This document shows positions 1-64,000 of a stretch of 64,000 nt of DNA, piece after piece. Position numbers and translations under genes: made by a program. Position 1 is the first letter of the stretch, and every line of letters begins with the position of its first letter. Under the pieces are notes generated by a model. It was not told the origin of the DNA. It saw only the letters and a program-made list of their open reading frames with translations, and searched no databases. Location of the stretch: positions 2,784,001 to 2,848,000 of the forward strand of contig CAVOJR010000001.1 in the NCBI GenBank assembly GCA_963696295.1. The letters are read 5' to 3'. Source of the DNA: an uncultured Chlamydiae bacterium. Its GTDB lineage: Bacteria; Chlamydiota; Chlamydiia; Chlamydiales; JAJFMB01.

Positions 1-1266
1 GCCGGATCTTGCATGGGAGTCGCCTCCATCGTTTTTTCCCACGGTTTTTCGAGCTCCATCTCCGATCCCCTCGGCTGTTCCCTGGCCTTGTTTATCGCCG
101 CCTTTTTTTATGTGGGTAAGTTGCGCAGGCGGAACTATGTGACTATCGCCGACTTGATACGAGATACTTATGGTGCAAAAGCGGAAGTATTTTCCTCGCT
201 TTTAATGGTCCCGTTCAATTTAGGCACTCTAGCCGCTCAGCTGGTGGCGCTCGGCTACATCTTCTCCCTCTTTTTAGGTTTTAGTTCTTTTACGGGTGTT
301 TTTTTAGGGGCGCTTACGGTGCTCGTTTACACCTCTATCGGCGGGATGTGGACCGTGACGGTTACCGATTTCATCCAGTTTTTACTGGTGGTGGGGGGGC
401 TTCTCTTCCTGCTGCCCATCACTGCCGGAGCCGTTCCCGATTTAGATGTTTTATGGGGGTTGATTAAGACGGAATGTGTCAGCCTCTTGCCTCAGAACCA
501 GGTTTCTCAAGGGTGGCTGCTCTATTTGGGAAAATGGTTTTTGACCGGCCTTGGAGCTATTATGGGTCAGGACTTGCTGCAGAGGATTTTTTCCTGCAAG
601 AATGAACGGGTGGCGGTGGTCAGTACTTTTGCCTCAGGGTGGATTTACCTTTGCCTCGGAATGGTCCCTGTGTCGATAGGCTTAGTCGGCCGCATCCTCC
701 TGCCCGATATCGAGCAGCCCGAACTGCTCATTCCCGTCCTGGCGCAAACCTACTTATCTCCGCTCCTTGTGAATCTTTTTGCGATCGGATTGCTGTTAGC
801 CATCATGAGCACGGCCGACAGCTACCTTCTGGCGGGCACAGCCATCATCACCAACAACCTGGTCTCCCGCTACTTGGGTAACAGCAAAAATATCCTGGTC
901 TACATCCGCCTGGTCAATTTGGGCTGCGTGGTGGCCGCCTTATTGCTCGGACTAGCGATGCCCCGCATTTTTGATTTGATGGTCCACTCCGGCGCCTTGC
1001 TGCTCGTGGCCATTTTTGTTCCGGTCACAGCGGCCCTCTACTTTCCTAAACCGACCGCGGAGGCGGCTTGGGCGTCTATGCTTTCCGGCATAGCGGCCTG
1101 GTCGTTTTATATTATCTACCATTTTCCCGAGATGAAGCTCGGGCATGAGCTTGTGCTCTATCCAGCCGTGATGGTAGGGGCGTTAGCTTCCCTTGGCGGT
1201 TATGCGCTGCCTTACATCTACTGGGCTCTTGCGAAGCCGGTAGAAATCAAGACAGCCACCGATTAG
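1..1266 (+). CDS. Sodium:solute symporter (SSS) family transporter, 5' truncated by window edge
   Basis: Frame open from base 1; many TM helices; SSS motifs YTSIGGMWTVTVTDFIQ, QDLLQRIFS, AIMSTADSYLL. Confidence 0.85.
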   Translation, partial: AGSCMGVASIVFSHGFSSSISDPLGCSLALFIAAFFYVGKLRRRNYVTIADLIRDTYGAKAEVFSSLLMVPFNLGTLAAQLVALGYIFSLFLGFSSFTGVFLGALTVLVYTSIGGMWTVTVTDFIQFLLVVGGLLFLLPITAGAVPDLDVLWGLIKTECVSLLPQNQVSQGWLLYLGKWFLTGLGAIMGQDLLQRIFSCKNERVAVVSTFASGWIYLCLGMVPVSIGLVGRILLPDIEQPELLIPVLAQTYLSPLLVNLFAIGLLLAIMSTADSYLLAGTAIITNNLVSRYLGNSKNILVYIRLVNLGCVVAALLLGLAMPRIFDLMVHSGALLLVAIFVPVTAALYFPKPTAEAAWASMLSGIAAWSFYIIYHFPEMKLGHELVLYPAVMVGALASLGGYALPYIYWALAKPVEIKTATD

Positions 1267-2099
1267 CCTTGTTTGATCTGCCATTTTGTGGCGATGTGAT
1301 CAGGGTCAAAAGACTTTTTGGACTGGCGCAAATTGAGCAAACCCAAATCCTGCTCCAGATTGATCCATTCCGCGCTGTCCGGCAAATTGAGGGCTAAATC
1401 CCGGTAGAGATAGGGCGTCATCCCTTTAAATTCGTGCAAAGCCTTGATTATGTGCACTAAAAATGTTTTTGGCGTCAGGAATTCCCCAATGATAAGTCCC
1501 GCCGGCTGTCCGTCGGCAAAGACTATGCGTCCGTACAATTGCAGCTCATCGAAATGTGTAAGGGCATCGACACAAGGGAGATAATCGGTATTTTCTATAT
1601 CATCCCCCTTAGCCGCCTGCCATGTTTCGATCAATTGCCGGGCTAGGGGAATTTCATCGCCTTTTATGGGTTTTGAGATGAGGGTGTGGTTTTTCTCCAG
1701 TTGGCGCAGGAGGTTGCGCCTGTGCACTAAGTGCGGCCCTCCGGTAAGCGTTTTCAATTTTTCAGTGAGGAACAAGTAATCGGAGTCGTTTCGGGAAGAG
1801 ATGAGCTCCAATTCTGTAAAGAAATTAACCCATTGATCTGGAATAGGGAATAAGCAAAGAGTGGTCTTTAAGCTGATAGGCCAGACGGTGGGGATATAGT
1901 AGGGCTGGCCCGATTTAAAAAACCCTTTTATCAGCGGAGGATCTGAATTGACCAGTTCGTAGCCATGCTCCCGCCTGAAGAGGAAATTATTGGCAAAACT
2001 GTATTCGGCAAACTGCAGGTCGTGCTCTTTGGCAAGCGCCTGGAGGAGCGGCTGCAACAGTTTTCCGTGCTCTAGCGTTAATGGTTCACTTCGTTTCAT
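1263..2099 (-). CDS. DUF2156 / phosphatidylglycerol lysyltransferase C-terminal-like (GNAT-fold) protein
   Basis: EYSFANNFLFR, SDYLF, INLEQDLGLLNLRQSKKSFDP motifs typical of DUF2156. Confidence 0.75.
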   Translation of the reverse strand: MKRSEPLTLEHGKLLQPLLQALAKEHDLQFAEYSFANNFLFRREHGYELVNSDPPLIKGFFKSGQPYYIPTVWPISLKTTLCLFPIPDQWVNFFTELELISSRNDSDYLFLTEKLKTLTGGPHLVHRRNLLRQLEKNHTLISKPIKGDEIPLARQLIETWQAAKGDDIENTDYLPCVDALTHFDELQLYGRIVFADGQPAGLIIGEFLTPKTFLVHIIKALHEFKGMTPYLYRDLALNLPDSAEWINLEQDLGLLNLRQSKKSFDPDHIATKWQIKQG

Positions 2100-2181
2100 A
2101 AACTTTTATCTACATTTTTTCATCTTTACTATTAAAGAAAAATTTACTATGGATGGTTTTTACATTTTGATAGGTGATCGC

Positions 2182-2715
2182 ATGTCCAAAGTCATTTCCC
2201 TTGGGGTTATTTGCCTCGTTTTGTTTTCTGCCTGTGAAACCAAGAAAAAAGAAGAACAGGTTATTAAAACAAGTATTCAGGTTCCTTCTAATACCCATTT
2301 GAAGGAGCTCGATTGGTTAGCCGGTAAATGGTTTGATAAAGAAAACAACTCGATCATTGAAATGGAGTCCAGCTGGGACCAGCACAAAAACTTCCTGACA
2401 CAAAAATTCAACGTGACTGAACAGGGGAAATTAGACCTGAAAGGCTTCCAGATTATTGGCTGGGACCCCATCCGCCAGCAGATCCGCTCCTGGGTCTTCG
2501 ATTCCGATGGGGGATTTGGCGAGGGAGTGTGGACCAAACAGGGAGATAAATGGCTGGTGGAAGTGGAACACACCCTGCCGAACGGACTGAAGGGAAGCGC
2601 GCAACATATCTATTCCAATATACAAAAAGACTCCTATACCTGGGAATCGACCGGCCGCGAGGTTGGGGGAAATATATTGCCAAATCTGGAACCTGCCACT
2701 GTGCATAGAAAATAG
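2182..2715 (+). CDS. Putative lipoprotein resembling the C-terminal domain of PVC SgcJ/YybH-like proteins
   Basis: ATG 2182 after AGGTG; lipobox-like LFSAC; LKELDWLAGKW and IGWDP..IRSWVFDSDGGFGEG motifs. Confidence 0.6.
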   Translation: MSKVISLGVICLVLFSACETKKKEEQVIKTSIQVPSNTHLKELDWLAGKWFDKENNSIIEMESSWDQHKNFLTQKFNVTEQGKLDLKGFQIIGWDPIRQQIRSWVFDSDGGFGEGVWTKQGDKWLVEVEHTLPNGLKGSAQHIYSNIQKDSYTWESTGREVGGNILPNLEPATVHRK

Positions 2716-2725
2716 GGGATGAAAG

Positions 2726-4045
<1,320 letters not shown>

Positions 4046-4122
4046 CGCAATTTTAACGCCTATTTAACCGGAAGTTAATATTTCTATGCTATTATTTTAT
4101 TTTAATAGTTTGGGTATTAACC

Positions 4123-5949
4123 ATGTTGCCAATAAACAGAAATGATTTTATTTTCGGGGAGACTAGTCTGCCCGAAGCCGCAACTCCTTTAGAGGAGATT
4201 CGGAATAGAGCCATTTGTAACTGCCCTGAACATTCCGATCTCTCCTTTTTCCAAAAACATAAACTGGAAAAAAAACCGGAAAAGAGTTTTATCAGTCAGC
4301 TGGCGGGAAAAATATACGAATGCTGGATCTCTCTTCTATCTCCTAAAAATGCTGTTTTAAATCTGGCAAAAAAGGGAGCGTCCCAGAAAACGATCGATGC
4401 GAAGTTTCCCTGTTTGCATCCGCTGATCCATATGGAAGCGGCTAAAGCCTATCTCACCTATGTTTTAGATAACTATACCCTGCCCGAAAAGTTCCCTGAT
4501 CTTATCAAAGCAGTAAAAAAAGAGCTTAATAAACAGTACCCGGGTCTTAGAGGAGAGTTTAGCGAAACGTTTCTTATGAATGAGATAGAAAAGCAATTTT
4601 CTACTTTGGGGTCTCAAAGGGTGAAGCAAAGCTACTTGACTTATTGCCTGGCTGAGGAAATTTTGAACGGGCAGATCTTGCCGCACATCGATCATCTGAA
4701 ACGTTTAGGGCCTGACTATAAGCATGTTGTAGATGAGCAGATCGAGATGATCTTTAAGGCGTTTAAGTATTTTGACGAGGAGAACTCTTTTAATGGGGCT
4801 AAAGTAATGATGCAAGTGCTGACTAAATGGAATGAGAATCCTGCAGCTCAGGAAGCTTTCCATCGCGTAGAGAAGGAGTTATCCCCTTCCTTTAAAATGA
4901 AGCTGAAAAATGAGCTGGAAACGGAAAAGGTAAAAGAGTTGCTACAAAAAGGGGCCTATGAAGACCTGAAGACTGTGTATAAATCATGCTCCGCTTCGGA
5001 AAAAGAGAGGATGCGGTCCATTGTAATCCTCTTGTCAAGGGATTCTTCCATCGATTTAAAGCTTCAGGTAAGAGCGCTTGGCGTGCTGGAGGATATGGCA
5101 GAAATCATCGGCCCTGTCAAAGAGAAAACTTACTCTGCCCACGCTATGGTTCCGGGCATTAATCAGTCGGTTATTCATGAAGCTGTTGGGTATCCGGGCA
5201 CGGTCAATTTGGGTCAGTGCGAAGTGGACTATAGCCGCTCCCCTTGCTTTTTCATCGACAACAAGTTCTATTTTTTTCCCGATTTTAAAGAATTTTATCC
5301 GATGGTTGAAAAAAAATATGGGGCCTATGCGGCCAAGATGATCACGCAAGGGAAATTCGGCGCCGCGCAATTTTTCGTATTCGATGAACTCAACCCACTT
5401 TCTTTTACCAGGCACATCCCTGGCAACAGGATGGTTTCAGGCAATGATTTCATGACTTACGCTATTGAGCAAAAGGGAGATATGGTTCAGTTTAGCTTTA
5501 AAGTCTGCTACAGAATTCTCGAAACGGAAAAACCGGAAAATGGACCCCTTTATTACGTACCTGTTGAACAAACAATTTGTATTCCTTTTGAGGAATTGAA
5601 GAAAAAGAAAATCGATGAGACAAAGGTTAAGGCGTCTATTGAAATCCATGCTTCCGTTGCCACTCTGAATGAGGCGTATAAAGCATTGAATATCCGAACG
5701 ATAACGCCTATGAACGTCCCAAAAATCATCGATGACTATAACAAGATGGGTGCTGCAAAAAGAGGGGATTTTCTCGACCAGATCGCAATTTTATTGGTGG
5801 AGAGGGGGCTTTCTGAGGCAGAGGATATGGAAAATGCGACCCTGCCGAATATCAAAAAAGTATTGGCAGCGATTCCTGCAAGATCAATGCTTTATCAGAC
5901 TTTAAAATCAAAGATCGATAAAAGGATTTTCCCTTATTCTTTAGAATAA
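4123..5949 (+). CDS. Hypothetical protein, 608 aa, orphan/effector-like
   Basis: Long ORF with AT-rich upstream spacer; no recognised motif. Confidence 0.7.
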   Translation: MLPINRNDFIFGETSLPEAATPLEEIRNRAICNCPEHSDLSFFQKHKLEKKPEKSFISQLAGKIYECWISLLSPKNAVLNLAKKGASQKTIDAKFPCLHPLIHMEAAKAYLTYVLDNYTLPEKFPDLIKAVKKELNKQYPGLRGEFSETFLMNEIEKQFSTLGSQRVKQSYLTYCLAEEILNGQILPHIDHLKRLGPDYKHVVDEQIEMIFKAFKYFDEENSFNGAKVMMQVLTKWNENPAAQEAFHRVEKELSPSFKMKLKNELETEKVKELLQKGAYEDLKTVYKSCSASEKERMRSIVILLSRDSSIDLKLQVRALGVLEDMAEIIGPVKEKTYSAHAMVPGINQSVIHEAVGYPGTVNLGQCEVDYSRSPCFFIDNKFYFFPDFKEFYPMVEKKYGAYAAKMITQGKFGAAQFFVFDELNPLSFTRHIPGNRMVSGNDFMTYAIEQKGDMVQFSFKVCYRILETEKPENGPLYYVPVEQTICIPFEELKKKKIDETKVKASIEIHASVATLNEAYKALNIRTITPMNVPKIIDDYNKMGAAKRGDFLDQIAILLVERGLSEAEDMENATLPNIKKVLAAIPARSMLYQTLKSKIDKRIFPYSLE

Positions 5950-6045
5950 AGCTGTCTGATAAAATCAATAAACATTATTTTGTTTTATTTAATTCAAAAA
6001 TAGTTAAAAATAATCTTAGAGTATAAATAATCTTTGAGGTGAATT

Positions 6046-6636
6046 ATGTCAGCTACTCTAATTATTCTAGCTATTATCGTTATCCTTGCCCTTTGGGTCA
6101 TGGGTATTTACAATAACCTGGTCGGGTTAAAGAACCGCGTAAAAAATGCGTGGGGTCAAATAGACGTTCAATTGCAGCGCCGTTACGATCTTATCCCTAA
6201 CCTGGTTGAATCGGTTAAAGGGTATATGAACTTTGAAAAAAGCACGTTGACTGAAGTGGTTCAGGCCAGAAGCCAGGCTATGGCAGCGCGCGAGACGATT
6301 GAAAAGCAAGGGGGGCCAACCGAAGGTTCTCTTAAACAATTACTTGGAGCAGAAGCTTCTTTAGGATCCGCTCTTGTCAAATTCTTTGCGGTGGCAGAAA
6401 ACTATCCCGATTTGAAATCTTCCCAAAATATGCAAATGCTGCAGGAAGAGCTCAGCTCGACCGAAAATAAAATCGCATTTGCCCGGCAAGCTTATAACGA
6501 TCAGGTGATGGCTTATAATACCGCGCAACAGGTGTTTCCGGCTACCGTGGTGGCTTCCACGTTCGGACATCATCCGGCAGACCTCTATGAGGTTACTAAG
6601 GCAGAAGCTAGAGAACCTGTAAAAGTGAGCTTTTAA
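6046..6636 (+). CDS. lemA: LemA family protein
   Basis: N-terminal TM; YNNLV..IDVQLQRRYDLIPNLV; ENYPDLKS; TENKIAFARQAYND. Confidence 0.95.
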   Translation: MSATLIILAIIVILALWVMGIYNNLVGLKNRVKNAWGQIDVQLQRRYDLIPNLVESVKGYMNFEKSTLTEVVQARSQAMAARETIEKQGGPTEGSLKQLLGAEASLGSALVKFFAVAENYPDLKSSQNMQMLQEELSSTENKIAFARQAYNDQVMAYNTAQQVFPATVVASTFGHHPADLYEVTKAEAREPVKVSF

Positions 6637-6638
6637 TC

Positions 6639-7610
6639 ATGAACTTCTGGGAAGCACAAAAAAAGGCTCGATCAAAAACTAAGCTTTACGTGAGTTTGTT
6701 TATACTCCTGATGTTTATCGCCGCGTTTCTGATTGAGCTGATCTTGCGCAATATGGAACCTGATTATCAGCAGCAGTTCCCCTTATGGGGAACTGTGTTT
6801 GTGGCAGGTACCACGCTAGTCGCCTTGTTTCAGTACTCAATGTACAAAACGCAAGGGGGAGCCTATGTCGCCGAGTCTCTAGGGGCCAGAAAAGTGGAAT
6901 CCGACACGTCCGACTTTTATGAGAAGCAGTACTTGAATATTGTGAAAGAAATCGCCCTCGCTTCCTCGCTGCCCGTCCCGCCAGCCTATATTATGGACGT
7001 GGATGAGATTAACGCCTTTGCTGCCGGCACGACGAAAGAAAATGCCGCAGTGACTGTGACCAGAGGCTGCCTCACCAAGCTGAACCGCGATGAGGTCCAA
7101 GGAGTGGTAGCTCATGAATTCGGGCACATCTACAATGGCGATATGCAGATCAGCATGCGCCTCGCGGCGATGATTATGGGATTTTTCTTCATCGCCTATT
7201 TCGGTATCCGCATGCTGCAAATTGCCAGCTTTGGCGGAATGGACAGGGATCGAAGGGGCCCGAACCCCATCATGCTGATTGCGCTGGCTTTCATGGTTGC
7301 AGGGGCGTTTACCTGGCTTTTCGGCTCGCTTTTACGGGCTTCGGTCAGTCGGCAAAGAGAGTATTTAGCCGATGCCTGCGCCGTGCAATTTACACGCAAC
7401 CCCGATGGGATAGCCAACGCACTAAGAAAAATCGGCAGCTTCAATAAAGTGAATGAGATGCCCGCCAGCGGCAACGCCTATGCCCATCTCTATTTCGATA
7501 ATCATATGGGGATATCATCTTTGCTTGCCACTCACCCTCCTCTTGCCAAGCGGATCGCCGCTATCGAGGGCAGGGAATACATACCGGAGGAATGGCATAT
7601 AAGCTCTTAA
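6639..7610 (+). CDS. htpX: M48 family zinc metalloprotease, HtpX-like
   Basis: INAFAAG, VAHEFGHI, SRQREYLADA, THPPL..RI; downstream of lemA. Confidence 0.85.
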   Translation: MNFWEAQKKARSKTKLYVSLFILLMFIAAFLIELILRNMEPDYQQQFPLWGTVFVAGTTLVALFQYSMYKTQGGAYVAESLGARKVESDTSDFYEKQYLNIVKEIALASSLPVPPAYIMDVDEINAFAAGTTKENAAVTVTRGCLTKLNRDEVQGVVAHEFGHIYNGDMQISMRLAAMIMGFFFIAYFGIRMLQIASFGGMDRDRRGPNPIMLIALAFMVAGAFTWLFGSLLRASVSRQREYLADACAVQFTRNPDGIANALRKIGSFNKVNEMPASGNAYAHLYFDNHMGISSLLATHPPLAKRIAAIEGREYIPEEWHISS

Positions 7611-7654
7611 AATTTTCGAGGAACCAATAACCCAAAAACCATAAGGAGGAAATT

Positions 7655-8092
7655 ATGGGATACGGTGATTTATTAGATGCATTCTTGAAAGTTCGTTCAT
7701 CTCTTGGCAATGTGCAAAAAGACGTGGATGAGAACGACCCTCGTGAAAAAACAGATCAGGACTTAGCCAGTTTGTCGGTTAACTTCCAGGATCTGATGTC
7801 AACGTTCAAATCTATGGAACAAGCGGATCTGGAGCAGATCTATCAGGAAGTGATGGAACTTGCATCCGGCAAAGAGACCTTCCAGGAATATATCCGGGAT
7901 GTCAACAAAATCTTGGCTAATGTGAGAGCAAAAGCCCAAAAAAACGAGGCTACAAGAGAGAAAATCGAGCAAAACCTGCCTAGAAATCTTCAAGATGAAG
8001 ATATCGACAGCTTGCTCGCTAACTACCAAGAAACCGTCAAAAAGATCCATGCCTGGCAAGAACAGGTCAATAAAACATCAACGCGTCGTTAA
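7655..8092 (+). CDS. Hypothetical coiled-coil protein
   Basis: Strong SD AAGGAGG; helical charged sequence; followed by a terminator. Confidence 0.7.
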   Translation: MGYGDLLDAFLKVRSSLGNVQKDVDENDPREKTDQDLASLSVNFQDLMSTFKSMEQADLEQIYQEVMELASGKETFQEYIRDVNKILANVRAKAQKNEATREKIEQNLPRNLQDEDIDSLLANYQETVKKIHAWQEQVNKTSTRR

Positions 8093-8098
8093 TCGACC

Positions 8099-8127
8099 AG
8101 GACCCGGGTTTTCACCCGGGCCTTTTT
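8099..8127 (+). terminator. Rho-independent terminator
   Basis: cccgggt-tttc-acccggg hairpin followed by cc and a T run. Confidence 0.8.
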
Positions 8128-8139
8128 ATACCTTAACTA

Positions 8140-8374
8140 AGTCGTCCCTGAAAAAGTCCTTGCGATAAAAAAATGATCTTTTTATGAAAAATGCACTTTG
8201 TTCGTCGTCCAACCCTGCAGGGTTGAACTCCTCACAAATTGCATTTTTCATTTCAAAAATCTCTATTTTTTTCTTTCGCGAGTTCGGGCTCCTCCTCAAA
8301 AATTGCAAGGTTCATTCCATTCCCAGGGAAGTGCAATTTTTTTCCTCGGAGCCCTTACTTTTTCAGGCCCGACT
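8140..8374. mobile_element. MITE-like palindromic element, about 235 bp
   Basis: Terminal IRs agtcgtccctgaaaaagt (8140-8157) / actttttcaggcccgact (8357-8374), 16/18 match; two internal hairpins. Confidence 0.7.
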
Positions 8375-9841
8375 CAAGACACTTTTCTTTTCAGAAGCCA
8401 AAGTCAAACTGTAGGAGATGAGGAGGGCGAGAGCAAACCAGCTCCAGCGCACGCCTTTGAATTGATCCCAGGATTGAAATTCCTGCATCAAATTTCCAAG
8501 GAGGATGATCAAAAGCAGCAGCGGTGCAATGTAGCGCAGCGAAAAGCTGAAAAGAGGCATTTTTTTCCACACCTCATCGTTTTTGATTTTGGCGCTAAAA
8601 AAGTGAAAGGCCACTATCAAGGCTATCCCTCCGATTAACATATTCGTACCGATCACCATCGGAATCAGCGCATCCATTAAATAGGAGGCGTTACCCATGC
8701 AGAAGAAGGTGGAAAAGAGCGTGGTGATGATAAGGGTGATCACTACAGCACTTTTTCGGTTCGTGCGAAACTCTATCTCGACGTTTCCGACCGCGCTCTC
8801 AATGATTGAGAAAAAGCCCGTGATGCCAGCGATAAAGATGCAGAAGAAAAAGATCACGCCGATGAGAGGGGCCAGCAGGGGGCCGAAAAACTGTAAAAGC
8901 TGCGGGAATACGACAAAGCCGATCTCAAAAGTCGAGGCATCCGCCAGGATAAGATCGAAGGGGATGTTTTGCACATGGCAAACATGGGCGATGCATCCAA
9001 AAATGGCCGCTCCTGCGATAAAAGAGACAAAAAAGTCTCCTAGGACGACATATTTCATCGCTTTTACAATATCATGGGACTCACCGGTGTGGCGGGAATA
9101 GCCCACAATTATGCCAAGGCCAAGCGAGAGGCTGAAAAAAATCTGCCCGAATACGTCGCGCCACAAAGCGATATCGAGTAATTTCGAAAAGTCGGGCGTT
9201 AAATAGTAGGTCCAGCCTTGCAGGCCTCCCGGTAAAAAGGCGACAAAGACGGCAAAAATGACCATCAGGACAGCGAGTAGCGGCATAAAGAGGGAGCAAA
9301 ACTTTTCGATGCCGTCTTTGACATTGCGCACCAGGACAAAGCCGGTCACAACAGAAACTAGCGCAGTAGACAAAAATATGGGCCAGGAGAGGGAGCCGAA
9401 ATCACTTAGGCCCGAACTGGTTTTGAGGAGGGTTTCAGTAAAAAAGCTTTTGGTGTCGGCGGGAATGGCGCCGCTTGCTGAAAAAAAGATATAACAGACG
9501 GAATATCCGGTCAGCACGACATAAAAGGCTCCGATGGAGAGGCAGGCGATAACGGCGAGCCATCCCAGCACTTTGCCGATTTTGCCCCATACCAGGCCAT
9601 AAGCTGCGACGATGGGGGATTTCAAGCGGTCGCCGATAATTCCTTCGAGAACCAGAAAAGGAAAACCTAAGATAAATAGGGCGATGCAATAGGGGATTAA
9701 ATAGGCGCCGCCTCCATTTTTGTAGGCATGGGCGCTGAAACTCAATATATTGGCAAAACCGACAGCTGATCCAATTAAGGACCAGATAAAGCCCTTTTCG
9801 GAATTCCAAGTGGAATCCGGGGCTGCATTTGTTGATGACAT
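8363..9841 (-). CDS. Sodium-dependent transporter, NSS/SNF (LeuT-like) family
   Basis: IGSAVGFANILSF..AYKNGGGAYLIPY, QIFFSLSLGLG motifs; ATG 9841 with SD AAGGA. Confidence 0.9.
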   Translation of the reverse strand: MSSTNAAPDSTWNSEKGFIWSLIGSAVGFANILSFSAHAYKNGGGAYLIPYCIALFILGFPFLVLEGIIGDRLKSPIVAAYGLVWGKIGKVLGWLAVIACLSIGAFYVVLTGYSVCYIFFSASGAIPADTKSFFTETLLKTSSGLSDFGSLSWPIFLSTALVSVVTGFVLVRNVKDGIEKFCSLFMPLLAVLMVIFAVFVAFLPGGLQGWTYYLTPDFSKLLDIALWRDVFGQIFFSLSLGLGIIVGYSRHTGESHDIVKAMKYVVLGDFFVSFIAGAAIFGCIAHVCHVQNIPFDLILADASTFEIGFVVFPQLLQFFGPLLAPLIGVIFFFCIFIAGITGFFSIIESAVGNVEIEFRTNRKSAVVITLIITTLFSTFFCMGNASYLMDALIPMVIGTNMLIGGIALIVAFHFFSAKIKNDEVWKKMPLFSFSLRYIAPLLLLIILLGNLMQEFQSWDQFKGVRWSWFALALLISYSLTLASEKKSVLSRA

Positions 9842-9900
9842 ATGCAATCCTTTAATTTAAAAAATTTTTTAATGAGATTAGCCTTTAACTCCGATAGGAA

Positions 9901-9960
9901 TTAAAGGCGTCGAAGAGGCAGGAGAAGAGAAAGAAAGCTCTTAGAAATATGAGCGGTCAT
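9901..9960 (-). CDS. Putative Leu-rich leader peptide MTAHISKSFLSLLLPLRRL
   Basis: Read directly from the sequence: AGGA SD, 19 codons, 6 Leu in the last 10, stop inside the 12-bp hairpin 9881-9908. Confidence 0.6.
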   Translation of the reverse strand: MTAHISKSFLSLLLPLRRL

Positions 9961-10073
9961 GATATCCTGCTTTATTAATTTTAGCAAAATCATAGCTGAT
10001 CATTTGGTTTTTGTCTAGCGAAAAATCTGGGCAATGTGTATAAAATTAATGCATAAACTTACAGGGATGATCA

Positions 10074-11390
10074 ATGTTTCTCAATATCATCAACGAATTT
10101 CTTTCACTCTATGTTGTCGTGCCGCTTATTCTGTTTACCGGGATTTACCTTTCATGCCGCGTGGGTCTTATTCAAATATCCAAATTAAAAATGGGTTTCA
10201 GCTATCTGATAAACAGCGAGAGAAAAAGCGTGGGCAATATCTCTCACTTTGAAGCGATCTCGACCGTTTTGGCAGGGAATTTGGGCACCGGGAATATTTC
10301 CGGCATGGCTGTAGCGCTGACGACTGGGGGGCCCGGAGCGCTCGTCTGGATGGCTGTGATGGCCTTTTTGGGAGCGATTTTAAAATTCGCCGGCGTTTTT
10401 TTGGGAGTCAAGTTTCGCCACATCAACAAGGAAGGGGACTATGTCGGCGGCCCGATGTACTATCTCGACCATGGCCTTAACCTGAAACCGGTCGCCTGGA
10501 TCTTCTCGATATTCGCCATTCTGTGCGCCTTGACAGTGGGAAATTTGGTGCAGGTCAATTCGATCAGCCTGCCTATTGAAAAGATGGGCGCTTCCCCCCT
10601 TTTGATGAGTGTGATCACCGCTATTTTTGTCGCTATTGTATTGGTCGGGGGCATGCACCGATTCGCCATTGTCGCCTCGACAGTTGTGCCTTTGATGGCA
10701 GCGCTTTATGTGGGCGTCGCTCTCTATATCCTGTTTGTCTTCCGCGATCAGATCATGCCCTCTTTGGCATTGATCTTTGAAGCTGCGTTTGCCCTTCGCC
10801 CGGTAGCTGGAGGCATGCTGGGGTATGGCATTTTGAAGTCCATTACAGTCGGTTTTGAGCGGGGTGTGTTTTCTACTGACGCTGGTGTGGGGATCGCTCC
10901 CATATTGCAATCGAGCACGCGGACTAAGAGCCCGGTGGTAGAAGGCGTCGTTGCGATGGTCCCTCCTCTGGTGGTGATGGTAATCTGCACCATTACGACA
11001 TTGGTTTTAATGGTGACGGGAGCCTGGCAAGTCGAAGGTCTCCGCAGCACGAATATGTGCACTTATGCTTTTGAGCAGGGGATAGGAGAGAAATGGGGAA
11101 CCTATGTCGTTTTGATTTCGCTCATCCTTTTTGCCTATACCACCATCCTGGCCTGGGCTTATTGCGCCGAGAGAGCGGTGGAGTATTTGGGGGGATTGAA
11201 ATGGATGCATATTTTCCAGTGGTTTTTCATTTTTGTGATCCCTTTTGGAGCCTTGGTGCATGTGGATCTGGTCTGGAAGCTTGCCGATATCTGCATAGCG
11301 ATGATGCTCGTCTGCAATATGATCGGGGTGATCGGCTTATCGAAATTAGTTATTCAGGAAAGCCGCCTCTTTTTCTCTAAAGAAGAGTAA
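10074..11390 (+). CDS. Alanine/glycine:cation symporter (AGCS) family
   Basis: LAGNLGTGNISG, GGPGALVWM, GGPMYYL, RGVFSTDAGVG motifs. Confidence 0.92.
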   Translation: MFLNIINEFLSLYVVVPLILFTGIYLSCRVGLIQISKLKMGFSYLINSERKSVGNISHFEAISTVLAGNLGTGNISGMAVALTTGGPGALVWMAVMAFLGAILKFAGVFLGVKFRHINKEGDYVGGPMYYLDHGLNLKPVAWIFSIFAILCALTVGNLVQVNSISLPIEKMGASPLLMSVITAIFVAIVLVGGMHRFAIVASTVVPLMAALYVGVALYILFVFRDQIMPSLALIFEAAFALRPVAGGMLGYGILKSITVGFERGVFSTDAGVGIAPILQSSTRTKSPVVEGVVAMVPPLVVMVICTITTLVLMVTGAWQVEGLRSTNMCTYAFEQGIGEKWGTYVVLISLILFAYTTILAWAYCAERAVEYLGGLKWMHIFQWFFIFVIPFGALVHVDLVWKLADICIAMMLVCNMIGVIGLSKLVIQESRLFFSKEE

Positions 11391-11452
11391 TGTCTAATCC
11401 CATAAATCCGTTTACTTAATTTTGAGTGAATTCCGATTTATGGGATTAGACA
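11391..11452. repeat. 62-bp inverted-repeat element between convergent stop codons (mini-MITE or bidirectional terminator)
   Basis: Perfect 18-bp IR tgtctaatcccataaatc / gatttatgggattagaca, abutting TAA (11388-90) and the minus-strand TAG (11453-55). Confidence 0.75.
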
Positions 11453-12601
11453 CTATAGATCGAGGTACTTCATCACTCGCACTCCAATGCCGTTGATCAC
11501 GCTGCGCATAAAAAACCAGGGCAGACGGCGCGCCAATGGCAAATGGCGGGAATAAACCGCGGTGTACTCAATATCGCTCTCGGCCCGGCGCAGTTTTTTA
11601 TACTGCGAAGCCCCGGCGCTTTGATTCACTATCAGACCTTTATCTTTTGCCTCCAGCGTCAGCAAAGTGGAAATGATGCGATAGAGCCCCAAATCTTGCG
11701 GAAGACTTGTGTCGTAGCCGAAAATCGGCGAAGTGGCCACGCCGTTGCGCGCAAAGTACCCCATGACGGCGTCAATCTTACCATCCTTTCTTAAGGCTTT
11801 TACGTTGAGTATTTTATTTTTAACAGCTAACTCAATGAAGTTCAAATTCAGCTGGGGGGAATAGTGGGTGTATTTATTGATATAGAGGTCCCGGTAGAGT
11901 TCGAGAATGCGGCCGTAGTCCTCTTTGTTGATCTGTTCGTTATTGATCACCTCATACTGGCTGTTCTGATAGACTTTCAGATCGCTTTTAAACATGCGGG
12001 CTTTAAAAGGCTCCTCCTTTTTGGTGTCTAAAAAATAGACAGGGCGGCAGGCGATGAGGTCAAATTTATTTTGGCTGAGCGATTTGAAACAGGCCGGATT
12101 GTCGAATTGGGTGATCGATCGAAAGGCGATGGCATGATCCGGATATCGCTCTGTAAGCGCTTTCTGAATAGCCTGAATTTGCGATTCGCTCATTTTAGGG
12201 TAGAGATTAGTGGTAAAGAGCCAATTGTTCACAAAAATAATTTTATTGATTTTTCCCGTGCGGAAGGCCTTTTTAAACAGCCTTAAAAAACAGGAAGCCA
12301 CCATTTTTATCAGCGGATTTTTGATGCACTGCACCTTTTCAAATCCGCAGTTAATGTAGAGCGTATAGGGAGAGCAGACATAGGAATTCTCATACTCGGC
12401 GTTGTTAATGGTGGCAGGGAAGACGATATCATCGACTTTGATGACGATCATTTCCGTTTCGGTGTTATCGATATAATGGCGGGCGCCGTTTTTAATTAAA
12501 GGATACAGGTAATTTTTAGCATATTGTCCTTCTTCATTTTCGGGCCAATATAAGAAATCAATTGTCGATGAATTGTAAATCTGAATTTTATGCTGAGGCA
12601 T
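11453..12601 (-). CDS. GNAT-fold acetyltransferase-like protein
   Basis: NSYVCSPY, VNNWLFTTNLYP, LYINKYTHYSPQL, PIFGYDTSLPQDLGLYR, NQSAGASQYKKLR. Confidence 0.7.
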   Translation of the reverse strand: MPQHKIQIYNSSTIDFLYWPENEEGQYAKNYLYPLIKNGARHYIDNTETEMIVIKVDDIVFPATINNAEYENSYVCSPYTLYINCGFEKVQCIKNPLIKMVASCFLRLFKKAFRTGKINKIIFVNNWLFTTNLYPKMSESQIQAIQKALTERYPDHAIAFRSITQFDNPACFKSLSQNKFDLIACRPVYFLDTKKEEPFKARMFKSDLKVYQNSQYEVINNEQINKEDYGRILELYRDLYINKYTHYSPQLNLNFIELAVKNKILNVKALRKDGKIDAVMGYFARNGVATSPIFGYDTSLPQDLGLYRIISTLLTLEAKDKGLIVNQSAGASQYKKLRRAESDIEYTAVYSRHLPLARRLPWFFMRSVINGIGVRVMKYLDL

Positions 12602-12722
12602 ATTCTCCCTTCGTTAGGACTCTTAAGCAGGTGTTTAGCAGCTCCTGTTTGAAACGTAGCCACAAGAGCTGCCACCCTTCTTTAGTCATATAAGAACCTG
12701 AAGGGATTTATTCAAGAAAAAA

Positions 12723-14150
12723 TTAACCTTTTATTACAAGATGAGGTTTTAATTTCGCAACCATTCTGGCAAGTCCTGCTTGCTGGACGGCGTCGACGAC
12801 CTGATCGACATCTTTATACGCATCGGGCATTTCTTCGGCGATAGTGCGGTAAGAAGAGGCCATCACATGGACTCCTTGCTTTAGCATGTGTTCTTCGATA
12901 TTTTTCCCTTTCCATGAACGGAGCGATTCGTGGCGGCTGCGCGCGCGGCCCGCGCCATGGCAGGAGCTGCACCATGTCAAGGGGTTGCCCTGACCCACCA
13001 TAATGTGGCTGGAGCGGCCCATATCGCCGGGCACCATGACGGGCTGGCCGGTGGTTTGAAAAAGGGGTGAAAGCTCTTTTGCTCCCGGTCCAAAAGCGCG
13101 AGTAGCTCCTTTGCGGTGCACGCAGAGCTTTCTTCTTACGCCATCCACTTCATAGGTCTCAAATTTGGCGATATTGTGGCATACATCGTAGAGAAGGCGT
13201 ATATCTTCAGGATTCATTCCGAACACCTGCTGAAAACTCATCCGGATCTCATGCAGAATGCGCTGCCGGTTGTTGAATGCAAAATTAGCCGCTGCCGCCA
13301 TGGCCATAAAATAGCGCTGTCCCGCCTCGCTTTTGATCGGCGCTGCCATCAATTGTTTATCGGGCAATCCTTCGGCATACCCTTGCTTGACAAAGCTGTT
13401 CAAGGTGTCCTGGCAGACCTGATGGCCGAAGCCGCGCGATCCGGAATGGATCAGCAGGTACATCTGCCCTTTTTCAAGCCCCCAGGCATCGGCGATGTCG
13501 GGTAAATAGATTTGGCTGATTTCCCCGATTTCCACGAAATGGTTGCCCGAACCGATGGAGCCTAGCTGATCCGAGCCGCGCAATTTCGCCAAAGGGGATA
13601 CCACTTCGATATCGCCCCCTTCAATGAAGCCATTGCTTTCGATATGGTCAAGATCGGACGGGATGCCAAATCCATGCTCGATCGACCATCTGGCCCCTTT
13701 TTTGACCAGTTCCCGGTAGTCCTGATCGGTGAGTTTATGCTCTTTTTTTTGCCCTTTGCCTACCCCTGAAGGGACATTTCCGAAAACCGCAGCGAGCAGT
13801 TTGTTTTTTTCTTTTTCGGTGAATTCGGAAAATTGCTTTGGGACTAACGCCAGCCTGACGCCGCAGTTGATGTCGTAGCCTACCCCACCCGGGCTGATGA
13901 CTCCATGTTCCGCATCCATGGCGGCCACACCCCCGATCGGAAAACCGTAGCCCCAATGGATATCGGGCATGGCGATGCTGTAGTTGACGATGCCTTTGAG
14001 GAATGCGACATTGCGCACTTGCTGCAGAGGATGCTCCATATCCGTCGCCTGCAAAAGCTCGGGCGTGGCTATCACCAGGCCGGGAACGAGCATCCCTCCC
14101 TCTTTGGGGAGCTTATAGATGCCGGGCGATACGGGTTCTAAATTATACAT
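12723..14150 (-). CDS. rtcB: RtcB RNA ligase (long archaeal/eukaryote-like type)
   Basis: MPDIHWGYGFPIGGV, GYDINCG, GSGNHF, HSGSRGFG, HRKGAT, PGDMG, SSCHGAGR, EEMPDAYK. Confidence 0.97.
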   Translation of the reverse strand: MYNLEPVSPGIYKLPKEGGMLVPGLVIATPELLQATDMEHPLQQVRNVAFLKGIVNYSIAMPDIHWGYGFPIGGVAAMDAEHGVISPGGVGYDINCGVRLALVPKQFSEFTEKEKNKLLAAVFGNVPSGVGKGQKKEHKLTDQDYRELVKKGARWSIEHGFGIPSDLDHIESNGFIEGGDIEVVSPLAKLRGSDQLGSIGSGNHFVEIGEISQIYLPDIADAWGLEKGQMYLLIHSGSRGFGHQVCQDTLNSFVKQGYAEGLPDKQLMAAPIKSEAGQRYFMAMAAAANFAFNNRQRILHEIRMSFQQVFGMNPEDIRLLYDVCHNIAKFETYEVDGVRRKLCVHRKGATRAFGPGAKELSPLFQTTGQPVMVPGDMGRSSHIMVGQGNPLTWCSSCHGAGRARSRHESLRSWKGKNIEEHMLKQGVHVMASSYRTIAEEMPDAYKDVDQVVDAVQQAGLARMVAKLKPHLVIKG

Positions 14151-14360
14151 CGACGATCATCTCCCATTCTAATAATTCGTTTTCTTTGATGAGCTTGAAA
14201 GCTGATGGCCTTTGCCGCATTCGCTGTCCGCAAGACCGACGGGTTCTAAATTATACATCGACGATCATCTCCCATTCTAATAAATCGTTTTCTTTGATGA
14301 TATCCCCGTGGAAGCTGACGGCCTTATAGGGGCTGCCGCATTCGCTGTCCGCAAGACCGA
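14131..14360. repeat. Tandem duplication of the archease-stop/rtcB-start junction
   Basis: Copies 14131-14239 (with deletions) and 14239-14360; first 45 bp identical. Confidence 0.92.
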
Positions 14361-15060
14361 TGGCGTTGTTTAACTCGATAATGATTTCATTGAGGTCGTT
14401 TATCGCTGCATCAAGAGGGAAATATTTAAGCAGTTCAGGATAGTGAAAGGCAAGGGCCATGCAGGCATTCCAATACATCTCTTGCAGGGATTCGGACCGG
14501 ATGTGAAAAGCGAGGTCGGCTGTGTGGGGCAGCTCCTGAAAAGGGGGCAATAAGTTAAGCTGCCACAAGGAGTTGTATTTGGAATGACCCAGAGACTCAA
14601 ACAAATGCAGAGTGTCGGACTTAACCGGAAGGGGGTGAAAGGCTTTTTTCCACTGGGTTGCATCAAAGGGGCTGCGGCAAAGAGTGGCGTGGGGAATATA
14701 ATCCCGTTCGCTTTTTTTTTCTCCAAAGCCCCGGGCTATAAGCCACTCAACGGCCTCTTTTTGGTAGGACAGAAAAGCTTCCTGCTTTCTACCGAAATTC
14801 GCTCTCCAGGCCACGACATGGGGATGTCTTGGCGGAAAGGAGAGACAGGCGTCGAAGAATCCGGCGAGCCCCACTTTAAAGGGAGGGGGCGGGAAAGCGT
14901 CCAGTTGGGAAAGCAGCCCCTCTATTTCCTCATCGCCGATAAAGACAAAAGTGAAATGGCGGTGCGGTTCCTCGATGATCCTGCCTTCGGGCAATTTTTC
15001 CGGCCACGATGCTTCTGCGTTCATCCCGAAAAAAAGGCGTTTGATGTTTTTTTCACTCAT
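14251..15060 (-). CDS. Fusion of 2H phosphoesterase (ThpR-like RNA 2',3'-cyclic phosphodiesterase) and archease
   Basis: N-terminal RLFFG, HFTFVFIG, YIPHATL (two HxT motifs); C-terminal LPHTADL, KAVSFH, terminal IVDV archease motifs. Confidence 0.85.
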   Translation of the reverse strand: MSEKNIKRLFFGMNAEASWPEKLPEGRIIEEPHRHFTFVFIGDEEIEGLLSQLDAFPPPPFKVGLAGFFDACLSFPPRHPHVVAWRANFGRKQEAFLSYQKEAVEWLIARGFGEKKSERDYIPHATLCRSPFDATQWKKAFHPLPVKSDTLHLFESLGHSKYNSLWQLNLLPPFQELPHTADLAFHIRSESLQEMYWNACMALAFHYPELLKYFPLDAAINDLNEIIIELNNAIGLADSECGSPYKAVSFHGDIIKENDLLEWEMIVDV

Positions 15061-15147
15061 AATTGGAAATTGAAACACAGTAATGATTTTAAAAAAAGTC
15101 TCAAATTTGTTATATATTGTAGTTCTGTCATTTTAGGGAGGATAGAC

Positions 15148-15543
15148 ATGGATTTGAACTGGTTAGGAATTATCGCGGCCGCGGTTGCGAATATAATTGT
15201 GGGTGCGGTCTGGTATTCGCCCCAGGTATTTGGGACGGCCTGGATGTGCCATGCCAAAGCCGATGTCGATAAATGTAAAGATGCAGGAGCCAGATATGCC
15301 GGAGCTTTCATTATAGCGCTGGTTACGGCTGCGGTGTTGTCTGTCGCTATTTCCCATATGGGTAATCACACCTTTTTACAGGGCGCAAAGATCGGATTTT
15401 TGATGTGGCTTGGTTTTGTGGCCCCGACGCAGGCTTCCGGAGTCATTTGGGAAAGCAAGTGCTGGTCCCTCTTTTTGATTCACACCGGCTGCATGCTGGT
15501 GACGCTGATCCTGATGGGCGGCATCCTCGGCGCAATGTCGTAA
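15148..15543 (+). CDS. DUF1761 family membrane protein
   Basis: NWLGIIAAAV..GAVWYSPQVFGTAW; SD GGAGG before ATG 15148. Confidence 0.85.
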   Translation: MDLNWLGIIAAAVANIIVGAVWYSPQVFGTAWMCHAKADVDKCKDAGARYAGAFIIALVTAAVLSVAISHMGNHTFLQGAKIGFLMWLGFVAPTQASGVIWESKCWSLFLIHTGCMLVTLILMGGILGAMS

Positions 15544-15564
15544 TAGAAGCGAGCAGCTTAAGTT

Positions 15565-17091
15565 CTAAGCTGCTTGCAGCTCCTGTTCTTCGCTTTCCCC
15601 TTCCAGCGCTTTTAAGCTTCGGTTCAGCTTCATATTCGCTCCGAACCAGACGGCTAAGATCACCATAAACACGACCCCAAGGTAGGGTGTCAGGGAGATA
15701 AGACTGGCCCCGGGGAATAGCGTCAAAAGGATCGTGAAGGTAAGAGAGCCTCCCGATTTGCCAAGACGTCCTCCTGCGACATCGACCGCCGCTTTTCCTT
15801 TAGTTTTGAGCTCATCGTCCAGAGGGATATAAGCCATTTCCTTGGTTGGATCGAAGAGAGAGTACTTGGAGGCTTTGCTAAGCGCGTTTTGCCAAAATCC
15901 AAACTGCACCGCTAATGCCACCGGCGTCAGAGAGAATATCAGGGGCAAAGTCGCGTCGTAAAAGTTACCGAAGTAGACCAGCCCAAAAAAGGCGGTTCCC
16001 GTGACAAGGATAATGGTCGGAACGATGCTTGCCGCTTTCAGCCAGCTTAACTGCCGTAAAATATTGCCGCCGATCAGCATCAAAGGCATAGCGATCAGAC
16101 CGGTTGTTTTAGAAAAACTACCCATATAAGCCGCATAGGCGTTGTAGTCGCCGTGGGTATAGATTTTTACTTGCCCTTTCCAAAGCACATCGAGGAAGTT
16201 AATAGTAATCCCGTAGGAGAAAACCAGGAGGGCTATGCATAAGAGATGGGGCGAGGTGAGGAGGTATTTAAAGCTTTCCGACATAGAGAGCTTCGGTTTT
16301 GATTTTTTTACCGGGTGGGCCGCAATTTGGGAAACTGGCTTTTCTAAACCTCTGACATTTAGCCAGTAATAAAGACCTGCGATGGCGAGGCCGCTAATGA
16401 CAACCGCCGAAAGCAAGTAATTCAGCGTGATTTGCCATGAGTCCTGGCCGACCGGCATCTCATTTTCCGCTCCGGCAAAATATTCTACTGAAAGACCCGC
16501 AATCACCAGGCCGATATTGCCGAAAAATCCAAAAAGAGCGTAGAACCGCTTTGCTTCCTGTTTATTGGTCGTATCATTAGCCAGCTGCCAGAAAAGCAAG
16601 GAGAGCATCACGCTGCCCCAAAGTTCTGCCAATATATAGAAAGCGGCATAACTCCAGATGCCCCAGATCGCAATAAACCACTTAATGCGGGGATACTGCT
16701 CTTTTAGGGTGGCGACAAGAGTGGCGGAGGGGTGAAGGGTCTCGGCATTGGGGTAAATCACAAAGGCAAACAAACCGAAAAAGAGGACAAATGGGGCAAG
16801 GCAAAGGTAAAAGATCTTTTCCTTATTCAGGCGGTTGGAGAGCTTGCTGTATAAAAGCATGAATAAAATGGCTGAAGGGGTGACGCCCCACAATTTCAAA
16901 AACGAGAGAATCTCAGCGTCCGATCCTTCCGCGTTAACCACCAGGGAATCCTTAATATTTCGGACAACAGTGTAATTGAACAGGATAAACAGCATCATCA
17001 GGGCCATCGGAATGAAGCGCTTCAGTTCATGCGTATGAACAGGAAACAAGATTCCTCTTAATTTTCCAAAAGATTGTTCATTATTATTCAT
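15565..17091 (-). CDS. Npt1/Npt2 (NTT) nucleotide transporter, ATP/ADP translocase family
   Basis: FNYTVVRNIKDSLVV, ELWGSVMLSLLFWQLAN, KYSLFDPTKEMAYIPLD, KGKAAVDV.G.RLGKSGG. Confidence 0.95.
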   Translation of the reverse strand: MNNNEQSFGKLRGILFPVHTHELKRFIPMALMMLFILFNYTVVRNIKDSLVVNAEGSDAEILSFLKLWGVTPSAILFMLLYSKLSNRLNKEKIFYLCLAPFVLFFGLFAFVIYPNAETLHPSATLVATLKEQYPRIKWFIAIWGIWSYAAFYILAELWGSVMLSLLFWQLANDTTNKQEAKRFYALFGFFGNIGLVIAGLSVEYFAGAENEMPVGQDSWQITLNYLLSAVVISGLAIAGLYYWLNVRGLEKPVSQIAAHPVKKSKPKLSMSESFKYLLTSPHLLCIALLVFSYGITINFLDVLWKGQVKIYTHGDYNAYAAYMGSFSKTTGLIAMPLMLIGGNILRQLSWLKAASIVPTIILVTGTAFFGLVYFGNFYDATLPLIFSLTPVALAVQFGFWQNALSKASKYSLFDPTKEMAYIPLDDELKTKGKAAVDVAGGRLGKSGGSLTFTILLTLFPGASLISLTPYLGVVFMVILAVWFGANMKLNRSLKALEGESEEQELQAA

Positions 17092-17230
17092 GTTTTTCTC
17101 GTTTTATTAAATTTTGATTAATAATTTAGACTTTTATTATATCCCGTTTTTACTTTAATGTCAATCGGCCATTATTCTGTTGTTTAAAAAATATAGGGAG
17201 TATAGTATATCTGCAAAATATAGGTGTAAT

Positions 17231-18487
17231 ATGCAGATCGCTTTGGTTTTTTCTTTTATAGCCGGTTATTCCCTCATCATTTTCGAACATATAGTCAAAG
17301 TGAATAAATCGGCTATAGCCCTGATGATTGCCGTTTTGAGCTGGGCCATTTTGTTTATGGTGGGCGCTCCTGCCGATATTGCCCATCATTTAGAGCGTCA
17401 TTTGGCGGAAATCAGCCAGATAATCTTTTTTTTATTCGGAGCCATGACCATTGTCGAGCTGATTGACTCCCATCAAGGCTTTGCTGTGATCACCCAGCTG
17501 ATCAGCTCTCCCACAAAGTGGAAAATGATGTGGCTTATTTCCCTGCTCACCTTCTTTATGTCCTCCGTATTGGATAATCTGACCACCACCATCGTCATGG
17601 TTTCCCTTTTGCGCAAGCTGATCAAAGGGCAGCATGACCGCTGGATGTTCGGTTCTTTAGTCGTGATAGCTGCAAATGCCGGGGGAGCCTGGACCCCTAT
17701 TGGAGATGTGACCACCACCATGCTTTGGATCAACGGGCAAATTTCGGCCTGGCCCATCATGAAGTCTTTGTTTATCCCCAGCCTCGTCTCACTCGTTGTT
17801 TCCGTGCTTTATCAAATGTATCTTTACCGCGGACGGGAAGTTGAATTTATTGATGAGAGCCTATCCATCCGGACCGAGCCCTATGGCACGCCTATTTTTT
17901 TTATGGGGTTAGGCGTGCTCGTCGCCGTGCCTATATTGAAAGTTCTGATGCACATTCCCCCGTTTATGGGGATATTAATCGGACTTGGACTCCTTTGGCT
18001 TGTGACCGATCTGGTCCATCACAAGCATGAAAAGAGGGAGCATCTTCGCATGCCGAACATCATACAAAAGGTCGATGTCTCGAGCGTTTTGTTCTTTTTA
18101 GGGATTTTACTCTCAATTTCTGCATTAGAGAGCGCAGGGATCTTGAAAAATTTTGCCGGCTTTGTTAATATCTTTGTACCTTCTGAGCAAATCGTCGCAG
18201 CAACGATAGGATTAGCCTCTTCGGTAGTGGATAATGTACCTCTGGTAGCTGCTTGTATGGGAATGTACGATCTGCAAGTTTACGAGGCAGATTGCTCATT
18301 TTGGCAAATGATTGCCTATTGCGCAGGAACAGGAGGAAGCATTCTGATTATTGGGTCGGCCGCAGGGGTGGCCTTAATGGGAATGGAGAAGGTCGATTTT
18401 TTCTGGTATGTCAAAAATGTTTCATTGACTGCCTTGGTCGGCTATTTTGTGGGATTTGGCATCTACCTGATCCTTAACATGATTTGA
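17231..18487 (+). CDS. nhaD: Na+/H+ antiporter NhaD family
   Basis: GAMTIVELIDSHQGF, LDNLTTTIVM, AANAGGAWTPIGDVTTTMLW, VDNVPLVAA, GTGGSILIIGSAAGV. Confidence 0.92.
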   Translation: MQIALVFSFIAGYSLIIFEHIVKVNKSAIALMIAVLSWAILFMVGAPADIAHHLERHLAEISQIIFFLFGAMTIVELIDSHQGFAVITQLISSPTKWKMMWLISLLTFFMSSVLDNLTTTIVMVSLLRKLIKGQHDRWMFGSLVVIAANAGGAWTPIGDVTTTMLWINGQISAWPIMKSLFIPSLVSLVVSVLYQMYLYRGREVEFIDESLSIRTEPYGTPIFFMGLGVLVAVPILKVLMHIPPFMGILIGLGLLWLVTDLVHHKHEKREHLRMPNIIQKVDVSSVLFFLGILLSISALESAGILKNFAGFVNIFVPSEQIVAATIGLASSVVDNVPLVAACMGMYDLQVYEADCSFWQMIAYCAGTGGSILIIGSAAGVALMGMEKVDFFWYVKNVSLTALVGYFVGFGIYLILNMI

Positions 18488-18570
18488 TTTTTGTAAAATT
18501 GATGCTTGCATAGAAATTGGTAAATCATTTATTTCATTCTAAATTATTTTAAATGTATAGGAGGTCCCAA

Positions 18571-19212
18571 ATGGTAGACCTGAACAAAATTAGTTTATCG
18601 GCAGCTCATCATGTCGGTCCTGTCTCTCTGAAGGCAGTAAAAAAAGAAAGTGAAAACCAGGCAGCTCGTCTCTTTGATGAAATGGTCGGACAACTTGGCC
18701 ATCATTTACTGGAGCAGTACCAGATCGCCGTCAATGAGGAGGGGTGCGCTACACTTACCCTCCAGTTGAAAGGGGTTGATGAGGTTTTCGCTTATGATTC
18801 CTGCAGCAGCGAGGCTTTAAGCGCTGCATTCAACGCGGATGTCGCCTTTGGAATGCTGAACACCCTCTTTAAAGAGCAGAATGGAGAACTTCAGATGACC
18901 TCTCCCTCAGAGATTCAGCATACGAAGAGCGAAGTTGCGGTCAGAGTGTCCCTTTCCGATTACATTCATCAAGGGGAATTCAACTTTGAGAAGTTTAAGC
19001 TGGACGTTTTAGGCTCTTTGAAGAAAAAGAGCGACTCCCTGTCTACGGCTTTTGAAAGATATGCTCCGCAAGTCTCCCTGAAGGGGAAATACCCTCAAAC
19101 CTTCAATTTGACTTTGTGGTTTAACGACGCCCTTTGCCTCTTCAACTCTAAGCATCCCGATTTGCTCTCCCTGGAAGGCATGCTGCGCCGCTCTATGGAA
19201 GGGCAGCGCTAA
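18571..19212 (+). CDS. Hypothetical protein
   Basis: ORF with SD AGGAGG before ATG 18571. Confidence 0.65.
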   Translation: MVDLNKISLSAAHHVGPVSLKAVKKESENQAARLFDEMVGQLGHHLLEQYQIAVNEEGCATLTLQLKGVDEVFAYDSCSSEALSAAFNADVAFGMLNTLFKEQNGELQMTSPSEIQHTKSEVAVRVSLSDYIHQGEFNFEKFKLDVLGSLKKKSDSLSTAFERYAPQVSLKGKYPQTFNLTLWFNDALCLFNSKHPDLLSLEGMLRRSMEGQR

Positions 19213-19349
19213 ACGGGTTGGGGCGTTGTTGCAGCTCATCTCAATTGCCCCAATCGATAAATTAATCAAATCTTAATTTTATTTTTATAAAAAACCAATA
19301 TATTTATATTATATTAATAATATAACAATGTGTAATTTGGTTCTTTATC

Positions 19350-20306
19350 ATGAATAGTAATGTGTGTGAAGTAGATCGTGTTCCTTCACAAAATACATTT
19401 AATACATTAAAGCCTATACCCTCCACCCCGCCTCTTTACAAAAGGGTCTCTGATGTCGCTATCCGAATATTCAATGATATGTATGAAAACGTCACAGGAG
19501 TTCGGCTCGGTATCGCAGCCACACGCTATACCTTGAAAACGGCAAGAGAGATCTATCCCCGTTTTGGGCGCAGATTAGGCTCCTCCATCGGAGCTCTTGG
19601 CTGCGCGGCGATCTACTCCATCATGAAGACTCCGAAACATACCGTAATGGCTCTGCAGGCGACCCGCGAAAGCTTTGCCCTGGGAGACAAGGAGGGTGTC
19701 TTTTTCGGATCCCTTGATGCCGGCCAAGCCCTGGGTAACGGGTTGGACTCGGCCATCGTAATCAATTATTCCTTGAAAGAGATACTGGATTTTTTCCATC
19801 ATTCCGTGATCACAGTCCCTGAGATTTTTGCCAAAATATTTCTCCCGCTCGATTTGGCTTTGACCGCAGTGGATATTCTGACACAGGGAGTAACTATTTA
19901 TCGGACTCATGAGTTATTACAAAAAGTAGAGTCGGGAAAAATGAGTGTAAAAAGCCGGCCAGGCAGTGCCATTATCAAGGAGATCAAGCTGAAATTAAAC
20001 GAATCGAATCCGGCTGAAGTTGAAAAGCGAGAGATTATCAGACATAGCTCCGAGAAAGTTTTTAACGCTATCCAGAGCGGGTCATATAAGGATGAAGTTA
20101 AGGCCTTTTTGCATAGGAAGTTGAACATCGATATAGCCAATGAGACGGTCAACATCATTACTTTCCTTGCTCTCTGCACCTTTTTGATCACAGCGATAGC
20201 TCCCTATGTCGGCCTGGGGATATTGTCTCTATTGGCGATCTTTAAGCTTGTGATGTATGTTAAGGAAAACAGCTATCTTTATAAAGAGTCACCACACTTA
20301 ATTTAA
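19350..20306 (+). CDS. Hypothetical membrane protein, Inc/effector-like (paralog of next gene)
   Basis: C-terminal bilobed hydrophobic segment; no signal peptide; AT-rich promoter. Confidence 0.6.
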   Translation: MNSNVCEVDRVPSQNTFNTLKPIPSTPPLYKRVSDVAIRIFNDMYENVTGVRLGIAATRYTLKTAREIYPRFGRRLGSSIGALGCAAIYSIMKTPKHTVMALQATRESFALGDKEGVFFGSLDAGQALGNGLDSAIVINYSLKEILDFFHHSVITVPEIFAKIFLPLDLALTAVDILTQGVTIYRTHELLQKVESGKMSVKSRPGSAIIKEIKLKLNESNPAEVEKREIIRHSSEKVFNAIQSGSYKDEVKAFLHRKLNIDIANETVNIITFLALCTFLITAIAPYVGLGILSLLAIFKLVMYVKENSYLYKESPHLI

Positions 20307-20383
20307 ATATTTAATTTACCTTAATTATAATTAAATAATTTCGTGTTATTTTATAGGTATATGAATTAAATAATAATGATAAT

Positions 20384-21346
20384 ATGACTGTCCAATATGA
20401 ATTTGATCCGGTTGAGCGCGGGCCCCTCTATTTTCATAAATACGATGAGGGAGCCATCATGGAGAAAAAGGTTTTTTCCCCAGCTTCCTCCGCCTTCTGC
20501 TGTTTCGATTGCGACTGGAACCTGGCGAGAAGGGGCATTACCGTCGTCAGGAATGTCTTAAAAACCGAAAGAGCTGTCAATCCTGATTCAGGAGGTAAAG
20601 TTACCGGGGCTATCAACGGCCTTGGATTGATCTCAGTGTTTAATTTGATCAATGCCCCTGGGCGGATTTACGATGGCTGCCGCGATGTAAGGAATTGCCT
20701 CATCGTGGATGATTATGAGTGGGCCGCTCTTTCCGGCCTGGAAGTGGCTACCGCCGCAGGAGATGGCGTCGATGCCGGTCTTGTCTTCACTTCTTGTTTG
20801 CACGGCCTTTGCGAGAAGATCCCTTTTTCAAGTGAATTGGCCAATATTATGCTTCCGTTTGCCATAGCGCTCAACTCTGTCGGCATGGTGTTAAAAGGGG
20901 CGGAGATCTATCAAACCAAACAGTTTATCAAGCAACTTAACGGGAAATGCGATCCCATAAAAGATATCGGCCAAGTGATAAAAAAAACCGGGGAATATAA
21001 GGGACGGATCAGAGAGGTGACCAATGCGGTCAATCAAATTAATATCCATAAGGTGAAATGCTGCACTTCTCCTCAGTTTGCGGCATACCCGCAAAGAGAC
21101 CAGGGACAACTTATCGGGTTTGCCGAAAAGAAAATCACTATCGGTTATGTTTCTCTCACCGCAAACTCCGTGCAGCTTTGCGCCTATGCCATGTTTTTCT
21201 TTCCGATCATCCCAGCGCCAATCCCGTTGTTTTTATTAACAGCAGCTTCCGTGGCTAAACTCGGCATCTACTATTATGAAAAGCAACTTCGCAAACAGAT
21301 TCAGAGTCAAGAGGGGTCCATTCGCTCTTCAGCAACCATTCCATAA
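20384..21346 (+). CDS. Hypothetical membrane protein, Inc/effector-like (paralog of previous gene)
   Basis: Same length and architecture as the upstream gene, with alignable blocks. Confidence 0.6.
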   Translation: MTVQYEFDPVERGPLYFHKYDEGAIMEKKVFSPASSAFCCFDCDWNLARRGITVVRNVLKTERAVNPDSGGKVTGAINGLGLISVFNLINAPGRIYDGCRDVRNCLIVDDYEWAALSGLEVATAAGDGVDAGLVFTSCLHGLCEKIPFSSELANIMLPFAIALNSVGMVLKGAEIYQTKQFIKQLNGKCDPIKDIGQVIKKTGEYKGRIREVTNAVNQINIHKVKCCTSPQFAAYPQRDQGQLIGFAEKKITIGYVSLTANSVQLCAYAMFFFPIIPAPIPLFLLTAASVAKLGIYYYEKQLRKQIQSQEGSIRSSATIP

Positions 21347-21390
21347 TTATTTGTTTACCGCTAAGCCCATTTTTGCTAGGATGGCGTCAA

Positions 21391-21951
21391 ATGGATACCG
21401 GGTTGATTTTTAAGATAATGCAGTATACTAAAAGGTTGCTAAACGGCCTTTTATTTTATATCGGGTGGTTTGCCTGCGTGGTCGCAGCGGCGAAAAATGC
21501 CGTTCATTGGGCTTATATCGCCACTTTTGCGATACTCGCTGCCCACTTTATTCTGCAAAGCCATCGCCTGAAAGATTTCATTTTGCTGATTACCCTCTCT
21601 TTTGCCGGCTTCCTGCTCGACTCCTTTTTCCTGCATGCCGGCTGGTTAAGCTACCATAGCCCAAATCCCTGGTTTGCCACGCTCGCCCCTTTTTGGGTGG
21701 TTTGCCTGCACGCCATTTTCTCGACTTCGATTAACCACTCGCTAGCCTGGTTAAAGCGGCGAACGTATCTGGAGGCGATTTTGGGCGCCGGCGGCATCGC
21801 CTGGACCTACCTGGCAGGTGCGCGGCTGGGAGCGATCGATTTTTTGATACCCATTCCTCGGGCTTTAATTGGGATTGGGGCGGTCTGGTTTTTTTATTTA
21901 CCTTTAGTTTACTGGTTTAGCCTCTGGCTGGATGAAAAATTGGGAGATTAA
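21391..21951 (+). CDS. DUF2878 family membrane protein (start uncertain)
   Basis: NGLLFYIGWFACV, APFWVVCLHAIFSTSINHSLAWL, YLAGARLGA. Confidence 0.75.
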   Translation: MDTGLIFKIMQYTKRLLNGLLFYIGWFACVVAAAKNAVHWAYIATFAILAAHFILQSHRLKDFILLITLSFAGFLLDSFFLHAGWLSYHSPNPWFATLAPFWVVCLHAIFSTSINHSLAWLKRRTYLEAILGAGGIAWTYLAGARLGAIDFLIPIPRALIGIGAVWFFYLPLVYWFSLWLDEKLGD

Positions 21952-23127
21952 ATGATAAGCATAGCAAAACGCGCCCATGGCGCCCCCTCTGCCACCATGA
22001 CGATAAACAGTCTGGCGATCCAAAAAAAGCAGCAAGGGGTTTATGTCTACAACTTTGCCGCCGGCGATCCCATCCTGCCAAACCATCCCAAAATTATTCA
22101 GGCGGCGATGGAAACGGTTAAAGCCGGCATGTCGCCCTATCCGGCCGTGGCCGGAATTCCCGAATTGAGAGAGGCGGTGTGCCAGTGGCTCAATCGCGCT
22201 TATCAGACAAATTACAGCGCAAATGAGTGTTTAGTGACATGCGGGGGAAAATTTGCCCTTTTCGCGGTGGTTGAAGCCCTCTTAAACCCGGGCGACGAGT
22301 CTCTTATCGTATCACCCTACTGGGTCTCTTATCCCGGCATTGTCGAGCTTGCTGAAGGAAAGTCCATTGTGCTGCAAACGACAGAGGAAAGCGGTTGGAA
22401 AGTCACGTTAAAGCAAATTGAGCAGAATTTGAGTCCGAAGGTGAAGTTGTTGCTGTTGAATAACGGGTGCAATCCTACAGGCGTCCTTTACGAAAAAGAG
22501 GAGCTGAAAGAGATTCTCGAGCTTTGCCAAAAGAGGAATGTTTTAGTGGTTTCCGATGAAGTCTATAGCGCAGTTGTCTATGACAAAGGCAGCTACACCT
22601 CTTGCGGCTCCTTTGCCGAATACCGGGACAATGTCGTTTTGATCCAAAGCTGCTCCAAAAACTTCGCGATGGCCGGCTGGCGGGTCGGTTTTGCTCTCGG
22701 TCCGGAGAAATTGATCAAGGTAATGACCGCCATTCAAGGGCAAAGCACCACGGGTACTTCCATCCAGAGCCAAAGAGCGGCTCTCGCCGCAGTGCAAAAT
22801 GCCGATGAGGTCTCCACCTATGTGCGGGAGGCGCTGCAGAAGCGTCGCAACCTTTTTCATGATACCTACCAGGCCTTGTTTCACAAGGCTTTGCCGAAGC
22901 CACCGGCGGCTGTTTACTACTTCCCTCCATTATCAGACTTTAATTTAGGCCATATGGATTCGGTTTCCTTTTGCGAAAAGATGCTGGACATAGGCAATGT
23001 GGCTTTAGTGCCTGGTGTCGCCTTTGGCAAGGAAGGTTATGTGCGCTTTTCCTTTTCCGAGACAGAAAGCGATATAGTCAATGGACTTAAGGCTTTAGCT
23101 GATACTTGCAAGAGATTGACAAAGTAA
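21952..23127 (+). CDS. PLP-dependent class I/II aminotransferase (aspartate aminotransferase-like)
   Basis: NNGCNPTG, SDEVY, SCSKNFAMAGWRVG, GYVRFSF. Confidence 0.92.
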   Translation: MISIAKRAHGAPSATMTINSLAIQKKQQGVYVYNFAAGDPILPNHPKIIQAAMETVKAGMSPYPAVAGIPELREAVCQWLNRAYQTNYSANECLVTCGGKFALFAVVEALLNPGDESLIVSPYWVSYPGIVELAEGKSIVLQTTEESGWKVTLKQIEQNLSPKVKLLLLNNGCNPTGVLYEKEELKEILELCQKRNVLVVSDEVYSAVVYDKGSYTSCGSFAEYRDNVVLIQSCSKNFAMAGWRVGFALGPEKLIKVMTAIQGQSTTGTSIQSQRAALAAVQNADEVSTYVREALQKRRNLFHDTYQALFHKALPKPPAAVYYFPPLSDFNLGHMDSVSFCEKMLDIGNVALVPGVAFGKEGYVRFSFSETESDIVNGLKALADTCKRLTK

Positions 23128-23165
23128 TTGTCGTCAATTACACTTAATATAAGTAAGGGGGGGTT

Positions 23166-23342
23166 ATGAAACTATTATGTCTTCTCTTGGTTGTTTTTTT
23201 TAGCTTGTCAGCTCAAGATATGCCGTATCGGGATGTAAAGCAGAAAATATACACGCCTCCCGGAGTTGAGCCTGAAAACGATTATAACAATGATTATGAT
23301 CTGCTGGAGGACGATAATGATGATGACGAGGAAGATAATTGA
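23166..23342 (+). CDS. Small secreted acidic peptide, 58 aa (below ORF-track cutoff)
   Basis: MKLLCLLLVVFFSLSA-QDMPYRDVKQKIYTPPGVEPENDYNNDYDLLEDDNDDDEEDN; G-rich SD; stop overlaps next TTG start (TTGA). Confidence 0.65.
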   Translation: MKLLCLLLVVFFSLSAQDMPYRDVKQKIYTPPGVEPENDYNNDYDLLEDDNDDDEEDN

Positions 23343-23773
23343 TCCAAGTTCGTAAGGTCCAAGACGCCGATATCCCGCAGCTGGAGGAACTGTTTTTAGA
23401 CACCCGAAAAAAAACATTTCATTGGGAGAATCCGGAAAAATACCAACTCGAAGACTTCAAAAAAGAAACGGAAGGGGAAGCTGTCTTTGTCGCGGTAGAT
23501 GACACCCAAAAGATCGTCGGATTTATTTCTGTTTGGGATAAGGAAAACCCTCCTTTCATCCACCACCTTTTCGTGGCCCCGGGACATCAAAGAGCCGGTA
23601 TTGGAAAGCTGTTGATCAGCAGTCTCTTTTCCTGGCTGCCCCTGCCTTACCGGCTAAAATGCTTAGCGAGGAACCGCAATGCCCGCGTCTTTTATCTCAC
23701 AAACCATTGGATAGAGGTTGAGCGGGGAATCAGCGAAGAGGGAACCTATCTACTCTTGGAATTAAGGGAGTAA
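23339..23773 (+). CDS. GNAT family N-acetyltransferase
   Basis: FIHHLFV..QRAGIGKLL, LKCL..N..A..FY. Confidence 0.88.
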   Translation: MIQVRKVQDADIPQLEELFLDTRKKTFHWENPEKYQLEDFKKETEGEAVFVAVDDTQKIVGFISVWDKENPPFIHHLFVAPGHQRAGIGKLLISSLFSWLPLPYRLKCLARNRNARVFYLTNHWIEVERGISEEGTYLLLELRE

Positions 23774-23780
23774 GTAATTT

Positions 23781-25226
23781 TTAAAGTTTTCTCTCAAAAT
23801 CGATATAGCCTTTCTCAATGTCCACGCTAACCAGTCTTACAGCGACACGGTCTGCGACATCGAGCTTTTGAAAGCCGCTCACAATTTTCCCCTCCACCGG
23901 CGGGTCGAAGATTCTCACCCACGTGCCTTTTTCGCTGGCTCCTGTGACAATCCCCTTGAAGACCTTTCCCATGGCCTTGGAAAGGAGCTGCGCCGCCGCA
24001 GATTTGGTCAAATGCCTCTCCACTTTCTTGGCCGCATCTTCCTGGGCCGTGCAATGATCGGCCAGGCTATAGAGCTCTTTTATCGAATAGGGAGGCGGCT
24101 CTCCTGTTAGATGAGCCTTGTACTGCCGCTGAGAAATCAGATCGGGGAAGCGCCGGTTCGGAGCCGTGGCGTGGGTGTAATTCGACAAAGCCAGGCCAAA
24201 ATGGCCTAATGGAGCATCTCCCACATTCTCAACGACATATTCACCGCTGCCGAGAAGTTTTATCACTGTCAGCGAAAGGTCGGGAAAGGATTGGGGGTCA
24301 GCGGTCTTTCTTTTACGTAAAAATAAGTCGAGAGCCTTGGAGTCTGGCTGCCCGGGCAGCGATTCTCCAAGGCTTTGGGCGACTTCGACAATCTTATCCC
24401 AACGCAACGGCACTCTGACAACGCGGCGTAAAGAGGGTATTCTCTCTTGAATCATTTGGGAGGCAAGGGAATAGTTGGCCGCGATCATAAATTCTTCAAT
24501 CAGTTGATGGGCGAAGTTGTGGGGGGATACTTCAAGGATGATTTCATTTGCGTCAGTCACTTTGGCTTCGACTTTGGCAGGCGCTAAAGTCAAGGAACCC
24601 ATGGCGCTTCTTCTTTCTTTCAAAGTTTGCGCCGCTTCATGCTGGCAGAGGATAACCTCTTCAAGCCCTGGGACTTGAGCTACTTTTTCCGGGACGCTCT
24701 TTGTCCCCTCAAGCCAGGCTCCGACTTCATTATAGGTCAGCTTCGCCCGATTGCAGACCATCGCTTGAAAGATGGAAAAGCTCTGAATTTCCCCTTCGGC
24801 ATTCAGGGTGATCTTTGTGACTATGGCGGCGCGGTCCTGGTTTTCATTCAAGGAGGTCAAATTGGTCGAGAGTTTTTCGGGCAGCATGGGAAAAATTTTA
24901 GCGGGCGTGTATACTGAGGTGGTGTTAGTTTTGGCATGGGTGTCGACAGGGGAATTCTTTGCGATGAGAGCGCCGACATCGGCCACGGCAATCCACACTA
25001 TTTTCCCTCCATCTTGCGCGTTCTCTCCATAAGTCAGCTGATCGAGATCGAGCGAATCATCGTTGTCGATGGAGCACCAAAGAAGCTGGCGCATATCTGC
25101 AGCCTTCTGGGGGTATGGTGCAGGTGTTTTAATATCAGATACTTGACGTAAAGCCTCCTGCGGGAATTCTGGCTGCAGGCCCCATTCTCGCATGACTTCT
25201 TTTGCTAAAAGTTCAAGATTAACCAT
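23781..25226 (-). CDS. RNB domain exoribonuclease (RNase II/R family)
   Basis: SIDNDDSLDLDQ, LIEEFMIAAN, HFGLA..YTHATAPNRRFPDL, C-terminal S1 domain. Confidence 0.9.
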   Translation of the reverse strand: MVNLELLAKEVMREWGLQPEFPQEALRQVSDIKTPAPYPQKAADMRQLLWCSIDNDDSLDLDQLTYGENAQDGGKIVWIAVADVGALIAKNSPVDTHAKTNTTSVYTPAKIFPMLPEKLSTNLTSLNENQDRAAIVTKITLNAEGEIQSFSIFQAMVCNRAKLTYNEVGAWLEGTKSVPEKVAQVPGLEEVILCQHEAAQTLKERRSAMGSLTLAPAKVEAKVTDANEIILEVSPHNFAHQLIEEFMIAANYSLASQMIQERIPSLRRVVRVPLRWDKIVEVAQSLGESLPGQPDSKALDLFLRKRKTADPQSFPDLSLTVIKLLGSGEYVVENVGDAPLGHFGLALSNYTHATAPNRRFPDLISQRQYKAHLTGEPPPYSIKELYSLADHCTAQEDAAKKVERHLTKSAAAQLLSKAMGKVFKGIVTGASEKGTWVRIFDPPVEGKIVSGFQKLDVADRVAVRLVSVDIEKGYIDFERKL

Positions 25227-25439
25227 GCTCCTATCTCCTCATAAGTCATTAATATTCTTATATACTATGAACTAAAATATCGTAAAGAATTATGTTTCAA
25301 AGGGTTTTGTTTTGTTTTGTAAATTACTGATCATTAATATAATAAATAAATATGTTTTAATTATTATTATTATTGTTATAATAAACGAGTGCCTTAGTTT
25401 AACCAGTTAATGGTTATAATAAAAAACAATGGAGGAGTT

Positions 25440-26048
25440 ATGAATAAAGAATTATTTGAAAGTCAGTGGCCACAAATTCGTGGGATTCTTAGAGATAAAT
25501 GGAGCAACCTCACAGAAGAGGATATACGCCAAATTAATGGTCGTTATGATCAATTTATGACTAAGATTCAACAAAGATACGGTTTAACCAGAGAAGAAGT
25601 GGAAGATCAATTGACTAACTGGTCTTTTGACCGCGGCTTTAAAGGTCATCGCGAACGGGAATATGCTCATGCTGAAGAACATCAATCAGCCCTCAAATGG
25701 CTTGTTTTAGCAGGTATTCCTTTATTGCTGTTAGCAGGTTACTTTCTGCATGATCTTACAAAACCTGTAGAACGTTCCTATGCTAAACCTGTGGAAATTA
25801 ACCAAACTTTGCCAACGGCTCAAGTAAACACACCTGATTCCATGCTTTTGATGAGAATCCGTCAAGCGATCGACACTAATGCCGCTAGCTTGCCAGCTTC
25901 TTTTTCCAATATCACTTTTGACTCTTCGAATGGAATTGTGACTATTCGCGGTAAAGTTGCAAGTCAACAGGAAAAAGACCTGATTTCAAGAATCACTGAA
26001 AGAATTGCTGGTGTAAGACAAGTCAACAACGAAGTTGAAGTTCAATAA
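25440..26048 (+). CDS. CsbD-like N-terminal domain + TM + BON domain protein
   Basis: QWPQIRG..WSNLTEEDI..I.GRYDQ..KIQQRYG; NGIVTIRGKV..IAGVRQVNNEVEV. Confidence 0.8.
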   Translation: MNKELFESQWPQIRGILRDKWSNLTEEDIRQINGRYDQFMTKIQQRYGLTREEVEDQLTNWSFDRGFKGHREREYAHAEEHQSALKWLVLAGIPLLLLAGYFLHDLTKPVERSYAKPVEINQTLPTAQVNTPDSMLLMRIRQAIDTNAASLPASFSNITFDSSNGIVTIRGKVASQQEKDLISRITERIAGVRQVNNEVEVQ

Positions 26049-26056
26049 TAGATGCG

Positions 26057-26079
26057 GGGGGGCTTTTGCCCCCCTTTTT
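26057..26079 (+). terminator. Rho-independent terminator
   Basis: ggggggc-tttt-gcccccc followed by ttttt. Confidence 0.85.
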
Positions 26080-26125
26080 GCTCTTTGTTCCCGAACTGAA
26101 ATTTTTTCTTCGGAGTCATCATCGA

Positions 26126-28216
26126 CTATTTCTTTTCTGCCTCGGCGATCCGGCTGAGGTAGATTTTCGTTGGTGTGTCGTTCGGAAATTGTTTGGCTAT
26201 TTCTTGAAACAGCTTCTTGGCTTCTGCCATTTTATCATTAGTAAACAGATTATAGGCTTTTGTAAATTCCTGGCACAATTTCACTTGTTCGGGAGTGGCT
26301 TGAAGTTCTCCATCGACAGTTCCGACCAGTTCGTAGATCAGGAGTTTGATCGTCTTTCCCCGCACAGCTATGAAATCAAGGGGTCGTGTGATAAATTCAT
26401 CCCCCGCCTCTTTTTTAATCGCATCCGTAATAATAATCGAGGTGTGATACTCTTTATTAAGGGAAGTGACCCGGGAAGCGGCATTCACAACGTCCCCTAC
26501 GATCGTGTAGTTCATTCTTTCAAAAGTGCCGATATTTCCCACGATAACTTCCCCGGCATGCAGGCCAAACCGGGTGGTCCAGTCGAATAATTGATTTTTT
26601 CTATAGTCCACATTACATGCTTTATGGCATTTCAAGACGGCCAGACAGGCTTTTTTGGGGTGCTCCGGAATAGCTTCCGGGGCATTCCAAAAAGCCATAA
26701 TGCTGTCGCCGATAAATTTGTCAATGGTCCCCTCTTTTTCGATGATGATGTCTGAAAGAACTTCATAATATTTTTCCAGACTGAAAAGCAGGGTCTCGAC
26801 AGGAAATGACTCTGAAGTCGTTGTAAAGTCTTTGATATCGGAAAACATCAGCGATATATGTTTTCTTTTTCCGCCAAGGGTGATCTCTTTGCCCTGGCCA
26901 ATGAGTTTTTTAACAATCTCCTTGGGAATATATTTTCCGAACGAACGGACGGCGTTCTGTAATGCGGTTATGGAATTTTCCAAAGTGACAATTTCTTCTA
27001 TATTGGAATGGATATGAAATTTCTTTTCATAATCTAAATGCCTGATATGATCCAATTCATCAGCCATCTCTACAATAGGTTTCGATATGTGTTTAGAAAA
27101 TAAATAGATTAAAAAGCCGAATAGGAGAAAAATTAATAAGGAAATAAAGGCTAGTTGATTGAGGTTTTTAATGAAACTGCCAAAGAAATCATCAAAGGGG
27201 ACTGTGATCACAAAATACCAGGGGGCTCCAAGGGAAATGGGAAATTGTTCGATATAGACCAGATATTTCGTTTTGTCAGAGACAATTTCCATATAATTTT
27301 TCTTACTCCCGATAAATCTTTGATAAGCGTCTGTAACAACAGAATGAGCCATTTTTTCCGCTATAGGGTCGAGGCCTTCGGCGTTTGGTATGAGTATTTC
27401 GCCGTCCGAGTTCAGGATGAAAGACCTTCCATGATCGCTGATCCGGTATTCGTAAATAAAGTTTGCCAATGAATTCATTGAGAGATTGATTTCCACCATG
27501 CCAAAAAAGGCTTCCTTTTCAAATAGAGGCATACCGAATGAAATCGTTTTCACGCTTTCCTTAATCGGGTAAATGGATTTTGGCAAAGAGGCCATGGACC
27601 AAATTTCCTTTGGCCAAACCTCCATTTTTTTAAACCAAAATTGATCCTTGGCTACAAATGAGATGGGTTCAACCTTTTGTTTTCCAAGTATGTTTTCATT
27701 GGAATCTAAATATTCCCAATTCTCACTCTGCGGAGTAGCTGTGGCATCAATCGTTCTCAGAGCATAAATGGCCCCCGTCGGCAAGGGCTTATCTTGCGAA
27801 AAATAATGAAAGAAGTTTAATTCAAGAAGGTCAATTGCTGAAATATAATTTCCATTTTTCAGGACTATAACAACTCCGGCAACTATCGGGTCTAATTGAA
27901 CGGCCTTAATAAGGTATTTTCTAACGAAGGGATCCTGAATAACCTTTTGTTCCAACCGGTAGGAAATGGCCGCTTTTAACAATTCCCCGATAAGTACAGA
28001 ACGGATGCGAACCCCATTGAAATTATTTATAAAGTTATCGCTAACGGCTTTGAGTTTGCTCTCGGATAAAGTCACTATAGATTTATAATTTCTATAATAG
28101 GAATAAGCTACAATCAGTGAAGAAGTTAATAGTAGCATCATTAAAAAGGTTGATGTTATATGATATTGAAGTTTCCTGAAGTAAAATAGCAAATTCTTTA
28201 AAGGGTGGAAATTCAA
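26126..28216 (-). CDS. Membrane-anchored class III adenylate cyclase (periplasmic Cache-like, HAMP, cyclase, TPR-like tail)
   Basis: FSDIKDFT, DKFIGDSIMAFW, VGNIG..RMNYTIVGDVVNAASR; two TM helices. Confidence 0.9.
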   Translation of the reverse strand: MNFHPLKNLLFYFRKLQYHITSTFLMMLLLTSSLIVAYSYYRNYKSIVTLSESKLKAVSDNFINNFNGVRIRSVLIGELLKAAISYRLEQKVIQDPFVRKYLIKAVQLDPIVAGVVIVLKNGNYISAIDLLELNFFHYFSQDKPLPTGAIYALRTIDATATPQSENWEYLDSNENILGKQKVEPISFVAKDQFWFKKMEVWPKEIWSMASLPKSIYPIKESVKTISFGMPLFEKEAFFGMVEINLSMNSLANFIYEYRISDHGRSFILNSDGEILIPNAEGLDPIAEKMAHSVVTDAYQRFIGSKKNYMEIVSDKTKYLVYIEQFPISLGAPWYFVITVPFDDFFGSFIKNLNQLAFISLLIFLLFGFLIYLFSKHISKPIVEMADELDHIRHLDYEKKFHIHSNIEEIVTLENSITALQNAVRSFGKYIPKEIVKKLIGQGKEITLGGKRKHISLMFSDIKDFTTTSESFPVETLLFSLEKYYEVLSDIIIEKEGTIDKFIGDSIMAFWNAPEAIPEHPKKACLAVLKCHKACNVDYRKNQLFDWTTRFGLHAGEVIVGNIGTFERMNYTIVGDVVNAASRVTSLNKEYHTSIIITDAIKKEAGDEFITRPLDFIAVRGKTIKLLIYELVGTVDGELQATPEQVKLCQEFTKAYNLFTNDKMAEAKKLFQEIAKQFPNDTPTKIYLSRIAEAEKK

Positions 28217-28221
28217 AGCAG

Positions 28222-28722
28222 CTACCTAAGGTTAAAAATCGACAGCATAAAGCTCGACATGGCGGGCTCATTATCGGGTTGCAGAAAAATAAAGCCCAAT
28301 GACGGGGAACTTGCGGAAAAGCTGACGCTCACTTCATCTCCTGGAGAGAGCTTCAATATGGTCTGTGAAGTAAGAACGCTTATTGTCGAGGAGTCGGGTA
28401 TGGCGATTCTATTCGTGGAATTGGGAACCTGTTTTTGATTTACGTTAAACCAAAGATCCACATAGCCTTTTGCGCCTTCGTTTGTCGCCCCCACAATTCC
28501 CGTGCAGATGACAAAATAGTATCCCGCCTCTTTAATGATGATTTTTTCCTTATTAGGCCCAATGTCAAAATTTACAACTAAATCAGCTTGATCCATTCTT
28601 ACGAGGCTGCCCTTGTAAGAAGCCGGCGTTTGGGTGACCAGGCTGGAAAACTGAGCATAAGCTGCCGCCTCTAAGTTGTTTAAAGCCAAGAAACAGAAAA
28701 ACAGGATGATTTTTTTTCCCAC
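28222..28722 (-). CDS. Secreted protein with possible C1q/BclA-like beta domain
   Basis: Signal peptide; IIIKEAGYYFV, DLWFNVN, ILKLSPGDEVSV. Confidence 0.55.
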   Translation of the reverse strand: MGKKIILFFCFLALNNLEAAAYAQFSSLVTQTPASYKGSLVRMDQADLVVNFDIGPNKEKIIIKEAGYYFVICTGIVGATNEGAKGYVDLWFNVNQKQVPNSTNRIAIPDSSTISVLTSQTILKLSPGDEVSVSFSASSPSLGFIFLQPDNEPAMSSFMLSIFNLR

Positions 28723-28792
28723 GATGCCCCCTTTTGCTCCTCAAGTTTTCCTTGTATGGGAAATCGACATTTAGAGCAATAGAGGCGGATAA

Positions 28793-29161
28793 TTAACTCT
28801 TTCCATCCCTTTGTTTTAGAATTTTCTTTCTGAGTTCTTCCAATTCCCCTTCTTCCAATTCTTCGATGGCAATCAATTCACACTCAGCCTCTTTAGTGAC
28901 GCGGATGAGCTCATCGATTTTGATATGCAAGGCTTTGCTTTCCCTATTCTGGGTATTTTGAATGATAAATACCATTAAAGCCGCATTGACGGTCGCCACG
29001 GTATTCAGAATCAATAGCCATGTGTTGCTCATCCCCCAAATCATGCCGAAGATAAGCCACACAGCCAGGATAACAATGGCAATCACAAAAGTCTTTGGAT
29101 TGCCTGCCATTTTGGCTAATTTGGTTAAAAGCTGTGTTAGAGGGGTGGTTTTTCGCGCCAT
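28793..29161 (-). CDS. Low-affinity iron permease (Fet4-like) family protein
   Basis: SNTWLLILNT..LMVFIIQNTQNRESKALHIKIDELIR. Confidence 0.88.
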   Translation of the reverse strand: MARKTTPLTQLLTKLAKMAGNPKTFVIAIVILAVWLIFGMIWGMSNTWLLILNTVATVNAALMVFIIQNTQNRESKALHIKIDELIRVTKEAECELIAIEELEEGELEELRKKILKQRDGKS

Positions 29162-29360
29162 GATCTTCTCCAAATTCCCTCATGCCTAAAAAAAAGAGAG
29201 GATGCAAGGAAAATTTAAATGTCAAACAATATAATTTACTTTTGTAACTTGCTAATTCACATATAGTTGCTTAAATAGCCAATTGTTGCGTCTTTATTTA
29301 ATAATTAATTATGGTTATACTAGTTTATAACCACCCATTTAACCAAAAAAGGAGGGTATT

Positions 29361-29798
29361 ATGGAAGCTCAACAAATGATCAATCAGGTGCGCCGTCTCT
29401 ATGAAGAGGGGTATACCAATGTAAACGCCACTGTTTGCAAGGAACTGTGCGACAGTAAGTTAAAAATTCATGATGCCGCTTTTCCACAGGGAAAAAAGGG
29501 CGTGGAAGCTTTTATAGAAACGGAACGCAATTATAAAGACGCTTTTCCAAACAAAAAAGCCAAAATCGATGATATCTTTGCCGCCGGCGATAGAGTGATC
29601 GTGCTTTGGACTTGCACAGGAACGCATGAGGGGGAACTGCATGATATTCCGCCCACGCATCGGAAATTCAGCATAAACGGCATTAGTATTTATCAATTTT
29701 CTAATGGAAAAATTTCTGAAATATGGCAATCTTGGGACCGGTTGTCATTGTTGGAGCAATTGGGTGTGGTTGAAAAAGAGCACGCATTGCACGGATAG
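29361..29798 (+). CDS. Ester cyclase / SnoaL-like (NTF2 fold) protein
   Basis: AFP..IDDIFAAGDRV..GTHEGE..IPPT..GKISEIW..WD. Confidence 0.88.
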   Translation: MEAQQMINQVRRLYEEGYTNVNATVCKELCDSKLKIHDAAFPQGKKGVEAFIETERNYKDAFPNKKAKIDDIFAAGDRVIVLWTCTGTHEGELHDIPPTHRKFSINGISIYQFSNGKISEIWQSWDRLSLLEQLGVVEKEHALHG

Positions 29799-29806
29799 TT
29801 TTTCAA

Positions 29807-29837
29807 GCCCGCAGGCTTAACCGCTTGCGGGCGTTTT
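29807..29837 (+). terminator. Probable Rho-independent terminator
   Basis: gcccgcaggc-ttaacc-gcttgcgggc followed by gtttt. Confidence 0.7.
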
Positions 29838-29848
29838 CAAGGGATCAT

Positions 29849-30556
29849 GTGAAAGGGCAAATTATATCTATAGGCGGCGGAGGGTTCTCGAGCTGGGGGG
29901 CTTACTCCGATGATAATTTTGGAATTGAGCGCTATTTTCTGGAGCAAACCGGCAAAGAAATTCCGTCCATTTGTTTTCTTCCGACAGCCAGCGCCGACGA
30001 TGCGGTCTATACGGTCAATTTTTACCGGGAATTTACCAAACACCGCTGCAAGCCCTCCCACCTTTCTCTGTTTTCTCCTTTAACCGCTGATATAGAATCG
30101 TTTCTGCTTGAAAAAGACGCTATCTATGTCGGGGGAGGAAATACAAAAAACCTGCTGGCCCTGTGGAGAGAATGGGGACTTGATAAAATTCTGCGAAGGG
30201 CCCTCGCACAGGGAGTCGTCTTAGGAGGGATCAGCGCCGGGATGAATTGCTGGTATGAGGCCTGCGTCACAGACTCTCTCTTCGGGGAATTGACGGCGCT
30301 AAAGTGTTTAGGCTTTTTGAAGGGCAGCGCGTGCCCCCATTATAATGGTGAGAAAAAGCGGCGCCCTTCCTATCATTCCCTTATGCTGGCCGGAAAAGTG
30401 GGGGCTGGCATAGCGGTTGACGATCATGCGGCCGTTCATTATGTCGACGGAAAAATCATTCAGGTCATCACCACAAAGAAAACAGGCGCCTACCGGGTTT
30501 CCCTGGAAGAGGAAAAAGTGGTCGAAAAGCGGCTAAGCCCCATAAAGATTTCCTAA
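29849..30556 (+). CDS. Peptidase E (S51) family
   Basis: ICFLPTAS, IYVGGGNTKNLL, GGISAG, CPHY; GTG 29849 lies after the terminator. Confidence 0.88.
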   Translation: MKGQIISIGGGGFSSWGAYSDDNFGIERYFLEQTGKEIPSICFLPTASADDAVYTVNFYREFTKHRCKPSHLSLFSPLTADIESFLLEKDAIYVGGGNTKNLLALWREWGLDKILRRALAQGVVLGGISAGMNCWYEACVTDSLFGELTALKCLGFLKGSACPHYNGEKKRRPSYHSLMLAGKVGAGIAVDDHAAVHYVDGKIIQVITTKKTGAYRVSLEEEKVVEKRLSPIKIS

Positions 30557-30602
30557 AAAACCGCAGATCATTACAATGAGGAACCCATAAAAGGATTCTT
30601 CT

Positions 30603-32606
30603 ATGAGCACGCTAGTTCTTCTTGCCGTCGCGGCGATCAGCCTGCAAACTTCAGCATGGACCCCTGAGGCCATCATGAACCAAAAAACCATATCCGATGT
30701 GCAGCTCTCGCCTGATAACAAGGCTGTCCTCCTCGTGGCGACAGAAGCTAAGCTGGAAGGGGAAAAAGGGAGCTATTTATCCAGGATTTATAAAGCCGAT
30801 ACTGAGAGTGCGGCCCCTTTTTCCGCTCCCGAAGTTTCTTCCATGCAGCCGAGATGGTCGCCAAACGGGCAATGGATTGCCTTTTTGTCCTGCCGCGACG
30901 GGGTAAAAAATCTCTACCTGATTCCGCAGAATGGCGGCGAGGCCATACCGCTGACCCAAGGGAAAAGAGATGTGGAAACCTTTGCCTGGTCGCCGGACAG
31001 TAAAAAAATCGCCTTCGTGAGGCAGGATGAAACGGAGCTTGAGAAAACCCAAAAGAAAATCAGCGGGGCTTTTGTTTACAAGCAGAAGCGCGCTGTCAAC
31101 CGTTTGTGGCTCCTGGAGCTCTCCGGAGGGGATCCGCTGCCGTTGACGCCGGACGATTATTGCGTCCGGAGCGCAGGGGAGATCAACACCGAATTCGACT
31201 GGTCGCCCGATTCTAAAATGATTGTCTTTGCCTATACGCCCGGCCTTGGGGCTGATTTTTTCCTTCTGGATAGCCGCCTCGCCGTGATTGATACGACAGA
31301 TGGAACTATCATGCCCTGGGAGCAAAAAGCGCTTTATGAGGCTATGCCCCGCTACTCGCCCGATGGTCAATGGGTGGCTTATCTTAGCTCTGATTCTCTT
31401 AAGAGATATGCGAAGAACGCCGAGCTTGCGATTCGCACCAAAAATGGCCGCGGCAAGCGCCTGCTCGCGCAAACCTTTAATGAAGGACCTTATTTGGCAG
31501 GACCCCACTTTTTAGGCTGGTCTAAGGAGGGGGATCAACTCTTCTTTTTTGAGCCTAAAGGGACAAAGTACCACCTCGTGGCTCTGCCAGTCGACGGCGG
31601 GCCGGCAATAACCGTGGATACCGGCGGGGTTTTCTTTAAAGAGCCAACTCTTAGCTATGACAGAACAATGCTCGGATTTGTTCTTCAATCCCCGGACGCT
31701 CCTCCGGAAGCGTATGTAGCTCAATTGGATAGCTTTGAGCCGGTTGCCGTTTCCCATCTGAACCGCGCCCTGCTCGCTTACCCGAAAACAAGAACGGAGA
31801 ACGTCTCCTGGACCTCTTCGGACGGGTTGCAGATCGAGGGATTATTGACCTATCCCATGGATTATGAAGAGGGGCGGCAATACCCGCTTCTCCTGAATAT
31901 CCATGGAGGACCCATGGCTTTTTTCGATGAATCGTTTATCGGCGCTCCCAACATCTACCCTCTTCCCGCTTTTGCAGAGGCCGGCTTTTTCATCTTCAGG
32001 CCAAACCCAAGGGGCTCTTGCGGGTATGGTAAAAAGTTTCGCTGCGCCGTTTACAATGACTGGGGAGGCGCCGATTTGGAAGATGTCCTGACAGGGGTGG
32101 ATATGCTGGTCGGGCGCGGGCTGATAGATGCAGAACGTTTAGGGGTTATGGGGTGGAGTTACGGCGGCTATCTGACCGCCTGGACAATCACTCAAACAGC
32201 GAGATTTAAAGCTGCCTCCATGGGCGGCGGCGTTTATAACCTCGTGAGCATGAACGGAACCACCGATCTGCACCGGTTTTTGACCGATTATCTCGGAGAC
32301 TATAGTGAAAACAGGCCGCTGTACGAAGACCGCTCGCCTATTAACCACGTCCAGAATGTCAGAACGCCCTGCCTGATCCAGCATGGCACGGATGACATAA
32401 GAACGCCGGTTTCACAAGCCTACGAATTTTATCACGCGTTAGTGCGCGCTGGCGTTGAGCCGACGCTCGTGCTCTATCCTAAAATGGGGCACCACTTTAG
32501 CGATCCCAAGATGCAGCTCGACGCGATGACGCGCAATTTAGTCTGGTTTCAGCGCCATTTGTCAGAAAAGCAGGCTTACGTCCCCGTAAATGCTTTGAAC
32601 GGTTGA
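30603..32606 (+). CDS. S9 family peptidase with PD40/WD40-like propeller
   Basis: WSP repeats, IHGGP, GWSYGG nucleophile elbow, HGTDD, GHH. Confidence 0.93.
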   Translation: MSTLVLLAVAAISLQTSAWTPEAIMNQKTISDVQLSPDNKAVLLVATEAKLEGEKGSYLSRIYKADTESAAPFSAPEVSSMQPRWSPNGQWIAFLSCRDGVKNLYLIPQNGGEAIPLTQGKRDVETFAWSPDSKKIAFVRQDETELEKTQKKISGAFVYKQKRAVNRLWLLELSGGDPLPLTPDDYCVRSAGEINTEFDWSPDSKMIVFAYTPGLGADFFLLDSRLAVIDTTDGTIMPWEQKALYEAMPRYSPDGQWVAYLSSDSLKRYAKNAELAIRTKNGRGKRLLAQTFNEGPYLAGPHFLGWSKEGDQLFFFEPKGTKYHLVALPVDGGPAITVDTGGVFFKEPTLSYDRTMLGFVLQSPDAPPEAYVAQLDSFEPVAVSHLNRALLAYPKTRTENVSWTSSDGLQIEGLLTYPMDYEEGRQYPLLLNIHGGPMAFFDESFIGAPNIYPLPAFAEAGFFIFRPNPRGSCGYGKKFRCAVYNDWGGADLEDVLTGVDMLVGRGLIDAERLGVMGWSYGGYLTAWTITQTARFKAASMGGGVYNLVSMNGTTDLHRFLTDYLGDYSENRPLYEDRSPINHVQNVRTPCLIQHGTDDIRTPVSQAYEFYHALVRAGVEPTLVLYPKMGHHFSDPKMQLDAMTRNLVWFQRHLSEKQAYVPVNALNG

Positions 32607-32951
32607 GATCCCCTTCCAGGAGTAATGGGGTTCATGATCTATTACTCCTGTCAAGCGCACCTCAATATGGAATAGCCAATATGGGGCAGCTCGATGCTCC
32701 ATTTGTCAGAAAAGCAGGCTTACGTCCCCGTAAATGCTTTGAACGGTTGAGATCCCCTTCCAGGAGTAATGGGGTTCATGATCGATTATTACTCCAGTCA
32801 AGCGCACCTCAATATGGAATAGCCAATATGGGGCAGCTCGATGCTCCATTTGTCAGAAAAGCAGGCTTACGTCCCCGTAAATGCTTTGAACGGTTGAGAT
32901 CCCCTTCCAGGAGTAATGGGGTTCATGATCGATTATTACTCCAGTCAAGCG
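32555..32951. repeat. Triplicated convergent-gene junction (period 144/147 bp)
   Basis: ccatttgtcagaaaagcagg...tcaagcg starts at 32555, 32699, 32846. Confidence 0.95.
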
Positions 32952-33545
32952 ATCGTTCAGAGTGTTTTTAGAGCCGCCGAAAACACCCCGGTAAGAGAGG
33001 GAGAGGTTGAGCCGCTTAAAAAGGGTATAGCCAATGCCTGTTTCCACGACCGGAGCCCATTGAGTCGTGGTGTGTTTCTCAATTGCGCAGCGGGTATTTT
33101 TTACCTTGAAGATTTTAAATTGCTCCCTGACGTTTGCGCCTCCCACTTTAAGAAAGTAATCATAGCTTTGGCAGAAAGCATAGGTGAAAGTGGCTAAAAT
33201 ATCAAAGTCCCGAGATTCAATTCTGTAGCGGTTTTCAGATAAAACAAACTTAATTCTGGTAGATCCATTGTCGTGATAGCCTGCCTCAACGCCAAAGTAG
33301 CCATCGTCGAGGCAAGGAGTGCGAAAGTTATACCCGGTAAACACGCCATAGGCAAAATCGCCCCGGTCTCCGGTAATAGTATTGTTTGGCTTAACCAGGG
33401 CCCCGTGCGTCGGAAATTGGATCGAGGCATAGCCGAAATGGGTGCCGATATAAAATCCGGGACGGAAACTCCAACAGCCATCAAAAATTCCGGCATTTAA
33501 GGGAAGGAATGCAGAAAGAATGGCAATAAGCACAATTTTTTTCAC
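32853..33545 (-). CDS. Outer membrane beta-barrel protein (OmpA-like membrane domain)
   Basis: GTG 33545 with GGAG SD; signal peptide; GFYIG, GYNF, FGVEAGY; terminal Phe. Confidence 0.75.
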   Translation of the reverse strand: MKKIVLIAILSAFLPLNAGIFDGCWSFRPGFYIGTHFGYASIQFPTHGALVKPNNTITGDRGDFAYGVFTGYNFRTPCLDDGYFGVEAGYHDNGSTRIKFVLSENRYRIESRDFDILATFTYAFCQSYDYFLKVGGANVREQFKIFKVKNTRCAIEKHTTTQWAPVVETGIGYTLFKRLNLSLSYRGVFGGSKNTLNDRLTGVIIDHEPHYSWKGISTVQSIYGDVSLLF

Positions 33546-33664
33546 GTTGAACTCCAATTTTGTTTTAAATTTCAATTATATCTTCCGGCTCCATTTGTCA
33601 ATAAAATTTCTTGGTGTATAAATTTGAAAAATGATACAGTCGCCAAAAAAAACAAAGGCTTTCC

Positions 33665-34510
33665 ATGTCTGTTCAATCAACACTTTCCAAAGAATCGGTT
33701 CATTTTTACGCCCAGAAAGGATCCTATTACGATAAAGAAAAAGACGAGTGGCAGTCTACAGGACGGCTCGAACAGCTGGTGCGCTACATATTCAGACCTT
33801 TTGTGGACAGCCTGGAAGTCGCCTGTACAAAGCGGTCGTGGAAAAACATCGTCAAGCTGGAAAATTTGCCGGAAAAAATCGTTCAAGGGATCGATAACCT
33901 TTTTGATGAGTCCAGAAAAGGGGAATTACGCATCGCATCCAGATCCATCGCTGAGATTTATGCGAGAGTCTGGCAGCAAAGAAACGGGAAGGAATGTCAT
34001 TTTCAGATTCAGGAAAACAATAAGAGGCGCCTGTTCGAGATCAAAAATGATAAACAGGTGATGGAGACTGTGGTCAGCAGCGGATATGCTGTATTGGATT
34101 TCTATCAGGGTGGGGAGAAAAAATTTGTCAATAAACATGATGATCTGTTAGATCCTTCACAACAACTCGTTGGCCGAGTGAAGAAAGTGAGCTATTTTAG
34201 TAAAGACGCAGAGCGGGACCAATACTGCACTCATCTGGCCCTCTTTAAAGGAGACAGCAGGCTCCCTTCTTTTATCGTGCAAAGAGAAGGGGATGACACA
34301 ACTTTTGTCGTCCGGGAAGATAAAACCAATAAAATGCTTGCGATTGCGCTGTGGAGTAAGGATGCCTTTCAAAACTGGTCGGTGACCCTTACTGAACCAA
34401 AATATTGGACCAAAAACCTTAATTTGCTTAATTGGGTTCTGCTTAAGCATTCTCAATCTTATTTGGGCGGGGAACGGGAACGCCCTTATGTAAAAGATTA
34501 TCTGAAATAA
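33665..34510 (+). CDS. Hypothetical protein
   Basis: 281-aa ORF, no recognised motif. Confidence 0.65.
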   Translation: MSVQSTLSKESVHFYAQKGSYYDKEKDEWQSTGRLEQLVRYIFRPFVDSLEVACTKRSWKNIVKLENLPEKIVQGIDNLFDESRKGELRIASRSIAEIYARVWQQRNGKECHFQIQENNKRRLFEIKNDKQVMETVVSSGYAVLDFYQGGEKKFVNKHDDLLDPSQQLVGRVKKVSYFSKDAERDQYCTHLALFKGDSRLPSFIVQREGDDTTFVVREDKTNKMLAIALWSKDAFQNWSVTLTEPKYWTKNLNLLNWVLLKHSQSYLGGERERPYVKDYLK

Positions 34511-34525
34511 AAGTCGAGGTAAAGC

Positions 34526-35320
34526 GTGCCGGCTGCGGTAGTGGTCAAAGAATTAAGCCATATTTATAACACCATTCCGGCTGTTAACAGTATCTCTTTT
34601 TGCATCCCTTCAGGAAAAACCTTTGGACTGATTGGCCCGAATGGCGCCGGCAAAAGCACGACGATTAAAATGCTGACGACGCTGCTCCCGGTCACTTCGG
34701 GCACGGCGCTGGTGGCCGGGTTCGACGTGGCTTTGCATCCTTCTGAAGTAAGGCAAAATATCGGCTATGTTCCCCAGCTCATTTCGGCCGACGGGGAACT
34801 CACAGGCTATGAAAACTTGCTCCTCTCCGCCAAGCTCTATGGCCTTCCCTGGAAAACGAGAAAACAGCGGATTTATGAAGTCCTTGAATTGATGGGACTG
34901 CTTTCGTCAGCGGATCAGTTAGTGAAACAATTTTCAGGGGGCATGATCCGGCGCCTGGAAATAGGGCAGGCGCTTTTGCATGAACCCAAAGTCCTCTTTC
35001 TCGACGAACCTACTGTGGGGCTCGATCCGGCTGCCCGCATCAGCCTTTGGAAGCATATTCAGGAGATGCGCCAGGCATTTGGCATGACGATTTTTCTGAC
35101 GACGCATGATATGGATGAGGCGGATAAACTCTGCGACATCGTGGCTTTGATGCATCTTGGGCGGATTGTAGTGATGGATACGCCTCAAAATTTAAAAGCG
35201 GCGTTAGGGCCAAAAGCCACCCTGGACGACGTCTTTGTGCTGCATACGGGTAGTTCCATAAAAGAAACGGGAGACTTTGGCCATGCCAAACAAATCAGAA
35301 CCACGATTTCCCATCTTTAA
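34526..35320 (+). CDS. ABC transporter ATP-binding protein (DrrA-like)
   Basis: GPNGAGKST, FSGGM, LFLDEPT, TTH. Confidence 0.93.
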   Translation: MPAAVVVKELSHIYNTIPAVNSISFCIPSGKTFGLIGPNGAGKSTTIKMLTTLLPVTSGTALVAGFDVALHPSEVRQNIGYVPQLISADGELTGYENLLLSAKLYGLPWKTRKQRIYEVLELMGLLSSADQLVKQFSGGMIRRLEIGQALLHEPKVLFLDEPTVGLDPAARISLWKHIQEMRQAFGMTIFLTTHDMDEADKLCDIVALMHLGRIVVMDTPQNLKAALGPKATLDDVFVLHTGSSIKETGDFGHAKQIRTTISHL

Positions 35321-36095
35321 CCTCTGCCTGCAAAGAGGGGAGCAGATGGCCGCCATTGTAGAAGCGGATATGCGCAAGCTCTGGCACGATCCTTATGAGC
35401 TGTTCACCCGGATGTTCCAGCCGGCGATTTGGCTTCTGATCTTCGGTCAAACGATGGCCCGGGTCAAGGCGATTCCGACCGGGGAATCCTCTTATCTCGA
35501 TTTTATCGCTCCTGGGATATTGGCCCAGAGCATCCTTTTCATCGCCATTTTCTATGGAATAGCCCTGATTTGGGAGCGGGACATGGGGGTGCTCCACAAG
35601 ATCCTGGTGACACCGACGCCAAGGACGATCCTCGTTTTGGGGCGGGCGCTCGCCGCCAGCATTCGCGGAACATCGCAGATTTTTATTATCTACTTTCTCT
35701 CGTTTCTCCTTGGGGTGCACCTTAAGTGGAATCTTCTTTCCTTCTTGGGGCTAGTGGCAATTGTAATGCAAGGGGGCGCCATTTTCTCCACTTTTTCCCT
35801 GATCATCGCCTGTATCGTAAAAAAACGGGAGCGTTTCATGGGGATCGGGCAAGTGATGACGATGCCTCTTTTCTTTGCGAGCAATGCGCTCTACCCAATA
35901 GAAATGATGCCGGGTTGGGTGAAAGTGCTGTCGATTTTGAATCCGCTGACCTATCAAGTGGACGCATTGCGCCACTTTATGATTGAAGGAGAGATTTCCA
36001 AGTTCGGCCTCCTCCTAGACTTTTCCGTCGGGTTCTTCGCTCTCTTCCTCCTCGTGGCCATAGCCGCCAGAGTCTACCCTAGGATTCTTTATTAA
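35283..36095 (+). CDS. ABC-2 type permease (DrrB-like), start uncertain
   Basis: YLDFIAPGILAQ, WERDMG, PLFFASNALYP, NPLTYQVDALR. Confidence 0.9.
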   Translation: MPNKSEPRFPIFNLCLQRGEQMAAIVEADMRKLWHDPYELFTRMFQPAIWLLIFGQTMARVKAIPTGESSYLDFIAPGILAQSILFIAIFYGIALIWERDMGVLHKILVTPTPRTILVLGRALAASIRGTSQIFIIYFLSFLLGVHLKWNLLSFLGLVAIVMQGGAIFSTFSLIIACIVKKRERFMGIGQVMTMPLFFASNALYPIEMMPGWVKVLSILNPLTYQVDALRHFMIEGEISKFGLLLDFSVGFFALFLLVAIAARVYPRILY

Positions 36096-37563
36096 GCCCT
36101 TTAAGCGGAGGGTAGTCGTCGGGGTTGAAATTGGGGGTGTGCCAGTTTTTGACCTTTTCGAGATAGTTGTGGCTCTCGCTGATAAAAAAGTCCGCTGCAA
36201 TTCCTTGCGCCAGCCTCGTCGCTCCCAAACTGATGCCCTGAATAAAGCCCGTCAGCAGCCCATGACTTAAGAAGGCCCCATAGTTGAAGCAGTAAACGTT
36301 CTTTAAATAAGGGGCGCTGCCAGGTGCGGCTTCCTTAAACTCAAAACTTGGGCCCAGATAGGGAAATGAGCCTAATAAGGGGACCTCTTCCAAGAGCTCT
36401 TTTGGCACTCGGCTTTCCCAAAGCAAAATCTCCGGCCTGATCGCCTCAAGTTCGCTGCGCTGCGAAAGATCGATACCGTAACCCGTGCCGCAAATGATAA
36501 AGTCAGCCTGGTAGTTTCCGTTGTTTGTTTCTACTGTGACCTCTTCCTCATTTTCGATAATCTGGTGGATGAGGGTACTGCAGTGAATGAAAAGATTTTT
36601 ATAATTTCTGATCCTTTCCACAGCGGCTTTGCTCGGGTCGATGCCCCCCTTAAAAACCTCGGCAAAGAAAAGGCTTTTCATTTCATCGGAAAGTTGGTGA
36701 AACCCATGCTCAAATCCGGGAAAGGTAAGCTGGCTGTTTTTGCTGAAAAATAATATACCGGGCCGGCGGACAAGCATATCTACCGATTCCGCGCCGCTCT
36801 CGAGGGCTACTCCAGCGGCGTCAAACGCGGAAGCCCCGGCTCCGATTATTACAACACGCTTATTGTAAAAGTATTGGGGGTTAATCATTTCTGCCGTATG
36901 GGCATAAAGCCTTTTTGAGATGCCTTGCACGCAACAGGGTAGCTCGCACCCTCCCGAGCCTTCCCGTCCCGTCGCTAAAACGACTTTGCGGGCAAAAACG
37001 GTCATCGGGTTTCCATCGTTGTTGAAGTTGAGTTCCAGGAGATTTCGCGTAGGGAGCAGCTTGACAAGCGTGCAATTATTCACCACGGGCAGCTTAAGAG
37101 TATTGCGAAACCAGCTAAGGTATTTGCTCCAAAGTTTTGTCGGAACAGCCCTGAGGCTATTCCACGACTCGCTGCCATATTGCGATTCATACCAGTTGTG
37201 AAAGGTCAGGCTTGGAAAGCCAAGAGCCGGTCCCATCTCCTCTTTGCCCGATCTCAAGACCTTCATCCGGGCATATTTCATCCAGGGGCCTTCCAGATCT
37301 TGAGGATTTTCGTCGAAAATTTGGATATTGGTGATGCCTTCTTTTATCAGCGCAAATCCGGCGGTCAGGCCAGCCATTCCCCCGCCAATGATGGCAACGT
37401 CCAAGACAGGTGCTCCTTGGATTTCTTCGGGATGGATAATCCAGGGGGCGGGGGGGATATTCATTTTCAAAAGTTCGTCCCTAACCTGAATTTCCAAAGC
37501 AATCTGCCCGATCAGGAAGAAAGGGGTTAAGAGCATAATGAGGCAGAATCGAAGTGGGCGCAT
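36079..37563 (-). CDS. FAD/NAD(P)-dependent oxidoreductase (HpyO-like flavin monooxygenase)
   Basis: IIGGGMAG, EGPW..YARM..LRS.K, VVLATG, IIGAGASAFDAA, GTGY. Confidence 0.8.
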   Translation of the reverse strand: MRPLRFCLIMLLTPFFLIGQIALEIQVRDELLKMNIPPAPWIIHPEEIQGAPVLDVAIIGGGMAGLTAGFALIKEGITNIQIFDENPQDLEGPWMKYARMKVLRSGKEEMGPALGFPSLTFHNWYESQYGSESWNSLRAVPTKLWSKYLSWFRNTLKLPVVNNCTLVKLLPTRNLLELNFNNDGNPMTVFARKVVLATGREGSGGCELPCCVQGISKRLYAHTAEMINPQYFYNKRVVIIGAGASAFDAAGVALESGAESVDMLVRRPGILFFSKNSQLTFPGFEHGFHQLSDEMKSLFFAEVFKGGIDPSKAAVERIRNYKNLFIHCSTLIHQIIENEEEVTVETNNGNYQADFIICGTGYGIDLSQRSELEAIRPEILLWESRVPKELLEEVPLLGSFPYLGPSFEFKEAAPGSAPYLKNVYCFNYGAFLSHGLLTGFIQGISLGATRLAQGIAADFFISESHNYLEKVKNWHTPNFNPDDYPPLKGLNKES

Positions 37564-37637
37564 GGAATCTCCAAAAGTTGATCTCATCGTCACTATACAT
37601 TTTAGAAACTTTTTTTGGAATGCGGTTAATATTAAAC

Positions 37638-37665
37638 TTGACATTCTTTCCAAAAAATCTATATT
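37638..37665 (+). promoter_or_regulatory. Putative sigma70/sigma66-type promoter of the cyo operon
   Basis: TTGACA-16 nt-TATATT upstream of cyoA. Confidence 0.5.
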
Positions 37666-37700
37666 GAAGAAGACCTAAAAAAAATTTGAGAAATTGGCTT

Positions 37701-38594
37701 ATGGCAACGTTGAAAAAAAAGCAGGCGAAGTTGGGCCTCTTGCTGGTGGGCAGTGCGATATTCCTTCTTTTCGTCCTTATTATGCAACCCTTGTCGGTTG
37801 TTAAATACCACGATTATATCGCCGTCCTGTTTCCCAAGGGAATCATTGCTCTTGAGCAGCGCAATCTTCTCTTCATTATTCAGGCGATCATGCTGCTGGT
37901 CATCATCCCAGTGTATATCTTCACATTCATCTTCTCCTGGCGTTACCGGGCCTATAATTCCAAAGCTGTCTACGACCCCGATTTGGTTGACAGCCACCTC
38001 GCTGAATTTCTCTGGTGGGGCATTCCTTTGTTTTTTACGCTCATTATCGGAGTGATAACCTGGCAAAAAACCTATGAGCTGGATCCCTTTAAACCGATAG
38101 CTTCCGACAAAAAACAGATGAATATACAGGTTGTGGCCTTGCAGTGGAAATGGCTCTTTCTCTATCCGGAAGAAAAAATTGCCGTAGTGAATTTTTTGCA
38201 GTTTCCCGAAAAGACCCCTATACATTTTGATATCACCTCTGATGCCCCGATGAACTCTTTTTGGATTCCCCACTTGGGAGGGCAAATTTACGCGATGCCG
38301 AAAATGAGGTCTGAGCTCAACCTGATTGCCGATGAGGCCGGGGAATACCGCGGCTCCTCTGCCAATCTGAGCGGAGTCGGGTTTGCAGGGATGAATTTTA
38401 TCGCCAAAGCCTCGACGGACGAAGAGTACAAGGCCTGGCTGGAAACGGCCAAAAAAACAGCGAAGGTTCTCAATTTTAGCGAATATACCAAGTTGGCCGC
38501 CCCGAGTGAAAACAACCCTGTAGAGATTTACCGGTTAGAGGGCAACCTTTTTGATCAGATTATTATGAAATATATGGAACCCCAAAAGAAATGA
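37701..38594 (+). CDS. cyoA: Cytochrome o ubiquinol oxidase subunit II
   Basis: VVALQWKWLFLYPE, MNSFWIPHLGGQIYAM, YRGSSANLSG.GFAGM; no CuA ligands. Confidence 0.95.
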   Translation: MATLKKKQAKLGLLLVGSAIFLLFVLIMQPLSVVKYHDYIAVLFPKGIIALEQRNLLFIIQAIMLLVIIPVYIFTFIFSWRYRAYNSKAVYDPDLVDSHLAEFLWWGIPLFFTLIIGVITWQKTYELDPFKPIASDKKQMNIQVVALQWKWLFLYPEEKIAVVNFLQFPEKTPIHFDITSDAPMNSFWIPHLGGQIYAMPKMRSELNLIADEAGEYRGSSANLSGVGFAGMNFIAKASTDEEYKAWLETAKKTAKVLNFSEYTKLAAPSENNPVEIYRLEGNLFDQIIMKYMEPQKK

Positions 38595-40585
38595 GAAGTG
38601 ATATGTTTGGCAGATTAACTTTAGATGATTTTTTGAATCATGAAGCCAGTCAAAACGTTGCCGTTATCATGATGGTGCTCGGGGCGATTGCCCTTTTCGC
38701 CCTCATCACTTACCTGAAAAGATGGAAGTGGCTCTGGCATGAATGGATCACTACGGTTGATCCTAAAAGAATCGGCATCATGTACATCGTTGTCGTTATT
38801 ATTATGTTCTTCAAAGGTTTTGGCGATGCGATGATGATGAGGCTGCAGCAGGCTTTTTCTGTGGGCGATTCCCACGGTTTCATTTCCGCGGATCACTTTC
38901 AGGAAGTGTTTTCCTCCCATGGAACGACGATGATTTTTTTCGTGGGGATGGGGGCGATTTTTGCCCTGATGAATCTCATTATTCCTTTGCAAATCGGGGC
39001 AAGGGATGTGGCTTATCCCTTTTTAAACGCCCTTGGGTTCTGGCTCTTTGCCGCAGGCGCTATGTTGACGCTCATCTCATTGGCCGTAGGGCCCTTTTCA
39101 GCCGCCGGCTGGCTCGCCTATCCTCCCCTTTCCGGCCTGGAGTATAGCCCAAACCCGGGAGTCGATTGCTGGATTTGGCTTGTGCAGATTGCGGGGATCG
39201 GGAGCACGATGGCCGGAATTAACTTTCTTGTGACGATTTTAAAAATGCGCTGCCCCGGCATGACCTTTATGAAAATGCCGATTTTCGTGTGGAGCTGTCT
39301 CTGCTCGGTGATCCTTGTCATTTTGGCTTTCCCCATTTTGACGGCCACGCTTGTTTTGCTGACTTTGGACCGCTACTTAGGGATGCACTTTTTCACCCCG
39401 GGGGAGGGAGGGAATCCGATGCTCTATGTCAACCTGATCTGGGCTTGGGGGCATCCGGAGGTTTATATTTTAATTCTTCCCGCTTTCGGCGTCTTTTCTG
39501 AAGTGGTGCCCACATTTTCGGAAAAAAGACTTTTCGGCTATGTCTCTATGGTATGGGCCCTGGCCGTTATCGCCATACTCTCCTTTATTGTCTGGCTGCA
39601 CCACTTTTTCACGATGGGGGCAAGTCCTGGCGTCAATGCCTTTTTCGCCTTGATGACGATGCTGATTGCGATACCTACAGGGGTTAAGATATTCAACTGG
39701 CTGTTTACAAAATTCCGCGGACGGGTGCACTTCGATTCCCCCATGCTCTGGTTTTTTGCCTTTGTGCTCAATTTTAGCGTAGGCGGGATGACCGGGATTC
39801 TGCTCTCTGCACCGCCTGTCGATTATCAGACACATAATAGCTTGTTCCTGATCGCCCACTTTCACGGCATGGTGATCGGGGGAGTGCTTTTTGGCTTTTT
39901 CTGCGCCTTTACCTACTGGTTCCCTAAATTCACCGGCTTTCTTTTGTGCGACAATTTGAACAGATACGCTTTCTATTGCTGGTTCACAGGATTTTTAGTC
40001 GCATTTATGCCCCTTTACATGCTCGGCTTTATGGGAGCGACCAGGCGCCTCGATCACTACGATCCCGAAACAGGCTGGCAGCCTATTTTTATCACCGCCC
40101 TGATTGGGATCTTGATTATCATGTGCGGGGCGGCCATTCAGGTTTATGGCCTCTTTAAAAGCATTATCGACCGGGAGAAAAACGCGGATCTCACCGGCGA
40201 TCCCTGGAACGGCAGAACGCTGGAGTGGTCGACCACTTCACCCCCTCCCTACTATAATTTTGCCATTACCCCCATTGTGGACTCAATAGATCCTCTCTGG
40301 GCCGTAAAAAGAGGCGAGGCCCCGCCGCAAGGAGATTATGAGGATATTTATATGCCAAAAAATACTCCGATGGGATTTTATATAGGCCTCTTAGCCATGA
40401 TATTCGGTTTTGCCTTCACTTGGCGTATTTATTGGCTCGTTATCGCAAGCTTTGCCGGCATCCTGGCTTGTGTGATCACCCGCCTTTCCCAACACGATGA
40501 ACATGAGCTCATTCCGGCCGCTAAAGTGAAAGAAATGGATCAAGCGCATAAGAGTATAAAAGGAGAGCCAAAATGGAGTCTTTAA
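38591..40585 (+). CDS. cyoB: Cytochrome o ubiquinol oxidase subunit I
   Basis: WAWGHPEVYILILP, VWLHHFFTMG, AHFH. Confidence 0.97.
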   Translation: MRSDMFGRLTLDDFLNHEASQNVAVIMMVLGAIALFALITYLKRWKWLWHEWITTVDPKRIGIMYIVVVIIMFFKGFGDAMMMRLQQAFSVGDSHGFISADHFQEVFSSHGTTMIFFVGMGAIFALMNLIIPLQIGARDVAYPFLNALGFWLFAAGAMLTLISLAVGPFSAAGWLAYPPLSGLEYSPNPGVDCWIWLVQIAGIGSTMAGINFLVTILKMRCPGMTFMKMPIFVWSCLCSVILVILAFPILTATLVLLTLDRYLGMHFFTPGEGGNPMLYVNLIWAWGHPEVYILILPAFGVFSEVVPTFSEKRLFGYVSMVWALAVIAILSFIVWLHHFFTMGASPGVNAFFALMTMLIAIPTGVKIFNWLFTKFRGRVHFDSPMLWFFAFVLNFSVGGMTGILLSAPPVDYQTHNSLFLIAHFHGMVIGGVLFGFFCAFTYWFPKFTGFLLCDNLNRYAFYCWFTGFLVAFMPLYMLGFMGATRRLDHYDPETGWQPIFITALIGILIIMCGAAIQVYGLFKSIIDREKNADLTGDPWNGRTLEWSTTSPPPYYNFAITPIVDSIDPLWAVKRGEAPPQGDYEDIYMPKNTPMGFYIGLLAMIFGFAFTWRIYWLVIASFAGILACVITRLSQHDEHELIPAAKVKEMDQAHKSIKGEPKWSL

Positions 40586-41199
40586 ATGTTCACCACACCA
40601 GGGATCTTCACGCCGACACGCGGACACCCGACCCCCACCAGGACATTTATTCAAAAAACGTCCTGGGTTTTTGGATATATCTGATGTCGGACTGCCTTAT
40701 CTTTGCAACGCTGTTTACCACCTTCGCCGTGCTTCATGACCAAACTTTCGGCGGACCGTCGTCTAAAGATCTATTTAGTCTCACCACTGCCTTTATTGAG
40801 ACAATGATTCTTTTGTGCAGCACGGTCACTTGCGGTTTTGCCATGATTTCCGCTTTAAAATCCCAGTCAAAGAACGTCGTTATCTGGCTCATCCTCACCT
40901 TTTTATTGGGCGCTTCCTTTGTCGCCATGGAGCTGCATGAGTTTACCCATCTGGCTTTAGAGGGCAACAGCTGGACCAGGAGCGCTTTTTTATCCTCCTT
41001 CTTTACCTTGGTCGGAACGCATGGACTGCACGTAACTTTTGGATTATTATGGATGCTCGTCATGATTATACAAGTGAGCGTGAACGGCATCATCATCGAT
41101 ACCTTCCGAAGACTTGTCATCTTCAGCCTCTTTTGGCACTTTTTGGATCTGGTGTGGATCTTCATATTTACCTTTGTCTACCTTATGGGAGTGATTTGA
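40573..41199 (+). CDS. cyoC: Cytochrome o ubiquinol oxidase subunit III
   Basis: GFWIYLMSDC, LVGTHGLHV, FWHFLDLVWI. Confidence 0.97.
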   Translation: MESLNVHHTRDLHADTRTPDPHQDIYSKNVLGFWIYLMSDCLIFATLFTTFAVLHDQTFGGPSSKDLFSLTTAFIETMILLCSTVTCGFAMISALKSQSKNVVIWLILTFLLGASFVAMELHEFTHLALEGNSWTRSAFLSSFFTLVGTHGLHVTFGLLWMLVMIIQVSVNGIIIDTFRRLVIFSLFWHFLDLVWIFIFTFVYLMGVI

Positions 41200-41200
41200 T

Positions 41201-41542
41201 ATGCATCATGAATTGAATTTGAACGAGATAAAAAAAGAGTATCATGGATCTATGAAGGCCTATGCGATCGGATTTTTCGCATGCCTGATCCTGACCTGCA
41301 CTTCCTTCAGTTTAGTCATTTCAAAAGCCCTTTCCGGACCGGCTCTGGTTTACACTCTCTCCGCTCTTGCCCTTGTGCAGGCGGTTTTCCAGCTGCTTTT
41401 TTTCCTCCATCTGGGCCAGGAGGCTAAACCTCGCTGGGAGACGCTGATATTTTGTTTTATGCTGACTATTCTGATTATTATCGTGGCTGGTTCCATTATT
41501 ATTATGCATGACTTAAACGATCGAATGATGGTGATGAAATGA
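41201..41542 (+). CDS. cyoD: Cytochrome o ubiquinol oxidase subunit IV
   Basis: HGSMKAYAIGF, QLLFFLHL; operon position. Confidence 0.93.
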   Translation: MHHELNLNEIKKEYHGSMKAYAIGFFACLILTCTSFSLVISKALSGPALVYTLSALALVQAVFQLLFFLHLGQEAKPRWETLIFCFMLTILIIIVAGSIIIMHDLNDRMMVMK

Positions 41543-42384
41543 TTAACTATTATTTATTGACAAAACCCGGGATTATCCTTGGCAATCTGGTTCCCTTTGC
41601 CGCGGGATTTTTGCTCGCGTCGCGAGGCGTGATCCATATGCAGATCTTTTTTGCCGCCTTGCTGGGCATGGCCTTTATCATGGCCTCGGCTTGCGTCTTT
41701 AATAATTACATCGACCGCGGGATAGACAAGAAAATGGACCGCACGAAAAACCGGGCCCTGGTGACCGGGTTGATCACACCTGTCAGCGCCATCCTCTTTG
41801 CGATCCTGCTTGGCCTCATCGGCAATCTGATCCTTTACGTCTATACCAATCCACTCGCAGTCGCGGTGGCTGATTTCGGCTTCTTTGTTTACGTCGTTCT
41901 TTACAGCTTCTGGAAGTGCCGCACGATTTACGGAACAGCGATCGGCAGCATTGCCGGAGCGGTTCCCCCCGTGGTCGGCTACTGCGCCGTCAGCCATCAG
42001 TTCGATGCAGGAGCCCTGATCCTGTTTACCATGCTGGTGCTCTGGCAGATGCCCCATTTTTTTGCGATAGCGCTCTATCGCTTTGAAGACTATGCCGCAG
42101 CCGGCATTCCCGTCTTGCCCCTCCAAAAAGGAATAATGAGAACGAAAATCCACATGGCGCTTTATATTCTGGCCTTTATCCTTTCCGCTGCGATGCTCAC
42201 TTATTTCAACTACACCGGCAAGGTTTATTTAACTGTAGCAGCGACATCCGGATTAGTCTGGTTTGCCTTGTCCATGAAAGGGTTTACCAGTGATAACCAT
42301 CAGGTTTGGGGGCGCAATATGTTTGCCGTGTCGCTCCTGATCATCATTTCAATCTGTTTTGCCATTCCCTTTGATGTTGTATAG
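41539..42384 (+). CDS. cyoE: Protoheme IX farnesyltransferase (heme o synthase)
   Basis: LTKPGII.GN, NNYIDRGID..M.RT..R, WQMPHFFAIA. Confidence 0.96.
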   Translation: MINYYLLTKPGIILGNLVPFAAGFLLASRGVIHMQIFFAALLGMAFIMASACVFNNYIDRGIDKKMDRTKNRALVTGLITPVSAILFAILLGLIGNLILYVYTNPLAVAVADFGFFVYVVLYSFWKCRTIYGTAIGSIAGAVPPVVGYCAVSHQFDAGALILFTMLVLWQMPHFFAIALYRFEDYAAAGIPVLPLQKGIMRTKIHMALYILAFILSAAMLTYFNYTGKVYLTVAATSGLVWFALSMKGFTSDNHQVWGRNMFAVSLLIIISICFAIPFDVV

Positions 42385-42510
42385 CAATTCAGTGATATCG
42401 GATTTTCAATTCTGATGTTACTGACCCGTGATATCGGATTATCAATCTGATGTTGTTATCGAAGGTTTTCAATCTGTTTTGCCAGTCTTTTTGATGTTGT
42501 TCAGCATTTG
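42347..42510. repeat. Old, diverged duplication of the cyoE/antiporter convergent junction
   Basis: 42347-42380 vs 42467-42500 match 31/34; two short degenerate copies gtgatatcggatt.tcaat..tgatgtt lie between. Confidence 0.85.
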
Positions 42511-44118
42511 CCTGACCTGATGGGAAAACGACCTCAAGACTTCCCCTTCAGTGCAGATATAATTCACCATTAAGCTGTTTATCAGGGATTTTTCGGCTAT
42601 AAACCGCACTCTTGCGACGATCTCTATGGCGGGATTTAAAAGCCGCGCCTCCCGAATGATTTCCAGGGTTTTTGCCGTGTCGGGTATTGTGATTAAAAGG
42701 ATTTGCGCCTCTTCGATGAAGGCCTGTTTTAAGATGTCCTCCTGCGTGGCGTCGCCGAATATGACATCGTGGTCCCCTTCCAAAGTCACGGTATCGATGT
42801 TGTGTTCAATAATAGTGGGCATGATGCCCGCTTTTTTCAAAATGGCGGACACGTCTCTGCCTATCGTGCCCAATCCGATGACTACCGCTTTTGAAGGGAT
42901 GTTATTTGCCTTGATTTTTGGACTTGTGAATTTTTGAAGCGAGGGTTCAAAGTAGCGCAAGAGCTGAAAGAGGAGCGGGTTGATCGATATGGACACGAGC
43001 GCGCAGGCGACCAGAATATCGTATCCATCTTCCGGAAAGAGCCCCCATTTGAGGGATTCTTCTGCCAGGATAAAGGAAAACTCTCCGATTTGGGCCAGGG
43101 AGATCGCCAAGGTAAGCGCCACTTTTAAGGGATAGCCCATGGTTGTGGTAATCAAATAAGCCACCAGGGGTTTTGCGATCAGGATAACGGAAATGATACC
43201 GGCAAAAACGCTTAAGTGGGACGAAATCGCCTGAGGGTTGAAAAGCATTCCTACGGAGAGGAAAAAGATGATGGCAAAAATGTCCTTGAGAGGTAAAGCG
43301 TTGGCCGCAGCCTGATGTTTGACGCTTGTTTTGCCCACGACCATCCCTGCGATGAAGGAGCCTAAGGCAATTGATGTCCCGAACAGGATTGAGGAGCCGG
43401 CGGCGATAATAAAGACCAAAGCCAGGACGGTTATCGTGAACAATTCATGCGAGCGCAGGCGCGCGATGGGCATTAAAAGATAAGAAACAATTCTATGCCC
43501 GAGGGTGAACATAAAAATAACCAGAACTGCGAATTTTACCAGGGCGACAAACATCGATCCAAAAAAGGTCGCAAAGGAGACGCTTTCACCCGTATAGTAA
43601 GCGCCAAGAGTTGGCAGTAAAATTAAGACAATCACGGTGAAAATATCTTCCACGACGAGCCAGCCTACCGCAATATGCCCTTCCTGGGTGTTCAGCAGGC
43701 GGTTGTCGGACAGCACGCGCACTAAAACGACCGTACTGGCGACGCCGATAGAAAGCCCCATGATTAATCCGGAGGCGACGGACCAGCCGGCGAAGTGCAT
43801 GAGAGCCGTCGTTAGCGCCGCCGCCGCCAAAGTCTGTCCTGTAGCCCCGACAATGGCCACATTTTTTACATTGATCAAATCCTGAAGTTTAAAATGGAGC
43901 CCCACGCCAAAAAGCATCATGATCACACCAACTTCCGCGAGCTGTTCGGAGATGGCGACGTCGGCGACAAAACCGGGAGAATAGGGGCCGATGAGAAACC
44001 CTGCCAGCAAATAGCCAAGAATCGAGGGAAGCCTCACCAGCTGAGCCAGATAGGCAAAAAAGCTTGCGAAGCCGAACCCGATGGTTAAAATAACAACAAT
44101 TTTAAGATTGGGATCCAT
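42469..44118 (-). CDS. CPA2 cation:proton antiporter with TrkA-N domain (YbaL/RosB-like)
   Basis: LMFGVGLHF-like motif, VASTVVLVR, GWLVVED, LAQIGEFSFIL, C-terminal VIGLGTIG. Confidence 0.9.
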   Translation of the reverse strand: MDPNLKIVVILTIGFGFASFFAYLAQLVRLPSILGYLLAGFLIGPYSPGFVADVAISEQLAEVGVIMMLFGVGLHFKLQDLINVKNVAIVGATGQTLAAAALTTALMHFAGWSVASGLIMGLSIGVASTVVLVRVLSDNRLLNTQEGHIAVGWLVVEDIFTVIVLILLPTLGAYYTGESVSFATFFGSMFVALVKFAVLVIFMFTLGHRIVSYLLMPIARLRSHELFTITVLALVFIIAAGSSILFGTSIALGSFIAGMVVGKTSVKHQAAANALPLKDIFAIIFFLSVGMLFNPQAISSHLSVFAGIISVILIAKPLVAYLITTTMGYPLKVALTLAISLAQIGEFSFILAEESLKWGLFPEDGYDILVACALVSISINPLLFQLLRYFEPSLQKFTSPKIKANNIPSKAVVIGLGTIGRDVSAILKKAGIMPTIIEHNIDTVTLEGDHDVIFGDATQEDILKQAFIEEAQILLITIPDTAKTLEIIREARLLNPAIEIVARVRFIAEKSLINSLMVNYICTEGEVLRSFSHQVRQMLNNIKKTGKTD

Positions 44119-44183
44119 GCTTTTTTTTATGCCTAAAGAAAAATATCTTGACCAATCATATTTTCAGGCTTTAAACTGCTGCG

Positions 44184-45077
44184 ATGCAAAAACCAAATTA
44201 CCTCTACAAAATTTTATCCCTCCGCCATTGGCAGGCCACGAAAAACAGGCAGCTCCTCGTTTTGCCAGCTGATGATGATGTTGTCATCCACTTGGCTGCC
44301 GAGGAGCAGCAATCAGCTGACCAATGCGCTATTTTGAAGATCGATGTCTCTAAAATTGAGGGTAATCTTGTACAGGAAGGAGGGCAATACCTCCTTTACA
44401 ACGGATTTATCCCTTTTAGCGCTATTGTGGAAACAAAATGGAATTCCCCGGACAAGCCACGCCTATGTATCGTGCAGGCGGGCGATCCGGTGCTGCGGCA
44501 GCCGGCCAGGGAGCTTAGTCTGGCCGAGATCAGGAGCCAGGAGATTCAAAACCTGATTGAGGAAATGAAGGCGGCCATGCGCGCCGCGCCGGGAGTTGGC
44601 CTTGCCGCCCCGCAAATCGGTAAACCGCTCCAATTGATAGTCATTGAGGATGAAGATCTTACACATCTTTCGGCTGAGCAGCTTCAAGAACGGGACAGGT
44701 ATCCGGTGCCCTTTCATGTGATTATCAACCCTAAAATCTATTTGAAGCAAGGCGAGCGGGCTGAATTTTTTGAGGGGTGTTTGAGCGTCCCGGAGTTTAT
44801 CGGCATGGTTCCGAGGGCTAAAGCCGTGCGCGTAGAGTGCTTAAATGAACATGGCGAACCGGTTGTCATTGAGGCAAAAGGGTGGTATGCACGCATTCTG
44901 CAGCACGAGATCGACCATTTGAACGCCACATTGTATATCGACCGTGCCTATACGCCGACCTTAATGACCGAGGAAAACTACGTCAAATACTGGAAAGGTA
45001 AAAGCATTCCTCAAATCAGAAAAGAACTAACAAATCAAAGCGGCGGGAGCATATCTTCCGGTCCGAAGGTGACATAA
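44184..45077 (+). CDS. def: Peptide deformylase with N-terminal DUF952-like extension
   Basis: GVGLAAPQIG, EGCLS, QHEIDHL; N-terminal YLYKILS..W..IHLA..ILKID..YNG.IP. Confidence 0.88.
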   Translation: MQKPNYLYKILSLRHWQATKNRQLLVLPADDDVVIHLAAEEQQSADQCAILKIDVSKIEGNLVQEGGQYLLYNGFIPFSAIVETKWNSPDKPRLCIVQAGDPVLRQPARELSLAEIRSQEIQNLIEEMKAAMRAAPGVGLAAPQIGKPLQLIVIEDEDLTHLSAEQLQERDRYPVPFHVIINPKIYLKQGERAEFFEGCLSVPEFIGMVPRAKAVRVECLNEHGEPVVIEAKGWYARILQHEIDHLNATLYIDRAYTPTLMTEENYVKYWKGKSIPQIRKELTNQSGGSISSGPKVT

Positions 45078-45538
45078 CCCCCAATAAATCCTGTGATCGA
45101 TACTAAGAGAAACAGGATGAAAAGGGAGAAGCCATACGCTTTGGTCATTCCATAATATTCCCGGATAAAAAGAACCAGCAGGGCAAAGAGCGCTGTGGCA
45201 ATTCCAAAACCCATATGCCAATCAATAAGTTCCTCCAACAGACCGTTGTAAGTGGCCGTATAGCGGTAGAGCAATCCCAGAAGAACGGTTGGAATGGATA
45301 AAACAGCCGCCGACAGGAGCATAAATCTGGCAGCCGCGTCAAGCTGAGGGGAATGGCGCCAAAGAGACAGCAGCTCAGCGATGGCCGTCATGGTGATTAA
45401 GGCGATGGGAAAGTGCAGAAACAATAAATGAAAGGCTCCGGTCCATTTCAGCCATTCCAGCGATTCCATATGTTCATGACCTTCATGTCCATAGAGCATA
45501 GCGCTGAATAGTAATAAACTAATAAAAACTTTTTTCAT
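45035..45538 (-). CDS. DUF2231-like membrane protein
   Basis: GAFHLLFLHFPIAL, ITGFIGGYVTFG; His-rich N-terminus. Confidence 0.75.
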   Translation of the reverse strand: MKKVFISLLLFSAMLYGHEGHEHMESLEWLKWTGAFHLLFLHFPIALITMTAIAELLSLWRHSPQLDAAARFMLLSAAVLSIPTVLLGLLYRYTATYNGLLEELIDWHMGFGIATALFALLVLFIREYYGMTKAYGFSLFILFLLVSITGFIGGYVTFGPEDMLPPL

Positions 45539-46368
45539 ATAATTCCCCCAAGTTTTTCCGGTTGGTTTGTGATAAAATAGTCCACGCCGATCCTCTTATA
45601 CTCCGCCAGGGTCTCTTCGGTATCGAGGGGCGCCGGATGGATGTCTACCCAGGTCATGACCTTTTGCCCTCTTTCGTGGATGGTGCGGACGAGTTCTTCC
45701 GTGATGGCAGGACTTGCCTCCAGGCTGAAGCCGTCCAGATTCGCCGCTGCCTGCAAAAGTTCGTCAAAGGAGGTTTCGGCCACTTGTTTATACAGGCGAA
45801 TATAATAGCAGGGAATGGCGGGAAACCGGGCTTTGATTTCTTTGATCATTTTCAAGCGGAATGAAACGGCGATCACCTCGCAGTCCGCCTCTTTCAGGAT
45901 CTCGTCGACATAGGTAAGTATTTCGCTGTCGGCTTTAAAATCCAGCATCGCGACTTTACCTTTGGGCACCTTTTGCAGCGCCAGTTGCAGCGTAGGCACT
46001 TTGGCTCCCTTAAACTCATCCCCTTTCCAGGCCCCGACGTCGACCGAAAGAATTTCCGCATAATCCAAATTTTCAATGGGGGTGGTGATCACTCTTTGAT
46101 ACTCATCATCAGCAAGTCCGAAGGTGTTGGCGGCCACTCTTTCAAGCGTGGAGTCATGCGCGATAATGACTTGTTTATCTTGGGTGAGCTTCAGGTCGAA
46201 TTCGACGCCCCGAACGCTGCAGCCGCAGGTCATTTCAATGGCTTTAAGGGTATTTTCAGGAGCTAAGGCGGAGGAACCGCGGTGGCCAAAAATTTCCATA
46301 CTGAAAGAACACCTGAGGGTTGTAAGAAAGCAAAGGGTTATCAATAGTTTCATTAATATATTAGTCAA
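45535..46368 (-). CDS. Glycerophosphodiester phosphodiesterase
   Basis: GHRGSS..APENTL, VEFDL..T.D..HD, GVDYFITN.P. Confidence 0.9.
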   Translation of the reverse strand: MTNILMKLLITLCFLTTLRCSFSMEIFGHRGSSALAPENTLKAIEMTCGCSVRGVEFDLKLTQDKQVIIAHDSTLERVAANTFGLADDEYQRVITTPIENLDYAEILSVDVGAWKGDEFKGAKVPTLQLALQKVPKGKVAMLDFKADSEILTYVDEILKEADCEVIAVSFRLKMIKEIKARFPAIPCYYIRLYKQVAETSFDELLQAAANLDGFSLEASPAITEELVRTIHERGQKVMTWVDIHPAPLDTEETLAEYKRIGVDYFITNQPEKLGGII

Positions 46369-46371
46369 TTA

Positions 46372-49038
46372 TTATAGCAGATCCCCGCCGCATTGCTGGA
46401 TCAGCTTGGCGACCAGCCCGGTCCATCCGGTCTGGTGGCTCGCTCCAAGGGCAGCTCCATTGTCTCCGTGAAAATACTCGTTGAATTGCAATAGATTGTG
46501 CCAATGAGGATCTTCGTGATAGAGGCGCTGGTTGCGGTAGATGGGACGTTTGCCCTCTTCATTCTTTAAAAATAGACGCGTCAGCCTCTTGGAAAGCTCT
46601 TTGGCCACATCCCAAAGGTTCAGCAGATTGCCCGAGCCTGTAGGGAACTCCACTTTGAGCGTGTCTCCGTAATAATGGTGATATTTTTGGAGCGATTCAA
46701 TGATGAGGAAGTTAATGGGGAACCAGACGGGCCCCCGCCAGTTGGAGTTGCCCCCAAAGAGCCCGGTTTGCGATTCGGCGGGTTCATAATTGATCGAATA
46801 GTCAATACCATGGGCCTGGAGGGAAAAGGGGTGGGCGGCATGATATTTCGACACGGATCTTAGACCAAACTCAGATAAGAATTCGTTTTCATCCAGCATG
46901 TAGCGGAGGACGCGCACCAGGCGGTCTTTTGGCAGCACGCCGATGATCCGCCTTTCCGCTTCACCGGGCTGAAGCGTGCAGGAAATATTATCTCTCACCT
47001 CAGGGTATTTGGAGAGGAACCATTTCATCCGGCGTCTAAAAACCATCATCGAGTCGAGATGATTCACTTCGACAGTTTCCACCGCGAGCAGGGGAAGCAA
47101 CCCGACCAAAGAGCGCACTTTTAAGGGAGTCACTTCCCCGCTCGGCAGGCTGAGGACGTCGTAAAAAAAGCCATCCTCTTCATTCCAAAGGGAAAGATTC
47201 TTGCCGACGCAATCGATCATGGCGTGGGAGATGCGCAAAAAGTGTTCGAAAAATTTGGTCGCCATATCCTGGTAGACGGAGTCTTTCTTGGCCAGCTCCA
47301 GGGAAATTTTGACCATCAGCATGCAGTAAAAGGACATCCAGGAGGTGGCGTCGGATTGATAAATTGTGCCTCCGGTCGGCAATTTTTTTGCGCTGCGGTC
47401 AAAGATGCTGATATTATCGAGCCCTAAAAATCCCCCTTCGAAGATGTTTTTGCCATCCTTGTCTTTGCGATTCACCCACCAGGTAAAGTTAAGCAGCAGT
47501 TTGTGGAATATGGTTTTAAGAAAAGCCAAATCCTCTTTTCCCCTCCGCTTGGCGTCGATTTGAAAGACGCGCCAGGCTGCCCAGGCGTGGACAGGGGGGT
47601 TGGCGTCGCTAAAATTCCATTCATAGGCCGGCAATTCCCCATTGGGGTGCAAATACCACTCTCTCGTCATCAAGACTAACTGTCTTTTCGCAAAATCGGT
47701 GTCGATCAAACTTAAAGGGAGGCAATGAAAGGCCAAATCCCAGCTGGCAAACCAGGGGTATTCCCATTTATCGGGCATGCAGATCACATCAAAGGCCGCC
47801 AGATGGTCCCAGCCGCTATTGCGTCCGGTGAGGTGGGACACAGGCGGCGGGGGGCGGTGTGGGTCTCCCTGCAGCCACTGTTTCACATCATAATAGTAAA
47901 GCTGCTTTGACCAGAGCATCCCTGCCAGGGCTTGCCGCTGCACATTTTTTTCTTCATCGTCAAGTTTTGGGTTTTGTACGGCCTGGTAAAATTCATCCGC
48001 TTCCTTTAGGCGCTTCTCGAAGATCTCATTAAAATTCTCAAAGGGATTATCCAGTTTGCCCTTGCATAAGCGGAGGTGGTATGTGACAGAGCCTTGAGGA
48101 TCAATGGAGGCCTGGTAATGGACCATCCCTTTGGTGCCGAATTGGTCGGGGTTGACCGCCCCTTTTTCCCCTTTGATGATATAGCGGTGAAACGCGTCTT
48201 TGACATGAGGAGTGAGATTTGGAGCTTTAAAGAGGCGCTCCCGGTCCGTTTCATTTTCCGTAAATGCCATTTCACCTGGGGTTTCGAAAAAAAGGTGATA
48301 TTTTCCAAGGGACGAGTGTTCGACATGGATAGCGTTGTTCTCGCGCCCTTTCCGCATCATCGGTCTCGTGGGCAGATCGATCAGAGGGCCGGTTGTCTGT
48401 CCCCAGCTCCAGGTGTTGCGGAACCAAAGCTGCGGGATGATATGCAGGTCGGCCTTTTCAGCAGAACGATTATGGATGGTCAGCTTGATCAGCATGTCCT
48501 CCAAGTCTGCTTTGGCATATTCGATGAAAACATCGAAGTATTTTTGGTTATCGAAAACCCCAGTGTCCATGAGTTCGTATTCCGGATCGAGTTTGGTCCG
48601 TTTTTTATTCTCTGCGACCAGCTGCTCGTAGGGAAATGGGCTGATTGGATATTTATAGAGCATTTTCATGTAGCTATGGGTAGGTGTCGAATCGAGGTAG
48701 TAGTAGTACTCTTTGACATCTTCTCCATGGTTGCCTTCATAGGGGCTTAAGCCGAAGATCCGTTCTTTTAGGATAGGATCTTTGCCGTTCCAAAGAGCCA
48801 GGGAAAAAAGGAGGTATTGGTCCCGGTCGCAAATCCCGCCTAAGCCGTCTTCGTTCCAGCGATAGGCCCGGCTTCGGGCATGATCATGGGGCAAGTAATT
48901 CCAGGCGTCGCCGTTTGGGCTATAATCCTCCCGCACCGTGCCCCAGGCGCGTTCGCTGACATAGGGGCCCCAATATTTCCAGTTGGCCCGTTGATTGTGA
49001 TACTGGTCAATTCGTTCCTGTTCAGCGCCTGTGGTCAT
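46372..49038 (-). CDS. MGH1-like glycoside hydrolase (GH63-related glucosidase)
   Basis: WGPYVSERAWGTVREDYS, MPDKWEYPWFASWDLAFH, NSNWRGPVWFP, GASHQTGWT. Confidence 0.9.
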   Translation of the reverse strand: MTTGAEQERIDQYHNQRANWKYWGPYVSERAWGTVREDYSPNGDAWNYLPHDHARSRAYRWNEDGLGGICDRDQYLLFSLALWNGKDPILKERIFGLSPYEGNHGEDVKEYYYYLDSTPTHSYMKMLYKYPISPFPYEQLVAENKKRTKLDPEYELMDTGVFDNQKYFDVFIEYAKADLEDMLIKLTIHNRSAEKADLHIIPQLWFRNTWSWGQTTGPLIDLPTRPMMRKGRENNAIHVEHSSLGKYHLFFETPGEMAFTENETDRERLFKAPNLTPHVKDAFHRYIIKGEKGAVNPDQFGTKGMVHYQASIDPQGSVTYHLRLCKGKLDNPFENFNEIFEKRLKEADEFYQAVQNPKLDDEEKNVQRQALAGMLWSKQLYYYDVKQWLQGDPHRPPPPVSHLTGRNSGWDHLAAFDVICMPDKWEYPWFASWDLAFHCLPLSLIDTDFAKRQLVLMTREWYLHPNGELPAYEWNFSDANPPVHAWAAWRVFQIDAKRRGKEDLAFLKTIFHKLLLNFTWWVNRKDKDGKNIFEGGFLGLDNISIFDRSAKKLPTGGTIYQSDATSWMSFYCMLMVKISLELAKKDSVYQDMATKFFEHFLRISHAMIDCVGKNLSLWNEEDGFFYDVLSLPSGEVTPLKVRSLVGLLPLLAVETVEVNHLDSMMVFRRRMKWFLSKYPEVRDNISCTLQPGEAERRIIGVLPKDRLVRVLRYMLDENEFLSEFGLRSVSKYHAAHPFSLQAHGIDYSINYEPAESQTGLFGGNSNWRGPVWFPINFLIIESLQKYHHYYGDTLKVEFPTGSGNLLNLWDVAKELSKRLTRLFLKNEEGKRPIYRNQRLYHEDPHWHNLLQFNEYFHGDNGAALGASHQTGWTGLVAKLIQQCGGDLL

Positions 49039-49177
49039 ATTTTCTCCTTAGTTGCTACACTAATCGGGAATAAAACTATTGTAAACAAAAATGTTTAAAC
49101 TGCAGAGGATATTTCCTTGCTCTTATTTTCTTCATTCGGTTATAAGAGTTTTTCACACATTTAAAAAAGACATTTCT

Positions 49178-50245
49178 ATGCAGCTCTATGACCCCCTCTC
49201 TCTTTTACAACTGCTGGTTACAGCCAGAGGCCCTTGCGGACAGGAAACGGAAATCCGTTCGGTCTGTTCGCAGTTGATGAAGCCGATTTGCGACCAGTTG
49301 TGGGAAGACCCCTCGGGCAACCTCATCGGCAAAATCGAAGGCAAGGATCCCAAGCGGCCAGCTATCCGTGTAATGGTCCATATGGATGAACTTTCGATGA
49401 TTGTCAAAAGGGTCAATAGCGACGGGTCTCTTGCGGTCACCTCTCTTGGCGCGCTGCACCCTTTCAATTGCGGGCAGGGTCTGGTAGAGATCATGGGCGA
49501 TAGAGCCAGAATACACGGCATCTTGTCGTTTGGCTGCATGCATGTGACCAAAGAAAGTGCTCACATAAAAAAATTTGTCTCAAAAGCATCCGACGGGAAA
49601 AATGAGACTATCGAATGGGAAGATACCTTTGTCGTCACCCGCAAAAGTGTGGAGCAGCTCAAAGCTTTAGGGGTGCATCCAGGTACTCGCGTGATACTGG
49701 CTCAATCGCGGCGGGAGCTGCAGCCTGTTGAAGATTGTGTGGCGGGATATTTTATGGATAACCGCGCTGCCATCGCCGCAGCCTTTGTCTGTTTTAACCA
49801 TTTCAAAGCCTACAAGCAGAAGCCTGCCGGCGATGTCTACCTGGTAGCCTCGGTTGCCGAAGAGATCGGAGGGCAGGGCGCCTGCTACGCCTCAAACAAG
49901 CTGCCGGGGGATATTACGGTCGCCATCGATGTGGGTCCGGTGGCAAAAGAGTACCAGACCGAACTCAACGCTTCTCCCATTATCGTTTATAAAGACCGGG
50001 TGACCGTCTATGATAAGGCCATTTGCGATAAGCTGACGGAGTTGGCCTATGATATCGGATTGGAGCCGCAGCAAGCTATTTTTGGAACTTACTCCTCAGA
50101 TGCCTCCCACCCCAAGGCGTATGGATTGACAGGTAGAGCGGCTCTGCTCGCCATCCCTACCGAAAATACTCATGGCTATGAAATTATACACCGGGATGCG
50201 ATCAATCAATGCGCCGAACTGCTCTATTCTTACCTGTTACAGTAA
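49178..50245 (+). CDS. M42 family metallopeptidase
   Basis: HMDE, MDNR, AEEIG, DVG, THGYEI. Confidence 0.88.
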   Translation: MQLYDPLSLLQLLVTARGPCGQETEIRSVCSQLMKPICDQLWEDPSGNLIGKIEGKDPKRPAIRVMVHMDELSMIVKRVNSDGSLAVTSLGALHPFNCGQGLVEIMGDRARIHGILSFGCMHVTKESAHIKKFVSKASDGKNETIEWEDTFVVTRKSVEQLKALGVHPGTRVILAQSRRELQPVEDCVAGYFMDNRAAIAAAFVCFNHFKAYKQKPAGDVYLVASVAEEIGGQGACYASNKLPGDITVAIDVGPVAKEYQTELNASPIIVYKDRVTVYDKAICDKLTELAYDIGLEPQQAIFGTYSSDASHPKAYGLTGRAALLAIPTENTHGYEIIHRDAINQCAELLYSYLLQ

Positions 50246-51402
50246 GGCATTATCTCGTCTACATCCTTCTTAGAGCCGTCTCCTATCCCCTCTCCTTTCT
50301 GCCCTTCTCCCTGCTGCAAAAGATAGGCAGGGGTCTAGGCTTTCTCGGCTATCACGCCTTTACCAAATACCGGAAACGCGCCTTAAGCAACCTAGCGCTG
50401 GCCAAAAAGCTGAATTTGACCCAGGCAGAGCGGGAAAAAGTGGCTATCCAAGCTTTTCAGAACTTGATGATGACGATGATGGAGCTCGCCCGTCTTTTGT
50501 GGCGGCCTCAAGATTTTTCCGCTCTGGCCACCTGTGAAAAAGGGGAAGTTTTCGAGGAGCCCAAAAAGCTTGGCAAAGGCGTGGTTCTCCTCTCCGCCCA
50601 CCAGGCCAATTGGGAAATTGGCGTTTTCGATCTTTTGCCCGGTTCAACAGGCGTGACGATCGGCCGCCCTTTGGCTAACCGGTTTCTTTACAGCTGGATC
50701 TTAAAAATGAGGGAACGGAACGGCAATCAGGTGGTTCCGCCTCAAAACGGCCTCCAGACGGGTATTGCCGCCTTAAATGAGGGAAAGTTTTTCGCTCTCT
50801 TTGGCGATCAGGCAAAAGTAACAAGCGACTATCACGCCCCTTTTTTGGGCAGCCGGGCCTGGACTTCGCAATCTCCGGCTATTTTGGCTTATAAAACAGG
50901 CTCTCCCTTATGCGTGATAGCTAAAAAAAGGGTGGGAGCGAAACATCTGCATACTTATTCCTCCCTGATTTGGCCCGACCGGGCGAAGCCTTGGAAAGAG
51001 GAGGTGAAGCGGATGATGGATGAGGCTTTGAGTTTAGTCGAGGAGAGCATAAAGGCCGCTCCCGGGGAGTGGCTGTGGCAGCACCGGAGATGGAAGCAGG
51101 GTATGGCTCTTGTGAAGAAAAAATACCGGCACGATTTTATTCTGCTTGTCTTTCCTGTGAAACCGGTAGACTTAAGAGAGCTGGAAGTCATATACCCCAG
51201 GGCTTTTTTTACGGCTATGGTGCCTGACGCCGGTATCCAGCTGCCAGCCCATTGGAAAAAGATTGTTTATCAGACGGAAAAAGAACTTTTTATTGAAGAC
51301 TGGAGCTTTCAGCTGGTTATCGATTTTTTGGGAGTGAAAGGGCTGAAGGAGCATTATTTATCGCTTGGCGCTTTTGAGGTAATCAATCATATTCCTAATT
51401 GA
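50209..51402 (+). CDS. htrB: Lipid A lauroyl/acyltransferase (HtrB/LpxL family) with C-terminal extension
   Basis: HQANWE, FGDQ, PGEWLWQHRRWK. Confidence 0.8.
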   Translation: MRRTALFLPVTVRHYLVYILLRAVSYPLSFLPFSLLQKIGRGLGFLGYHAFTKYRKRALSNLALAKKLNLTQAEREKVAIQAFQNLMMTMMELARLLWRPQDFSALATCEKGEVFEEPKKLGKGVVLLSAHQANWEIGVFDLLPGSTGVTIGRPLANRFLYSWILKMRERNGNQVVPPQNGLQTGIAALNEGKFFALFGDQAKVTSDYHAPFLGSRAWTSQSPAILAYKTGSPLCVIAKKRVGAKHLHTYSSLIWPDRAKPWKEEVKRMMDEALSLVEESIKAAPGEWLWQHRRWKQGMALVKKKYRHDFILLVFPVKPVDLRELEVIYPRAFFTAMVPDAGIQLPAHWKKIVYQTEKELFIEDWSFQLVIDFLGVKGLKEHYLSLGAFEVINHIPN

Positions 51403-51411
51403 ATTTATATT

Positions 51412-51565
51412 CAATGGTATCAACTTAAGGAAATTGATGAGGTGCTACGAACGCCGATCTGGCTTGCTTTGCTCCTCGTAAATAGCCAAGGCTATTCACT
51501 CGTCACAAATCAATCCATCTCGCCATTCTCGCCACCCCCTAAATTCCCTTAAGTTGATACCATTG
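51412..51565. mobile_element. 154-bp MITE, IS4/IS231-like ends, copy 1
   Basis: 19-bp perfect TIR caatggtatcaacttaagg; flanked by 10-bp direct repeat aatttatatt. Confidence 0.85.
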
Positions 51566-51575
51566 AATTTATATT

Positions 51576-51729
51576 CAATGGTATCAACTTAAGGAAATTG
51601 ATGAGGTGCTACGAACGCTGATCTGGCTTGCTTTGCTCCTCGTAAATAGCCAAGGCTATTCACTCGTCACAAATCAATCCATCTCGCCATTCTCGCCACC
51701 CCCTAAATTCCCTTAAGTTGATACCATTG
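51576..51729. mobile_element. 154-bp MITE, copy 2 (tandem)
   Basis: One C/T difference from copy 1; aatttatatt at 51402, 51566, 51730. Confidence 0.85.
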
Positions 51730-51781
51730 AATTTATATTTATTCTCTGGTAAAATTCCTTTTGTAGTAATTACTGGAAAAA

Positions 51782-52663
51782 ATGATGCTTTCTAAATTTC
51801 TAGATCCTAAAAATGATTTTGCATTCAAAAAAATCTTTGGCACCGAGAAAAATAAGGATATTCTTATTCACTTTCTCAACGATATGATTACCTTTAAAAA
51901 AAAGGAACCGATTAAGGAAGTTACTTTTTTGAAGCCTGTGCAAGACCCAGAAACTGCTGCGAAAAAGACAAGCATCGTCGATATTTTATGCAAGGATGAG
52001 AAAGGGAACACTTATATTGTCGAGATGCAAGTAGCTAAGGAAAAAGGATTTGAGAAGAGAGCGCAATATTACGCTTCCAAAGCCTATATTTCTCAAGCCA
52101 ATTCCGGCGGAAAATATCACGATCTTCAGGAAATCGTTTTTTTAGCCATCTCTGATTTTATCATGTTTCCCAATAAGAAAGCCTATAAATCGGATCATGT
52201 CATTCTGGACAAAGAGACGCATGAAAATGATTTAAAGGATTTTTCCTTTACTTTTTTAGAGCTTCCCAAGTTCCATAAAGATGTTGAACATCTTTCTAAT
52301 ATGACTGAAAAGTGGGCCTATTTTTTCAAACATGCTGCAGAGACTTCAGAAGGGGAACTGCCGCGGCTGATCGGACAGGATGAAATTATGGAAAGAGCTT
52401 ATGAGCAACTCAATCAGCTTACTTGGAGCGAGGCAGAGCTTTTGACTTATCAACAAGCTGAGAAATATGAAAAAGCCTATATAGCATCCATGGATCAAAA
52501 ATTTGATGAAGGCAAACTCCTGGGAGAAAAACTGGGATTAGAGAAAGGGGAAAAATCAGCTCAATTGAAGATTGCTAAAAACTTGCTTACGCAAGGGATC
52601 GAAATTCAAACGATCAGGGCTGCGACTGGTTTGTCTGAAAATGAAATTAAGTTACTCAAGTGA
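51782..52663 (+). CDS. Rpn family recombination-promoting nuclease / PD-(D/E)XK putative transposase
   Basis: FLDPKNDFAFKKIFG, VDILC, YIVEMQ, FLELPKF, C-terminal GxxxG repeats and IAKNLL..TGLS. Confidence 0.92.
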   Translation: MMLSKFLDPKNDFAFKKIFGTEKNKDILIHFLNDMITFKKKEPIKEVTFLKPVQDPETAAKKTSIVDILCKDEKGNTYIVEMQVAKEKGFEKRAQYYASKAYISQANSGGKYHDLQEIVFLAISDFIMFPNKKAYKSDHVILDKETHENDLKDFSFTFLELPKFHKDVEHLSNMTEKWAYFFKHAAETSEGELPRLIGQDEIMERAYEQLNQLTWSEAELLTYQQAEKYEKAYIASMDQKFDEGKLLGEKLGLEKGEKSAQLKIAKNLLTQGIEIQTIRAATGLSENEIKLLK

Positions 52664-52668
52664 AATTC

Positions 52669-53388
52669 ATGAAAAAAGGACGCTTGATCATGGGCAAGCA
52701 CTGTATCGACGAGGTGCTCAAATGCGCCCCCGAAAGAGTGCAGATCGTCTATACTTCAAAAGAAAACCGGGAAGATCCCTTATTGCAAAGGGCGGCCAAA
52801 GCAAAGATCCCCATCAAATTCGTATCCAAGAGCGAACTTACTTCGCTGGTGCAATCCGATTCCCACCAATCGTTTATCGCCGAAGTGAATGAGAAGGCCA
52901 GCCGCTCGCTTGCCGAGTTTTTGGAAGACGAGGAAGGGAAAGCGGTACTTGCCCTCGACAACATCAACGACCCCCACAATTTAGGTTCGATATTAAGGGC
53001 TGCGGAGTGCTTCGGGATTGATGCGGTGACCTTTTCCAAAAATCGGGGAGCCGATATCACAGCCGTGGTGAGCAAGACGAGTGTCGGGGGGAGCGAGCTC
53101 GTCGAGGTATTGAAAGTCTCTAATCTGGCCGAAACAGTAAAAAAATTTAAGGAATATCACTATACCGTTATCGCCGCCGATGTTTCCCCTGACGCAGTAT
53201 CCCTGTACGATTTTGTTTTTCCCGAAAAATTTTTGCTGATCCTGGGGTCGGAGGGAGAGGGGATCCAAAAGCTCATCATGCGCTATGTCGACAAGAGGGT
53301 GTATATCCCAATGAACGGGCACATCGACTCTTTGAATGTCTCGCAAGCAACGGCGGTCTTTTTATCGAGGTGGAGATCCTTAAAATAA
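52669..53388 (+). CDS. rlmB: 23S rRNA Gm2251 methyltransferase (SPOUT/TrmH family)
   Basis: LDNINDPHNLGSILR, ILGSEGEG, IPM.G.IDSLNVS. Confidence 0.85.
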   Translation: MKKGRLIMGKHCIDEVLKCAPERVQIVYTSKENREDPLLQRAAKAKIPIKFVSKSELTSLVQSDSHQSFIAEVNEKASRSLAEFLEDEEGKAVLALDNINDPHNLGSILRAAECFGIDAVTFSKNRGADITAVVSKTSVGGSELVEVLKVSNLAETVKKFKEYHYTVIAADVSPDAVSLYDFVFPEKFLLILGSEGEGIQKLIMRYVDKRVYIPMNGHIDSLNVSQATAVFLSRWRSLK

Positions 53389-53724
53389 ATGGAAGCCTTT
53401 GTTCTGTTCATATGCAATAGTCTGGCGATTTACTCGGCCCTCTATCTTCTTCCGGGGGTGCAAGTCGACAGTTATATGACGGCCATCATGGCGTCAGTTT
53501 CTCTTGGGTTGATCAGCAGTTTTCTCCACCCTATCCTCATCCTGTTCTCCCTACCCACCACGATCATCAGCACAGGGCTTTTTACCTTGGCGGTCATGCC
53601 CATTATTGTCTGGATCGCCTCGCTAATTATGCCCGGTTTTGTTCTGGACGGATTTCTATGGGCTGTCGTTTTTGGACTTATACTGGCTATTATTAACAGC
53701 TTCATTCAGTCCCTGGAACTTTGA
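53389..53724 (+). CDS. YvlD-like membrane protein (phage holin family 4.2)
   Basis: 4 TM helices; PGVQVD, PILILFSLP..STGLF, PGFVLDGF. Confidence 0.8.
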   Translation: MEAFVLFICNSLAIYSALYLLPGVQVDSYMTAIMASVSLGLISSFLHPILILFSLPTTIISTGLFTLAVMPIIVWIASLIMPGFVLDGFLWAVVFGLILAIINSFIQSLEL

Positions 53725-53924
53725 ACAGAAAATGGGTGGTCATTTTTGGACTGATACTGGCTAACCGCTTCATTCAGTCTCTGGAACTTAAGTTCTGGAC
53801 GGATTTCTATGGGTTGTCATTTTTGGACTGATACTGGCTAACCGCTTCATTCAGTCCCTGGAACTTAAGTTCTGGACGGATTTCTATGGGTGGTCAGCTT
53901 CATTCAGTACCTGGAACTTTGAAC
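53641..53924. repeat. Four diverged copies of the yvlD/dsbB convergent junction
   Basis: Copies at 53641-53726, 53732-53789, 53792-53866, 53869-53924 share gcttcattcagt..ctggaactt. Confidence 0.93.
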
Positions 53925-54309
53925 TGACAGCCAGCAAAATCATCATCATCAGAAAGGCGAGGGCCGATAGGGCCGATATGGTGACAGGCCCAAGGCCGAT
54001 GTCGGGTTTTTCGCTGCAGCTGGGGCCGGCGCCGCACATCTCAATAGGATTTAATCCCGTTTCCTGCAGGATTATTTGATAGGCCGCCAGGAGAAAACCA
54101 ATGACGGTGAGAGGAATGACATAGAGCGCAATCCCATTAAAATTGCGATAGGTGGCTATCCCCAGAATCAGGCTTAAGGGGAACATGCAGACCCGCTGGT
54201 ACCAGCAGAGGTGGCAGGGTTCCAGATGCATCGCTTCGCTAAAAATTAGGCTGCCCATAGTGCCCACACAGGCGATGAGCCAGGCGAAATAAAGGCTGTA
54301 GTATTTCAT
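53884..54309 (-). CDS. dsbB: Disulfide bond formation protein B (DsbB/BdbC)
   Basis: EPCHLCWYQR, second Cys pair CGAGPSC. Confidence 0.92.
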   Translation of the reverse strand: MKYYSLYFAWLIACVGTMGSLIFSEAMHLEPCHLCWYQRVCMFPLSLILGIATYRNFNGIALYVIPLTVIGFLLAAYQIILQETGLNPIEMCGAGPSCSEKPDIGLGPVTISALSALAFLMMMILLAVSSKFQVLNEADHP

Positions 54310-54971
54310 GGATTAGCTCCCGTTTGGCTCAATGCGGCGTCGATCAACTTGCTCACACTTTGAAGTGAGACATCATCCGACTTCATTCCATTGACATAAA
54401 GAGTCGGCGTGATTAAGCGGCCCATGATTTGGGTGCCATAAAGCGTGTTTTTCTCAATTTGGGCGCGAAACTCCTCTTTTTCCATACAGCTCTTCAATTT
54501 TGCGATGTCGATAGACGGGCTAGCCGATTTGGCCATTTTTAGAAGCGTCTCAGGGGTTGCCGGAGTCACACTGTTGTACAGAGTGTCGAGAAAGGAGAAA
54601 AAAAGCTGGGCGTTTGGGTAATTGATGTCTTGCAGATAAACGCAAATCAGCGCAGCGGCGGCTGGCATGGAACCCGAAATAAAAGAAACGGGTATCGCCG
54701 TAAAGGTGATCTGGCGGGTGTCGATATATTTTTCCTTGATTTTTGGAAACACCTGAAGGGTAAATCTTTTGCAATGGGGGCATTTAAGTTCTTCAAAAAC
54801 CACCACATGCACTTTAGCCTCCGGATTGCCGATTGTGGGTTGGCCTGTAAGATCGATGTTAGTTTTTGAGGGCAAATGGCGTTGAGCCATAAAAAAGGCA
54901 AAGCCGGAAACTACCGCGAGCGTCATCAGGGTAAACCAAAATAACTTGTGTCCTTCTTTTTGGTCCGGCAT
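54306..54971 (-). CDS. dsbA: DsbA/BdbD-like thiol:disulfide oxidoreductase
   Basis: N-terminal TM, PTIGNPEA, CPHC, TPTLYVNG; adjacent to dsbB. Confidence 0.88.
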   Translation of the reverse strand: MPDQKEGHKLFWFTLMTLAVVSGFAFFMAQRHLPSKTNIDLTGQPTIGNPEAKVHVVVFEELKCPHCKRFTLQVFPKIKEKYIDTRQITFTAIPVSFISGSMPAAAALICVYLQDINYPNAQLFFSFLDTLYNSVTPATPETLLKMAKSASPSIDIAKLKSCMEKEEFRAQIEKNTLYGTQIMGRLITPTLYVNGMKSDDVSLQSVSKLIDAALSQTGANP

Positions 54972-54993
54972 GACCAATCTCCTTGTAAGTTTT

Positions 54994-55140
54994 GGCTACT
55001 GGTTTAATTTCGTCCAGTGGTATTGGCGAAATCCCGAATTTTGCTCGTCGTCCATAGCTAGCGCTATGAACTCCTCACAATCTTCGGGATTTCTTGGTCT
55101 CGCTCCGATATACCAAGTGGACGAAAATAAACCAATAGCC
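54994..55140. mobile_element. 147-bp MITE with IS1595-like ends
   Basis: TIR ggctactggtttaatttcgtcca vs complement of tggacgaaaataaaccaatagcc, 21/23; 8-bp TSD taagtttt at 54986-93 and 55141-48. Confidence 0.85.
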
Positions 55141-55182
55141 TAAGTTTTTATTTATAAGATTGATCATTTGGAAGCAAATAGA

Positions 55183-55211
55183 TTCCCCCGCTTTTTTAGC
55201 AAGCGGGGGAA
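55183..55211 (-). terminator. Hairpin terminator after the 55220-55840 gene
   Basis: 11-bp stem ttcccccgctt / aagcgggggaa. Confidence 0.7.
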
Positions 55212-55219
55212 AGAGAAGA

Positions 55220-55840
55220 TTATTGATTAGCGCCGGCTGGTTGTACTAGCGGTTGGGAAGTCATGGGTTGTGGTGTTGTTGTGGGTTGTGGAACAGTTGG
55301 TTGTGTAGCTGGTTGCTCTGTTTCTTGTTCTTCACCGGCAGCTTGTGGTTTAAGACCTTGTCTTAATATAGATTTGTTATCAGTCAAAACCAGCATGCCA
55401 TAAACTTCGCCGTTAACGGTTAACAAATAACGTCCATTTGGCAGACCTTGAGGAAGATCACCTTTTGTAAAGGTGAAAGAACCATGTTGCGGGCCTACCA
55501 TAGTGACTTGCGCATCCCCTGCAGGACGAAGCGTCAGCGATAAAGCCCCGGGAATAATTCCTGTAGGACTAATTACGCTGATAGAAGAAATTTCCAAGTC
55601 AGAAGCATTGGGCATATCGGCTTTAGTTTTAACGTTCAGCTGAAAATTTTTGCCCTGTTCAACAACTTCCGCCGTCATTGATTTTCTCCAGCCCTTAAAA
55701 GGCCCCATCTTCTTGCTTTCCATATTCATATTCGTATTATTATCGTTATTGTTATCTTTCGCGCTGTTAGCATTATCAGACGCTGCATAAGCAGATGTCA
55801 ATGCAACAACGGCAGCTAGAGTTAGTAAATATTTTTTCAT
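55220..55840 (-). CDS. Secreted hypothetical protein with Asn-rich N-terminus and Q/P/T-rich tail
   Basis: Signal peptide MKKYLLTLAAVVALTSAYA; own terminator. Confidence 0.75.
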   Translation of the reverse strand: MKKYLLTLAAVVALTSAYAASDNANSAKDNNNDNNTNMNMESKKMGPFKGWRKSMTAEVVEQGKNFQLNVKTKADMPNASDLEISSISVISPTGIIPGALSLTLRPAGDAQVTMVGPQHGSFTFTKGDLPQGLPNGRYLLTVNGEVYGMLVLTDNKSILRQGLKPQAAGEEQETEQPATQPTVPQPTTTPQPMTSQPLVQPAGANQ

Positions 55841-55997
55841 TCTTTCACCCCTATAGTTAAATTAATTCTTCGCCTGTTTAAATTACAAGCAACTTAATTA
55901 TACCAATTTTATTTTTTTTGTAAAAAGCAATATTTAAGTTTCTGAAAACCAATTCATTAAGCGGCCAAATATGAGTAAAGCCTTAATTAGTAATTTG

Positions 55998-58745
55998 TTA
56001 GTAGTCGTGTTTCCATTTCAGCAGCAGATGGCTGTTGGCATCCTCATCGATTTCCGCTTGCAGCTTCACCGACTTGATCAGGTTGGCTGAAATGGTGAGG
56101 CTTTTGGCATCGCTTGTCATGCTCTTATTGACCAGGACCAGGATCCCCGGCGTGACATATTTACCCACCTTCAAAGAAAAGTCGTTTTGACCATGGGTGT
56201 CAGAGTGGCTGAACTCCAGCCGGTCAATCCCTATGGCTTTGCGCAATTTTCCTAAAATGTCGGCATCATCGCCGGCGGAATTTAAGGCAGAAAATGTCTG
56301 GGTGAGTTCTGTCCCTTGCAAAGAGGTGATCTCAGGCAGGGCCTTATTAAACAAAATCAGCGACAAAATTTCCGGCTGGCTTAAAGGGGGGTTGGAGCGG
56401 AATGAGATCAACGGGTTATTGACAGGGCCTTTGAGCACGATTTCCGCGGAAATATCATCAATTTCGTGTTCCGCGATCACATAGAGGGACGCCTTATCGG
56501 AATAGTTGCCGGAAAATGTGATATTCCCTTGCTTCAGGGAAAACATTTTTCCGTTGATCAGCTGTTCCCCTTTGATCGCCTCCACTTGTCCAAAGAGCTG
56601 AGGAGAAGAGGCGGTGCCTTTAATAAAGGTTTCCCCTCTCCATTCCATTGAGAGGTCTTTGCCGGTGAGGTTAATCCCCCTCAGCGCATGCAAGCGGATA
56701 TCCAGGGAGACAGGAAAAATTTCCTGAGAGATTTTAAAGGTGGTGGGAGGCTCCTCATGTTCGGGCTGGTTAATATAGGTGATTTCCACTTCCTTGATCG
56801 ACTGGGAAAGCTGTTTCGGGAGTTCAAAATCGGCGCGTTCGATTTTCAGATCGCCGCTCAAAGCAGCCTCATTCAAATTGCCCTGCAGCATCAGCTGACC
56901 GCTTGTGATCATGGAGGCAAGGTCGAGCTGAATCAGAGGGGTGTGATGGGTGTTTATGGTGATCGCAAAAGGGTAATTTTGGTTAGCGTCCAGCGCCATG
57001 CTTCCAGTGGCATTGACTGTCCTTATGCGATTTGTTTCCGCGGAAAACTTCGCAAGATGCACTTGCGAGCCGCGGCCGATAATTTTGGCGGAGATATTTT
57101 CAAAGGTGGTTCCCAGGGTATAACTTTCAAAAGTGCCATTTTCCAGGGTCAATTCGCCGGCCAGCTGGGGGTTCTCCAAAGTTCCCTCCATAGAGAGGGC
57201 GATCGCTGCTTCTCCCGTGATGTTCGTCGTATCGGAAAAGAAGAGATGCAAATAGGGGGAGATCTCGCCCGAGGCTGTGATTTCCGCTTGGGCCGGGCTT
57301 TTTTGATCGATCGTGAGCTTGGGCGGCCAGAGTTGGCATTTGAAGGGGAGAGAAGCCGAAAGGGTCATCGGGTAGGGGCCGGCCCCTATTATCGTGCCGG
57401 TGCACTCGAGTTTTTCCTCTTTGATGGTAGCGCGGCAATGCGCCTGCAGAGGGGGGAGTTTGACATAGGTTTCATCTAAAACTTTCATGCGCTCTAAATC
57501 GAGCTGAATTTGGCCGTTGAGCGATTTCGGCGATCCGTAAAGGAAGGCTTCAATGTCCACAGAGCTTGTGAAGGGAAGCGGCGGGAGCCAGAGCTCGAAA
57601 AGCTCGCTCGGCAAGTTTTTGGCGCGGGTGGTGGTATGGATATTATCTCCGATATAATCGATCGTCGTATAGATCGTTCCGTTGGCAAAGGTAAAAAAGA
57701 GGGGGGAGCATTCCCGGTTCCGAATCATAGCCGTATCATTTAGAGCAAAGGGAAAACCTCCGTAATCCCCGCTAAGGGAGTCTATATAGAGAGCTACGCC
57801 GCTCCAGTCGAACTTCCAGGCCCCTTCCGATTGCAGGTTTGCTTTTTTTGTGTGGTAAGTCAAGGAATAGGGCCACAATTTTGCCGATGTGAATAGCTCA
57901 GTTTCCAGGTTCACTGTTTCAAATTGCGGAGAGGTTAAGCTCAGAGACGCGTTAAGCTTTCCCCCGGCATATTGAGCCTTTGCCGTAAATTCCAGATCGT
58001 TGTATTTGGCTTTTATGGCAGGCGATGAGAGAAAACCGGATAGTTCGAAGGGAATCTGTTGCTCAAAGGTGGAAATATTGAAGGAAGCAGCTATGGAATG
58101 ATCGCCTGTGTTTATTTTGCCGGCTCCTTTGAGAGTGAGGAGATCGCTTAACAAAGACACCTGTTTTAAACGGATAAGATCCTCCTCCAAAAAGAAGTCT
58201 GCTTCGATGCTGCCTTGGGAGCTTATCGCAAAGAAATGCCAGAAATTTTGTTTGCTGAGGGTCAGATGGATGGGGTTGTCATTCCAATGCACTACGCCGG
58301 TTAAGAAGGGTTCCTGAGGGTTCCACTTGACTCCCCCTTCGAGAGAAAAGGAGTATTCCTTAACGCGCAGGGTTTTTACTTGAAATTTAGAAATTTCCAG
58401 CGAGGGGGGGAAGGGGGATTTTCCTTCCGAAGGAAAACCCTCATCTAAAGCCATCTCATCTATCACCAACGTGTTGATCACCCATTTTTTGGAAAGGAAG
58501 CTAAACAAATTAATGCGGCAGAATAAGTTATTCACCTCAATATGGGGAGAGGCAAATTCCAGGGAATTGATTTGCAGAGTAAAGGGATAGGTGAGCGACC
58601 AATCCTTTATCGTTAAAGAGTGGCCCGTTTTTTCGGAAAGCATATTTGAAAAGTGGTCTTTGACGCTTTTCGACTGGAGCATGAGATGGAAACAGCCGAT
58701 TACTAGCAACATCAAAATAGTCATGCGGTAGATAAATTTTCCCAT
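55998..58745 (-). CDS. tamB: Translocation/assembly module TamB
   Basis: N-terminal anchor; C-terminal DUF490-like SNPPLSQPEILSLILF, VGKYVT, KWKHDY; downstream of tamA. Confidence 0.85.
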   Translation of the reverse strand: MGKFIYRMTILMLLVIGCFHLMLQSKSVKDHFSNMLSEKTGHSLTIKDWSLTYPFTLQINSLEFASPHIEVNNLFCRINLFSFLSKKWVINTLVIDEMALDEGFPSEGKSPFPPSLEISKFQVKTLRVKEYSFSLEGGVKWNPQEPFLTGVVHWNDNPIHLTLSKQNFWHFFAISSQGSIEADFFLEEDLIRLKQVSLLSDLLTLKGAGKINTGDHSIAASFNISTFEQQIPFELSGFLSSPAIKAKYNDLEFTAKAQYAGGKLNASLSLTSPQFETVNLETELFTSAKLWPYSLTYHTKKANLQSEGAWKFDWSGVALYIDSLSGDYGGFPFALNDTAMIRNRECSPLFFTFANGTIYTTIDYIGDNIHTTTRAKNLPSELFELWLPPLPFTSSVDIEAFLYGSPKSLNGQIQLDLERMKVLDETYVKLPPLQAHCRATIKEEKLECTGTIIGAGPYPMTLSASLPFKCQLWPPKLTIDQKSPAQAEITASGEISPYLHLFFSDTTNITGEAAIALSMEGTLENPQLAGELTLENGTFESYTLGTTFENISAKIIGRGSQVHLAKFSAETNRIRTVNATGSMALDANQNYPFAITINTHHTPLIQLDLASMITSGQLMLQGNLNEAALSGDLKIERADFELPKQLSQSIKEVEITYINQPEHEEPPTTFKISQEIFPVSLDIRLHALRGINLTGKDLSMEWRGETFIKGTASSPQLFGQVEAIKGEQLINGKMFSLKQGNITFSGNYSDKASLYVIAEHEIDDISAEIVLKGPVNNPLISFRSNPPLSQPEILSLILFNKALPEITSLQGTELTQTFSALNSAGDDADILGKLRKAIGIDRLEFSHSDTHGQNDFSLKVGKYVTPGILVLVNKSMTSDAKSLTISANLIKSVKLQAEIDEDANSHLLLKWKHDY

Positions 58746-60490
58746 TAGAACGCCTGCCCGATGCTGAAATAAAATTGAAAAGCCCGGTCGATCCCCTTCC
58801 TCCGATTCAGCGGAAAAGCGATGTCAAAGCGAATGGGGCCGACCGGGGTATAGTAGCGAAGGCCGGCGCCAAGGGAGTTTAACATCCGTTCTGTCAATTC
58901 GGGAACCGGGTTGCAATAAACATTGCCCACGTCGTAAAAATAGGCCAGCCCAATCGTTTTTGTCACGCGCCATCTTAGTTCCAGCGACCCGATCAGCATC
59001 GAACGGCCTCCGATCGGTTTGTTTTTTTCATCCAACGGGCTGACGGTCATGTAGCTATAGCCGCGCAAGGTGGTTTCGGAACCGGCATAAAACCGCTCTG
59101 ACGGGGGGATCTCCTGCCTGGCGGAACCGATAATGGTGCCGGCGATCCCTTTGACGGCCAGCACGAGGCTTGGCATTTTTTTCGGGGAGTAATAACAGGT
59201 TCCAGTTGCCTGATTGACTGAGTAAATAAATTTTGGACTCAAGATTTGCGCCGTAGGCACAATTCTTCCAAAGAAAGAGCCTCCGCGGGCCGGATCGAGC
59301 AGATTGTCGGTCTTGTTCCATTGCAACGTCAGGGGAGTTTTAATCAGATGGAAAGATCCGTTGCGGTCCGATCCGGTGTTCTTCAATTCGGTGACCATAG
59401 CTCCATAGGAGAGCGTCGTGCAGGGGTTGAGCCGGTGGCGCACGGTTGAGGAAAGGCTGTAGGCGGTTTCCTTATAACCTTCAGTGACTTCATGAGTGTA
59501 CTCCGCTTTCCAGATCAGATCCTGGCGGCGGCACCAAATGTCTGGTTGGATATATTGGAAAGATCCCTCTTGCAGCCTCCCTAAAATGTTGGCGTCCACT
59601 CTAAAAGTTTCCCCCATTCCCCGCATATTGCGGTGCTCCCAATCCATTTCCACGCCGGGCCCAAGCTGCGTACTATAGCTGACGCCTGCGCCGACGCTGC
59701 GGTGCTTCGCTTCAACCACATCAATTTTCATCGGGACCTTGCCGTTTTCCGGCAACTGGTCGGGGTAGGTGATGTTGACTATGCGAAAAAGGCGCGATTC
59801 CTCGAGCGCGTTTTGCGTCTCAAGGATTTTTAGAGGATCGAAGCGCATCCCTTCCGTCCAGGCGATTTTCTTTTTGAAAAACGCCTCCTTGATGCTGCGG
59901 TTTCCTGCTATGCAAGAGGGGCCGAAATGCATTAGCGGGCCGGGGTTGACTTTCAAAATGACCGTCACGGTTTTGGTTTGCTGATCCGCGATGACATCCC
60001 TTTTAAAAATTTTGGCATAAGGATGCCCCATTTTGGCCAGAAGAAACAGCAGGCATTCCTCGGCATTTAAAATTTTTTCAGGCGTGGCCGGCGCGTTCAA
60101 CTGAAGGTCTAAAGCGTCGAGTTTCACATTCGCCCCCTCGATCCGGAATTGGGCCAGGGGATAGACCGGTCCGAGGTCGATATCGATCTTCACAAGGATG
60201 GGGTTGGCATCAAAGTTAAAGTAAAATTTTATTTTCGCATTATAATAGGCGCTGTTATGCAGCACGCGCAAAAGGCGCTGCAGGTCGGAGTCGGCCCGTC
60301 TGCGCAGGGCGGCCGCGGTAATCGAGGGGGAATCGGTGAGCGCCACCAGCTGGGAGGAAGAGCGCAAAAGAGTTAAAAGTTCTTTATCTTCAACACCTTG
60401 AAACTCTACACGATAGGAGTCGGCCGCGCCGCAGATGCCGCAGATCATCAGGAGCAGACAAAGGTATAGGGATATAGGGCAATTTTTCAT
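58745..60490 (-). CDS. tamA: Omp85 family autotransporter assembly factor TamA
   Basis: POTRA-like N-terminus; RFYAGS..LRGY, GLRYYTPVGPIRFDIAFP, SIGQAF. Confidence 0.9.
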   Translation of the reverse strand: MKNCPISLYLCLLLMICGICGAADSYRVEFQGVEDKELLTLLRSSSQLVALTDSPSITAAALRRRADSDLQRLLRVLHNSAYYNAKIKFYFNFDANPILVKIDIDLGPVYPLAQFRIEGANVKLDALDLQLNAPATPEKILNAEECLLFLLAKMGHPYAKIFKRDVIADQQTKTVTVILKVNPGPLMHFGPSCIAGNRSIKEAFFKKKIAWTEGMRFDPLKILETQNALEESRLFRIVNITYPDQLPENGKVPMKIDVVEAKHRSVGAGVSYSTQLGPGVEMDWEHRNMRGMGETFRVDANILGRLQEGSFQYIQPDIWCRRQDLIWKAEYTHEVTEGYKETAYSLSSTVRHRLNPCTTLSYGAMVTELKNTGSDRNGSFHLIKTPLTLQWNKTDNLLDPARGGSFFGRIVPTAQILSPKFIYSVNQATGTCYYSPKKMPSLVLAVKGIAGTIIGSARQEIPPSERFYAGSETTLRGYSYMTVSPLDEKNKPIGGRSMLIGSLELRWRVTKTIGLAYFYDVGNVYCNPVPELTERMLNSLGAGLRYYTPVGPIRFDIAFPLNRRKGIDRAFQFYFSIGQAF

Positions 60491-60593
60491 GTGTTGCTAA
60501 TTATAGAGGTCGCCTTAATACAAAGCAAATTCCCTTGCATTTTTTATGGGGAATTTGACACTCTTACCACAAGAAATAATTTGCAGGTGACTG

Positions 60594-61886
60594 ATGACAA
60601 CCAAAAATGAAACAATCTATCAACGCCTCTGCGAGGTGCTTCCCGCCGGCGTCAATTCTCCCGTCCGTTCCTTCAAAGGATTGGATATGCCGCCTATGGT
60701 GGTGCGGAGCGGAAAAGGGGACTCTATCACCGACGCCGATGGTAATGTTTTTATTGATTATTGCCTCTCATGGGGACCCCTTGTTCACGGTCACGCCCAT
60801 CCAGACATTTTGGGGCCTGTGCAAAAAAGAATACAGATGGGCACAAGCTTTGGGATTACGACCGAGATCGAGGAGATGCTGGCGCGAAAAATTGTTCAAT
60901 CGGTGCCCTCCGTCGAACTGATCCGCTTTGTCTCTTCCGGCACGGAAGCCACGATGAGCGCGGCGCGCGTGGCGCGAGGCTACACAGGGCGCGATATCAT
61001 CGTAAAATTCGCGGGCAATTATCACGGGCATGCCGACTTTTTTCTCATTCAGGCGGGCTCGGGTGTTTTGAACCTGTCGCAAACCTCCTCTTCGGCCGGT
61101 ATTCCAAACGCTATGGTGCAGCATATGTTCTGCCTTCCCTACAACGATCCGCAAGCTATTATCGATCTTTTTGCGAAGAGCGATTATCAGGGCAAAATTG
61201 CCGCCGTGATTTTAGAGCCCATTGCCGCCAATATGGGTGTGGTCCCTGCCGACCGCTCGTTTATTCAAACCTTGCGGGAGCAGACGAAAAAGAATGGAGC
61301 TCTTTTGATTTTTGATGAAGTGGTCACCGGATTTCGGCTTGGCATGGGGGGCGCCCAGGAGTACTATGGCGTTGAACCCGACATGACCTGCTTTGGAAAG
61401 ATCATCGGCGGCGGTTTTCCGGCCGCGGCATTTGGCGGCAGGAAAGCTGTAATGGAATCTTTGGCGCCGCTTGGTCCCGTTTATCAGGCCGGCACCCTTT
61501 CAGGCAATCCGGTGGCGATGGAGGCTGGTCTGCAAACTCTGCTGCTGCTCGAGAAAAAGGGCGTCTTTGCCGAATTGGAACGGAAAGCTAATGTGATCAC
61601 CAAACCTGTGCAAGAGTGGATATTAAAAAGAAAAGCCAACGCCTGCGTGCAGCAGGTGGGTTCCATGTTCACCCTATTCTTTGGGAAAAAGAGCGTGAAA
61701 AATCTCGATGACGCCAGGGGACTCGATCTTAATCTTTTTGCCCGCTATTTTCGCTTCATGTACGACCACGGCGTCTATTTGCCTCCCTCGCAGCATGAAG
61801 CCTGGTTCGTTTCGACCGTGCACGAAGAGAAGCACCTGGAAAAAACGAGAGACCTGACCCTGCAATTTTTAGAGCAGGCCCTATGA
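60594..61886 (+). CDS. hemL: Glutamate-1-semialdehyde 2,1-aminomutase
   Basis: GVNSPVRSF, SSGTEATM, FDEVVTGFR, GKIIGGGFP, YQAGTLSGNP. Confidence 0.97.
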   Translation: MTTKNETIYQRLCEVLPAGVNSPVRSFKGLDMPPMVVRSGKGDSITDADGNVFIDYCLSWGPLVHGHAHPDILGPVQKRIQMGTSFGITTEIEEMLARKIVQSVPSVELIRFVSSGTEATMSAARVARGYTGRDIIVKFAGNYHGHADFFLIQAGSGVLNLSQTSSSAGIPNAMVQHMFCLPYNDPQAIIDLFAKSDYQGKIAAVILEPIAANMGVVPADRSFIQTLREQTKKNGALLIFDEVVTGFRLGMGGAQEYYGVEPDMTCFGKIIGGGFPAAAFGGRKAVMESLAPLGPVYQAGTLSGNPVAMEAGLQTLLLLEKKGVFAELERKANVITKPVQEWILKRKANACVQQVGSMFTLFFGKKSVKNLDDARGLDLNLFARYFRFMYDHGVYLPPSQHEAWFVSTVHEEKHLEKTRDLTLQFLEQAL

Positions 61887-63499
61887 GATTTATATCCAAA
61901 CAACTTGAACAGTTGGTTTTGGTCTTCGTCGGTTTTATACCCAACCAACTCTTCAAGTTGTTTGGGTATATTTTCCTTCTCTTCAGCTTAGGCCCCCTTT
62001 TAGCCTCGGCGGATGATTTTAAAGCCCACATTCATTACTCCGGTGGCCCTAATAAGGTAGGGTATATAGCCATTGATAACCGCGATTCGCAAATCAGCCA
62101 GGCGACCTTTTTGTATGTGAAAAGCGCCCTGGAGTATTATCAGAAAAACAAGCCCATCTTTATCATCCTGGAACTGAATACTCCGGGCGGTGAAGTTTTT
62201 GCCGCACAAAAAATATCGGACGCTTTAAAAGAGATGGATACCCAATACGATGTCCCCATCGTCGCTTTTATCAATAACTGGGCGATCTCCGCCGGCGCGA
62301 TGATCGCCTACTCCTGCCGCTATATCACTTCCGTGAAAGATGGGAGCATGGGAGCCGCCGAGCCGATCATCATGGGGCAGGAAGGGGGAATGCAGACGGC
62401 TTCGGAAAAAATCAACTCCGCCATCCGTTCCGACTTTGCCGCCCGCGCGAGTTTTTTTGACCGCAATCCCTTCATCGCCGAGGCGATGGTGGACAAAGAC
62501 ATGATCGTTGTTCAGCGGGACGGCAAAATCATCAAATTGGACAAAGAGGATCAGATCAGGGATACCGACAAAATCATCAGCAATAAAGGGAAATTACTCA
62601 CACTGGATGCCGAGCAGATGGTGGAGTTTGGCGTGGCCAATCTCTTGCTCCAGCCGGCGAAGCTCGTGCCGGTGACCGCTGAAGAAAAGGCCAGCGGGAA
62701 ATGGCCGGCTGATAAAACTCTCCTTTTCACTAGCCCCTATTTCCGTCAGATACCCCATGCCGAGATCGACGAGTACCAGATGGATTGGAAGACGCGGTTT
62801 TTTATGTTGCTGGCGAACCCGATGGTAGCTTCGCTTCTTTCGCTTGGGCTGATCCTCGGCATTTATATCGAATTGAATACCCCCGGTTTCGGAATGGCGG
62901 GGGGATTTGCCCTGCTTTGCCTCTTTTTGATTATGCTGTCGAGCTTTGCTCAGGAAATCGGCAATTGGCTGGAAATCATCCTGATGCTCGGAGGGTTAAC
63001 CCTGCTGCTTTTGGATCTTTTTGTGATTCCGACTTTCGGTATTGTCGGCATCGCCGGCGTTGTACTTTTTTTGATCGGGCTGTTCGGGATGATGCTGCCG
63101 GGTTTGGGATCGATCAGTTTTGAATTCGACACGGGCACCTTCAATGCCGCGGGTGATGCTTTTTTTCACCAGCTCATGTGGCTTTCAGGCTCCTTCCTAG
63201 TCTCTTTGATCCTTATCGGCTTGCTGGCGCGCTATGTGATGCCCTCATTTGCCGGGTTTAACCGCTTTGTCTTGTCGGGCGGCGAGCAGGATGGGTATTC
63301 GGCGGTTGAAGAGCGGCTGCCCAAAGCGGGGGCGGCCGGAGTGGTCGCTGCCACATTGCGTCCGGGAGGTAAGGTGATAATCGACGACACTATTTTTGAT
63401 GCCTTAAGCGCAAGGGGCTTCATGGAGAAAGGGACTGAGATCGTCGTGACCGGATTTGACGGGGGCACATTAATCGTGGAAGAGAAGGAAATGGAATGA
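61883..63499 (+). CDS. nfeD: NfeD family membrane-bound serine protease (long form)
   Basis: ELNTPGG, AISAGA, MGAAEP, TM bundle, C-terminal OB fold LRPGGK. Confidence 0.88.
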   Translation: MRFISKQLEQLVLVFVGFIPNQLFKLFGYIFLLFSLGPLLASADDFKAHIHYSGGPNKVGYIAIDNRDSQISQATFLYVKSALEYYQKNKPIFIILELNTPGGEVFAAQKISDALKEMDTQYDVPIVAFINNWAISAGAMIAYSCRYITSVKDGSMGAAEPIIMGQEGGMQTASEKINSAIRSDFAARASFFDRNPFIAEAMVDKDMIVVQRDGKIIKLDKEDQIRDTDKIISNKGKLLTLDAEQMVEFGVANLLLQPAKLVPVTAEEKASGKWPADKTLLFTSPYFRQIPHAEIDEYQMDWKTRFFMLLANPMVASLLSLGLILGIYIELNTPGFGMAGGFALLCLFLIMLSSFAQEIGNWLEIILMLGGLTLLLLDLFVIPTFGIVGIAGVVLFLIGLFGMMLPGLGSISFEFDTGTFNAAGDAFFHQLMWLSGSFLVSLILIGLLARYVMPSFAGFNRFVLSGGEQDGYSAVEERLPKAGAAGVVAATLRPGGKVIIDDTIFDALSARGFMEKGTEIVVTGFDGGTLIVEEKEME

Positions 63500-63966
63500 T
63501 TCCCTATATTTTGGTATTGATCGGTTTGCTCTTGATTTACGTCGAATTTTTTCTGCCTGGGATTGTTATTGGCACCATCGGCGGTCTGATGGTGGCTGCC
63601 GGCATTTTGACATTCGCTTCCTTAAGCCACTCAGCATTAGCGATCATTTTATTTACTCTGGTGTCCCTCGGCCTGGCCGCCGCCTTAATCCGCTTTGCCC
63701 TTTGGAGCATACCCCGTACCAAGCCTGAGCGCAGCATCTATTCCGACAGCGCCCAGAACGGGTATTACGCCTCCTCATACGACAAAAGCGCCATCGGCAA
63801 ACGGGGCCAAGTCGTTTCTGATTTGAAGCCGGGAGGGCATATACAGGTCCTCGGAAAAGTGCATCAAGCCATTTCAGTCAGCGGTTATCTGCCTAAAGGG
63901 GAAGAGGTGGAAGTCATTAGCGGCGAGGGGGAAAGTTTAGTCGTGAAACAAGTAAAAAAGGAATAA
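63496..63966 (+). CDS. Short NfeD-like protein
   Basis: EFFLPG TM region, C-terminal DLKPGG OB fold. Confidence 0.85.
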   Translation: MIPYILVLIGLLLIYVEFFLPGIVIGTIGGLMVAAGILTFASLSHSALAIILFTLVSLGLAAALIRFALWSIPRTKPERSIYSDSAQNGYYASSYDKSAIGKRGQVVSDLKPGGHIQVLGKVHQAISVSGYLPKGEEVEVISGEGESLVVKQVKKE

Positions 63967-63969
63967 GTG

Positions 63970-64000
63970 ATGAATTTTTTGGCTGTCGAGTTTGGGATGG
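63970..64000 (+). CDS. 5' fragment of the next gene, possibly flotillin-like FloA/YqfA
   Basis: ATG directly after the nfeD pair; identity inferred only from the usual nfeD operon context. Confidence 0.3.
   Translation, partial: MNFLAVEFGM

What the first reader, a model, noticed from the sequence alone, without database searches (positions are those of the whole stretch)
8197..55080. One strand-specific 32-nt hairpin with a double tandem G.A loop is carried by three MITEs with unrelated ends
Seen: 8202-8233 TCGTC-GT-C-CAACCC-tgca-GGGTTG-A-AC-TCCTC; 55045-55076 TCGTC-GT-C-CATAGC-tagc-GCTATG-A-AC-TCCTC; 51473-51504 (and its tandem copy) TCCTC-GT-A-AATAGC-caag-GCTATT-C-AC-TCGTC. All sit in TTG(C/T)...ACAA and all have exactly 22 nt between the pentamers. 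On the plus strand the pentamers are pyrimidine mismatches. On the minus strand they form GA/AG, one Watson-Crick pair, GA/AG, and the C.A mismatch becomes a G.U/G.T wobble, giving a 9-bp stem with a tetraloop. The central pair covaries (G-C vs C-G), the wobble flips, and the 6-bp stem changes while keeping its pairing. The three host elements have different TIRs and target duplications (IS231-like 10 bp, IS1595-like 8 bp, third unclear). Established: tandem sheared G.A pairs are stable in both RNA and ssDNA and are often protein-recognition sites; similar TCGTCG...CTCCTC cores occur in some REP/RPE-type repeats. Inference: a selected structural module (protein-binding RNA tag, nuclease/HUH recognition site or mobility enhancer) spread by several transposase families.
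Basis: partly seen in the sequence, partly recalled or inferred. Interest (0 to 1): 0.88.

Follow-up and report, generated by a model that had tools for sequence, protein, structure and literature searches.

The report
Shared folded core of mini-transposons
Tiny gene-less jumping DNA elements that use different transposases share one conserved hairpin centre that folds on one strand only and usually lies on the same strand relative to DNA replication, which points to an undescribed single-stranded-DNA step in how they spread or survive.

Summary
Observation confirmed. The 32-nt hairpin is the apex of a larger (~105-nt), inherited, rod-shaped interior at the centre of ~155-160-bp type II MITEs. 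It occurs in at least five end-types in this genome, in other Chlamydiota, and as 43 distinct cores in metagenomes. The GA-S-GA/GA-S-GA loop is kept while helices covary (central pair complementary in 41 of 43 cores, though not required). One interior is 89% identical between elements with unrelated ends, so ends are exchanged around an inherited core. The G.A strand lies on the C-rich (lagging) strand in 35/43 loci here, 70-74/101 in a second genome and 53/72 other loci, with no sense bias; a further set showed no bias (13/26). This favours folding as single-stranded DNA at forks over an RNA tag. No Rfam or Ssn-motif match; one ERIC has only a single tandem G.A. 'IS1595-like' is unsupported: a related family's likely partner is a DUF6399 transposase. 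The scan noted shared MITE cores on other DNA before (three notes), but no orientation bias in my look-ups. Function is inferred, not shown.

The parts
8140..8374 (-). Family A MITE copy (235 bp, longer two-armed form); 16-20-bp inverted ends; 26 blast clusters in this genome, 3 of them cross-hits to family B cores, most others decayed
   Evidence: target duplication unclear (short TA/CTAG-type target suspected from flanks)
8202..8233 (-). Core hairpin of family A: double tandem G.A loop, 9-pair stem, tetraloop
8293..8347 (-). Second arm of family A with a GAGGA/GAGGA 5x5 purine loop (central G.G) on the same strand
51402..51411 (.). 10-bp target duplication, left copy (repeated at 51566-51575 and 51730-51739)
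51412..51565 (-). Family C MITE, copy 1 (154 bp)
   Evidence: this tandem pair is the only family C locus in the genome
51473..51504 (-). Core hairpin of family C copy 1 (central C-G, G.T wobble)
51576..51729 (-). Family C MITE, copy 2 (tandem, shares the duplication)
51637..51668 (-). Core hairpin of family C copy 2
54986..54993 (.). 8-bp target duplication, left copy (right copy 55141-55148)
54994..55140 (-). Family B MITE (147 bp, internally shortened; full form 160 bp); 25 loci in this genome
55045..55076 (-). Core hairpin of family B

Best explanation
These are non-autonomous type II MITEs built from two separable parts: transposase-specific inverted ends, which are replaced from time to time, and an inherited ~105-nt interior whose one strand folds into a rod capped by a double tandem G.A loop. 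SHOWN: ends and target duplications of several kinds around one homologous interior; covarying helices with fixed purine loops on one strand; near-constant length with the core centred; scattered insertion with no common neighbour gene; an excess of copies with the G.A strand on the C-rich (lagging-sequence, leading-template) strand, independent of gene direction. INFERRED: the rod forms in single-stranded DNA exposed at replication forks and is kept because it serves the element, not the host. Fold-back brings the two ends of a DNA too short to loop easily together, whatever the transposase, and the G.A loops keep that strand stably stacked while the DNA stays an imperfect palindrome. The strand excess arises because copies whose G.A strand is the lagging-strand template fold and are excised or lost more often, or because insertion at the fork is oriented. 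New end-types arise by nested insertion into other IS elements followed by deletion. No protein partner is identified.
For: Covariation: 88.5% of cells paired against 65.5% shuffled and 29-43% slid; 17 of 18 pairs with double changes; central pair complementary in 119 of 122 matches and 41 of 43 distinct cores although the pattern did not require it. Arm motifs on the G.A strand in 16 and 17 of 34 thinned elements against 1 and 2 on the other strand. End exchange. Length 143-164 bp, median 158, in the 37 of 74 elements with an 8-10-bp duplication. Orientation: 35/43 (p=4e-5; family A 14/17, B 20/25) with genes only 52% leading; 70/101 by local skew, 74/101 by a global split, sense 31/69; 56/74 among zero-difference copies; 53/72 and 50/72 other loci, while target preference predicts 52%. 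rRNA operons and rplB lie on the G-rich strand in 6 of 6 cases. Hairpins form on the lagging-strand template and are cut by SbcCD (PMC3315005 passages). Tandem sheared G.A pairs stack stably in DNA hairpins (PMC10085684 passages). A core-bearing MITE nested in an ISAs1-like element.
Against: No bias in 26 further loci from other chlamydial genomes (13/26 and 12/26; 3-kb skew signs are right only 79% and 69% of the time, and several are weak model hits); GC-rich loci show no clear sign. Orientation bias is known for some IS families through the transpososome and sliding clamp (PMC3971601 passages), so it need not come from the core. Bias is as strong in identical copies as in one-difference copies (76% and 73%), which does not show gradual loss. 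PMC3315005 says lagging-template cleavage was detected only with artificial palindromes longer than natural ones. Shortened family B copies without the apex exist and could be mobile. Loops do not discriminate cleanly: 10 of 39 are cGNNAg, 33 of 39 end in A, 2 are GNRA. The alignment was seeded by a pattern that fixed part of the stem, and related sequences inflate shuffle tests. The one IS end found abutting a core points the wrong way to make a new end.
Confidence: 0.5

Rival explanations
1. RNA-level module: the G.A strand is transcribed and its loop binds a host protein or sets RNase cleavage, so that insertions are tolerated or regulate neighbours, as proposed for ERIC and Correia elements.
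For: G.U-type wobbles are frequent on the G.A strand; RNA folding energies favour that strand by 13-29 kcal/mol; MITE transcripts are reported to be RNase E/III substrates (PMC3049150 and PMC2229807 passages).
Against: No preference for the transcribed strand (31/69; 8 sense, 15 antisense in this genome, following the replichore in both gene classes); no GNRA/UUCG enrichment; no Rfam match.
Confidence: 0.2
2. By-product: the interior is simply inherited, arms are homogenised by template switching, stable G.A mismatches escape correction, and the strand excess comes from the transposases or from deletion bias alone.
For: Interiors are homologous; template switching in imperfect palindromes can mimic covariation (established knowledge, recalled); IS orientation biases exist without any core; most copies here are decayed.
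Against: The loop sequence and spacing stay fixed while neighbouring pairs take all four Watson-Crick forms and arms fall to 10-17 of 32 identity; the central pair flips as a pair; length and centring are held across end-types; the same strand is favoured in families with different ends.
Confidence: 0.18
3. The core is itself the target of a single-strand nuclease or HUH transposase (Ssn, RAYT or IS200/IS605 type) and is spread or processed by it; DDE ends are passengers.
For: Strand-specific hairpins are what these enzymes read (PMC11893778, PMC5027513 passages); this genome has two Y1 transposase genes and a short GIY-YIG frame.
Against: 0 of 81 elements match the SRM motif; no such gene among 84 flanking frames; 80 of 100 G255 copies have an exact 8-bp duplication, a DDE signature; the folded strand is mostly not on the lagging-strand template, opposite to IS608.
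Confidence: 0.1

Closest known systems
Type II bacterial MITEs (Correia/NEMIS, RUP, Nezha, Chunjie, QMITE; reviews PMC10969869, PMC3184786, PMC2229807)
   Same: Under 250 bp, inverted ends matching an IS, target duplications, no transposase, long stem-loop, interior unrelated to the partner IS.
   Different: One homologous, structurally constrained interior is shared across unrelated end-types, with fixed length and a replication-strand excess. The passages and sections I read treat interiors as family-specific or decayed and mention neither point.
ERIC/IRU of enterobacteria
   Same: The copy between aceF and lpd has a purine-rich strand with a central stem, tetraloop and one tandem G.A closed by G.T; 9 of 13 K-12 copies have that strand on the lagging-sequence strand (p=0.27; origin and terminus positions recalled).
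   Different: Single, not double, tandem G.A; model R1 gives no hit in that locus at E<=10; about 127 bp with TA ends (review table and recall).
Rickettsia palindromic elements (RPE)
   Same: Palindromic 100-170-bp repeats of intracellular bacteria; the G255 element plus duplication is 168 bp with open frames on both strands and one in-frame insertion in a transposase gene.
   Different: Sequence relation not tested (no RPE sequence fetched); families C and D are not a multiple of three; most copies are intergenic.
REP/REPIN-RAYT, IS200/IS605 ends and Ssn-related motifs
   Same: Strand-specific hairpins thought or shown to act as single-stranded DNA.
   Different: DDE-type ends and duplications, no linked HUH or Ssn gene, no SRM match, opposite strand to IS608's lagging-template preference.
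ISL3/IS256-like DUF6399 insertion sequence (found here in G255)
   Same: Shares 22-23-bp ends and the 8-bp duplication with the G255 MITE; Atlas neighbours carry DUF6399, ISL3 and mutator domains.
   Different: The IS shows no core; no homologue was found in this genome with this query.

Membership tests
Type II MITE | Short (<500 bp), no transposase gene | tested here: met
   147-235 bp in the window
Type II MITE | Terminal inverted repeats | tested here: met
   Families A, B, C; 74 of 80 metagenome matches with enough flank
Type II MITE | Target site duplication | tested here: met
   10 bp (C), 8 bp (B), 8 bp in 80 of 100 G255 copies; unclear for family A
Type II MITE | Ends shared with an autonomous IS, interior not | tested here: inconclusive
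   Met for the G255 family; no partner found in this genome for A, B or C
Type II MITE | Mobilised in trans by that transposase | not testable with these tools
   Needs a transposition assay
IS1595-derived MITE (family B) | IS1595 transposase with matching ends | tested here: not met
   PF12762 in 0 of 5 genomes; a family with similar GGC ends and 8-bp duplication matches a DUF6399 IS instead
IS231-derived MITE (family C) | IS231/IS4 transposase with matching ends; 10-11-bp duplication | tested here: inconclusive
   10-bp duplication met; end likeness is recalled; no matching IS found
Rfam RNA family | Covariance-model match | tested here: not met
   0 in the window at gathering score; in 20 loci only a tRNA and sub-threshold hits
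Ssn-related motif (SRM/NTS) | Degenerate SRM sequence and linked ssnA | tested here: not met
   0 of 81 elements; no GIY-YIG among 84 flanking frames
ERIC/IRU | ERIC core and TA ends | tested here: not met
   One ERIC examined: single tandem G.A, no R1 hit; shares architecture only
RPE | Sequence homology to RPE-1..8 and in-frame insertion in genes | tested here: inconclusive
   No RPE sequence compared; one frame overlapping family A had no NCBIfam hit; 1 of 4 strictly in-gene G255 insertions kept an open frame
REP/REPIN | Linked RAYT and no DDE-type duplication | tested here: not met

The most novel reading that the evidence does not exclude
The core is a transposase-independent cis-acting adapter: a fold-back single-stranded DNA module that lets a ~158-bp element be synapsed or copied at the replication fork by any DDE transposase whose ends it captures, possibly through an unknown host protein that reads double tandem G.A loops. 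Many bacterial MITEs (perhaps including ERIC and RPE) would then be one ancient superfamily defined by the interior, not decayed offspring of individual IS elements.
Probability: 0.22. Interest if true: 0.88.

Novelty: new variant of a known kind. Interest (0 to 1): 0.66.

Why it matters
MITEs are usually described as IS remnants whose interior is dispensable. Here the interior is the conserved, inherited part and the ends are interchangeable, and its folded strand has a preferred position relative to the replication fork. That turns an old open question, why bacterial MITEs are whole-length imperfect palindromes of about 150 bp, into a direct test: change the loop or flip the element and measure transposition, excision and orientation. 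It also ties a DUF6399 protein to an insertion sequence with defined ends and an 8-bp duplication, giving a candidate enzyme and substrate pair for that test.

Tried and rejected
Strict 40-nt pattern: 2 of 401 Chlamydiota genomes and 2 loci in the species collection, one a stemless Streptococcus match, so the exact form is narrow. Viral collection: 56 and 19 loci, judged by eye to be chance coding matches without the stem. Two-mismatch pattern: 33 of 401 genomes, most single chance hits at about the control rate; 8 other genomes had real stems. Model R1: 9 of 61 chlamydial genomes, 0 of 23 in the small-genome family f4; 0 of 41 genomes in the phylum of the Streptococcus record. Plasmid searches with two whole elements and two ends gave nothing informative. 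Long TIR-bounded elements: one real IS in about half of the G255 chromosome, none convincing in this genome. No common neighbour gene. No RNA holder was listed. Intact versus broken cores by orientation: 9/9 against 26/34, p=0.17. Short G255 derivatives did not show the reverse orientation (8 against 5, 3 ambiguous). DNA-type tetraloop idea: only 10 of 39 loops fit cGNNAg (class named in a reference title); not used as evidence. Rows dropped before the alignment: L210 and L255 (stemless coding matches); 64 cores thinned to 39.
Full report
Observation. A pattern for the two pentamers gives 4 matches in the window against 0.05 expected. The genome (3.30-Mb chromosome, 135-kb second contig; ATP/ADP translocase and other genes fit an environmental chlamydia) holds 12 exact copies at 22-nt spacing and one at 23; hairpins of this kind at other spacings are almost absent, and a broader search gave 20 hairpins against 3 for a control motif. 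The purine strand folds more stably than its complement in 5 of 5 elements.

Host elements. Family C (154 bp, 10-bp duplication, tandem pair) and family B (147-160 bp, 8-bp duplication) are clear MITEs; family A (235 bp here) has inverted ends but no clear duplication. Their ends share 3-10 of 22 bases. Two more end-types carry the core in this genome, at C1:2186903-2187060 and C1:750050-750218.

Distribution. The exact 40-nt form is narrow (2 of 401 Chlamydiota; 2 loci in the species collection, one stemless). With two mismatches, 33 of 401 genomes ring, most by chance, but 8 other genomes show intact stems, one (G255) with 110 matches. A metagenome scan that fixed only the loop and five stem pairs gave 117 loci, 122 matches and 43 distinct cores. 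In 74 of 80 matches with enough flank the core sits at the centre of an inverted-repeat element, with many different ends; the 37 with an 8-10-bp duplication measure 143-164 bp, median 158 (automatic ends can be off). Some host contigs have 59-71% G+C and weak or no likeness to this genome, so hosts outside Chlamydiota are likely but were not identified. A covariance model rang in 9 of 61 chlamydial genomes and 0 of 41 genomes of another phylum.

Structure. After dropping two stemless matches and thinning 64 cores to 39, 88.5% of cells pair against 65.5% in shuffles and 29-43% in slid controls, and 17 of 18 pairs show double changes. The informative columns are those the pattern left free: the central pair is complementary in 119 of 122 matches and 41 of 43 distinct cores; the second inner pair takes all four Watson-Crick forms; the third is always G-containing (G.G 12, C-G 10, G.T 9, T.G 8); the outer stem covaries and often has a G.A or A.G at one position. 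Relatedness inflates these tests. Further out, two purine-rich arm motifs occur in 16 and 17 of 34 thinned elements on the G.A strand against 1 and 2 on the other. More distant chlamydial hits keep the outer loop while the inner stem length varies.

Ends are exchanged. Family B and an element of G319 share 27/32, 38/40 and 28/32 bases in arms and core but only 7/22 and 10/22 at the ends; family B and the fourth family in this genome share 22/32, 33/42, 23/32 against 5/22 and 6/22. For the G255 family I found a likely partner: a 1.88-kb IS with matching ends and an 8-bp duplication that encodes a 559-aa DUF6399 protein and shows no core; Atlas neighbours carry ISL3 and mutator transposase domains. 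No IS1595 transposase rang in 5 genomes and the DUF6399 query found nothing in this genome. One G255 copy is nested in an ISAs1-like element, the first step of a route to new ends; an IS end abutting another core points the wrong way for that. None of 84 flanking frames reveals a common partner gene.

Orientation. In this genome the G.A strand lies on the C-rich strand at 35 of 43 loci (p=4e-5; A 14/17, B 20/25), whether neighbouring genes are leading (13 of 14), lagging (7 of 9) or convergent/divergent (15 of 20); crude gene calls are 52% leading. In G255 it is 70 of 101 by local skew and 74 of 101 by a global split chosen after seeing the data, with 31 of 69 sense (100 of 116 matches were listed). 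Identical copies give 56 of 74. Other loci give 53 and 50 of 72; target preference predicts 52%; many of those loci come from a few hosts. rRNA operons and rplB confirm that G-rich means leading (6 of 6). Against generality: 26 further loci gave 13 and 12 of 26. Thirteen E. coli ERIC copies gave 9 (not significant). The folded strand is thus depleted from the lagging-strand template, the reverse of IS608 (PMC5027513, passages), and the direction expected if folding there leads to excision or loss (PMC3315005, passages, which also notes that such cleavage was seen only with longer artificial palindromes). IS orientation biases are known and can come from the transpososome (PMC3971601, passages; the word MITE does not occur in it).

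Mechanism. I commit, at 0.5, to a single-stranded DNA role that serves the element: fold-back juxtaposes the ends of a DNA near the persistence length (established knowledge), tandem G.A pairs keep one strand stacked (PMC10085684, passages) while the duplex stays an imperfect palindrome, and the fork decides which strand folds. The structure, end exchange and strand excess are shown; folding in vivo, the benefit and any binding protein are inferred. Rivals: RNA-level module 0.2, by-product 0.18, single-strand nuclease or HUH target 0.1.

Comparison with what is known. They meet the testable marks of type II MITEs. Rfam gave nothing; the Ssn motif matched 0 of 81 elements (PMC11893778, passages). 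One ERIC has a single tandem G.A and no model hit. RPE sequences were not compared. In ten paper searches and in three reviews (PMC3184786 passages; PMC10969869 part 1 of 6 and passages; PMC2229807 part 1 of 3) plus passages of PMC3116915 and PMC3049150, I saw no statement of a core shared across end-types or of its strand excess; DUF6399 occurred in no paper. The library lacks most subscription papers, the original RPE and CGTC-repeat papers did not appear, ISfinder was not available and no supplements were read, so prior description is not excluded. Three earlier notes of this scan report shared MITE cores in other genomes; they are unchecked leads, and my look-ups found none on orientation or on this sequence.

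Verdict. Interest 0.66.

Noticed in passing
L337:2162-4044 (G255:C1:1035800-1037682): Complete 1.88-kb insertion sequence with 8-bp duplication encoding a 559-aa DUF6399 protein with a DDE-like pattern, itself inserted in another transposase gene; ties DUF6399 to an ISL3/IS256-like IS. No paper in the library holds the term.
   Followed up: partly
window 51782-52663: Rpn-family PD-(D/E)XK nuclease/putative transposase starts 52 bp after the family C tandem pair; no such linkage at other loci.
   Followed up: partly
L305:17796-17975 (G255:C1:2417796-2417975): Decayed core-bearing MITE whose right end is replaced by a DUF6399 IS end facing the core; an intact copy of that family is at L317:15217-15373.
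   Followed up: yes
L102:1899-2058: G255 MITE inserted in frame (168 bp) in an ISAs1-like transposase gene, which stays open.
   Followed up: partly
G255 MITE target sites: The 8-bp target is asymmetric, A-rich on the G.A strand with C first and G last.
   Followed up: partly
G000:C1:238564, 649060, 3072360: Three 91-bp family B forms lacking the apex, possibly recurrent deletions between short repeats in the two arms.
   Followed up: no
G000:C1:1704878-1705201, 393854-394137, window 51412-51729: Head-to-tail tandem MITE pairs sharing one target duplication recur in families B and C.
   Followed up: no
G000:C1:3236759: Unrelated long hairpin with a GAAGA/GATGA 5x5 loop and 15-bp outer stem.
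   Followed up: no
L404, L089: Two core-bearing elements lie directly beside what looks like a tRNA gene.
   Followed up: no
window 12723-14150: RtcB RNA ligase gene in a chlamydial genome.
   Followed up: no
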